DNA from: Eledone cirrhosa | Lineage: Eukaryota | DNA length: 64,000 nucleotides | Direction: 5' to 3' | NCBI GenBank assembly: GCA_964016885.1 | Contig: OZ024742.1 | Span: 204,910,001-204,974,000 of the forward strand | Shown here: positions 1 to 64,000 of the stretch, in pieces | How the letters are laid out: the number at the start of each line of letters is the position of its first letter | Position numbering within the stretch: position 1 is the first letter of the stretch | The notes under the pieces: generated by a model | What the model saw: only the letters and a program-made list of their open reading frames with translations | Database searches by the model: none | Told to the model about the DNA's origin: nothing | Made by a program: the position numbers and the translations under genes

Positions 1-107
1 GAACGGAGTTTACTTTCTCAACGAGCTTTTTTCCTGGCGGTAGAGGGGCTAAATATATGTATATATATATATATATATATAAATATGTATATATATATAT
101 ATATATA

Positions 108-679
108 TTATCATCATCACCGTTTTACGTCCGTTCTTCCACGCTAGCATGGGTTAGACGGGTTGTCCTGTTGTGGGCAGTGTCTGGTCGGCTGACCATG
201 CCTTGCTCATACAGGAACTGATTTGGCTTGATTTCTACAGCTGGACGCCCTTCCTAACACCAACCTCATTTACAGTGAGTGCTGGGTGCTTTTTCGTGGT
301 GCCTACACGTCCACTTTACAGTGTGGGCTGGGTGCTTTTTTGCCGTGGCACCTCCACGACTACCTTGCGATGTGGGGGCATATTGTCTATATGCTTCAGC
401 TTGTACCCATGGGAGGTCGGGTACTCTGTATTACTGCGTGACGCCAGAGGTCACGGTCGTGTGTCATTGCTTTTGAGAGGTTTAATTGGGTAAGGTCGGC
501 TTTTATCACCTCATCCCAGGTCATCTTGGGTCTCCCCACTCCGCAGTTTCCATCGACTTCTAGTGCTCTGCACCTTTTTATGCAGCTGTCATCCTTCATA
601 CGCATCACATGTCCATACCAGCGCAACCGCCTCTCCTGCACATAGCATTTGATTCCTCTTATGCTCAGTCTCTCTCTCA
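108..679 (-). mobile_element. RTE-clade LINE, 5'-truncated 3' fragment (ORF C-terminus, 3' UTR, (GAT)n tail)
   Basis: ORF 396..680 reads RRLRWYGHVMRM...GRPKMTW, a typical RTE C-terminus. The minus strand ends GGACGTAAAACGGTGATGATGATAA. The fragment is nearly identical to 2937-3490 and is flanked by TA tracts. Confidence 0.9.
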
Positions 680-810
680 ATATATATTATATATATTATA
701 TATATATATTATATATATATTATATATATATATATTATATATATATATTATATATATATTATATATATATATATTATATATATATATTATATATATATAT
801 AATATATATT

Positions 811-854
<44 letters not shown>

Positions 855-873
855 TATATGTTTTATATATATA

Positions 874-1040
874 TCAGCATCATCATCATCATCACCATTT
901 TACATCCGTTCTTCCACGCTAGCATGGGTTAGACGGGTTGTCCTGTTGTGGGCAGTGTCTGGTTGGCTGACCATGCCTTGCTCATACAGGAACTGATTTG
1001 GCTTGATTTCTACAGTTGGATGCCCTTCCTAACACCAACC
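874..1040 (-). mobile_element. RTE LINE, short 3' UTR fragment
   Basis: Same 3' UTR as 108-270, with a (GAT)n tail (tcagcatcatcatcatcatcacc on +). Confidence 0.85.
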
Positions 1041-1046
1041 TATATG

Positions 1047-1083
<37 letters not shown>

Positions 1084-1096
1084 GTATATATATATG

Positions 1097-1176
<80 letters not shown>

Positions 1177-1187
1177 AATATGTATAT

Positions 1188-1218
<31 letters not shown>

Positions 1219-1267
1219 AATATGTATATATATATATATAAATATGTATATATATATATATATATAT

Positions 1268-1463
1268 ATAGGAAAAAGTATGAGCCCGACGGCAGAGCTC
1301 AAGCCGTTTCGACGGCTATTTCTGGAGGCCAGAAATAGCCGTCGAAACGGCTTGAGCTGTGCCGTCAGGGTCATACTTTTTCCTATTTCCCACTCTACTA
1401 CCCTGAGTATTGAGTACTCTGGTGCGTTATGGTCCATCTGGTTCCTTACCACAATTCCTTTGT
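1268..1463 (+). mobile_element. Miniature fold-back insertion, probable Penelope-like pLTR remnant with the 3' half of a hammerhead
   Basis: 58-bp inverted arms at 1268-1325 and 1329-1386 (3 mismatches, loop AGG), plus a one-sided ~77-bp extension. GAAA-CGGC...GCCG-TC-AGGG matches hammerhead stem III and a GUC site. Both sides are TA tracts. Confidence 0.6.
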
Positions 1464-1500
1464 TATATAAATATATATATATATATAAATATGTGTATAA

Positions 1501-1582
<82 letters not shown>

Positions 1583-1813
1583 TAAATATATATATATATA
1601 AATATACATATATATATAAATATATATATATAAATATATATATAGAGAGTTAGTATATCTACCAACATATGTATACAGATGTATACTCATGCTAGCAAAT
1701 ATATATGTTATGTCTTAGTACCTTTGTGGTTCTATGCAGGGGGATGCAGAACAATTATATGAAAGACGTAAAATAAGAAAATTTTAAAAATTAACTTACT
1801 TACTAAAATTTTC

Positions 1814-1895
1814 ACTCCAACTAATTAGTTTCTGTAAGGGAATAAATATAGTTACGTAACATAACTATAGAGACGTCCTTACGTCATCAGGGAGT
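1814..1895 (-). ncRNA. Type I hammerhead ribozyme motif
   Basis: Near-exact reverse complement of 2768-2849. Confidence 0.75.
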
Positions 1896-2203
1896 CTATT
1901 CTCATCTAAGTTCCCAGGCAATGCGCGGACACTAGGAACCCATATAAAAATAATAATTCAGTGGATGGAATAAAGCTAGCGGGGACTAAATTCCAAAGCA
2001 CTGAAAAAATTCACTGCCTACTGGGTCAGTGGCAAATTCTAAAGAATCAATCACGTGACACTGAGGTTAATCAGTGAGGAGTGGGGTGGTATTATCACAA
2101 GAGCCTACTACTACCATGAATCACAGCAGTAAATTTTGGCAAGTTTTACTCAACAAATAATTTGGAGATAAATATAGAGAATTAGTATATCTACCAACAT
2201 ATG

Positions 2204-2550
2204 TCATCATCATCACCGTTTTACGTCCGTTCTTCCACGCTAGCATGGGTTAGACGGGTTGTCCTGTTGTGGGCAGTGTCTGGTCGGCTGACCATGCCTT
2301 GCTCATACAGGAACTGATCTGGCTTGATTTCTACAGCTGGATGCCCTTCCTAACACCAACCTCATTTACAGTGAGTGCTGGGTGCTTTTTCGTGGCGCCT
2401 ACACGTCCACTTTACAGTGTGGGCTGGGTGCTTTTTTGCCGTGGCACCTCCACGACCACCTTGCGGTGGGGGGGGGGGGGCATATTGTTTATATGCTTCA
2501 GCATGTACCCATGGGAGGTCGGGTACCCTGTATTACTGCGTGACGCCAGA
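2204..2550 (-). mobile_element. RTE LINE 3' fragment nested in the hammerhead element
   Basis: Same 3' UTR as the other copies. It interrupts CCAACATATG|TATACAGATG, which is intact at about 1662-1681. Confidence 0.9.
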
Positions 2551-2767
2551 TATACAGATGTATACCCATGCTAGCAAATATATATGTTATGATTAGCCTC
2601 AGTGTCACGTGATTGATTCTTTAGAATTTGCCACTGACCCAGTAGGCAGTGAATTTTTTCAGTGCTTTGGAATTTAGTCCCCGGTAGCTTTATTCCATCC
2701 ACTGAATTATTATTTTTATATGGGTTCCTAGTGTCCGCACATTGCCTGGGAACTTAGCTGAGAATAG

Positions 2768-2849
2768 ACTCCCTGATGACGTAAGGACTTCTCTATAGTT
2801 ATGTTACGTAACTATATTTATTCCCTTACAGAAACTAATTAGTTGGAGT
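2768..2849 (+). ncRNA. Type I hammerhead ribozyme motif
   Basis: Stem I ACTCC/GGAGT; core CTGATGA (2773-2779); stem II GTAAGG/CCTTAC with a long extension; GAAA (2831-2834); palindromic stem III AACTAATTAGTT with a GUU cleavage triplet. Confidence 0.8.
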
Positions 2850-2905
2850 GAAAATTTTAGTAAGTTAATTTTTAATTTTTAAAATTTTCTTATTTTACGT
2901 CTTTC

Positions 2906-2936
<31 letters not shown>

Positions 2937-2937
<1 letters not shown>

Positions 2938-5848
2938 TATCATCATCACCGTTTTACGTCCGTTCTTCGACGCTGGCCACGCTAGCATGGGTTAGACGGG
3001 TTGTCCTGTTGTGGGCAGTGTCTGGTCGGCTAACCATGCCTTGCTCATACAGGAACTGATTTGGCTTGATTTCTACAGCTGGATGCCCTTCCTAACACCA
3101 ACCTCATTTACAGTGAGTGCTGGGTGCTTTTTCGTGGCGCCTACACGTCCACTTTACAGTGTGGGCTGGGTGCTTTTTTGCCGTGGCATCTCCACGACCA
3201 CCTTGCGGTGGGAGGGTGTGGGGGCATATTGTCTATATGCTTCAGCTTATACCCATGGGAGGTCAGGTACTCTGTATTACTGCGTGACGCCAGAGGTCAC
3301 GGTCGTGTGTCATCGCCTTTGAGAGGTGTAATTGGGTCTCCCCACTCCGCGGTTTCCATCGACTTCTAGTGCTCTGCACCTTTTTATGCAGCTGTCATCC
3401 TTTATACATATCACATGTCCATACCAACGCAACCGCCTCTCCTGCACACAGCATTTGATTTCTCTTATGCTCAGTCTCTCTCTCAATTCATTTATGCTTT
3501 GTCGTTCGCGTATATTACTATTACACATCCATCGGAGCATGCAGGCTTCGTTTCTCTCTAATCTACGTAAGTCTTCCACCTTCAACGCCCAGGTCTCACT
3601 ACCATGTAACATTGCTGTTCGGATACACGCATCATACAGTCTGCCTTTCATTTTGAGGGAGAAGCCTTTTGCAGCTAGCAGTGGTAGAAGTTCCTTAAAC
3701 TTCTTCCATCCCGTTCTTACCCTAGTTATTGTACTTTCTGAACACTTTTGATTGGTGGTACTTGTTTCCTGTGGCTGTTTGCTGCTTGCTGTCCCAGTAC
3801 AGCTGCTGCATGTGAAGCCTACATTCTTAATTAAGCTTCCTGAGATCCCGCTACATCTGTGGTGTACCCATTGTTTGCATTTGGGGCAGAGAATGGAGTT
3901 CCTACATACTGAGCAAGGCCATTTCCCTGAGGGGATCTGGGTTCTGTTTTCTCGTCTACTTACAAGGACCTTAGTCTTTGTCATGTTGACTTTGAGACCC
4001 TTTCTCTCTAGTCCCTGCTTCCAGGTTTGGAATTTATTCTCTATAGTAATAGAATACTAATAGTAATAGAAACTAAATTTTTTTAACCATGATTGTCCTC
4101 ACTTTCCATTTAGCCACCTGTTGGTGGTACAGGCATATTGGATGCAGGAAAGATTTTTATGGGTTTTTTTTTAAGTGCATCCAATAGGCTGGCAAATATG
4201 GTATATAAACTACCAATTATTTCTAGAGATAAAAAAACATAAAATTGAAATTGAGAAGGAAGGTATCTTCAAACCAGAGTCCTGGCCCAAAAGCTTACAA
4301 CAGAATGAACTTTACTAAAGGTACCCAAGAGACAGGTAGGGGTGTTAAACTGGGTAATGAATAAAGCCTACCAGCCATGTTAGTTGTATGATAGCCTATT
4401 GATTCAACCATCAATCCCTGCTTCCAAGTTTGGAATTTCTTCTCTAGTTCTACCATTCAGCTATAAGTGCGAGGTCATCAGCATACAGGAGTTCCCATGG
4501 GCATCTGGTCTTAAACTCTTCCGTTATTGCCTGCAGGACTATGATGAACAGGAGAGGGCTAAGAACAGAGCCCTGGTGGACCCCAACCTGTACGCTAAAT
4601 TCCTCGTTATACTCATTGCTAATCCTAACTTTGCTGACTGCTCCCCTATACATGGCTTGTACAGCTTTCACAAGCCATTCATCTACTCCTAGTTTTCTAA
4701 GAGCCCACCAGATTACAGCACGTGGAACTCTGTCAAAGGCTTTCTCGAGATCAACAAATGCCAGGTAGATTGGCTTACTTTTAGCTAGGTACTTTTCCTA
4801 TAACTGCCTCACAAGGAAGAGGGCATCAGTGGTGCTTCTTTCTGGTACAAACCCAAATTGCATCTCATCTAGTTTCACCCGGTCCCTAATCAACTGTGCT
4901 ATAATTCTTTCTGTTACTTTCATGACCTGGTCCATCAGCTTTATACCTCTATAGTTTCCTCTATCGAGTGCATCACCTTTACCTTTGTAGCAGTTGACAA
5001 TGATGCTACTGCACCAATCTTTTGGTATGACACCTAGTATTACCTGGTTAACAATACGTGTGGTTATAGTGTGACCTACAGATCCAGATGCCTTCAGCAT
5101 CTAGGCAGCTAAACCCGATGGACCGGTTGCCTTCCCCATCTTCATATCATTGATTGCCTTACTTACTACGCTGCTGCTGACTTGTACTGCTGGCCCCTCT
5201 ATAGGGTCTCTTCTTCCCATGCATTCTCCTCATTTAGTAATCTATCATAATGGCTCTTCCATGCATCTTTCTTCTCAGCACTTGTGAGGGCAAGCTCACC
5301 TTTATCATTCCAATGACATCACAATTCTCTCTGACACACTGCCTCGCAATCTTGAACACCTGTTTCTGGTCCTCACGTTGCAAAACATGCTTGAATTTTT
5401 TATCCTCTGCTTCTCTCCTAGCTAAGTATACTTGTCGCCTAGCTTCCCTCTTGGTCTCTATGTAATGTACCCTGCTCCCCCCGTTCTTCCATTCTTTCCA
5501 TGCCTGTCTCTTGGCCTTAACTGCCTCATCTACCTTATTGTTCCACCACCAAGTCACTCTCCTCCTGCTTGTGGTCTTACTCCAGCCACAGACCTCATCC
5601 GCCGCCTCTAGTAAGTTATTTTTTAGGAACTCCCAGTGCTCTTCTACATTGAATGTCTCTATCTGTTCTTTACTGACGTAGGCGTTGAGTAAAATATCTT
5701 TAAATCTGTTACTGGCTGAGGGGTCTTTCAGCTTGCAGATCTTTCTTCTCCAGGTTGCCCTCTGTTTCCAGGTTCGTCTAGATCTGACTGTGAGGTTGCT
5801 GACAACTAAGCTATATTGGGAGGTACATTCCTCACTAGGGAAGGCTTT
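2937..5848 (-). mobile_element. RTE LINE, ~2.9-kb decayed copy (end of APE domain, RT, Cys/His finger, 3' UTR)
   Basis: Fragmented ORFs give YKGKGDALDRGNYRGIKL...QFGFVPERSTTDA, GVHQGSVLSPLLF...LLYADD, CSVC...CPKCKQWVHHRC...CSSC and RRLRWYGHV. It has multiple stops, frameshifts and deletions. Confidence 0.92.
4044..4414. mobile_element. Unclassified 371-bp insertion in the RTE RT region with a 32-bp target duplication
   Basis: TCCCTGCTTCCA(G/A)GTTTGGAATTT(A/C)TTCTCTA occurs at 4012-4043 and 4415-4446. A short TAGTAATAGAA repeat at the left end resembles a retroposon tail. Confidence 0.7.
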
Positions 5849-5922
5849 ATATATATATATAAATATGTATATATATATATAAATATATGTATATATATAA
5901 ATATATATATGTATATATATAA

Positions 5923-5993
<71 letters not shown>

Positions 5994-6190
5994 TATATAT
6001 AAATATATATATAAATATATATATATAAATATATATATATATAAATATATATATATATAAATATATAAATATGTATATATGTATATATAAATATATATAT
6101 ATATATATAAATATGTATATATTTATATAAATATGTATATATATATATAAATATGTATATATATAAATATATGTATATATATAAATATAT
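5849..6190. repeat. Compound TA microsatellite (left flank of the PLE)
   Basis: Directly visible. Confidence 0.95.
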
Positions 6191-6454
6191 AGCGGCGATG
6201 AATTAGTTTTGCGAGGTTTTTTATATGAAATCGTGTGTCGAAACAGATATTGTTATATTTGGGGAGGGTCATATTTGCGTAATATTGCCAGAATTAATAA
6301 CAGAACACACTCACTGTTTGGTTGGTTTTCGCTTCTCGCTGTCTTTTATATATATATATCTGCGATCTAACTTACTCGGTCCTCAATGTTGCCATTGACT
6401 GACCGGCGGTCAAAAATAATACAGATACAATATAGACAAACACATATATATATA

Positions 6455-6500
6455 GTTTACATAAATCTTTCGTTGCACATCTGCAACATCGTCAGTGGTG
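6455..6500 (-). ncRNA. Hammerhead-like motif in the PLE pLTR
   Basis: Reverse complement of 10705-10750. Confidence 0.5.
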
Positions 6501-6771
6501 TTATATTCATTGTTCCTCCTGTTGTGTTGTATGTCTACGCCATTTTTTTTTTTTGTTCAGTCTGTCTATATATTTATTTATTTATTTGCTTGTTTGTTTA
6601 TCTTATTTTATTTTGTCTTCTTTGCGCATGCGTTTGCGTGTGTGTATAGTGTTATGTGTGATGTGTGACTAGTGTGTATAGTGTTGTGTCTGCTGGGTGA
6701 CTAGTGTGTGTTTATGTGCTTGTGTATGTATTTATTTATCTTATTTTATTTAATTTAATTTACTTATTTAT

Positions 6772-9132
6772 TTATACTTCTCTTAGGTCAGTGTTGTTTG
6801 TTTGGGTGTTGTTGTTGTTCCACTCATTCTTTCTGTTTAGCTGTGGTCTTCTAATTTCTATTTCACTGGCCTCTCTGATTTGCCTATCTGCTGGGTCATT
6901 CCTATGTTTAGATATTATTCTAATTTCTATGTTGTCTATGTTACCGTCATGATGTTGTCTAGCATGTTCGTATAGTACTGACCCGTTTTTTCGTCCTTTT
7001 AGTTCCCCCCAGTGTTGGTCTATCCTTTCACCTATGCTACGAGCTGTCTCACCTATGTATGTTGTTGTCGTGTTTCTGCAAGTACCCTCTGTACATCTTA
7101 TGCTATAGACTACGTTTCTAGTTTTACAGTTTATCCGGGGGTTCACCTTACATATGATACATTTCCTATTGGTACAGTGGGTTTTCTTAAAAGGGTAGGT
7201 TTTGCTGATCAGGGATTTTATGGTGGTTCCTGGCTTTTCTACCACCTTTATTTTTAAGTGGGTCTTTCTCAGGGCCTTTCTACACTGGTTAGCTAATTTC
7301 CCTCCAGGGGTGGCGTCCACAAACATGACACTCTGATATCTCTGGTTGTCGTACCATGATGTGGCCTTCCCTATCTTATGTCTAGCCCTATCTAAGCTAT
7401 TCCATGATTTGCTCCTGTATAGTGGGCAAATTCCTTTCATGTCCAGTTCTATGAGGGTCTTATACTTTTCCATGGCTCCTTCGTATACTCTGACTCTGTC
7501 TCTTTGGTTGTAGCCAGAGAACTGCATGCGGTTGATGAAGTGTTGGATGTGTCCTTCCATTTCTGTTGGGTCGCACATGCTGGACACATTCTTCATCACT
7601 CGTACCAAATCTGCGATCAGAATATTAAACTTAGCACTACTGGACATTGCTGAGTTTTTGAGTATCAGGTATTTGGAGGCCATGGGTTTAGCATAGTGTG
7701 AGTGGAGAATTTGGGCTCTCTCGTCTATAGTGTTAATCCAGAGTTCTGTGTCTAATACAGGTAGTCTATTGTTAGGGTGTTTGGAAGGGAAGTCTATAGT
7801 TACAGTTATACTCTGGTGTATGGAATTAGCTATCTGCTGGATGCTTTCCATCGTGCTACGTTCTAAATCAAACTTGTTAGTGCTCTCTAGTGGGGGTGTT
7901 CTTATAACTATATTGATATCGTCTACATAACGAGAGTACATGATGAGGTCTATGGAGCTTTCATTAAGGAGATCTTTAAGTCTCCTTTCCCACCATACCA
8001 TGAAAAGGTTGGCAACATCGCCAGCTATGCTGACGCCGATGGCTGCTCCCTCATTTTGGGTGTAGATTTTCTCATTGAACTTAAATATGTGGCCCTTTAG
8101 GGTAGTTTTGATACTAGCCCCTATTGCATGTGCGACCATTTTTCTTACCTGATCAGTGTTTTGGGGGGTCCGTATAGCTTTGGTCCACCCAATCCACCTT
8201 CCTATGGGAGTCTTTTTAGCCATTGAGGTTATGGTGGGGGGTCTACCTCTTATAGGTCTACTAGGGCAGAAACATCTAAGGTCATGGCTGTCTAGGTAGT
8301 CAGTGTCGTAGGTAAGTCTAAGTAGGAGGCCCAGTTCGTCTGTGTCGACGTCGCAGAACTCCACCTCACTCTCAATGATCATCTCCACACATCTTTTCAC
8401 AGCAAAATCAATGTTAATGGATGGGTACAGTGACACCACATCCATGCTGCCTATTATGCAGTTGGATAGGCTCCTGTTTTTGTTGCACTCACTGATTCTG
8501 CTGAGGAGGTCCTCTGTACTTTCACATACATCTGGGGACATCTTGATTATGGGGCGTATAACCATTGAGAGGAAGTAGGAGATCCTGTAGTTGCTAGCTA
8601 TATTAGCTCCGCATACAGGTCTTGTTGGTGGTCCTGTTGTCGGGTCGTCGACTGTCTTGTGGTCTTTGCGGAGCCCATACAAGGGTGGTATGCCATTGTT
8701 AGACGCCTGGAAGTTGTTGGCAGTGCGTCTGCTTGGCTTTAGGATGTCAGTCCACATCATCATGTGAGCGTTGAGGATTTTTTCTCTCCCATCGTGTGTT
8801 AGTTGTGCAACTTCGCTCGTGTTGGTGATGTGGGGTTGCATTGCCTCGATGTAGTTCGGCATGCTATCTATTGACATCCTACCAGACTTATCTGTGGGTA
8901 GACACACTACCTCACCATCCCTTGTGCGCTGCTTGAGGCTAACCAAGCCTTCTACAGGTTTTATCCCAAGTTGTTGGGCCTCTGGTCTGCTCTGTCTCAT
9001 AGTGTACCTGTCTACTACTTGTCTAATCTTATTTCTAGCTATGGTGAACTGTGCCTCCGTCTCGTCATCTATTTGTTGTGGTATGCAAACTCTTTTATTA
9101 AAGGGTAACCTCGTAGGATAGATATTACCCAT
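6772..9132 (-). CDS. PLE reverse transcriptase + GIY-YIG endonuclease (N-terminally truncated)
   Basis: RT motifs: PTDKSG, LYGLRKDHK, RPVC, DVVSLYPSI (A), QNEGAAIG (B'), YVDD (C), LPVLD (E). A Cys linker CTNRKCIIC precedes the endonuclease NVVY..C....C...YIGET..R...H...H...RQIREA...LNRK. The frame stays open upstream of the Met to the inversion junction (FFNPADKTYK-M). Confidence 0.93.
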   Translation of the reverse strand: MGNIYPTRLPFNKRVCIPQQIDDETEAQFTIARNKIRQVVDRYTMRQSRPEAQQLGIKPVEGLVSLKQRTRDGEVVCLPTDKSGRMSIDSMPNYIEAMQPHITNTSEVAQLTHDGREKILNAHMMMWTDILKPSRRTANNFQASNNGIPPLYGLRKDHKTVDDPTTGPPTRPVCGANIASNYRISYFLSMVIRPIIKMSPDVCESTEDLLSRISECNKNRSLSNCIIGSMDVVSLYPSINIDFAVKRCVEMIIESEVEFCDVDTDELGLLLRLTYDTDYLDSHDLRCFCPSRPIRGRPPTITSMAKKTPIGRWIGWTKAIRTPQNTDQVRKMVAHAIGASIKTTLKGHIFKFNEKIYTQNEGAAIGVSIAGDVANLFMVWWERRLKDLLNESSIDLIMYSRYVDDINIVIRTPPLESTNKFDLERSTMESIQQIANSIHQSITVTIDFPSKHPNNRLPVLDTELWINTIDERAQILHSHYAKPMASKYLILKNSAMSSSAKFNILIADLVRVMKNVSSMCDPTEMEGHIQHFINRMQFSGYNQRDRVRVYEGAMEKYKTLIELDMKGICPLYRSKSWNSLDRARHKIGKATSWYDNQRYQSVMFVDATPGGKLANQCRKALRKTHLKIKVVEKPGTTIKSLISKTYPFKKTHCTNRKCIICKVNPRINCKTRNVVYSIRCTEGTCRNTTTTYIGETARSIGERIDQHWGELKGRKNGSVLYEHARQHHDGNIDNIEIRIISKHRNDPADRQIREASEIEIRRPQLNRKNEWNNNNTQTNNTDLREV

Positions 9133-9206
9133 CTTATATGTTTTGTCAGCTGGGTTGAAAAATAGCCATCGGCGTCAGCATAGCTGGCGATGTTGCCAAC
9201 CTTTTC

Positions 9207-10436
9207 ATGGTATGGTGGGAAAGGAGACTTAAAGATCTCCTTAATGAAAGCTCCATAGACCTCATCATGTACTCTCGTTATGTAGACGATATCAATATAG
9301 TTATAAGAACACCCCCACTAGAGAGCACTAACAAGTTTGATTTAGAACGTAGCACGATGGAAAGCATCCAGCAGATAGCTAATTCCATACACCAGAGTAT
9401 AACTGTAACTATAGACTTCCCTTCCAAACACCCTAACAATAGACTACCTGTATTAGACACAGAACTCTGGATTAACACTATAGACGAGAGAGCCCAAATT
9501 CTCCACTCACACTATGCTAAACCCATGGCCTCCAAATACCTGATACTCAAAAACTCAGCAATGTCCAGTAGTGCTAAGTTTAATATTCTGATCGCAGATT
9601 TGGTACGAGTGATGAAGAATGTGTCCAGCATGTGCGACCCAACAGAAATGGAAGGACACATCCAACACTTCATCAACCGCATGCAGTTCTCTGGCTACAA
9701 CCAAAGAGACAGAGTCAGAGTATACGAAGGAGCCATGGAAAAGTATAAGACCCTCATAGAACTGGACATGAAAGGAATTTGCCCACTATACAGGAGCAAA
9801 TCATGGAATAGCTTAGATAGGGCTAGACATAAGATAGGGAAGGCCACATCATGGTACGACAACCAGAGATATCAGAGTGTCATGTTTGTGGACGCCACCC
9901 CTGGAGGGAAATTAGCTAACCAGTGTAGAAAGGCCCTGAGAAAGACCCACTTAAAAATAAAGGTGGTAGAAAAGCCAGGAACCACCATAAAATCCCTGAT
10001 CAGCAAAACCTACCCTTTTAAGAAAACCCACTGTACCAATAGGAAATGTATCATATGTAAGGTGAACCCCCGGATAAACTGTAAAACTAGAAACGTAGTC
10101 TATAGCATAAGATGTACAGAGGGTACTTGCAGAAACACGACAACAACATACATAGGTGAGACAGCTCGTAGCATAGGTGAAAGGATAGACCAACACTGGG
10201 GGGAACTAAAAGGACGAAAAAACGGGTCAGTACTATACGAACATGCTAGACAACATCATGACGGTAACATAGACAACATAGAAATTAGAATAATATCTAA
10301 ACATAGGAATGACCCAGCAGATAGGCAAATCAGAGAGGCCAGTGAAATAGAAATTAGAAGACCACAGCTAAACAGAAAGAATGAGTGGAACAACAACAAC
10401 ACCCAAACAAACAACACTGACCTAAGAGAAGTATAA
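9207..10436 (+). CDS. Inverted partial copy of the PLE ORF (RT motif C onward, thumb, GIY-YIG)
   Basis: The translation is identical to the last 409 aa of 6772..9132. The arm begins inside motif B' (AIGVSIAG) at 9164. Expression as a separate protein is unlikely. Confidence 0.8.
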   Translation: MVWWERRLKDLLNESSIDLIMYSRYVDDINIVIRTPPLESTNKFDLERSTMESIQQIANSIHQSITVTIDFPSKHPNNRLPVLDTELWINTIDERAQILHSHYAKPMASKYLILKNSAMSSSAKFNILIADLVRVMKNVSSMCDPTEMEGHIQHFINRMQFSGYNQRDRVRVYEGAMEKYKTLIELDMKGICPLYRSKSWNSLDRARHKIGKATSWYDNQRYQSVMFVDATPGGKLANQCRKALRKTHLKIKVVEKPGTTIKSLISKTYPFKKTHCTNRKCIICKVNPRINCKTRNVVYSIRCTEGTCRNTTTTYIGETARSIGERIDQHWGELKGRKNGSVLYEHARQHHDGNIDNIEIRIISKHRNDPADRQIREASEIEIRRPQLNRKNEWNNNNTQTNNTDLREV

Positions 10437-10704
10437 ATAAATAAGTAAATTAAATTAAATAAAATAAGATAAATAAATACATACACAAGCACATAAACAC
10501 ACACTAGTCACCCAGCAGACACAACACTATACACACTAGTCACACATCACACATAACACTATACACACACGCAAACGCATGCGCAAAGAAGACAAAATAA
10601 AATAAGATAAACAAACAAGCAAATAAATAAATAAATATATAGACAGACTGAACAAAAAAAAATGGCGTAGACATACAACACAACAGGAGGAACAATGAAT
10701 ATAA

Positions 10705-10750
10705 CACCACTGACGATGTTGCAGATGTGCAACGAAAGATTTATGTAAAC
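10705..10750 (+). ncRNA. Hammerhead-like motif in the PLE pLTR
   Basis: CTGACGA-T-GTTGCA gatg TGCAAC-GAAA-GATTTA. The core and stem II are clear, but stems I and III are weak. Confidence 0.5.
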
Positions 10751-10954
10751 TATATATATATGTGTTTGTCTATATTGTATCTGTATTATTTTTGACCGCC
10801 GGTCAGTCAATGGCAACATTGAGGACCGAGTAAGTTAGATCGCAGATATATATATATAAAAGACAGCGAGAAGCGAAAACCAACCAAACAGTGAGTGTGT
10901 TCTGTTATTAATTCTGGCAATATTACGCAAATATGACCCTCCCCAAATATAACA

Positions 10955-11952
<998 letters not shown>

Positions 11953-12407
11953 TCTCCGGGAGAGATGACCCCTTAGCCTTTGTCAAGGCAGAATTCTAGG
12001 AGAAGGAAAACTCTGATATAACACCTGCAACCCTGATGGTATCCAATGATGTTGACTTGTTCTTCTTTTTGGTAAATATCATCTTGGTTAAGAGAGTGGG
12101 ACTGGCTTTGTGCAGTGCCTTTGCTCACTATAAAAGCTTCACGGCACAGGCATTGCTTTATATCTGGAGATCTCTCTGCACTTGTTGTCACATGGTACCA
12201 TGGGCCCAGCACTATGTGTCAATAATTGTCACAAGTGTAGTCTTTGTACCAGAGTTTTCAAGTCGCTGGCTGGACTAAAAAGTCACACTTGTTCAGCGCA
12301 TCGGTAGGGGTTCTCCTACATGGATATAAAGTAGTGGCCGTACTCGAAAACGAGTTGGCAGCCACCATATATATAAATATGTGTATATATATATATGTGT
12401 ATATATA

Positions 12408-12446
<39 letters not shown>

Positions 12447-12765
12447 AAAAACGAATCTAGTAAGCAGGCAGGAAGGTAGTGGACTATATGGCTTTTAAAC
12501 ATACTCAACAGCAATTACAACAACAGGGAGTAACAAAAACTGACAGTGAACAGCAATAACAACAACAAAAAGGCCAGCTGGATGGTTTTCTTGGCACAGC
12601 TGGTATGTGAGGAGTGAGCTGTTAGGGAACAATGGCAGCACAATAATAACAATGATGGTGGTGATGATAATGATATTATGCAGTGTCTACAAATAGAGAA
12701 CAGTAAAAATGTGTTGTAGAATGGAGTTAAGAGATAAGGAAAGAGATCAGACATCATAGAAGGCC

Positions 12766-12890
12766 GGGGGGGGGGGGGGGGGACAAACATATCAAGTAAT
12801 TGGTGGCGGCAGTGGTGGTGATAGTGGTGTTGGTAGTAGTAGTGGTAGTGGTAGTAGTAGTGGCACTGGTGGTAGAGGTGGTGGTGGTAG
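12766..12890. repeat. G run and degenerate (GGT/AGT)n trinucleotide tract
   Basis: Directly visible. It explains the His/Tyr/Pro-rich ORF 12515..13015. Confidence 0.85.
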
Positions 12891-13827
12891 GGAGGAGAAA
12901 GATAGACATATTTGTAAGTACTAACATATTGGTAATTTGATCTGTCCCCCATACATAAACAGTGTGTGTGTGTCAGGGAGGGCATTGTTATAAAAGGAAG
13001 AAAAACTAGATTCACATTTCTTTTATTGTTGTTTCTATGTCATTGCTACATATATATGTGTGTGTGTGTGTATGTGTATATATATATGTGTGAGTGTGTT
13101 ACTATCTAATCTAACCAATGTCAACTGTTATATATATATGTGTGTATGTATTATGTGAATTTATATATAGGGAGAGGTATGTATATATATATATATATAT
13201 GATGATGATATACTTTAAAGACAACAGAAACCGGATTCCAAATATTCTTTTAAGGTGGCAAAAATCATAATACGTGTTTCTATGGCTTGCTTACATCATC
13301 AGATCACGATATAAGACTTTACCTATGCCATTAAGTGTAAATTGCAAATATTATGTAATCTGTTACAGGACTATGGCAAACATAAACAGAGAATGGACTA
13401 GATTCGAAGATGGCACGCTATGATGGTACTATGATGAACTGTTTTTGAATGTCGCACACTCAGCAATGCTGAGCATTGTGAGTTCATAGGTGCAACCAAG
13501 GAAGGTTGGGGTTGCTTGGCAGGTGACAGAAATTCTGCTGTCCTCAGATAATGCTACGCTATTAATCAGAACCATGTATGCATTCATGTATATGTAAGGG
13601 ATATTTATGCATTAAAATGTTCAAATTATAAAAATTTGTTGGGAATGTTTGCAAGGATATGCATAAGTAACACTAATGACAATGTATTAAATGTAGAAAA
13701 ACAATGTTTAACTCCAGATATTTTTGCACATAGAATTTGAAGTTGGTGAAAATTGGCAAAATATTGACCCCCATTTTGCCTCCGAGTTTTTTGTCACATG
13801 TTTCTTTGTTTATATATTAGTGTACAT

Positions 13828-13881
<54 letters not shown>

Positions 13882-13884
<3 letters not shown>

Positions 13885-14214
13885 TCATTTCATTTTACAT
13901 CCGCTTTTCCCTGCCTGCAAGGGTGGGACAGGAACTGATTCTGGCTTGATTTCTACAGCTGGATGCCCTTCCTAACACCAACCTCATTTACAGTGAGTGC
14001 TGGGTGCTTTTTTGCCGTGGCACCTACACGACCACTTTGCAGTGGAATGATATGGACCCCAGTCCTATCATCTCATTTCTACAGCTGAGTAAACTGGAGC
14101 AATGTGAAATAAAGTGTCTTGCTCAAGGAAACAACACATCACCCGGTCTGAGAATTGAACTCACAACCTTTCGATTGCAAGCCCAATGCTCTAACCACTT
14201 AGCCATGTGCCTCC
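13882..14214 (-). mobile_element. tRNA-derived SINE with an RTE-like 3' tail
   Basis: On the minus strand: A box TGGCTAAGTGG (14195-14205), B box GAGTTCAATTC (14152-14162), central TCCTTGAGCAAGACACTTTA. About 13927-14040 closely matches the RTE 3' UTR in this window, and the element ends in GATGAT. Confidence 0.8.
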
Positions 14215-14396
14215 ATATATATATATATATATATGTACGGCAACACTCATCTTTTTCCATTTCTCCGAGGGTTATAAACCCCACTATCAAGCTAGAAATT
14301 TCTTTAGTCTAAAATACGGTGAAAGCTTATAATTTCTAATTTCTAATTTCTAATATATATATATATATTCCATAACTACCCTTGCTAAATATATGC

Positions 14397-14890
14397 AAAT
14401 GAGCATCTCCAGCTAATGTTTCATATACAAAAATGTATATAGGCTATAGCTTATTCTTGATTTAGTGTGAAGTGAGTAAATGTCACCGATGATGTATCAA
14501 AATCTAGAAACATGTGTCTGATGCTCTCACAGGGCTACTGAGATGGCCATGACGTGATCACAGTTTTAAATATTCATAGGGAGACTTGTATGTTTATTAT
14601 ACATAAACATATCATTTATGTCTTCATATACACCTCAATTATGAAACACGATGTTAGTGTTATTGCTAATTTGTCTTAGCCTGTCAAGCTCACACCATAT
14701 GAAAATGAGCATTTCCAACTGATATTTCATTTGCACTATATGAAGATGAGCATCTCCAACCAAGGTTTCATATGCAAAAATGTATACAAGCTATAGTTTA
14801 TTCTTGTCATGGTACCAAGTGAGGAAACATCACCAATGATGGATCAAAATTCAGAAACATCTATCAGCCTCACATGGCTACTGAGATAGC
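14397..14890 (+). repeat. Diverged tandem duplication (period ~347 bp) with decayed hammerhead-like motifs
   Basis: GAGCATCTCC...GCTACTGAGAT starts at 14401 and again at 14748. CCGATGA...GAAACATGTGTC lies at 14486-14518 and CCAATGA...GAAAC at 14833-14858. Confidence 0.6.
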
Positions 14891-15492
14891 TGAGAAGTTA
14901 TCACAACTTAACCTTCAGCATACATATGGGCATTATTATGATTAACTCCCCAAATTGTTTCTTTAATTATGGTTGTGTGCTCCATATTGGTGAAGTCATG
15001 CTGCTATACTAAACAATACTACCAAACCCAGCCAATCTGCCACTGCTGCTGTCATTTGCTGACTGATTAGCTGTTAATGCCACACATGGAATACCGGCAC
15101 CAACTTGAAAATTTAATAAGGTCGATTTTCAGAAACCCCTTGAAGGAATGCTGGCCAATAAGAATTCCCTTGTCCAAAAATTTGTTGGTTATGGATTTAT
15201 TATCATGCAGTGGATTCTGCATGGAATTTGAAACTACTGCACTAGCTTAGACATGGATCTTTGTACTCCAGCGGATTTTTGTATGCTAAACTAAGAGGAT
15301 ACTAACTGTTTCAATTGATGAAATTGTGAGTACTTTAACATTTTCATGTTAATCTGTTAATTACACTGTTTTCATAACTTAGGCTTCTGGCTGGGTATGT
15401 TGTCTTACAATTAATCCTATGTGTGTGCTCCTAATGAATTTGTTGAGCAAATTGTAAATGAGATCGAAATCACTGGATATTGATCTAAACCC

Positions 15493-15523
<31 letters not shown>

Positions 15524-16801
15524 TAATTTACTTTTTGCCTACTTACATTAGAATTAGAATTATTCACTTTTTGTAACCATATACTTTTCATAATTCTATG
15601 TAACTTTTTTACATCTCTAGATTTATTTACGTTTTATTCATCACTGGTTTCTCATCTAAACTATAATAAAGAAAGGAGTGCAGGACTGCATCCAGAATAT
15701 ATTTTTTTATCCCGTTTGTAAAATAAGTTGGATTACTTTGAATAAATAATAAATGAATATTACATAATTTATCTACTAAATTTCGTGGCTGTTGATTAAA
15801 TATATTTTATTGCTTATTTAAAGATTCACTTCTTTAAAATTTTCAAATGTCAACGCTTCCGGTTAGCGATCGCTTAAATAATCATTCATATATTTCCGTC
15901 ACTAATTTTCTCCTAATGCAGTTTATATATAATATTGTCTTTTTTAATGCATCCTGGATTACGTTAATGATTACATAAGAGAGTGTAACACAGTCTTCGT
16001 TCAATTTCGTTCAATATATTGTCAATTATGATTTTATTTGATGTTACATATCTACATGCATGTATACTTGCATATAATTTCAATATGCACACTACACATG
16101 CTAGCAGAAAAGCCACCCGAAGGTAGCTTTTTCTGCTAGTTTTTATAATCATCGGAATCTCTCTAGTTTTTATAACACTTTACACCACTAATATTATACC
16201 CTTTAAGAGATTCACTGTTACGCCACGCTGATTTTTGGCCAGACTAGAACTGCTATTGCAGCTTATATGGTGCCCCCATCCCCAAGCTTTGTTAAAAACA
16301 ACAAACATATATGGTTCTGAGCAGCCAATAGCAAAAATGTGTTGCTGCCAAGCAATGCAACCCCCTACCCACTCCAATGAATCCACAAGGCATAGTTTTC
16401 GAGTGTAACATACAGTGATCACACTGACTGACAGACCACCTCCATATCAATTTTTTGTTAATATTTTGCTGATATCTATTTATTGATTACTTAATCTTTT
16501 AGATTTTTTATGTGAATTCCACCTGATAATGTCACCCCATGTCTTGTGTCATTGTCTGATGACGTCTGCAGGCCATAGAAATACGTATTATATATCTATG
16601 CAACATAGAGGAATATTTGTAATCCACCCATCTTTTTTCATTGAAGCATGTGTGTAATATAATATATATAAAAATAATATATATAAAAAATTTTTTTTAA
16701 ATTGTCAATTGACTTTCGTCAAATTGGACCGAGGAAACAATGTTTTTGTTGGTCTTTCCAATTGCTAATACTATCTATCGGTCGCAACTCCATGTAGAAG
16801 A

Positions 16802-16890
16802 AGCAGCGTGAAATAAAGTGTCTTGCTCAAGGACATAACGCATCGCCTGGTCCAAGAATCGAACTCACAACCTCACGATTGCAAATCCAG
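16802..16890 (-). mobile_element. Fragment of the same tRNA-SINE family
   Basis: GTGAAATAAAGTGTCTTGCTCAAGGA...GAA(T/C)GAACTCACAACCT...CGATTGCAA-type sequence matches 14104-14180. Confidence 0.7.
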
Positions 16891-17069
16891 TTCTATATAT
16901 ATATAATGTGTGTGTGTGTGTGTGTGTGAAGTATTAACAGTGTGTTGTCTGAGAAGACCACAAATTACAGTAGTACTTGATATATGGTGAGTTGCAGGGT
17001 TTAAAGTATAATTCTTATTAACAGTGTATCTGTATTTATGTCTTATAACTTGTAAAAAATAGGTATTGG

Positions 17070-17148
17070 GCGGGGGGGTCAATGTGATTGACTATATCAA
17101 GGCAGTGCCCCAGCATGACTGCAACCTAATGATTGAAACCAATAAAAT
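17070..17148 (+). mobile_element. Probable SINE 3' fragment
   Basis: GGGGTCAATGTGATTGACT...TCAAGGCAGTGCCCCAGCATG...GAAACCAATAAAA resembles, from memory, a common octopus SINE tail. There is no second copy in the window. Confidence 0.35.
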
Positions 17149-17515
17149 GTGTTCTTTATATTTCTTTATGAGTTATATGCTTCAATAAATCTTGTTTTTA
17201 GAAACAAGTTCATTTTCTCTGAACATTTCTTCCCCAATATTATTGTTATTATTGTACCACTACCTCCTCCGCCACCCCTCTCCTTAATGTTTCCCTTGTT
17301 GATGCACTTATCCTTTATTTCCCATGTATATGCTGTGATTATATTCAAAGCAATGACAATAATAATATCCCTTTGTTGTTGATAACTCATATTTATATTT
17401 ATATTTTTTCTCAGTATTTTTGGGGTCATGATTTTGTGTCTAGGCACACACACATACATACATATATATATAAATTTATATATATATATATAAGGGTTAT
17501 TATTATTATTTCTAG

Positions 17516-17620
17516 AGCAAACACACAAAACAGCATGAAGGTCTATATTATACCATTCCTGATGAAGTTGTGAAACAATGCTTTAAAGAGAAAGGTCTTT
17601 CTGTAATATATCAGAAACAG
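17516..17620 (+). CDS. DAP3: Internal coding exon (105 nt, phase 0/0), probable DAP3 / mitochondrial ribosomal protein mS29
   Basis: Acceptor ttattatttctAG| and donor CAG|GTAAGA. The open frame reads SKHTKQHEGLYYTIPDEVVKQCFKEKGLSVIYQKQ, resembling the recalled human DAP3 segment [34 protein letters not shown] that precedes VKTF. No other exon was recognised in the window. Confidence 0.75.
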
Positions 17621-18233
17621 GTAAGATGTTCTCTTAGAATTAAAATTTTTTTCATCATCAACATCATGGATTCTCGTTTTCATGTACAGGCATAATTGCA
17701 ATGGTATACATATTCTTACATTTTACATCCCTTCAACAACAGACTAGTCCTTCTTCATTTACTATTGCCTTTCCCCTCTAAAGTTTTACATTCAATGTTA
17801 GTACTTCAACATGCCATCATTAGTTTTCCAATGCACTACGTGTCATCTTACAATCCAAATATAGACGCAAATTCTAATTGAGCATGAAAATAGATAGACT
17901 GTGTGACTGGGACTCTCGATAGACTGTGTGACTGGGACATTAGATAGTCTGTCTGACTGGGACAGTAGATAGACTGTCTGACTGGGACAGTTGATAGACA
18001 GTCTGACTGGGAAGTAGATATACAGTTTGACTAGGACAGTAGATAGACTGTCTGACTGGGCCAGTTGATAGACAGTCAGACTGGGACAGTAGTTGGACTG
18101 TGTGACAGTAGTTAGACTGTGTGACTGTAGATAGACTGTAGATAGACTGTCTGACTGTGACAGTTGATAGACATTCTGACTGGGACAGTAGATAGACTGT
18201 CTGACTGACAGTAGATAGACAGTCAGGCTTAGA

Positions 18234-18342
18234 CACTAGGTAGACAATTATGAAAGGTAAATAATTTTATGTAAGACTTACATCCTTTTGTTTGTGTGTC
18301 TACTTCTCCATGTTTTCTATCTATATTTGTCTGTTTATCCAG
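18234..18342 (+). repeat. ~110-bp AT-rich non-monomer spacer (first of 27 copies)
   Basis: CACTAGGTAGACAATTATGAAAGGTAAAT...TTTGTCTGTTTATCCAG. Copies start near 18233, 20760/21241, 24099/24555, 29007, 31817/32273, 34614/35070, 37903/38359, 40701/41157, 43499/43955, 46272/46728, 49070/49526, 52285/52741, 55083/55539, 58323/58779 and 62134. Confidence 0.95.
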
Positions 18343-20351
18343 TAGATAGACTGGCTGACTGTGACAGTTGATAGACAGTCTGACTGGGACAGTAGATAGA
18401 TTGTCTGATTGGACCAGTAGATAGACTGTCTGACTGAGACAGTTGATAGACTGTCTGACTGAGACAGTTGATAGACTGTATGACTGGGACAGTTGATAGA
18501 CAGTTTAACTGGCACAGTAGATAGACTGGGACGGTAGATAGGCTGTCTGCCTGGGACAGTTCAGAGACAGTCTAGCTGGGACATTAGATAGACTTCTGAC
18601 TGGCCCAGTAGATAGACTGACTGACTGGGACACTTGATAGACTGTCTGACTGGGACAGTAGATAGACTGTCTAACTGGAACAGTAGATCGACTGTCTGTT
18701 TGACTGGGACAGTAAATAGACAGTGTAACTGGGACAGTTCATAGACAGTGTAACTGGGACATTAGTTAGACTGTCTGACTGGGACAGTAGATAGACTGTC
18801 TGACTGGGACAGTAGGTAGATAGTCTCACTGTGACAGTAGATAGATCGTCTGACTGGGAGAGTTCATAGACTTCTGACTGACAGTTCATAGACAGTCTAA
18901 CTGGGACATTAGATAGACTGACTGACTGGACCAGTAGATAGACTGTCTGACTGAGACAGTTGATAGACTGTCTGACTGAGACAGTTGATAGACTGTGTGA
19001 CTGGGACAGTTGATAGACAGTTTAACTGGCACAGTAGATAGACTGGGACGGTAGATAGACTGTCTGCCTGGGACAGTTCAGAGACAGTCTAGCTGGGACA
19101 TTAGATAGACTTCTGACTGGCCCAGTAGACAGACTGACTGAGACAGTTTATAGACTGTCTGACTGGGACACTTGATAGACTGTCTGACTGGGACAGTAGA
19201 TAGCCTGTCTAACTGGGACAGTAGATCGACTATCTGTTTGGGACAGTTCATAGACAGTGTAACTGGGACAGTTCATAGATAGTGTAACTGGGACATTAGT
19301 TAGGCTGTCTGACTGGGACATTAGATAGACTGTCTGACTGGGTCAGTCGATAGCCTGTCTGACTGAGACAGTTCATAGACAGTCTGACTGGGACAGTTGA
19401 TAGACTGTCTGACTGGGACAGTAGATAGACTGTTTGCCTGGGACAGTTCATAGACAGTGTAACTGGGACATTGGTTAGACTGTCTGACTGGGACAGTCTA
19501 TAGACAGTCTGACTGGGACAGTTGATAGGCTGTCTGACTGAGACAGTTGATAGACTGTCTGACTGGGACAGTTCATAGACAGTCTAACTGGGACATTAGA
19601 TAGACTATCTGACTGGGACAGTTCATAGACAGTCTAACTGGGACATTAGATAGACTGTCTGACTGGGACAGTTCATAGACAGTCTAACTGAGGCATTAGA
19701 TAGACTGTCTGACTGGGCCAGTAGATAGCCTGTCTAACTGGGACAGTAGATAGCCTGTCTGACTGGGACAATAGATAGACTGTCTGACTGGGACAGCGGC
19801 TAGACTGTCTAACTGGGACAGTTCATAGACAGTCTAACTGGGACATTAGATAGACTCTCTGACTGGGACAGTAGATAGACTGTTTGACTGTGACAGTTGA
19901 TTGACAGCCTGACTGGAACAGTTGATAGACTGTCTGACTGGGACAGTAGATAGACTGTATGCTTGGGACAGTTCATAGACAGTCTAACTGGGATATTACA
20001 TAAACTGTCTGACTGGGACAGTAGATAGACTGTCTGACTGAGACTATCAATAGAATGTGTGACTGGGACAGTTGATAGACAGTTTAAGTGCGACAGTAGA
20101 TAGACTGTCTGACTGGGACGGTAGATAAACCATATGACTGGGACAGTAGATAGACTGTCTGCCTGGGACAGTTCATAGACAATCTACCTGGGACATTAGA
20201 TAGACTTCTGACTGTGCCAGTAGATAGACTATCTGACTGAGACAGTTTATAGACTGTCTGACTGGGACAGTAGATAGACTGTCTGACTGGGACAGTTGAT
20301 AGACTGTCTGACTGGGACTCTTGATAGACTGTCTAACTGGGACAGTTCATA

Positions 20352-23300
20352 GAAATTTTTAACAGGGACAGTTCTTAGAGAGTCTAACTGGGACATTAGA
20401 TAGACTCTCTGACTGGCACAGTAGATAGACTGTCTGACTGTGACAGTTGATAGACAGCCTGGCTGGAACAGTTGATAGACTGTCTGACTGGGACAGTAGA
20501 TAGACTGTCTGACTGGAACAGTAGATAGACTGTGTGACTGTGACAGTAGATAGACTGTGTGACTGTGACAGTATATAGAATGTCTGCTTGGGACAGTTCA
20601 TAGACAGTCTAACTGGGACAGTAGATAGACTGTGACAGTTGATAGCCTGTCTGCCTGGGACAGTGCATAGACAGTCTAACTGGGACAACAGATAGACTGT
20701 CTGACTGGGACAGTAGATAGACAGTATGACTGGGACAGTAGATAGACAGTCTGGTTGAGACACTAGGTAGACAATTATGAAAGGTAAATAATTTTATGTA
20801 AGACTTATATCCTTTTGTTTGTGTGTCTGCTTCTCCATGTTTTCTATCTAAATTTGTCTGTTTATCCAGTAGATAGACTGTCTGACTCTGACAGTTGAAA
20901 GACAGTCTGACTGGGATAGTATATAGACTGTCTGACTGGGACAGTAGATAGACAGTGTGACTTGAACAGTAGATAGACAGTCTAACCGTGACAGTAGATA
21001 GACTGTCTAACTGGAACAGTAGATAGACTCTCTGCCTGGGACAGTTCATAGACAGTCTACCTAAAACATTAGATAGACTGTCTGACTGGGACAGTAGATA
21101 GACTGTGTGACTGGGACAGTTGCGAGACTGTCTGACTGGGATAGCGGATAGACTGTCTAACTGGGACATTAGATACACTGTCTGACTTGGACAGTAGATA
21201 GACTGCCTGACTGTGATAGTTGATAGACAGTCTGACTGAGACACTAGGTAGACAATTATGAAAGGTAAATAATTTTATGTAAGACTTATATCCTTTTGTT
21301 TGTGTGTCTGCTTCTCCATGTTTTCTATCTATATTTGTCTGTTTATCCAGTAGATAGACTGTCTGACTGTGACAGTTGATAGACCATCTGACTGGGATAG
21401 TATATAGACTGTCTGACTGGGATGGTAGATAGACAGTGTGACTGGAACAGTAGATAGACAGTCTAACTGGGACAGTAGATAGACTGTCTAACTGGAACAG
21501 TAGATAGACTGTGTGACAGTAGATAGACTCTCTGTCTGGGACAGTTCATACAAAGTCTACCTGGGATATTAGATAGACTGTCTGACTGATACAGTAGATG
21601 GACTGTCTGACTGGGATAGTAGATAGACTGTTTGATTGGGACAGTAGTTAGACAGTTTGACTGGGACAGTAGATAGACAGTCTGGCTTGGACAGTAGATA
21701 CACTGTCTGACTGGGACAGTAGATAGACAGTCTAACTGGGACAGTAGATAGACAGTCTAACTGGAACAGTAGATAGACTGTCTAATTGGAACAGTAGATA
21801 GACTATGTGAATGGGACAGTTGATAGACAGTCTAACTGGAACAGTAGATAAACTGTCTAACTGGAACAGTAGATAGACTGTCTAACTGGAACAGTAGATA
21901 GTCTATCTGACTGGGACAGTCGATAGGCTGTCTGTCTGGGACTGTTGATAGACAGTTTAACTGGGACAGTAGATAGACTGTTTGACTGGGACAGTTCATA
22001 GACAGTCTAACTGGGACATTAGATAGACTGTCGGACTGAGACAGTAGATAGACTGTCTGACTGGGACAGTAGGTAGATAGTCTCACTGTGACAGTAAATA
22101 GACAGTCTGACTGGGAGAGTTGATAGACTGTCTGACTGACAGTTGATAGACTGTCTGACTGACAGTTGATAGACTGTCTGACTGACAGTTGATAGACTGT
22201 CTGACTGACAGTTCATAGACAGTCTAACTGGGGCATTAGATAGACTGTCTGACTGGACCAGTAGATAAACTGTCTGACTGAGACAGTTGATAGACTGTGT
22301 GACTGGGACAGTTGATAGACAGTTCAACTGGGACAGTAGATAGACTGTCTAACTGGGACAGTAGATAGACAGTCTAGCTGGGACAGTTGATAGACAGTCT
22401 AACTGGAACAGTAGATAGACTGTCTAACTGGAACAGTAGATAGACTGTCTAACTGGAACAGTAGATAGACTGTCTAACTGGAACAGTAGATAGACTGTCT
22501 AACTGGAACAGTAGATAGACTGTCTAACTGGAACAGTAGATAGACGGTCTAACTGGAACAGTAGATAGACTATGTGACTGGGACAGTTGATAGACAGTTT
22601 AACTGGGACAGTAGATACACTGTCTGACTGGGACAGCGGCTAGACTGTCTAACTGGTACAGTTCATAGAAAGTTTAACTGGGACAGTTCATAGACAGTCT
22701 AACTGGGACATTAGATGGACTCTCTGACTGGGACAGTAGATAGACTGTTTGACTGTGACAGTTGATTGACAGCCTGACTGGGACAGTAGATAGATTGTCT
22801 GCTTGGGAGGGTTCATATACAGTCTAACTGGGATATTACATAAACTGTCTGACTGGGACAGTAGATAGACTGTCTGACTGAGACAGTCAATAGACTGTGT
22901 GACTGGGATAGTTGATAGACAGTTTAACTGGGACAGTAGATAGACAGTCTGACTGGGACGGTAATAAACCATCTGACTGGGACAGTTAATAGACTGTCTG
23001 TCTGGGACAGTTCATAGACAATCTACCTGGGACATTAGATAGACTTCTGACTGTGTCAGTAGATAGACTATATGACTGAGACAGTTTATAGACTGTCTGA
23101 CTGGGACAGTAGATAGACTGTCTAACTGGAACAGTAGATCGACTGTCTGTTTCGGACAGTTCACAGACAGTGTAACTGGGACAGTTCATAGACAGTGTAA
23201 CTGGGACATTAGTTAGACTGTCTGACTGGCACATTAGATAGACTGTCTGACTGAGACAGTTCATAGACAGTCTGACTGGGACAGTTGATAGACTGTCTGA

Positions 23301-26300
23301 CTGGGACAGTAGATAGACTGTTTGCCTGGGACAGTTCATAGACATTGTAACTGGGACATTACATAGACTGTCTGACTGGGACAGTAGATAGACAGTCTGA
23401 CTGAGACAGTTGATAGACTGTCTTCCAGGGACAGTTCATAGACAGTCTAACTGGGACATTAGATAGACTGTCTGACTGGGACAGTTCATAGACAGTCTAA
23501 CTGGGACATTAGATAGCCTGTCTGACTGGGACAGTAGAAAGCCTGTCTGACTGGGACAGTAGATAGACTGTCTGACTGGGACAGTTGATAGACTGTCTGA
23601 CTGGGACTCTTGATAGACTGTCTAACTGGGACAGTTCATAGAAATTTTTAACAGGGACAGTTCTTAGACAGTCTAACTGGGACATTAGATAGACTCTCTG
23701 ACTGGCACAGTAGATAGACTGTCTGACTGTGACAGTTGATAGACAGCCTGGCTGGAACAGTTGATAGACTGTCTGACTGGGACAGTAGATAGACTGTCTG
23801 ACTGGGACAGTAGATAGACTGTGTGACTGTGACAGTAGATAGACTGTGTGACTGTGACAGTATATAGAATGTCTGCCTGGGACAGTTCATAGACAGTCTA
23901 ACTGGGACATTAGATAGACAGTCTGACTGGGACAGTAGATAGACTGTCTTACTGGGACAGTAGATAGACTGTGACAGTTGATAGCCTGTCTGCCTGGGAC
24001 AGTGCATAGACAGTCTAACTGGGACAACAGATAGACTGTCTGACTGGGACAGTAGATAGACAGTATGACTGGGACAGTAGATAGACAGTCTGGTTGAGAC
24101 ACTAGGTAGACAATTATGAAAGGTAAATAATTTTATGTAAGACTTATATCCTTTTGTTTGTGTGTCTGCTTCTCCATGTTTTCTATCTATATTTGTCTGT
24201 TTATCCAGTAGATAGACTGTCTGACTCTGACAGTTGAAAGACAGTCTGACTGGGATAGTATATAGACTGTCTGACTGGGACAGTAGATAGACAGTGTGAC
24301 TTGAACAGTAGATAGACTGTCTAACTGGAACAGTAGATAGACTCTCTGCCTGGGACAGTTCATAGACAGTCTACCTAAAACATTAGATAGACTGTCTGAC
24401 TGGGACAGTAGATAGACTGTGTGACTGGGACAGTTGCGAGACTGTCTGACTGGGATAGCGGATAGACTGTCTAACTGGGACATTAGATACACTGTCTGAC
24501 TTGGACAGTAGATAGACTGCCTGACTGTGATAGTTGATAGACAGTCTGACTGAGACACTAGGTAGACAATTATGAAAGGTAAATAATTTTATGTAAGACT
24601 TATGTCCTTTTGTTTGTGTGTCTGCTTCTCCATGTTTTCTATCTATATTTGTCTGTTTATCCAGTAGATAGACTGTCTGACTGTGACAGTTGATAGACCA
24701 TCTGACTGGGATAGTATATAGACTGTCTGACTGGGATGGTAGATAGACAGTGTGACTGGAACAGTAGATAGACAGTCTAACTGGGACAGTAGATAGACTG
24801 TCTAACTGGAACAGTAGATAGACTGTGTGACAGTAGATAGACTCTCTGTCTGGGACAGTTCATACAAAGTCTACCTGGGATATTAGATAGACTGTCTGAC
24901 TGATACAGTAGATGGACTGTCTGACTGGGATAGTAGATAGACTGTTTGATTGGGACAGTAGTTAGACAGTTTGACTGGGACAGTAGATAGACAGTCTGGC
25001 TGGGACAGTAGATACACTGTCTGACTGGGACAGTAGATAGACAGTCTAACTGGGACAGTAGATAGACAGTCTAATTGGAACAGTAGATAGACTATGTGAA
25101 TGGGACAGTTGATAGACAGTCTAACTGGAACAGTAGATAAACTGTCTAACTGGAACAGTAGATAGACTGTCTAACTGGAACAGTAGATGGACAGTCTAAC
25201 TGGGACAGTAGATAGACAGTCTAGCTGGGACAGTTGATAGACAGTCTAACTGGAACAGTAGATAGACTGTCTAACTGGAACAGTAGATAGACTGTCTAAC
25301 TGGAACAGTAGATAGACTGTCTAACTGGAACAGTAGATAGACAGTCTAACTGGGACAGTAGATAGACAGTCTAACTGGAACAGTAGATAGACTGTCTAAT
25401 TGGAACAGTAGATAGACTATCTGAATGGGACAGTTGATAGACAGTCTAACTGGAACAGTAGATAAACTGTCTAACTGGAACAGTAGATAGACTGTCTAAC
25501 TGGAACAGTAGATAGTCTATCTGACTGGGACAGTCGATAGGCTGTCTGTCTGGGACTGTTGATAGACAGTTTAACTGGGACAGTAGATAGACTGTCTGAC
25601 TGGGACAGTAGATAGACTGTTTGACTGGGACAGTTCATAGACAGTCTAACTGGGACATTAGATAGACTGTCGGACTGAGACAGTAGATAGACTGTCTGAC
25701 TGGGACAGTAGGTAGATAGTCTCACTGTGACAGTAGATAGACAGTCTGACTGGGAGAGTTGATAGACTGTCTGACTGACAGTTGATAGACTGTCTGACTG
25801 ACAGTTGATAGACTGTCTGACTGACAGTTCATAGACAGTCTAACTGGGGCATTAGATAGACTGTCTGACTGGACCAGTAGATAAACTGTCTGACTGAGAC
25901 AGTTGATAGACTGTGACTGGGACAGTTGATAGACAGTTCAACTGGGACAGTAGATAGACTGTCTAACTGGAACAGTAGATAGACTGTCTAACTGGAACAG
26001 TAGATAGACGGTCTAACTGGAACAGTAGATAGACTGTCTAACTGGAACAGTAGATAGACGGTCTAACTGGAACAGTAGATAGACTATGTGACTGGGACAG
26101 TTGATAGACAGTTTAACTGGGACAGTAGATACTCTGTCTGACTGGGACAGCGGCTAGACTGTCTAACTGGTACAGTTCATAGAAAGTTTAACTGGGACAG
26201 TTCATAGACAGTCTAACTGGGACATTAGATGGACTCTCTGACTGGGACAGTAGATAGACTGTTTGACTGTGACAGTTGATTGACAGCCTGACTGGGACAG

Positions 26301-29300
26301 TAGATAGATTGTCTGCTTGGGAGGGTTCATATACAGTCTAACTGGGATATTACATAAACTGTCTGACTGGGACAGTAGATAGACTGTCTGACTGAGACAG
26401 TCAATAGACTGTGTGACTGGGACAGTTGATAGACAGTTTAACTGGGACAGTAGATAGACAGTCTGACTGGGACGGTAGATAAACCATCTGACTGGGACAG
26501 TTAATAGACTGTCTGTCTGGGACAGTTCATACACAATCTACCTGGGACATTAGATAGACTTCTGACTGTGTCAGTAGATAGACTATATGACTGAGACAGT
26601 TTATAGACTGTCTGACTGGGACAGTAGATAGACTGTCTAACTGGAACAGTAGATCGACTGTCTGTTTGGGACAGTTCACAGACAGTGTAACTGGGACAGT
26701 TCATAGACAGTGTAACTGGGACATTAGTTAGACTGTCTGACTGGCACATTAGATAGACTGTCTGACTGAGACAGTTCATAGACAGTCTGACTGGGACAGT
26801 TGATAGACTGTCTGACTGGGACAGTAGATAGACTGTTTGCCTGGGACAGTTCATAGACATTGTAACTGGGACATTACATAGACTGTCTGACTGGGACAGT
26901 AGATAGACAGTCTGACTGAGACAGTTGATAGACTGTCTTCCTGGGACAGTTCATAGACAGTCTAACTGGGACATCAGATAGACTGTCTGACTGGGACAGT
27001 TCATAGACAGTCTAACTGGGACATTAGATAGCCTGTCTGACTGGGACAGTAGAAAGCCTGTCTGACTGGGACCGTAGATAGACTGTCTGACTGGGACAGT
27101 TGATAGACTGTCTGACTGGGACTCTTGATAGACTGTCTAACTGGGACAGTTCATAGAAATTTTTAACAGGGACAGTTCTTAGACAGTCTAACTGGGACAT
27201 TAGATAGACTCTCTGACTGGGACAGTAGATAGACTGTTTGACTGTGACAGTTGATTGACAGCCTGACTGGAACAGTTGATAGACTGTCTGACTGGGACAG
27301 TAGATAGACTGTCTGCTTGGGACAGTTCAGAGACAGTCTAGCTGGGACATTAGATAGACTTCTGACTGGCCCAGTAGACAGACTGACTGAGACAGTTTAT
27401 AGACTGTCTGACTGGGACACTTGATAGACTGTCTGACTGGGACAGTAGATAGCCTGTCTAACTGGGACAGTAGATCGACTATCTGTTTGGGACAGTTCAT
27501 AGACAGTGTAACTGGGACAGTTCATAGATAGTGTAACTGGGACATTAGTTAGGCTGTCTGACTGGGACATTAGATAGACTGTCTGACTGGGTCAGTCGAT
27601 AGCCTGTCTGACTGAGACAGTTCATAGACAGTCTGACTGGGACAGTTGATAGACTGTCTGACTGGGACAGTAGATAGACTGTTTGCCTGGGACAGTTCAT
27701 AGACAGTGTAACTGGGACATTGGTTAGACTGTCTGACTGGGACAGTCTATAGACAGTCTGACTGGGACAGTTGATAGGCTGTCTGACTGAGACAGTTGAT
27801 AGACTGTCTGACTGGGACAGTTCATAGACAGTCTAACTGGGACATTAGATAGACTATCTGACTGGGACAGTTCATAGACAGTCTAACTGGGACATTAGAT
27901 AGACTGTCTGACTGGGACAGTTCATAGACAGTCTAACTGAGGCATTAGATAGACTGTCTGACTGGGCCAGTAGATAGCCTGTCTGACTGGAACAATAGAT
28001 AGACTGTCTGACTGGAACAATAGATAGACTGTCTGACTGGGACAGTTCATAGACAGTCTAACTGGGACATTAGATAGACTCTCTGACTGGGACAGTAGAT
28101 AGACTGTTTGACTGGGACAGTAGATAGACTGTTTGACTGTGACAGTTGATTGACAGCCTGACTGGAACAGTTGATAGACTGTCTGACTGGGACAGTAGAT
28201 AGACTGTATGCTTGGGACAGTTCATAGACAGTCTAACTGGGATATTACATAAACTGTCTGACTGGGACAGTAGATAGACTGTCTGACTGAGACTATCAAT
28301 AGAATGTGTGACTGGGACAGTTGATAGACAGTTTAAGTGCGACAGTAGATAGACTGTCTGACTGGGACGGTAGATAAACCATATGACTGGGACAGTAGAT
28401 AGACTGTCTGCCTGGGACAGTTCATAGACAATCTACCTGGGACATTAGATAGACTTCTGACTGTGCCAGTAGATAGACTATCTGACTGAGACAGTTTATA
28501 GACTGTCTGACTGGGACAGTAGATAGACTGTCTGACTGGGACAGTTGATAGACTGTCTGACTGGGACTCTTGATAGACTGTCTAACTGGGACAGTTCATA
28601 GAAATTTTTAACAGGGACAGTTCTTAGAGAGTCTAACTGGGACATTAGATAGACTCTCTGACTGGCACAGTAGATAGACTGTCTGACTGTGACAGTTGAT
28701 AGACAGCCTGGCTGGAACAGTTGATAGACTGTCTGACTGGGACAGTAGATAGACTGTCTGACTGGAACAGTAGATAGACTGTGTGACTGTGACAGTAGAT
28801 AGACTGTGACTGTGACAGTATATAGAATGTCTGCTTGGGACAGTTCATAGACAGTCTAACTGGGACAGTAGATAGACTGTGACAGTTGATAGCCTGTCTG
28901 CCTGGGACAGTGCATAGACAGTCTAACTGGGACAACAGATAGACTGTCTGACTGGGACAGTAGATAGACAGTATGACTGGGACAGTAGATAGACAGTCTG
29001 GTTGAGACACTAGGTAGACAATTATGAAAGGTAAATAATTTTATGTAAGACTTATATCCTTTTGTTTGTGTGTCTGCTTCTCCATGTTTTCTATCTATAT
29101 TTGTCTGTTTATCCAGTAGATAGACTGTCTGACTGTGACAGTTGATAGACCATCTGACTGGGATAGTATATAGACTGTCTGACTGGGATGGTAGATAGAC
29201 AGTGTGACTGGAACAGTAGATAGACAGTCTAACTGGGACAGTAGATAGACTGTCTAACTGGAACAGTAGATAGACTGTGTGACAGTAGATAGACTCTCTG

Positions 29301-32300
29301 TCTGGGACAGTTCATACAAAGTCTACCTGGGATATTAGATAGACTGTCTGACTGATACAGTAGATGGACTGTCTGACTGGGATAGTAGATAGACTGTTTG
29401 ATTGGGACAGTAGTTAGACAGTTTGACTGGGACAGTAGATAGACAGTCTGGCTTGGACAGTAGATACACTGTCTGACTGGGACAGTAGATAGACAGTCTA
29501 ACTGGGACAGTAGATAGACAGTCTAACTGGAACAGTAGATAGACTGTCTAATTGGAACAGTAGATAGACTATGTGAATGGGACAGTTGATAGACAGTCTA
29601 ACTGGAACAGTAGATAAACTGTCTAACTGGAACAGTAGATAGACTGTCTAACTGGAACAGTAGATAGTCTATCTGACTGGGACAGTCGATAGGCTGTCTG
29701 TCTGGGACTGTTGATAGACAGTTTAACTGGGACAGTAGATAGACTGTTTGACTGGGACAGTTCATAGACAGTCTAACTGGGACATTAGATAGACTGTCGG
29801 ACTGAGACAGTAGATAGACTGTCTGACTGGGACAGTAGGTAGATAGTCTCACTGTGACAGTAAATAGACAGTCTGACTGGGAGAGTTGATAGACTGTCTG
29901 ACTGACAGTTGATAGACTGTCTGACTGACAGTTGATAGACTGTCTGACTGACAGTTCATAGACAGTCTAACTGGGGCATTAGATAGACTGTCTGACTGGA
30001 CCAGTAGATAAACTGTCTGACTGAGACAGTTGATAGACTGTGTGACTGGGACAGTTGATAGACAGTTCAACTGGGACAGTAGATAGACTGTCTAACTGGG
30101 ACAGTAGATAGACAGTCTAGCTGGGACAGTTGATAGACAGTCTAACTGGAACAGTAGATAGACTGTCTAACTGGAACAGTAGATAGACTGTCTCACTGGA
30201 ACAGTAGATAGACTGTCTAACTGGAACAGTAGATAGACTGTCTAACTGGAACAGTAGATAGACGGTCTAACTGGAACAGTAGATAGACTATGTGACTGGG
30301 ACAGTTGATAGACAGTTTAACTGGGACAGTAGATACACTGTCTGACTGGGACAGCGGCTAGACTGTCTAACTGGTACAGTTCATAGAAAGTTTAACTGGG
30401 ACAGTTCATAGACAGTCTAACTGGGACATTAGATGGACTCTCTGACTGGGACAGTAGATAGACTGTTTGACTGTGACAGTTGATTGACAGCCTGACTGGG
30501 ACAGTAGATAGATTGTCTGCTTGGGAGGGTTCATATACAGTCTAACTGGGATATTACATAAACTGTCTGACTGGGACAGTAGATAGACTGTCTGACTGAG
30601 ACAGTCAATAGACTGTGTGACTGGGACAGTTGATAGACAGTTTAACTGGGACAGTAGATAGACAGTCTGACTGGGACGGTAATAAACCATCTGACTGGGA
30701 CAGTTAATAGACTGTCTGTCTGGGACAGTTCATAGACAATCTACCTGGGACATTAGATAGACTTCTGACTGTGTCAGTAGATAGACTATATGACTGAGAC
30801 AGTTTATAGACTGTCTGACTGGGGCAGTAGATAGACTGTCTAACTGGAACAGTAGATCGACTGTCTGTTTGGGACAGTTCACAGACAGTGTAACTGGGAC
30901 AGTTCATAGACAGTGTAACTGGGACATTAGTTAGACTGTCTGACTGGCACATTAGATAGACTGTCTGACTGAGACAGTTCATAGACAGTCTGACTGGGAC
31001 AGTTGATAGACTGTCTGACTGGGACAGTAGATAGACTGTTTGCCTGGGACAGTTCATAGACATTGTAACTGGGACATTACATAGACTGTCTGACTGGGAC
31101 AGTAGATAGACAGTCTGACTGAGACAGTTGATAGACTGTCTTCCTGGGACAGTTCATAGACAGTCTAACTGGGACATTAGATAGACTGTCTGACTGGGAC
31201 AGTTCATAGACAGTCTAACTGGGACATTAGATAGCCTGTCTGACTGGGACAGTAGAAAGCCTGTCTGACTGGGACAGTAGATAGACTGTCTGACTGGGAC
31301 AGTTGATAGACTGTCTGACTGGGACTCTTGATAGACTGTCTAACTGGGACAGTTCATAGAAATTTTTAACAGGGACAGTTCTTAGACAGTCTAACTGGGA
31401 CATTAGATAGACTCTCTGACTGGCACAGTAGATAGACTGTCTGACTGTGACAGTTGATAGACAGCCTGGCTGGAACAGTTGATAGACTGTCTGACTGGGA
31501 CAGTAGATAGACTGTCTGACTGGGACAGTAGATAGACTGTGTGACTGTGACAGTAGATAGACTGTGTGACTGTGACAGTATATAGAATGTCTGCCTGGGA
31601 CAGTTCATAGACAGTCTAACTGGGACATTAGATAGACAGTCTGACTGGGACAGTAGATAGACTGTCTTACTGGGACAGTAGATAGACTGTGACAGTTGAT
31701 AGCCTGTCTGCCTGGGACAGTGCATAGACAGTCTAACTGGGACAACAGATAGACTGTCTGACTGGGACAGTAGATAGACAGTATGACTGGGACAGTAGAT
31801 AGACAGTCTGGTTGAGACACTAGGTAGACAATTATGAAAGGTAAATAATTTTATGTAAGACTTATATCCTTTTGTTTGTGTGTCTGCTTCTCCATGTTTT
31901 CTATCTATATTTGTCTGTTTATCCAGTAGATAGACTGTCTGACTCTGACAGTTGAAAGACAGTCTGACTGGGATAGTATATAGACTGTCTGACTGGGACA
32001 GTAGATAGACAGTGTGACTTGTACAGTAGATAGACTGTCTAACTGGAACAGTAGATAGACTCTCTGCCTGGGACAGTTCATAGACAGTCTACCTAAAACA
32101 TTAGATAGACTGTCTGACTGGGACAGTAGATAGACTGTGTGACTGGGACAGTTGCGAGACTGTCTGACTGGGATAGCGGATAGACTGTCTAACTGGGACA
32201 TTAGATACACTGTCTGACTTGGACAGTAGATAGACTGCCTGACTGTGATAGTTGATAGACAGTCTGACTGAGACACTAGGTAGACAATTATGAAAGGTAA

Positions 32301-35300
32301 ATAATTTTATGTAAGACTTATGTCCTTTTGTTTGTGTGTCTGCTTCTCCATGTTTTCTATCTATATTTGTCTGTTTATCCAGTAGATAGACTGTCTGACT
32401 GTGACAGTTGATAGACCATCTGACTGGGATAGTATATAGACTGTCTGACTGGGATGGTAGATAGACAGTGTGACTGGAACAGTAGATAGACAGTCTAACT
32501 GGGACAGTAGATAGACTGTCTAACTGGAACAGTAGATAGACTGTGTGACAGTAGATAGACTCTCTGTCTGGGACAGTTCATACAAAGTCTACCTGGGATA
32601 TTAGATAGACTGTCTGACTGATACAGTAGATGGACTGTCTGACTGGGATAGTAGATAGACTGTTTGATTGGGACAGTAGTTAGACAGTTTGACTGGGACA
32701 GTAGATAGACAGTCTGGCTGGGACAGTAGATACACTGTCTGACTGGGACAGTAGATAGACAGTCTAACTGGGACAGTAGATAGACAGTCTAATTGGAACA
32801 GTAGATAGACTATGTGAATGGGACAGTTGATAGACAGTCTAACTGGAACAGTAGATAAACTGTCTAACTGGAACAGTAGATAGACTGTCTAACTGGAACA
32901 GTAGATGGACAGTCTAACTGGGACAGTAGATAGACAGTCTAGCTGGGACAGTTGATAGACAGTCTAACTGGAACAGTAGATAGACTGTCTAACTGGAACA
33001 GTAGATAGACTGTCTAACTGGAACAGTAGATAGACGGTCTAACTGGAACAGTAGATAGACGGTCTAACTGGAACAGTAGATAGACTATGTGACTGGGACA
33101 GTTGATAGACAGTTTAACTGGGACAGTAGATACACTGTCTGACTGGGACAGCGGCTAGACTGTCTAACTGGTACAGTTCATAGAAAGTTTAACTGGGACA
33201 GTTCATAGACAGTCTAACTGGGACATTAGATGGACTCTCTGACTGGGACAGTAGATAGACTGTTTGACTGTGACAGTTGATTGACAGCCTGACTGGGACA
33301 GTAGATAGATTGTCTGCTTGGGAGGGTTCATATACAGTCTAACTGGGATATTACATAAACTGTCTGACTGGGACAGTAGATAGACTGTCTGACTGAGACA
33401 GTCAATAGACTGTGTGACTGGGACAGTTGATAGACAGTTTAACTGGGACAGTAGATAGACAGTCTGACTGGGACGGTAATAAACCATCTGACTGGGACAG
33501 TTAATAGACTGTCTGTCTGGGACAGTTCATAGACAATCTACCTGGGACATTAGATAGACTTCTGACTGTGTCAGTAGATAGACTATATGACTGAGACAGT
33601 TTATAGACTGTCTGACTGGGGCAGTAGATAGACTGTCTAACTGGAACAGTAGATCGACTGTCTGTTTGGGACAGTTCACAGACAGTGTAACTGGGACAGT
33701 TCATAGACAGTGTAACTGGGACATTAGTTAGACTGTCTGACTGGCACATTAGATAGACTGTCTGACTGAGACAGTTCATAGACAGTCTGACTGGGACAGT
33801 TGATAGACTGTCTGACTGGGACAGTAGATAGACTGTTTGCCTGGGACAGTTCATAGACATTGTAACTGGGACATTACATAGACTGTCTGACTGGGACAGT
33901 AGATAGACAGTCTGACTGAGACAGTTGATAGACTGTCTTCCTGGGACAGTTCATAGACAGTCTAACTGGGACATTAGATAGACTGTCTGACTGGGACAGT
34001 TCATAGACAGTCTAACTGGGACATTAGATAGCCTGTCTGACTGGGACAGTAGAAAGCCTGTCTGACTGGGACAGTAGATAGACTGTCTGACTGGGACAGT
34101 TGATAGACTGTCTGACTGGGACTCTTGATAGACTGTCTAACTGGGACAGTTCATAGAAATTTTTAACAGGGACAGTTCTTAGACAGTCTAACTGGGACAT
34201 TAGATAGACTCTCTGACTGGCACAGTAGATAGACTGTCTGACTGTGACAGTTGATAGACAGCCTGGCTGGAACAGTTGATAGACTGTCTGACTGGGACAG
34301 TAGATAGACTGTCTGACTGGGACAGTAGATAGACTGTGTGACTGTGACAGTAGATAGACTGTGTGACTGTGACAGTATATAGAATGTCTGCCTGGGACAG
34401 TTCATAGACAGTCTAACTGGGACATTAGATAGACAGTCTGACTGGGACAGTAGATAGACTGTCTTACTGGGACAGTAGATAGACTGTGACAGTTGATAGC
34501 CTGTCTGCCTGGGACAGTGCATAGACAGTCTAACTGGGACAACAGATAGACTGTCTGACTGGGACAGTAGATAGACAGTATGACTGGGACAGTAGATAGA
34601 CAGTCTGGTTGAGACACTAGGTAGACAATTATGAAAGGTAAATAATTTTATGTAAGACTTATATCCTTTTGTTTGTGTGTCTGCTTCTCCATGTTTTCTA
34701 TCTATATTTGTCTGTTTATCCAGTAGATAGACTGTCTGACTCTGACAGTTGAAAGACAGTCTGACTGGGATAGTATATAGACTGTCTGACTGGGACAGTA
34801 GATAGACAGTGTGACTTGTACAGTAGATAGACTGTCTAACTGGAACAGTAGATAGACTCTCTGCCTGGGACAGTTCATAGACAGTCTACCTAAAACATTA
34901 GATAGACTGTCTGACTGGGACAGTAGATAGACTGTGTGACTGGGACAGTTGCGAGACTGTCTGACTGGGATAGCGGATAGACTGTCTAACTGGGACATTA
35001 GATACACTGTCTGACTTGGACAGTAGATAGACTGCCTGACTGTGATAGTTGATAGACAGTCTGACTGAGACACTAGGTAGACAATTATGAAAGGTAAATA
35101 ATTTTATGTAAGACTTATGTCCTTTTGTTTGTGTGTCTGCTTCTCCATGTTTTCTATCTATATTTGTCTGTTTATCCAGTAGATAGACTGTCTGACTGTG
35201 ACAGTTGATAGACCATCTGACTGGGATAGTATATAGACTGTCTGACTGGGATGGTAGATAGACAGTGTGACTGGAACAGTAGATAGACAGTCTAACTGGG

Positions 35301-38300
35301 ACAGTAGATAGACTGTCTAACTGGAACAGTAGATAGACTGTGTGACAGTAGATAGACTCTCTGTCTGGGACAGTTCATACAAAGTCTACCTGGGATATTA
35401 GATAGACTGTCTGACTGATACAGTAGATGGACTGTCTGACTGGGATAGTAGATAGACTGTTTGATTGGGACAGTAGTTAGACAGTTTGACTGGGACAGTA
35501 GATAGACAGTCTGGCTTGGACAGTAGATACACTGTCTGACTGGGACAGTAGATAGACAGTCTAACTGGGACAGTAGATAGACAGTCTAACTGGAACAGTA
35601 GATAGACTGTCTAATTGGAACAGTAGATAGACTATGTGAATGGGACAGTTGATAGACAGTCTAACTGGAACAGTAGATAAACTGTCTAACTGGAACAGTA
35701 GATAGACTGTCTAACTGGAACAGTAGATAGTCTATCTGACTGGGACAGTCGATAGGCTGTCTGTCTGGGACTGTTGATAGACAGTTTAACTGGGACAGTA
35801 GATAGACTGTTTGACTGGGACAGTTCATAGACAGTCTAACTGGGACATTAGATAGACTGTCGGACTGAGACAGTAGATAGACTGTCTGACTGGGACAGTA
35901 GGTAGATAGTCTCACTGTGACAGTAAATAGACAGTCTGACTGGGAGAGTTGATAGACTGTCTGACTGACAGTTGATAGACTGTCTGACTGACAGTTGATA
36001 GACTGTCTGACTGACAGTTGATAGACTGTCTGACTGACAGTTCATAGACAGTCTAACTGGGGCATTAGATAGACTGTCTGACTGGACCAGTAGATAAACT
36101 GTCTGACTGAGACAGTTGATAGACTGTGTGACTGGGACAGTTGATAGACAGTTCAACTGGGACAGTAGATAGACTGTCTAACTGGGACAGTAGATAGACA
36201 GTCTAGCTGGGACAGTTGATAGACAGTCTAACTGGAACAGTAGATAGACTGTCTAACTGGAACAGTAGATAGACTGTCTCACTGGAACAGTAGATAGACT
36301 GTCTAACTGGAACAGTAGATAGACTGTCTAACTGGAACAGTAGATAGACGGTCTAACTGGAACAGTAGATAGACTATGTGACTGGGACAGTTGATAGACA
36401 GTTTAACTGGGACAGTAGATACACTGTCTGACTGGGACAGCGGCTAGACTGTCTAACTGGTACAGTTCATAGAAAGTTTAACTGGGACAGTTCATAGACA
36501 GTCTAACTGGGACATTAGATGGACTCTCTGACTGGGACAGTAGATAGACTGTTTGACTGTGACAGTTGATTGACAGCCTGACTGGGACAGTAGATAGATT
36601 GTCTGCTTGGGAGGGTTCATATACAGTCTAACTGGGATATTACATAAACTGTCTGACTGGGACAGTAGATAGACTGTCTGACTGAGACAGTCAATAGACT
36701 GTGTGACTGGGACAGTTGATAGACAGTTTAACTGGGACAGTAGATAGACAGTCTGACTGGGACGGTAATAAACCATCTGACTGGGACAGTTAATAGACTG
36801 TCTGTCTGGGACAGTTCATAGACAATCTACCTGGGACATTAGATAGACTTCTGACTGTGTCAGTAGATAGACTATATGACTGAGACAGTTTATAGACTGT
36901 CTGACTGGGGCAGTAGATAGACTGTCTAACTGGAACAGTAGATCGACTGTCTGTTTGGGACAGTTCACAGACAGTGTAACTGGGACAGTTCATAGACAGT
37001 GTAACTGGGACATTAGTTAGACTGTCTGACTGGCACATTAGATAGACTGTCTGACTGAGACAGTTCATAGACAGTCTGACTGGGACAGTTGATAGACTGT
37101 CTGACTGGGACAGTAGATAGACTGTTTGCCTGGGACAGTTCATAGACATTGTAACTGGGACATTACATAGACTGTCTGACTGGGACAGTAGATAGACAGT
37201 CTGACTGAGACAGTTGATAGACTGTCTTCCTGGGACAGTTCATAGACAGTCTAACTGGGACATTAGATAGACTGTCTGACTGGGACAGTTCATAGACAGT
37301 CTAACTGGGACATTAGATAGCCTGTCTGACTGGGACAGTAGAAAGCCTGTCTGACTGGGACAGTAGATAGACTGTCTGACTGGGACAGTTGATAGACTGT
37401 CTGACTGGGACTCTTGATAGACTGTCTAACTGGGACAGTTCATAGAAATTTTTAACAGGGACAGTTCTTAGACAGTCTAACTGGGACATTAGATAGACTC
37501 TCTGACTGGCACAGTAGATAGACTGTCTGACTGTGACAGTTGATAGACAGCCTGGCTGGAACAGTTGATAGACTGTCTGACTGGGACAGTAGATAGACTG
37601 TCTGACTGGGACAGTAGATAGACTGTGTGACTGTGACAGTAGATAGACTGTGTGACTGTGACAGTATATAGAATGTCTGCCTGGGACAGTTCATAGACAG
37701 TCTAACTGGGACATTAGATAGACAGTCTGACTGGGACAGTAGATAGACTGTCTTACTGGGACAGTAGATAGACTGTGACAGTTGATAGCCTGTCTGCCTG
37801 GGACAGTGCATAGACAGTCTAACTGGGACAACAGATAGACTGTCTGACTGGGACAGTAGATAGACAGTATGACTGGGACAGTAGATAGACAGTCTGGTTG
37901 AGACACTAGGTAGACAATTATGAAAGGTAAATAATTTTATGTAAGACTTATATCCTTTTGTTTGTGTGTCTGCTTCTCCATGTTTTCTATCTATATTTGT
38001 CTGTTTATCCAGTAGATAGACTGTCTGACTCTGACAGTTGAAAGACAGTCTGACTGGGATAGTATATAGACTGTCTGACTGGGACAGTAGATAGACAGTG
38101 TGACTTGTACAGTAGATAGACTGTCTAACTGGAACAGTAGATAGACTCTCTGCCTGGGACAGTTCATAGACAGTCTACCTAAAACATTAGATAGACTGTC
38201 TGACTGGGACAGTAGATAGACTGTGTGACTGGGACAGTTGCGAGACTGTCTGACTGGGATAGCGGATAGACTGTCTAACTGGGACATTAGATACACTGTC

Positions 38301-41300
38301 TGACTTGGACAGTAGATAGACTGCCTGACTGTGATAGTTGATAGACAGTCTGACTGAGACACTAGGTAGACAATTATGAAAGGTAAATAATTTTATGTAA
38401 GACTTATGTCCTTTTGTTTGTGTGTCTGCTTCTCCATGTTTTCTATCTATATTTGTCTGTTTATCCAGTAGATAGACTGTCTGACTGTGACAGTTGATAG
38501 ACCATCTGACTGGGATAGTATATAGACTGTCTGACTGGGATGGTAGATAGACAGTGTGACTGGAACAGTAGATAGACAGTCTAACTGGGACAGTAGATAG
38601 ACTGTCTAACTGGAACAGTAGATAGACTGTGTGACAGTAGATAGACTCTCTGTCTGGGACAGTTCATACAAAGTCTACCTGGGATATTAGATAGACTGTC
38701 TGACTGATACAGTAGATGGACTGTCTGACTGGGATAGTAGATAGACTGTTTGATTGGGACAGTAGTTAGACAGTTTGACTGGGACAGTAGATAGACAGTC
38801 TGGCTGGGACAGTAGATACACTGTCTGACTGGGACAGTAGATAGACAGTCTAACTGGGACAGTAGATAGACAGTCTAATTGGAACAGTAGATAGACTATG
38901 TGAATGGGACAGTTGATAGACAGTCTAACTGGAACAGTAGATAAACTGTCTAACTGGAACAGTAGATAGACTGTCTAACTGGAACAGTAGATGGACAGTC
39001 TAACTGGGACAGTAGATAGACAGTCTAGCTGGGACAGTTGATAGACAGTCTAACTGGAACAGTAGATAGACTGTCTAACTGGAACAGTAGATAGACTGTC
39101 TAACTGGAACAGTAGATAGACGGTCTAACTGGAACAGTAGATAGACGGTCTAACTGGAACAGTAGATAGACTATGTGACTGGGACAGTTGATAGACAGTT
39201 TAACTGGGACAGTAGATACACTGTCTGACTGGGACAGCGGCTAGACTGTCTAACTGGTACAGTTCATAGAAAGTTTAACTGGGACAGTTCATAGACAGTC
39301 TAACTGGGACATTAGATGGACTCTCTGACTGGGACAGTAGATAGACTGTTTGACTGTGACAGTTGATTGACAGCCTGACTGGGACAGTAGATAGATTGTG
39401 TGCTTGGGAGGGTTCATATACAGTCTAACTGGGATATTACATAAACTGTCTGACTGGGACAGTAGATAGACTGTCTGACTGAGACAGTCAATAGACTGTG
39501 TGACTGGGACAGTTGATAGACAGTTTAACTGGGACAGTAGATAGACAGTCTGACTGGGACGGTGGATAAACCATCTGACTGGGACAGTTAATAGACTGTC
39601 TGTCTGGGACAGTTCATAGACAATCTACCTGGGACATTAGATAGACTTCTGACTGTGTCAGTAGATAGACTATATGACTGAGACAGTTTATAGACTGTCT
39701 GACTCGGACAGTAGATAGACTGTCTAACTGGAACAGTAGATCGACTGTCTGTTTCGGACAGTTCACAGACAGTGTAACTGGGACAGTTCATAGACAGTGT
39801 AACTGGGACATTAGTTAGACTGTCTGACTGGGACATTAGATAGACTGTCTGACTGAGACAGTTCATAGACAGTCTGACTGGGACAGTTGATAGACTGTCT
39901 GACTGGGACAGTAGATAGACTGTTTGCCTGGGACAGTTCATAGACATTGTAACTGGGACATTACATAGACTGTCTGACTGGGACAGTAGATAGACAGTCT
40001 GACTGAGACAGTTGATAGACTGTCTTCCTGGGACAGTTCATAGACAGTCTAACTGGGACATCAGATAGACTGTCTGACTGGGACAGTTCATAGACAGTCT
40101 AACTGGGACATTAGATAGCCTGTCTGACTGGGACAGTAGAAAGCCTGTTTGACTGGGACAGTATATAGACTGTCTGACTGGGACAGTTGATAGACTGTCT
40201 GACTGGGACTCTTGATAGACTGTCTAACTGGGACAGTTCATAGAAATTTTTAACAGGGACAGTTCTTAGACAGTCTAACTGGGACATTAGATAGACTCTC
40301 TGACTGGCACAGTAGATAGACTGTCTGACTGTGACAGTTGATAGACAGCCTGGCTGGAACAGTTGATAGACTGTCTGACTGGGACAGTAGATAGACTGTC
40401 TGACTGGGACAGTAGATAGACTGTGTGACTGTGACAGTAGATAGACTGTGTGACTGTGACAGTATATAGAATGTCTGCCTGGGACAGTTCATAGACAGTC
40501 TAACTGGGACATTAGATAGACAGTCTGACTGGGACAGTAGATAGACTGTCTTACTGGGACAGTAGATAGACTGTGACAGTTGATAGCCTGTCTGCCTGGG
40601 ACAGTGCATAGACAGTCTAACTGGGACAACAGATAGACTGTCTGACTGGGACAGTAGATAGACAGTATGACTGGGACAGTAGATAGACAGTCTGGTTGAG
40701 ACACTAGGTAGACAATTATGAAAGGTAAATAATTTTATGTAAGACTTATATCCTTTTGTTTGTGTGTCTGCTTCTCCATGTTTTCTATCTATATTTGTCT
40801 GTTTATCCAGTAGATAGACTGTCTGACTCTGACAGTTGAAAGACAGTCTGACTGGGATAGTATATAGACTGTCTGACTGGGACAGTAGATAGACAGTGTG
40901 ACTTGAACAGTAGATAGACTGTCTAACTGGAACAGTAGATAGACTCTCTGCCTGGGACAGTTCATAGACAGTCTACCTAAAACATTAGATAGACTGTCTG
41001 ACTGGGACAGTAGATAGACTGTGTGACTGGGACAGTTGCGAGACTGTCTGACTGGGATAGCGGATAGACTGTCTAACTGGGACATTAGATACACTGTCTG
41101 ACTTGGACAGTAGATAGACTGCCTGACTGTGATAGTTGATAGACAGTCTGACTGAGACACTAGGTAGACAATTATGAAAGGTAAATAATTTTATGTAAGA
41201 CTTATGTCCTTTTGTTTGTGTGTCTGCTTCTCCATGTTTTCTATCTATATTTGTCTGTTTATCCAGTAGATAGACTGTCTGACTGTGACAGTTGATAGAC

Positions 41301-44300
41301 CATCTGACTGGGATAGTATATAGACTGTCTGACTGGGATGGTAGATAGACAGTGTGACTGGAACAGTAGATAGACAGTCTAACTGGGACAGTAGATAGAC
41401 TGTCTAACTGGAACAGTAGATAGACTGTGTGACAGTAGATAGACTCTCTGTCTGGGACAGTTCATACAAAGTCTACCTGGGATATTAGATAGACTGTCTG
41501 ACTGATACAGTAGATGGACTGTCTGACTGGGATAGTAGATAGACTGTTTGATTGGGACAGTAGTTAGACAGTTTGACTGGGACAGTAGATAGACAGTCTG
41601 GCTGGGACAGTAGATACACTGTCTGACTGGGACAGTAGATAGACAGTCTAACTGGGACAGTAGATAGACAGTCTAATTGGAACAGTAGATAGACTATGTG
41701 AATGGGACAGTTGATAGACAGTCTAACTGGAACAGTAGATAAACTGTCTAACTGGAACAGTAGATAGACTGTCTAACTGGAACAGTAGATGGACAGTCTA
41801 ACTGGGACAGTAGATAGACAGTCTAGCTGGGACAGTTGATAGACAGTCTAACTGGAACAGTAGATAGACTGTCTAACTGGAACAGTAGATAGACTGTCTA
41901 ACTGGAACAGTAGATAGACGGTCTAACTGGAACAGTAGATAGACGGTCTACCTGGAACAGTAGATAGACTATGTGACTGGGACAGTTGATAGACAGTTTA
42001 ACTGGGACAGTAGATACACTGTCTGACTGGGACAGCGGCTAGACTGTCTAACTGGTACAGTTCATAGAAAGTTTAACTGGGACAGTTCATAGACAGTCTA
42101 ACTGGGACATTAGATGGACTCTCTGACTGGGACAGTAGATAGACTGTTTGACTGTGACAGTTGATTGACAGCCTGACTGGGACAGTAGATAGATTGTCTG
42201 CTTGGGAGGGTTCATATACAGTCTAACTGGGATATTACATAAACTGTCTGACTGGGACAGTAGATAGACTGTCTGACTGAGACAGTCAATAGACTGTGTG
42301 ACTGGGACAGTTGATAGACAGTTTAACTGGGACAGTAGATAGACAGTCTGACTGGGACGGTAGATAAACCATCTGACTGGGACAGTTAATAGACTGTCTG
42401 TCTGGGACAGTTCATACACAATCTACCTGGGACATTAGATAGACTTCTGACTGTGTCAGTAGATAGACTATATGACTGAGACAGTTTATAGACTGTCTGA
42501 CTGGGACAGTAGATAGACTGTCTAACTGGAACAGTAGATCGACTGTCTGTTTGGGACAGTTCACAGACAGTGTAACTGGGACAGTTCATAGACAGTGTAA
42601 CTGGGACATTAGTTAGACTGTCTGACTGGCACATTAGATAGACTGTCTGACTGAGACAGTTCATAGACAGTCTGACTGGGACAGTTGATAGACTGTCTGA
42701 CTGGGACAGTAGATAGACTGTTTGCCTGGGACAGTTCATAGACATTGTAACTGGGACATTACATAGACTGTCTGACTGGGACAGTAGATAGACAGTCTGA
42801 CTGAGACAGTTGATAGACTGTCTTCCTGGGACAGTTCATAGACAGTCTAACTGGGACATCAGATAGACTGTCTGACTGGGACAGTTCATAGACAGTCTAA
42901 CTGGGATATTAGATAGCCTGTCTGACTGGGACAGTAGAAAGCCTGTCTGACTGGGACAGTAGATAGACTGTCTGACTGGGACAGTTGATAGACTGTCTGA
43001 CTGGGACTCTTGATAGACTGTCTAACTGGGACAGTTCATAGAAATTTTTAACAGGGACAGTTCTTAGACAGTCTAACTGGGACATTAGATAGACTCTCTG
43101 ACTGGCACAGTAGATAGACTGTCTGACTGTGACAGTTGATAGACAGCCTGGCTGGAACAGTTGATAGACTGTCTGACTGGGACAGTAGATAGACTGTCTG
43201 ACTGGGACAGTAGATAGACTGTGTGACTGTGACAGTAGATAGACTGTGTGACTGTGACAGTATATAGAATGTCTGCCTGGGACAGTTCATAGACAGTCTA
43301 ACTGGGACATTAGATAGACAGTCTGACTGGGACAGTAGATAGACTGTCTTACTGGGACAGTAGATAGACTGTGACAGTTGATAGCCTGTCTGCCTGGGAC
43401 AGTGCATAGACAGTCTAACTGGGACAACAGATAGACTGTCTGACTGGGACAGTAGATAGACAGTATGACTGGGACAGTAGATAGACAGTCTGGTTGAGAC
43501 ACTAGGTAGACAATTATGAAAGGTAAATAATTTTATGTAAGACTTATATCCTTTTGTTTGTGTGTCTGCTTCTCCATGTTTTCTATCTATATTTGTCTGT
43601 TTATCCAGTAGATAGACTGTCTGACTCTGACAGTTGAAAGACAGTCTGACTGGGATAGTATATAGACTGTCTGACTGGGACAGTAGATAGACAGTGTGAC
43701 TTGAACAGTAGATAGACTGTCTAACTGGAACAGTAGATAGACTCTCTGCCTGGGACAGTTCATAGACAGTCTACCTAAAACATTAGATAGACTGTCTGAC
43801 TGGGACAGTAGATAGACTGTGTGACTGGGACAGTTGCGAGACTGTCTGACTGGGATAGCGGATAGACTGTCTAACTGGGACATTAGATACACTGTCTGAC
43901 TTGGACAGTAGATAGACTGCCTGACTGTGATAGTTGATAGACAGTCTGACTGAGACACTACGTAGACAATTATGAAAGGTAAATAATTTTATGTAAGACT
44001 TATATCCTTTTGTTTGTGTGTCTGCTTCTCCATGTTTTCTATCTATATTTGTCTGTTTATCCAGTAGATAGACTGTCTGACTGTGACAGTTGATAGACCA
44101 TCTGACTGGGATAGTATATAGACTGTCTGACTGGGATGGTAGATAGACAGTGTGACTGGAACAGTAGATAGACAGTCTAACTGGGACAGTAGATAGACTG
44201 TCTAACTGGAACAGTAGATAGACTGTGTGACAGTAGATAGACTCTCTGTCTGGGACAGTTCATACAAAGTCTACCTGGGATATTAGATAGACTGTCTGAC

Positions 44301-47300
44301 TGATACAGTAGATGGACTGTCTGACTGGGATAGTAGATAGACTGTTTGATTGGGACAGTAGTTAGACAGTTTGACTGGGACAGTAGATAGACAGTCTGGC
44401 TGGGACAGTAGATACACTGTCTGACTGGGACAGTAGATAGACAGTCTAACTGGGACAGTAGATAGACAGTCTAATTGGAACAGTAGATAGACTATGTGAA
44501 TGGGACAGTTGATAGACAGTCTAACTGGAACAGTAGATAAACTGTCTAACTGGAACAGTAGATAGACTGTCTAACTGGAACAGTAGATGGACAGTCTAAC
44601 TGGGACAGTAGATAGACAGTCTAGCTGGGACAGTTGATAGACAGTCTAACTGGAACAGTAGATAGACTGTCTAACTGGAACAGTAGATAGACTGTCTAAC
44701 TGGAACAGTAGATAGACGGTCTAACTGGAACAGTAGATAGACGGTCTAACTGGAACAGTAGATAGACTATGTGACTGGGACAGTTGATAGACAGTTTAAC
44801 TGGGACAGTAGATACACTGTCTGACTGGGACAGCGGCTAGACTGTCTAACTGGTACAGTTCATAGAAAGTTTAACTGGGACAGTTCATAGACAGTCTAAC
44901 TGGGACATTAGATGGACTCTCTGACTGGGACAGTAGATAGACTGTTTGACTGTGACAGTTGATTGACAGCCTGACTGGGACAGTAGATAGATTGTGTGCT
45001 TGGGAGGGTTCATATACAGTCTAACTGGGATATTACATAAACTGTCTGACTGGGACAGTAGATAGACTGTCTGACTGAGACAGTCAATAGACTGTGTGAC
45101 TGGGACAGTTGATAGACAGTTTAACTGGGACAGTAGATAGACAGTCTGACTGGGACGGTGGATAAACCATCTGACTGGGACAGTTCATAGACAATCTACC
45201 TGGGACATTAGATAGACTTCTGACTGTGTCAGTAGATAGACTATATGACTGAGACAGTTTATAGACTGTCTGACTCGGACAGTAGATAGACTGTCTAACT
45301 GGAACAGTAGATCGACTGTCTGTTTCGGACAGTTCACAGACAGTGTAACTGGGACAGTTCATAGACAGTGTAACTGGGACATTAGTTAGACTGTCTGACT
45401 GGCACATTAGATAGACTGTCTGACTGAGACAGTTCATAGACAGTCTGACTGGGACAGTTGATAGACTGTCTGACTGGGACAGTAGATAGACTGTTTGCCT
45501 GGGACAGTTCATAGACATTGTAACTGGGACATTACATAGACTGTCTGACTGGGACAGTAGATAGACAGTCTGACTGAGACAGTTGATAGACTGTCTTCCT
45601 GGGACAGTTCATAGACAGTCTAACTGGGACATCAGATAGACTGTCTGACTGGGACAGTTCATAGACAGTCTAACTGGGACATTAGATAGCCTGTCTGACT
45701 GGGACAGTAGAAAGCCTGTTTGACTGGGACAGTATATAGACTGTCTGACTGGGACAGTTGATAGACTGTCTGACTGGGACTCTTGATAGACTGTCTAACT
45801 GGGACAGTTCATAGAAATTTTTAACAGGGACAGTTCTTAGACAGTCTAACTGGGACATTAGATAGACTCTCTGACTGGCACAGTAGATAGACTGTCTGAC
45901 TGTGACAGTTGATAGACAGCCTGGCTGGAACAGTTGATAGACTGTCTGACTGGGACAGTAGATAGACTGTCTGACTGGGACAGTAGATAGACTGTGTGAC
46001 TGTGACAGTAGATAGACTGTGTGACTGTGACAGTATATAGAATGTCTGCCTGGGACAGTTCATAGACAGTCTAACTGGGACATTAGATAGACAGTCTGAC
46101 TGGGACAGTAGATAGACTGTCTTACTGGGACAGTAGATAGACTGTGACAGTTGATAGCCTGTCTGCCTGGGACAGTGCATAGACAGTCTAACTGGGACAA
46201 CAGATAGACTGTCTGACTGGGACAGTAGATAGACAGTATGACTGGGACAGTAGATAGACAGTCTGGTTGAGACACTAGGTAGACAATTATGAAAGGTAAA
46301 TAATTTTATGTAAGACTTATATCCTTTTGTTTGTGTGTCTGCTTCTCCATGTTTTCTATCTATATTTGTCTGTTTATCCAGTAGATAGACTGTCTGACTC
46401 TGACAGTTGAAAGACAGTCTGACTGGGATAGTATATAGACTGTCTGACTGGGACAGTAGATAGACAGTGTGACTTGAACAGTAGATAGACTGTCTAACTG
46501 GAACAGTAGATAGACTCTCTGCCTGGGACAGTTCATAGACAGTCTACCTAAAACATTAGATAGACTGTCTGACTGGGACAGTAGATAGACTGTGTGACTG
46601 GGACAGTTGCGAGACTGTCTGACTGGGATAGCGGATAGACTGTCTAACTGGGACATTAGATACACTGTCTGACTTGGACAGTAGATAGACTGCCTGACTG
46701 TGATAGTTGATAGACAGTCTGACTGAGACACTAGGTAGACAATTATGAAAGGTAAATAATTTTATGTAAGACTTATGTCCTTTTGTTTGTGTGTCTGCTT
46801 CTCCATGTTTTCTATCTATATTTGTCTGTTTATCCAGTAGATAGACTGTCTGACTGTGACAGTTGATAGACCATCTGACTGGGATAGTATATAGACTGTC
46901 TGACTGGGATGGTAGATAGACAGTGTGACTGGAACAGTAGATAGACAGTCTAACTGGGACAGTAGATAGACTGTCTAACTGGAACAGTAGATAGACTGTG
47001 TGACAGTAGATAGACTCTCTGTCTGGGACAGTTCATACAAAGTCTACCTGGGATATTAGATAGACTGTCTGACTGATACAGTAGATGGACTGTCTGACTG
47101 GGATAGTAGATAGACTGTTTGATTGGGACAGTAGTTAGACAGTTTGACTGGGACAGTAGATAGACAGTCTGGCTGGGACAGTAGATACACTGTCTGACTG
47201 GGACAGTAGATAGACAGTCTAACTGGGACAGTAGATAGACAGTCTAATTGGAACAGTAGATAGACTATGTGAATGGGACAGTTGATAGACAGTCTAACTG

Positions 47301-50300
47301 GAACAGTAGATAAACTGTCTAACTGGAACAGTAGATAGACTGTCTAACTGGAACAGTAGATGGACAGTCTAACTGGGACAGTAGATAGACAGTCTAGCTG
47401 GGACAGTTGATAGACAGTCTAACTGGAACAGTAGATAGACTGTCTAACTGGAACAGTAGATAGACTGTCTAACTGGAACAGTAGATAGACGGTCTAACTG
47501 GAACAGTAGATAGACGGTCTAACTGGAACAGTAGATAGACTATGTGACTGGGACAGTTGATAGACAGTTTAACTGGGACAGTAGATACACTGTCTGACTG
47601 GGACAGCGGCTAGACTGTCTAACTGGTACAGTTCATAGAAAGTTTAACTGGGACAGTTCATAGACAGTCTAACTGGGACATTAGATGGACTCTCTGACTG
47701 GGACAGTAGATAGACTGTTTGACTGTGACAGTTGATTGACAGCCTGACTGGGACAGTAGATAGATTGTGTGCTTGGGAGGGTTCATATACAGTCTAACTG
47801 GGATATTACATAAACTGTCTGACTGGGACAGTAGATAGACTGTCTGACTGAGACAGTCAATAGACTGTGTGACTGGGACAGTTGATAGACAGTTTAACTG
47901 GGACAGTAGATAGACAGTCTGACTGGGACGGTGGATAAACCATCGGACTGGGACAGTTAATAGACTGTCTGTCTGGGACAGTTCATAGACAATCTACCTG
48001 GGACATTAGATAGACTTCTGACTGTGTCAGTAGATAGACTATATGACTGAGACAGTTTATAGACTGTCTGACTCGGACAGTAGATAGACTGTCTAACTGG
48101 AACAGTAGATCGACTGTCTGTTTCGGACAGTTCACAGACAGTGTAACTGGGACAGTTCATAGACAGTGTAACTGGGACATTAGTTAGACTGTCTGACTGG
48201 GACATTAGATAGACTGTCTGACTGAGACAGTTCATAGACAGTCTGACTGGGACAGTTGATAGACTGTCTGACTGGGACAGTAGATAGACTGTTTGCCTGG
48301 GACAGTTCATAGACATTGTAACTGGGACATTACATAGACTGTCTGACTGGGACAGTAGATAGACAGTCTGACTGAGACAGTTGATAGACTGTCTTCCTGG
48401 GACAGTTCATAGACAGTCTAACTGGGACATCAGATAGACTGTCTGACTGGGACAGTTCATAGACAGTCTAACTGGGACATTAGATAGCCTGTCTGACTGG
48501 GACAGTAGAAAGCCTGTTTGACTGGGACAGTATATAGACTGTCTGACTGGGACAGTTGATAGACTGTCTGACTGGGACTCTTGATAGACTGTCTAACTGG
48601 GACAGTTCATAGAAATTTTTAACAGGGACAGTTCTTAGACAGTCTAACTGGGACATTAGATAGACTCTCTGACTGGCACAGTAGATAGACTGTCTGACTG
48701 TGACAGTTGATAGACAGCCTGGCTGGAACAGTTGATAGACTGTCTGACTGGGACAGTAGATAGACTGTCTGACTGGGACAGTAGATAGACTGTGTGACTG
48801 TGACAGTAGATAGACTGTGTGACTGTGACAGTATATAGAATGTCTGCCTGGGACAGTTCATAGACAGTCTAACTGGGACATTAGATAGACAGTCTGACTG
48901 GGACAGTAGATAGACTGTCTTACTGGGACAGTAGATAGACTGTGACAGTTGATAGCCTGTCTGCCTGGGACAGTGCATAGACAGTCTAACTGGGACAACA
49001 GATAGACTGTCTGACTGGGACAGTAGATAGACAGTATGACTGGGACAGTAGATAGACAGTCTGGTTGAGACACTAGGTAGACAATTATGAAAGGTAAATA
49101 ATTTTATGTAAGACTTATATCCTTTTGTTTGTGTGTCTGCTTCTCCATGTTTTCTATCTATATTTGTCTGTTTATCCAGTAGATAGACTGTCTGACTCTG
49201 ACAGTTGAAAGACAGTCTGACTGGGATAGTATATAGACTGTCTGACTGGGACAGTAGATAGACAGTGTGACTTGAACAGTAGATAGACTGTCTAACTGGA
49301 ACAGTAGATAGACTCTCTGCCTGGGACAGTTCATAGACAGTCTACCTAAAACATTAGATAGACTGTCTGACTGGGACAGTAGATAGACTGTGTGACTGGG
49401 ACAGTTGCGAGACTGTCTGACTGGGATAGCGGATAGACTGTCTAACTGGGACATTAGATACACTGTCTGACTTGGACAGTAGATAGACTGCCTGACTGTG
49501 ATAGTTGATAGACAGTCTGACTGAGACACTAGGTAGACAATTATGAAAGGTAAATAATTTTATGTAAGACTTATATCCTTTTGTTTGTGTGTCTGCTTCT
49601 CCATGTTTTCTATCTATATTTGTCTGTTTATCCAGTAGATAGACTGTCTGACTGTGACAGTTGATAGACCATCTGACTGGGATAGTATATAGACTGTCTG
49701 ACTGGGATGGTAGATAGACAGTGTGACTGGAACAGTAGATAGACAGTCTAACTGGGACAGTAGATAGACTGTCTAACTGGAACAGTAGATAGACTGTGTG
49801 ACAGTAGATAGACTCTCTGTCTGGGACAGTTCATACAAAGTCTACCTGGGATATTAGATAGACTGTCTGACTGATACAGTAGATGGACTGTCTGACTGGG
49901 ATAGTAGATAGACTGTTTGATTGGGACAGTAGTTAGACAGTTTGACTGGGACAGTAGATAGACAGTCTGGCTGGGACAGTAGATACACTGTCTGACTGGG
50001 ACAGTAGATAGACAGTCTAACTGGGACAGTAGATAGACAGTCTAACTGGAACAGTAGATAGACTGTCTAATTGGAACAGTAGATAGACTATGTGAATGGG
50101 ACAGTTGATAGACAGTCTAACTGGAACAGTAGATAAACTGTCTAACTGGAACAGTAGATAGACTGTCTAACTGGAACAGTAGATAGTCTATCTGACTGGG
50201 ACAGTCGATAGGCTGTCTGTCTGGGACTGTTGATAGACAGTTTAACTGGGACAGTAGATAGACTGTCTGACTGGGACAGTAGATAGACTGTTTGACTGGG

Positions 50301-53300
50301 ACAGTTCATAGACAGTCTAACTGGGACATTAGATAGACTGTCGGACTGAGACAGTAGATAGACTGTCTGACTGGGACAGTAGGTAGATAGTCTCACTGTG
50401 ACAGTAGATAGACAGTCTGACTGGGAGAGTTGATAGACTGTCTGACTGACAGTTGATAGACTGTCTGACTGACAGTTGATAGACTGTCTGACTGACAGTT
50501 CATAGACAGTCTAACTGGGGCATTAGATAGACTGTCTGACTGGACCAGTAGATAAACTGTCTGACTGAGACAGTTGATAGACTGTGACTGGGACAGTTGA
50601 TAGACAGTTCAACTGGGACAGTAGATAGACTGTCTAACTGGAACAGTAGATAGACTGTCTAACTGGAACAGTAGATAGACGGTCTAACTGGAACAGTAGA
50701 TAGACTGTCTAACTGGAACAGTAGATAGACGGTCTAACTGGAACAGTAGATAGACTATGTGACTGGGACAGTTGATAGACAGTTTAACTGGGACAGTAGA
50801 TACACTGTCTGACTGGGACAGCGGCTAGACTGTCTAACTGGTACAGTTCATAGAAAGTTTAACTGGGACAGTTCATAGACAGTCTAACTGGGACATTAGA
50901 TGGACTCTCTGACTGGGACAGTAGATAGACTGTTTGACTGTGACAGTTGATTGACAGCCTGACTGGGACAGTAGATAGATTGTCTGCTTGGGAGGGTTCA
51001 TATACAGTCTAACTGGGATATTACATAAACTGTCTGACTGGGACAGTAGATAGACTGTCTGACTGAGACAGTCAATAGACTGTGTGACTGGGACAGTTGA
51101 TAGACAGTTTAACTGGGACAGTAGATAGACAGTCTGACTGGGACGGTAGATAAACCATCTGACTGGGACAGTTAATAGACTGTCTGTCTGGGACAGTTCA
51201 TACACAATCTACCTGGGACATTAGATAGACTTCTGACTGTGTCAGTAGATAGACTATATGACTGAGACAGTTTATAGACTGTCTGACTGGGACAGTAGAT
51301 AGACTGTCTAACTGGAACAGTAGATCGACTGTCTGTTTGGGACAGTTCACAGACAGTGTAACTGGGACAGTTCATAGACAGTGTAACTGGGACATTAGTT
51401 AGACTGTCTGACTGGCACATTAGATAGACTGTCTGACTGAGACAGTTCATAGACAGTCTGACTGGGACAGTTGATAGACTGTCTGACTGGGACAGTAGAT
51501 AGACTGTTTGCCTGGGACAGTTCATAGACATTGTAACTGGGACATTACATAGACTGTCTGACTGGGACAGTAGATAGACAGTCTGACTGAGACAGTTGAT
51601 AGACTGTCTTCCTGGGACAGTTCATAGACAGTCTAACTGGGACATCAGATAGACTGTCTGACTGGGACAGTTCATAGACAGTCTAACTGGGACATTAGAT
51701 AGCCTGTCTGACTGGGACAGTAGAAAGCCTGTCTGACTGGGACAGTAGATAGACTGTCTGACTGGGACAGTTGATAGACTGTCTGACTGGGACTCTTGAT
51801 AGACTGTCTAACTGGGACAGTTCATAGAAATTTTTAACAGGGACAGTTCTTAGACAGTCTAACTGGGACATTAGATAGACTCTCTGACTGGCACAGTAGA
51901 TAGACTGTCTGACTGTGACAGTTGATAGACAGCCTGGCTGGAACAGTTGATAGACTGTCTGACTGGGACAGTAGATAGACTGTCTGACTGGGACAGTAGA
52001 TAGACTGTGTGACTGTGACAGTAGATAGACTGTGTGACTGTGACAGTATATAGAATGTCTGCCTGGGACAGTTCATAGACAGTCTAACTGGGACATTAGA
52101 TAGACAGTCTGACTGGGACAGTAGATAGACTGTCTTACTGGGACAGTAGATAGACTGTGACAGTTGATAGCCTGTCTGCCTGGGACAGTGCATAGACAGT
52201 CTAACTGGGACAACAGATAGACTGTCTGACTGGGACAGTAGATAGACAGTATGACTGGGACAGTAGATAGACAGTCTGGTTGAGACACTAGGTAGACAAT
52301 TATGAAAGGTAAATAATTTTATGTAAGACTTATATCCTTTTGTTTGTGTGTCTGCTTCTCCATGTTTTCTATCTATATTTGTCTGTTTATCCAGTAGATA
52401 GACTGTCTGACTCTGACAGTTGAAAGACAGTCTGACTGGGATAGTATATAGACTGTCTGACTGGGACAGTAGATAGACAGTGTGACTTGAACAGTAGATA
52501 GACTGTCTAACTGGAACAGTAGATAGACTCTCTGCCTGGGACAGTTCATAGACAGTCTACCTAAAACATTAGATAGACTGTCTGACTGGGACAGTAGATA
52601 GACTGTGTGACTGGGACAGTTGCGAGACTGTCTGACTGGGATAGCGGATAGACTGTCTAACTGGGACATTAGATAAACTGTCTGACTTGGACAGTAGATA
52701 GACTGCCTGACTGTGATAGTTGATAGACAGTCTGACTGAGACACTAGGTAGACAATTATGAAAGGTAAATAATTTTATGTAAGACTTATATCCTTTTGTT
52801 TGTGTGTCTGCTTCTCCATGTTTTCTATCTATATTTGTCTGTTTATCCAGTAGATAGACTGTCTGACTGTGACAGTTGATAGACCATCTGACTGGGATAG
52901 TATATAGACTGTCTGACTGGGATGGTAGATAGACAGTGTGACTGGAACAGTAGATAGACAGTCTAACTGGGACAGTAGATAGACTGTCTAACTGGAACAG
53001 TAGATAGACTGTGTGACAGTAGATAGACTCTCTGTCTGGGACAGTTCATACAAAGTCTACCTGGGATATTAGATAGACTGTCTGACTGATACAGTAGATG
53101 GACTGTCTGACTGGGATAGTAGATAGACTGTTTGATTGGGACAGTAGTTAGACAGTTTGACTGGGACAGTAGATAGACAGTCTGGCTGGGACAGTAGATA
53201 CACTGTCTGACTGGGACAGTAGATAGACAGTCTAACTGGGACAGTAGATAGACAGTCTAATTGGAACAGTAGATAGACTATGTGAATGGGACAGTTGATA

Positions 53301-56300
53301 GACAGTCTAACTGGAACAGTAGATAAACTGTCTAACTGGAACAGTAGATAGACTGTCTAACTGGAACAGTAGATGGACAGTCTAACTGGGACAGTAGATA
53401 GACAGTCTAGCTGGGACAGTTGATAGACAGTCTAACTGGAACAGTAGATAGACTGTCTAACTGGAACAGTAGATAGACTGTCTAACTGGAACAGTAGATA
53501 GACGGTCTAACTGGAACAGTAGATAGACGGTCTAACTGGAACAGTAGATAGACTATGTGACTGGGACAGTTGATAGACAGTTTAACTGGGACAGTAGATA
53601 CACTGTCTGACTGGGACAGCGGCTAGACTGTCTAACTGGTACAGTTCATAGAAAGTTTAACTGGGACAGTTCATAGACAGTCTAACTGGGACATTAGATG
53701 GACTCTCTGACTGGGACAGTAGATAGACTGTTTGACTGTGACAGTTGATTGACAGCCTGACTGGGACAGTAGATAGAGTGTGTGCTTGGGAGGGTTCATA
53801 TACAGTCTAACTGGGATATTACATAAACTGTCTGACTGGGACAGTAGATAGACTGTCTGACTGAGACAGTCAATAGACTGTGTGACTGGGACAGTTGATA
53901 GACAGTTTAACTGGGACAGTAGATAGACAGTCTGACTGGGACGGTGGATAAACCATCTGACTGGGACAGTTAATAGACTGTCTGTCTGGGACAGTTCATA
54001 GACAATCTACCTGGGACATTAGATAGACTTCTGACTGTGTCAGTAGATAGACTATATGACTGAGACAGTTTATAGACTGTCTGACTCGGACAGTAGATAG
54101 ACTGTCTAACTGGAACAGTAGATCGACTGTCTGTTTCGGACAGTTCACAGACAGTGTAACTGGGACAGTTCATAGACAGTGTAACTGGGACATTAGTTAG
54201 ACTGTCTGACTGGGACATTAGATAGACTGTCTGACTGAGACAGTTCATAGACAGTCTGACTGGGACAGTTGATAGACTGTCTGACTGGGACAGTAGATAG
54301 ACTGTTTGCCTGGGACAGTTCATAGACATTGTAACTGGGACATTACATAGACTGTCTGACTGGGACAGTAGATAGACAGTCTGACTGAGACAGTTGATAG
54401 ACTGTCTTCCTGGGACAGTTCATAGACAGTCTAACTGGGACATCAGATAGACTGTCTGACTGGGACAGTTCATAGACAGTCTAACTGGGACATTAGATAG
54501 CCTGTCTGACTGGGACAGTAGAAAGCCTGTTTGACTGGGACAGTATATAGACTGTCTGACTGGGACAGTTGATAGACTGTCTGACTGGGACTCTTGATAG
54601 ACTGTCTAACTGGGACAGTTCATAGAAATTTTTAACAGGGACAGTTCTTAGACAGTCTAACTGGGACATTAGATAGACTCTCTGACTGGCACAGTAGATA
54701 GACTGTCTGACTGTGACAGTTGATAGACAGCCTGGCTGGAACAGTTGATAGACTGTCTGACTGGGACAGTAGATAGACTGTCTGACTGGGACAGTAGATA
54801 GACTGTGTGACTGTGACAGTAGATAGACTGTGTGACTGTGACAGTATATAGAATGTCTGCCTGGGACAGTTCATAGACAGTCTAACTGGGACATTAGATA
54901 GACAGTCTGACTGGGACAGTAGATAGACTGTCTTACTGGGACAGTAGATAGACTGTGACAGTTGATAGCCTGTCTGCCTGGGACAGTGCATAGACAGTCT
55001 AACTGGGACAACAGATAGACTGTCTGACTGGGACAGTAGATAGACAGTATGACTGGGACAGTAGATAGACAGTCTGGTTGAGACACTAGGTAGACAATTA
55101 TGAAAGGTAAATAATTTTATGTAAGACTTATATCCTTTTGTTTGTGTGTCTGCTTCTCCATGTTTTCTATCTATATTTGTCTGTTTATCCAGTAGATAGA
55201 CTGTCTGACTCTGACAGTTGAAAGACAGTCTGACTGGGATAGTATATAGACTGTCTGACTGGGACAGTAGATAGACAGTGTGACTTGAACAGTAGATAGA
55301 CTGTCTAACTGGAACAGTAGATAGACTCTCTGCCTGGGACAGTTCATAGACAGTCTACCTAAAACATTAGATAGACTGTCTGACTGGGACAGTAGATAGA
55401 CTGTGTGACTGGGACAGTTGCGAGACTGTCTGACTGGGATAGCGGATAGACTGTCTAACTGGGACATTAGATACACTGTCTGACTTGGACAGTAGATAGA
55501 CTGCCTGACTGTGATAGTTGATAGACAGTCTGACTGAGACACTAGGTAGACAATTATGAAAGGTAAATAATTTTATGTAAGACTTATATCCTTTTGTTTG
55601 TGTGTCTGCTTCTCCATGTTTTCTATCTATATTTGTCTGTTTATCCAGTAGATAGACTGTCTGACTGTGACAGTTGATAGACCATCTGACTGGGATAGTA
55701 TATAGACTGTCTGACTGGGATGGTAGATAGACAGTGTGACTGGAACAGTAGATAGACAGTCTAACTGGGACAGTAGATAGACTGTCTAACTGGAACAGTA
55801 GATAGACTGTGTGACAGTAGATAGACTCTCTGTCTGGGACAGTTCATACAAAGTCTACCTGGGATATTAGATAGACTGTCTGACTGATACAGTAGATGGA
55901 CTGTCTGACTGGGATAGTAGATAGACTGTTTGATTGGGACAGTAGTTAGACAGTTTGACTGGGACAGTAGATAGACAGTCTGGCTGGGACAGTAGATACA
56001 CTGTCTGACTGGGACAGTAGATAGACAGTCTAACTGGGACAGTAGATAGACAGTCTAACTGGAACAGTAGATAGACTGTCTAATTGGAACAGTAGATAGA
56101 CTATGTGAATGGGACAGTTGATAGACAGTCTAACTGGAACAGTAGATAAACTGTCTAACTGGAACAGTAGATAGACTGTCTAACTGGAACAGTAGATAGT
56201 CTATCTGACTGGGACAGTCGATAGGCTGTCTGTCTGGGACTGTTGATAGACAGTTTAACTGGGACAGTAGATAGACTGTCTGACTGGGACAGTAGATAGA

Positions 56301-59300
56301 CTGTTTGACTGGGACAGTTCATAGACAGTCTAACTGGGACATTAGATAGACTGTCGGACTGAGACAGTAGATAGACTGTCTGACTGGGACAGTAGGTAGA
56401 TAGTCTCACTGTGACAGTAGATAGACAGTCTGACTGGGAGAGTTGATAGACTGTCTGACTGACAGTTGATAGACTGTCTGACTGACAGTTGATAGACTGT
56501 CTGACTGACAGTTCATAGACAGTCTAACTGGGGCATTAGATAGACTGTCTGACTGGACCAGTAGATAAACTGTCTGACTGGACCAGTAGATAAACTGTCT
56601 GACTGAGACAGTTGATAGACTGTGACTGGGACAGTTGATAGACAGTTCAACTGGGACAGTAGATAGACTGTCTAACTGGAACAGTAGATAGACTGTCTAA
56701 CTGGAACAGTAGATAGACGGTCTAACTGGAACAGTAGATAGACTGTCTAACTGGAACAGTAGATAGACGGTCTAACTGGAACAGTAGATAGACTATGTGA
56801 CTGGGACAGTTGATAGACAGTTTAACTGGGACAGTAGATACACTGTCTGACTGGGACAGCGGCTAGACTGTCTAACTGGTACAGTTCATAGAAAGTTTAA
56901 CTGGGACAGTTCATAGACAGTCTAACTGGGACATTAGATGGACTCTCTGACTGGGACAGTAGATAGACTGTTTGACTGTGACAGTTGATTGACAGCCTGA
57001 CTGGGACAGTAGATAGATTGTCTGCTTGGGAGGGTTCATATACAGTCTAACTGGGATATTACATAAACTGTCTGACTGGGACAGTAGATAGACTGTCTGA
57101 CTGAGACAGTCAATAGACTGTGTGACTGGGACAGTTGATAGACAGTTTAACTGGGACAGTAGATAGACAGTCTGACTGGGACGGTAGATAAACCATCTGA
57201 CTGGGACAGTTAATAGACTGTCTGTCTGGGACAGTTCATACACAATCTACCTGGGACATTAGATAGACTTCTGACTGTGTCAGTAGATAGACTATATGAC
57301 TGAGACAGTTTATAGACTGTCTGACTGGGACAGTAGATAGACTGTCTAACTGGAACAGTAGATCGACTGTCTGTTTGGGACAGTTCACAGACAGTGTAAC
57401 TGGGACAGTTCATAGACAGTGTAACTGGGACATTAGTTAGACTGTCTGACTGGCACATTAGATAGACTGTCTGACTGAGACAGTTCATAGACAGTCTGAC
57501 TGGGACAGTTGATAGACTGTCTGACTGGGACAGTAGATAGACTGTTTGCCTGGGACAGTTCATAGACATTGTAACTGGGACATTACATAGACTGTCTGAC
57601 TGGGACAGTAGATAGACAGTCTGACTGAGACAGTTGATAGACTGTCTTCCTGGGACAGTTCATAGACAGTCTAACTGGGACATCAGATAGACTGTCTGAC
57701 TGGGACAGTTCATAGACAGTCTAACTGGGATATTAGATAGCCTGTCTGACTGGGACAGTAGAAAGCCTGTCTGACTGGGACAGTAGATAGACTGTCTGAC
57801 TGGGACAGTTGATAGACTGTCTGACTGGGACTCTTGATAGACTGTCTAACTGGGACAGTTCATAGAAATTTTTAACAGGGACAGTTCTTAGACAGTCTAA
57901 CTGGGACATTAGATAGACTCTCTGACTGGCACAGTAGATAGACTGTCTGACTGTGACAGTTGATAGACAGCCTGGCTGGAACAGTTGATAGACTGTCTGA
58001 CTGGGACAGTAGATAGACTGTCTGACTGGGACAGTAGATAGACTGTGTGACTGTGACAGTAGATAGACTGTGTGACTGTGACAGTATATAGAATGTCTGC
58101 CTGGGACAGTTCATAGACAGTCTAACTGGGACATTAGATAGACAGTCTGACTGGGACAGTAGATAGACTGTCTTACTGGGACAGTAGATAGACTGTGACA
58201 GTTGATAGCCTGTCTGCCTGGGACAGTGCATAGACAGTCTAACTGGGACAACAGATAGACTGTCTGACTGGGACAGTAGATAGACAGTATGACTGGGACA
58301 GTAGATAGACAGTCTGGTTGAGACACTAGGTAGACAATTATGAAAGGTAAATAATTTTATGTAAGACTTATATCCTTTTGTTTGTGTGTCTGCTTCTCCA
58401 TGTTTTCTATCTATATTTGTCTGTTTATCCAGTAGATAGACTGTCTGACTCTGACAGTTGAAAGACAGTCTGACTGGGATAGTATATAGACTGTCTGACT
58501 GGGACAGTAGATAGACAGTGTGACTTGAACAGTAGATAGACTGTCTAACTGGAACAGTAGATAGACTCTCTGCCTGGGACAGTTCATAGACAGTCTACCT
58601 AAAACATTAGATAGACTGTCTGACTGGGACAGTAGATAGACTGTGTGACTGGGACAGTTGCGAGACTGTCTGACTGGGATAGCGGATAGACTGTCTAACT
58701 GGGACATTAGATACACTGTCTGACTTGGACAGTAGATAGACTGCCTGACTGTGATAGTTGATAGACAGTCTGACTGAGACACTAGGTAGACAATTATGAA
58801 AGGTAAATAATTTTATGTAAGACTTATATCCTTTTGTTTGTGTGTCTGCTTCTCCATGTTTTCTATCTATATTTGTCTGTTTATCCAGTAGATAGACTGT
58901 CTGACTGTGACAGTTGATAGACCATCTGACTGGGATAGTATATAGACTGTCTGACTGGGATGGTAGATAGACAGTGTGACTGGAACAGTAGATAGACAGT
59001 CTAACTGGGACAGTAGATAGACTGTCTAACTGGAACAGTAGATAGACTGTGTGACAGTAGATAGACTCTCTGTCTGGGACAGTTCATACAAAGTCTACCT
59101 GGGATATTAGATAGACTGTCTGACTGATACAGTAGATGGACTGTCTGACTGGGATAGTAGATAGACTGTTTGATTGGGACAGTAGTTAGACAGTTTGACT
59201 GGGACAGTAGATAGACAGTCTGGCTGGGACAGTAGATACACTGTCTGACTGGGACAGTAGATAGACAGTCTAACTGGGACAGTAGATAGACAGTCTAACT

Positions 59301-61277
59301 GGAACAGTAGATAGACTGTCTAATTGGAACAGTAGATAGACTATGTGAATGGGACAGTTGATAGACAGTCTAACTGGAACAGTAGATAAACTGTCTAACT
59401 GGAACAGTAGATAGACTGTCTAACTGGAACAGTAGATAGTCTATCTGACTGGGACAGTCGATAGGCTGTCTGTCTGGGACTGTTGATAGACAGTTTAACT
59501 GGGACAGTAGATAGACTGTCTGACTGGGACAGTAGATAGACTGTTTGACTGGGACAGTTCATAGACAGTCTAACTGGGACATTAGATAGACTGTCGGACT
59601 GAGACAGTAGATAGACTGTCTGACTGGGACAGTAGGTAGATAGTCTCACTGTGACAGTAGATAGACAGTCTGACTGGGAGAGTTGATAGACTGTCTGACT
59701 GACAGTTGATAGACTGTCTGACTGACAGTTGATAGACTGTCTGACTGACAGTTCATAGACAGTCTAACTGGGGCATTAGATAGACTGTCTGACTGGACCA
59801 GTAGATAAACTGTCTGACTGAGACAGTTGATAGACTGTGACTGGGACAGTTGATAGACAGTTCAACTGGGACAGTAGATAGACTGTCTAACTGGAACAGT
59901 AGATAGACTGTCTAACTGGAACAGTAGATAGACGGTCTAACTGGAACAGTAGATAGACTGTCTAACTGGAACAGTAGATAGACTGTCTAACTGGAACAGT
60001 AGATAGACGGTCTAACTGGAACAGTAGATAGACTATGTGACTGGGACAGTTGATAGACAGTTTAACTGGGACAGTAGATACACTGTCTGACTGGGACAGC
60101 GGCTAGACTGTCTAACTGGTACAGTTCATAGAAAGTTTAACTGGGACAGTTCATAGACAGTCTAACTGGGACATTAGATGGACTCTCTGACTGGGACAGT
60201 AGATAGACTGTTTGACTGTGACAGTTGATTGACAGCCTGACTGGGACAGTAGATAGATTGTCTGCTTGGGAGGGTTCATATACAGTCTAACTGGGATATT
60301 ACATAAACTGTCTGACTGGGACAGTAGATAGACTGTCTGACTGAGACAGTCAATAGACTGTGTGACTGGGACAGTTGATAGACAGTTTAACTGGGACAGT
60401 AGATAGACAGTCTGACTGGGACGGTAGATAAACCATCTGACTGGGACAGTTAATAGACTGTCTGTCTGGGACAGTTCATACACAATCTACCTGGGACATT
60501 AGATAGACTTCTGACTGTGTCAGTAGATAGACTATATGACTGAGACAGTTTATAGACTGTCTGACTGGGACAGTAGATAGACTGTCTAACTGGAACAGTA
60601 GATCGACTGTCTGTTTGGGACAGTTCACAGACAGTGTAACTGGGACAGTTCATAGACAGTGTAACTGGGACATTAGTTAGACTGTCTGACTGGCACATTA
60701 GATAGACTGTCTGACTGAGACAGTTCATAGACAGTCTGACTGGGACAGTTGATAGACTGTCTGACTGGGACAGTAGATAGACTGTTTGCCTGGGACAGTT
60801 CATAGACATTGTAACTGGGACATTACATAGACTGTCTGACTGGGACAGTAGATAGACAGTCTGACTGAGACAGTTGATAGACTGTCTTCCTGGGACAGTT
60901 CATAGACAGTCTAACTGGGACATCAGATAGACTGTCTGACTGGGACAGTTCATAGACAGTCTAACTGGGACATTAGATAGCCTGTCTGACTGGGACAGTA
61001 GAAAGCCTGTCTGACTGGGACAGTAGATAGACTGTCTGACTGGGACAGTTGATAGACTGTCTGACTGGGACTCTTGATAGACTGTCTAACTGGGACAGTT
61101 CATAGAAATTTTTAACAGGGACAGTTCTTAGACAGTCTAACTGGGACATTAGATAGACTCTCTGACTGGGACAGTAGATAGACTGTTTGACTGTGACAGT
61201 TGATTGACAGCCTGACTGGAACAGTTGATAGACTGTCTGACTGGGACAGTAGATAGACTGTCTGCTTGGGACAGTTC
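20352..61277. repeat. Higher-order repeat domain: short (~2773-2798 bp) and long (~3215-3289 bp, one 3515 bp) units
   Basis: Marker GAAATTTTTAACAGGG occurs at about 20352, 23641, 27156, 28601 and 31359. It then recurs at periods 2797, 3289, 2798, 2798, 2773, 2798, 3215, 2798, 3240, 3240, taken mainly from the recurring MHCPRQ ORF coordinates. Confidence 0.93.
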
Positions 61278-64000
61278 ATAGACAGTCTAACTGGGATATT
61301 ACATAAACTCTCTGACTGGGGCAGTAGATAGACTGTCTGACTGAGACAATCAATAGACTGTGTGACTGGGACAGTTGATAGACAGTGTAACTGCGACAGT
61401 AGATAGACTGTCTGTCTGGGACAGTAGATAGACTTTCTAACTGGAACAGTAGATAGACTGTCTGCCTGGGACAGTTCATAGACATTCTACCTGGGACATT
61501 AGATAGACTTCTGACTGGGCCAGTAGATAGACTATCTGACTGAGACAGTGTATAGACTGTCTCCTGGGACAGTAGATAGGCTGTCTGACTGGGACACTTG
61601 ATAGACTGTCTGACTGGGACAGTTGATAGGCAGTCTGACTGGGACAGTTGATAGACTGGCTGACTGGGTCAGCGCATAGACTGTCTAACTGGGACAGTTC
61701 ATAGAAAGATTAACTGGGCCAGTTCTTAGACAGTCTAACTGGGACATTAGATAGACTCTCTGACTGGGACAGTAGTTAGACTGTATGAGTGTGACAGTTG
61801 ATAGTCAGCCTGGCTGGAACAGTTGATAGACTGTCTGACTGGGACAGTAGATTGACTGGGACAGTAGATAGACTGTGTGACTGTGACAGTAGATAGACTG
61901 TGTGACTGTGACAGTATATAGAATGTCTGCCTGGGACAGTTCATAGACAGTCTAACTGGGACATTAGATAGACAGTCTGACTGGGACAGTAGCTAGACTG
62001 TGAAACTGACAGTTGATAGCCTGTCTGCCTGGGACAGTGCATAGACAGTCTAACTGCGACATTAGATAGACTGTCTGACTGGGACATTAGATAGACAGTA
62101 TGACTGGGACAGTAGATAGACATTCTGGCTGAGACACTAGGTAGACAATTATGAAAGGTAAATAATTTTATGTAAGACTTATATCCTTTTGTTTGTGTGT
62201 CTGCTTCTCCATGTTTTCTATCTGTTTATCCAGTAGATAGACTGTCTGACTGTGACAGTTGAAAGACAGTCTGACTGGGACAGAAGATAGACAGTGTGAC
62301 TTGAACAGTAGATAGACAGTCTAACTGGGACAGTAGATAGACTGTCTAACTGGAACAGTAGATAGACTGTGTGACAGTAGATAGACTCTCTGCCTAGGAC
62401 AGTTCATAGACAGTTTCCCTAAGACATTAGATAGACTGTCTGTCTGGGACAGTCATAGACTATCTGACTGAGACAGTTTATAGACTGTCTGCCTGGGACA
62501 CTTGATAGACAGTTTAACTGGGACAGTAGATAGAGTGCCTAACTGTGACAGTAGATAGACTCTCTTACTGGAACAGTAGATAGACTGTCTGTCTGGGACA
62601 GTTCATAGACAGTCTACCTGGGACATTAGATAGACTTCTGACTGGGCCAGTAGATAGACTGTCTGCCTGCGACAGTTCATAGACAATCTACCTGGCACAT
62701 TAGATAGACTTCTGACTGTGCCAGTAGATAGACTATCTGACTGAGACAGTTTATAGACTGTCTGACTGGGACAGTAGATAGACTGTCTGACTGGGACACT
62801 TGATAGACTGTCTGACTGGGACAGTAGATAGACTGTCTGTCTGGGACAGTTGATAGACAGTCTGACTGGGACAGTTGATAGACTGTCTGACTGGGACAGC
62901 GGATAGACTGTCTAACTGGGACAGTTCTTAGACAGTCTAACTGGGACATTAGATAGACTCTCTGACTGGGACAGTAGATAGACTGTCTGACTGTGACAGT
63001 TGATAGTCAGCCTGGCTGGAACAGTTGATAGACTGTCTGACTGGGACAGTAGATAGACTGTCTGACTGGGACAGTAGATAGACTGTGTGACTCTGACAGT
63101 AGATAGACTGTGTGACTGTGACAGTATATAGAATGTCTGCCTGGGACAGTTCATAGACAGTCTAACTGGGACATTAGATAGACAGTCTGACTGGGACAGT
63201 AGATAGACTGTGAAACTGTGACAGTTGATAGCCTGTCTGCCTGGGACAGTGCATAGACAGTCTAACTGCGACAGTGCATAGACAGTCTAACTGCGACATT
63301 AGATAGACTGTCTGACTGGGACAGTAGATAGACAGTATGACTGGGACAATTGATAGACTGTCTGACTGGGACAGCGGTTAGACTGTCTAACTGGGACAGT
63401 TCATAGAAAGTTTAACTGGGACAGTTCATAGACAGTTTAACTGGGACATTAGATAGACTCTCTGACTGGGACAGTAGATAGACTGTTTGACTGTGACAGT
63501 TGATAGACAGCCTGACTGGAACAGTTGATAGACTGTCTGACTGGGACATTAGATAGACAGTCTGACTGGGACAGTAGATAGACTGTCTTACTGGGACAGT
63601 ATATAGACTGTGAGACTGTGACAGTAGATAGACTGTCTGCCTGGGACAGTTCATAGACAGTCTAACTGGGACATTAGATAGACTGTCTAACTGGAACAGT
63701 AGATAGTCTATCTGACTGGGACAGTCGATAGGCTGTCTGTCTGGGACTGTTGATAGACAGTTTAACTGGGACAGTAGATAGACTGTCTGACTGGGACAGT
63801 AGATAGACTGTTTGACTGGGACAGTTCATAGACAGTCTAACTGGGACATTAGATAGACTGTCGGACTGGGACAGTAGATAGACTGTCTGACTGGGACAGT
63901 AGGTAGAATGTCTCACTGTGACAGTAGATAGACAGTCTGACTGGGAGAGTTGATAGACTGTCTGACTGACAGTTGATAGACTGTCTGACTGACAGTTCAT

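What the first reader, a model, noticed from the sequence alone, without database searches (positions are those of the whole stretch)
17621..64000. >46-kb higher-order satellite apparently inside an intron of a housekeeping mitoribosomal gene
Seen: the array begins ~270 bp after the donor, and no following exon (expected VKTF.E...-like) appears in the window. Known: satellite-filled giant introns are described mainly for Drosophila Y fertility genes. Inference: if the gene is intact, Pol II must cross the array in every cell, producing single-strand satellite RNA, and array length variation could tune DAP3 output.
Basis: partly seen in the sequence, partly recalled or inferred. Interest (0 to 1): 0.75.

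Follow-up and report, generated by a model that had tools for sequence, protein, structure and literature searches.

The report
87-kb private satellite inside octopod DAP3
An intact, single-copy gene for a mitochondrial ribosome protein in an octopus relative has one 91-kb intron that is 95% a 25-letter repeat found nowhere else in the genome, and a transcript-like sequence joins the exons correctly across it; the repeat likely grew in place and is likely tolerated rather than useful, and repeat blocks this large are common in this genome.

Summary
Confirmed and extended. The exon at 17,516-17,620 is coding exon 2 of DAP3/mS29. The gene has 12 coding exons and an open 403-aa frame, is 84% identical to Octopus vulgaris, and maps to one locus. 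The next exon lies 91,496 bp downstream. An 87-kb gap-free array of a 25-bp unit (about 3,330 monomers) fills 95% of this intron. Its 2.8-3.3 kb higher-order repeats are 99.5-99.9% alike. All 1,549 genome matches of the unit lie here. A public transcript-like contig joins exons 1-2-3 exactly, and short-read depth roughly supports the array size. Thirty-six internal copies of the array's own right flank point to growth in place. A second species carries the same unit, likely at the same spot. No sign of function was found: splice-like sites are no denser than in ordinary introns, and 8 of 59 arbitrary 10-kb samples of this genome lie wholly in other giant arrays. Intronic repeat expansions are published for birds, human and C. 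elegans, at smaller sizes where a size was seen. Unchecked scan notes report the same build in other genes of this genome. Length tuning of DAP3 output is untested.

The parts
17516..17620 (+). DAP3/mS29 coding exon 2 (105 nt, phase 0/0). Outside the window: coding exon 1 at G000:C3:204,865,689-204,865,868 (61.6 kb upstream), exon 3 at 205,019,117-205,019,225, last (12th) coding exon at 205,063,012-205,063,097
   Evidence: covered exactly by the X4 contig, which joins it to exons 1 and 3
17621..64000 (+). 5' part of the 91,496-bp GT-AG intron (ends outside the window at G000:C3:205,019,116, window-equivalent 109,116)
17621..17890 (+). 270 bp of unique intron between donor and array; also present in organism B at about 86-88% identity
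17891..64000 (+). Locus-private 25-bp satellite. Whole array 87,189 bp, running outside the window to window-equivalent 105,078; about 3,330 monomers, 88% mean identity to consensus, GC skew +0.24, CpG o/e 0.08
29900..59000 (+). Homogenised higher-order core: units of 2,773-3,289 bp, neighbours 99.5-99.9% alike outside gaps (8 pairs compared)
18236..18342 (+). First of 36 internal copies (27 inside the window) of a ~105-bp AT-rich spacer copied from the array's right flank; each internal copy reads as a 76-124-nt GT...AG cassette (86 nt in most). The native copy lies outside the window (window-equivalent about 104,973-105,078), runs on into unique flank and has no AG at its end

Best explanation
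A short 25-bp minisatellite in intron 2 of the intact octopod DAP3 gene likely grew in place to 87 kb and is likely tolerated as a passenger: polymerase would read through it, and the exons on either side are found correctly joined in a transcript-like contig. Shown: the gene is intact and maps to one locus; the intron is 91.5 kb; the unit is private to this intron; the array holds 36 copies of its own right flank; the centre is homogenised and the ends are diverged; the spliced joint exists. Inferred: an early tandem duplication had one break in the flank, about 100 bp past the array, and one inside a unit (a 2-base microhomology at the joint). Unequal exchange or slippage then built the 2.8-3.3 kb higher-order repeats, perhaps helped by the unit's partial palindromy. 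Inferred: the cell copes because the sequence is poor in poly(A) signals, CpG and acceptor-like sites.
For: Intact ORF with 11 GT-AG introns, 337 of 403 residues identical to O. vulgaris. All 12 matches (22 of 22 candidates scored) are at this locus. The X4 contig covers exactly 17,516-17,620, with loose ends equal to the end of exon 1 and the start of exon 3. 1,549 of 1,549 genome matches at up to 2 mismatches lie in the array. The first spacer copy sits 350 bp from the left end and shares the native flank's variant, while core copies share a different one. Unique 60-mers make up 42% and 92% of the end bins and 0-4% of the core. The array has 4 AATAAA in 87 kb against 57 in the 62-kb intron 1. 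Donor-like sites: 0.42/kb against 0.38/kb in ordinary introns; acceptor-like sites: 0.41/kb against 1.57/kb. 8 of 59 arbitrary 10-kb stretches are wholly one array, each with an unrelated unit, and 5 of these 8 span at least 110 kb by spot probes.
Against: Organism B, about 12% diverged in the neighbouring DNA, carries the same unit at very high summed depth, and its exon-2 contig ends about 35 nt past the array start. Long persistence at one site is not what a fast-turnover passenger must show, though it does not exclude it. The unit folds better than column-shuffled tandem controls (0, 1 and 1 of 40 controls as good). Absence of function was not tested. Whether the 8 sampled arrays lie inside genes was not checked. 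Run X4 is not on record as RNA; its nature is inferred from its spliced joints.
Confidence: 0.76

Rival explanations
1. The array regulates DAP3: its length delays or dampens transcription, or it acts as an enhancer, so alleles of different length tune mitoribosome supply.
For: It makes up 44% of the 197-kb coding span. The CACNA1C intronic 30-mer array has allele-dependent enhancer activity in reporters (10.1101/311795, abstract and passages). The unit is likely kept in a second species.
Against: No expression or allele data. Arrays of this size are common in this genome, so its presence needs no special cause. Intron 1 of the same gene is 61.6 kb without a giant array.
Confidence: 0.1
2. The array helps its own removal: self-complementary units fold the nascent RNA back on itself, and the 36 GT...AG spacer cassettes serve as stepping stones for piecewise (nested) splicing.
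For: The spacer donor scores 8/9 against the donor consensus (recalled), as high as the best real donors of the gene. Its acceptor tract (0.70-0.75 pyrimidine) equals or exceeds that of the true exon-3 acceptor (0.70). A 300-nt piece folds at z -6.4 against dinucleotide shuffles, and three 250-nt pieces at z -1.7 to -2.6 against tandem-preserving controls.
Against: Such sites are no denser than in ordinary introns. The acceptor is not followed by GT, so it is not a canonical recursive site. The AG arises from the joint with a unit that holds several AGs. Organism B shows the unit but no spacer cover. The 14 short acceptor-to-donor segments (370-520 nt) all carry 11-19 stops in frame 0, so their use as exons would be harmful.
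Confidence: 0.07
3. Assembly artefact: the array is mis-inserted or many times over-expanded, and the true intron is short.
For: Core units are 99.5-99.9% alike, which is hard to assemble exactly. No long read spanning the array was seen.
Against: No N in the 284 kb examined. The unit exists nowhere else in the assembly. In run X1 the spacer contig has depth 187 against 5.9 for a single-copy flank contig, a ratio of about 32, where the assembly predicts 27. X1 holds the spacer-to-satellite joint. The tool warns that contig depth is not a copy number, the single-copy value rests on one contig, and X1 may be the assembled animal.
Confidence: 0.05

Closest known systems
Intronic 'sequence stuttering' in avian dot-chromosome genes (Hron et al. 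2026, PMC12954441; abstract, part 1 of section 7 and passages read)
   Same: Locally born imperfect tandem repeats of tens of bases confined to single introns, coding exons intact, unique local sequence swept into the expansion.
   Different: There it is tied to GC-rich dot chromosomes and shown to vary in length between birds. Here it is an 87-kb array of 44% GC in the middle of a 379-Mb scaffold, with near-identical kilobase higher-order repeats. The captured piece is intronic flank, not exon. Length variation is untested.
Human CACNA1C intron-3 30-mer repeat (Song, Lowe, Kingsley; 10.1101/311795; abstract and passages)
   Same: Single-locus minisatellite of similar unit length, grown in place inside a large intron, with patterned unit variants and splice-like sites.
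   Different: 3 to 30+ kb, mostly about 6 kb, human-specific and with measured enhancer activity. This array is 87 kb, fills 95% of its intron, is likely shared with a second species, and has no measured activity.
Drosophila Y-loop genes kl-3, kl-5 (PMC6508621 and PMC11207136; abstracts and outlines only)
   Same: Conserved coding exons separated by a satellite-filled intron that polymerase must cross.
   Different: Those introns are megabases of simple satellite, transcribed over about 90 h in spermatocytes with dedicated RNA-binding proteins. This one is far smaller, has a private 25-bp unit, and sits in a mitoribosomal gene expected to be on in all cells (recalled, not measured).
C. elegans introns filled with tandem repeats (CGC1 assembly; 10.1101/2024.12.04.626850; passages)
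   Same: 113 introns of 1 kb or more are at least 80% tandem repeat; the authors call transcription of intronic repeats commonplace.
   Different: The passages seen use thresholds of 1-5 kb and give no intron near this size; higher-order structure and flank capture are not described in them.
DAP3 / mS29 (Pfam PF10236)
   Same: The host gene is an ordinary full-length member: 83.6% identical to O. vulgaris, 74.9% to Argonauta hians.
   Different: Nothing unusual was seen in the protein.

Membership tests
DAP3/mS29 gene (intact) | PF10236 domain with P-loop, and similarity to solved mS29 | tested here: met
   PF10236 33.4 bits, over the cut-off, on exon 4; exon 3 matches 9 PDB sequences, all mS29/DAP3
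DAP3/mS29 gene (intact) | Complete open frame with canonical splice sites | tested here: met
   1,212 nt, 403 aa, 11 of 11 introns GT-AG
DAP3/mS29 gene (intact) | Only copy in the genome | tested here: met
   12 matches, 22 of 22 candidates scored, all at this locus; the assembly may be incomplete
DAP3/mS29 gene (intact) | Spliced across the array | tested here: met
   One contig of run X4 joins exons 1-2-3; one sample, run kind not on record
Higher-order satellite array | Diverged monomers grouped in near-identical multi-monomer units | tested here: met
   Monomers 88% to consensus; 2.8-3.3 kb units 99.5-99.9% alike; the right half has irregular periods
Locus-specific intronic minisatellite expansion / intronic stuttering | Local origin, confined to one intron, exons untouched | tested here: met
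   1,549 of 1,549 matches in this intron; own flank captured
Locus-specific intronic minisatellite expansion / intronic stuttering | Extensive length variation between individuals | not testable with these tools
   No long reads of several animals; the one RAD run laid gave 2 reads on the spacer
Avian sequence stuttering in the strict sense | GC-rich dot-chromosome setting; exon fragments sometimes copied | tested here: not met
   Array about 44% GC, flanks mostly 30-45%, on a 379-Mb scaffold; the captured piece is intronic
Drosophila Y-loop-type intron gigantism | Megabase introns of simple satellite | tested here: not met
   91.5 kb, 25-bp private unit
Drosophila Y-loop-type intron gigantism | Dedicated expression programme (special RNA-binding proteins, long transcription window) | not testable with these tools
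   No nascent RNA or genetics
Canonical recursive splicing | Polypyrimidine tract plus AG directly followed by GT | tested here: not met
   In all 36 internal spacer copies the acceptor is followed by a satellite unit starting with TA

The most novel reading that the evidence does not exclude
This octopod lineage routinely transcribes and splices 100-kb private satellites inside everyday genes. The DAP3 array is old and kept at the same spot across species, and it assists its own removal (fold-back RNA, 36 donor-acceptor cassettes) or sets transcript output by its length. That would be intron gigantism as a genome-wide somatic trait rather than a germ-line oddity.
Probability: 0.13. Interest if true: 0.75.

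Novelty: new variant of a known kind. Interest (0 to 1): 0.42.

Why it matters
The locus shows that a gene for a core mitoribosomal protein can carry 87 kb of private, higher-order satellite in one intron and still give a correctly joined transcript. Whether satellite DNA blocks somatic transcription could thus be tested outside fly testes. The captured flank copies act as markers that record how the array grew. The wider point is the genome. About 14% of sampled positions (8 of 59; 95% interval 6-25%) lie in giant arrays with mutually unrelated units. My literature searches did not return this for a cephalopod. As a single locus it is one example among likely many.

Tried and rejected
Orphan exon or pseudogene: rejected. 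Coding repeat: the + strand has no open frame above 57 codons; the - strand reaches 241 codons only because the consensus unit has no stop there, so this was not taken as a gene. Canonical recursive sites: not present at the spacers. Enrichment of decoy splice sites: not found. Strand bias of poly(A) signals as a sign of selection: AATAAA 4 sense against 1 antisense, so none. Hairpin-forming units as a general trait of the genome's arrays: only 3 of 8 other arrays fold better than controls at z below -1.5, and 3 of 8 fold clearly worse. The z of -6.4 from dinucleotide shuffles overstates folding, because the shuffles destroy the tandem structure. No RNA holder was listed as such. X4 showed no contig on satellite units or spacer; contigs drop rare forms, so this says nothing about nascent or mis-spliced RNA. 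X1 and X3 had no cover over exon 2 and X1 none over much of the right flank; holes prove nothing. A word-indexed homologue search with exon 3 found nothing; the profile search did. My first exon model had three boundary slips, corrected. A paper search for a U12 intron in DAP3 gave one irrelevant hit. The O. vulgaris repeat paper PMC13282606 has no 'satellite' or 'intron' in its main text (supplements not seen). No scan notes lie near this locus.
Full report
Observation. The array is real. TRF gives one 25-bp array from 17,891 to the window end, starting 270 bp after a GT donor at 17,621. The window is G000:C3:204,910,001-204,974,000 in a 3.0-Gb assembly. Neighbouring stretches show the array running on to window-equivalent 105,078, with no N in the 284 kb examined. 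It is 87,189 bp long, holds about 3,330 monomers, and the 3,072 in-register monomers are 88% identical to the consensus.

Host gene. A PF10236 search hit an exon 47 kb beyond the window. The exon that follows the array lies at window-equivalent 109,117-109,225 and matches solved mS29 at E 1.6e-7. Using O. vulgaris DAP3 (P0024), all 12 matches in the genome fall at this locus, with 22 of 22 candidates scored. The 12 coding exons give an open 403-aa frame with 11 GT-AG introns, 337 of 403 residues identical to O. vulgaris and 302 to Argonauta. The animal is therefore an octopod (inference). The satellite intron is 91,496 bp, phase 0/0. Intron 1 is 61,647 bp and the other nine are 1.2-13 kb. That mS29 is needed in all cells is established knowledge, not measured here.

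Splicing. Run X4 (88 million letters of contigs, kind not on record) has one 1,423-nt contig at depth 59 that covers exactly 17,516-17,620. Its loose ends are the last bases of exon 1 and the first bases of exon 3. The joined form therefore exists. A processed DNA copy is unlikely, because none is in the assembly. This is one sample, and nascent RNA over the array was not seen.

Is the size right? In run X1 the spacer contig has depth 187 and a single-copy flank contig 5.9, a ratio near 32. The assembly predicts a mean 31-mer multiplicity of 27 for that piece. X1 also holds the spacer-to-satellite joint. This is rough: contig depth is not a copy number, and X1 may come from the assembled animal. 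It still argues against a many-fold error.

Anatomy and growth. The unit is private: 164 of 164 exact and 1,549 of 1,549 two-mismatch matches in the genome lie in this array, all on one strand. The core (about 30-59 kb) has higher-order units of 2,773-3,289 bp, and neighbours are 99.5-99.9% alike. The right half has irregular periods, and both ends are diverged. A ~105-bp AT-rich spacer occurs 37 times. The last copy continues into unique flank, so the 36 internal copies are captures of the array's own right flank. The first copy lies only 350 bp from the left end and shares the native variant. The simplest history, which is inferred, runs as follows: a short minisatellite; a tandem duplication with one break in the flank and one in a unit; then repeated unequal exchange. 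The unit is partly palindromic and folds somewhat better than tandem-preserving controls, which may have helped, but most other arrays do not share this.

Why it is tolerated (inferred). The array has 4 AATAAA in 87 kb, CpG o/e 0.08 and a G-rich sense strand. Each internal spacer reads as a small GT...AG cassette, with a donor as good as the gene's best real ones and an acceptor tract equal to or better than that of exon 3. Yet such sites are no denser than in ordinary introns of this gene (0.42 against 0.38 donors/kb; 0.41 against 1.57 acceptors/kb), and none is a canonical recursive site. They look like by-products.

A second species. Run X5 (organism B) has a contig over exon 2 and the 5' intron at about 86-88% identity. 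It ends 41 nt past 17,885, about 35 nt into where the array begins, as a 31-mer contig would if a repeat began there. X5 also holds short contigs of the same unit at summed depth above 10,000, against about 15-20 for single-copy pieces, and has no cover over the spacer. The array is thus likely older than the split and the flank capture possibly younger. The link between unit and locus in B is inferred, not read.

Background. I asked for 60 ten-kb stretches at round-number positions and got 59, with 38 from the three largest scaffolds. Eight are wholly one tandem array (13.6%, interval 6-25%), and tandem repeats cover 34% of the sample. The eight units are unrelated to each other and to this one. 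Spot probes put five at 110 kb or more, three of them at 210 kb or more, assuming continuity between probes. The sample is not random, favours long arrays, and was not checked for genes. Still, an 87-kb array is ordinary for this genome. Unchecked scan notes describe satellite-filled introns in VPS15, an SLC22, ENTR1, SRA1, LHPP and SHOC1 of the same genome; I did not test those loci. Two of those notes gave me the leads to the avian and CACNA1C papers.

Known relatives. Closest are intronic stuttering in chicken dot-chromosome genes (PMC12954441; abstract, part of section 7, passages) and the CACNA1C 30-mer of 3-30+ kb (10.1101/311795; abstract, passages). C. elegans has 113 introns that are at least 80% repeat (10.1101/2024.12.04.626850; passages). 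The Drosophila Y genes (PMC6508621, PMC11207136; abstracts and outlines) are megabase-scale and germ-line. This case works like the first two. It differs in size, in regular higher-order structure and in its setting, and it fails the size test for Y-loop membership. Searches returned no paper on such arrays in cephalopod introns; the library lacks most subscription journals, and supplements were not read.

Verdict. Real, spliced, and most likely a tolerated local expansion (0.76). Regulation by length (0.10), self-assisted splicing (0.07) and assembly error (0.05) remain open. Interest 0.42: a clean, well-marked example of a striking genome-wide trait, with no evidence of function at this locus.

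Noticed in passing
G000:C3:205,019,226-205,021,231 (window-equivalent 109,226-111,231): The 2,006-bp intron right after the satellite intron starts GTATCCTT and has TTCCTTGAC shortly before its AG. This fits the U12 minor-intron donor and branch consensus (recalled). Exon 3 would then be flanked by a 91-kb major intron and a minor intron. One paper search found nothing on a U12 intron in DAP3.
   Followed up: partly
window 5,846-8,044 and 9,164-11,347: A 2.2-kb inverted repeat (96% by BLAST, AT microsatellites included) inside DAP3 intron 1, around what looks by eye like a reverse-transcriptase retroelement, perhaps Penelope-like (not tested). A second inverted pair of 322 bp lies at 1,755-2,073 and 2,590-2,911.
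   Followed up: no
DAP3 intron 1 (about 10.3-13.5 kb and 7.8-8.5 kb into it) and L006:2450-3230: Smaller minisatellites in the same gene: an 84-bp unit over about 3 kb, a 33-bp unit over 0.7 kb, and a 32-bp-based unit over 0.8 kb. They may be seeds of the same process.
   Followed up: no
L041, L044, L053, L059, L061, L075, L079, L082: Eight further giant arrays with units of 35, 27, 23, 16, 19, 16, 19 and 48 bp on six scaffolds; three span at least 210 kb by probes. Probes L102, L104 and L108, 110 kb from three of them, fell in yet other tandem repeats.
   Followed up: partly
G000:C3:204,865,665-204,865,688: Coding exon 1 begins 24 nt before the ATG at an acceptor site, and the X4 contig has 477 nt before exon 2. 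At least one non-coding exon therefore likely lies further upstream, and the gene is longer than 197 kb.
   Followed up: no
window-equivalent about 120,800-121,200 and 216,800-217,300 (L007, L017), and 164,000-176,000 (L011-L013): Near-identical retroelement-like reading frames recur about 96 kb apart, and LTR-retrotransposon pol-like frames lie downstream of the gene (seen by eye in the translations).
   Followed up: no
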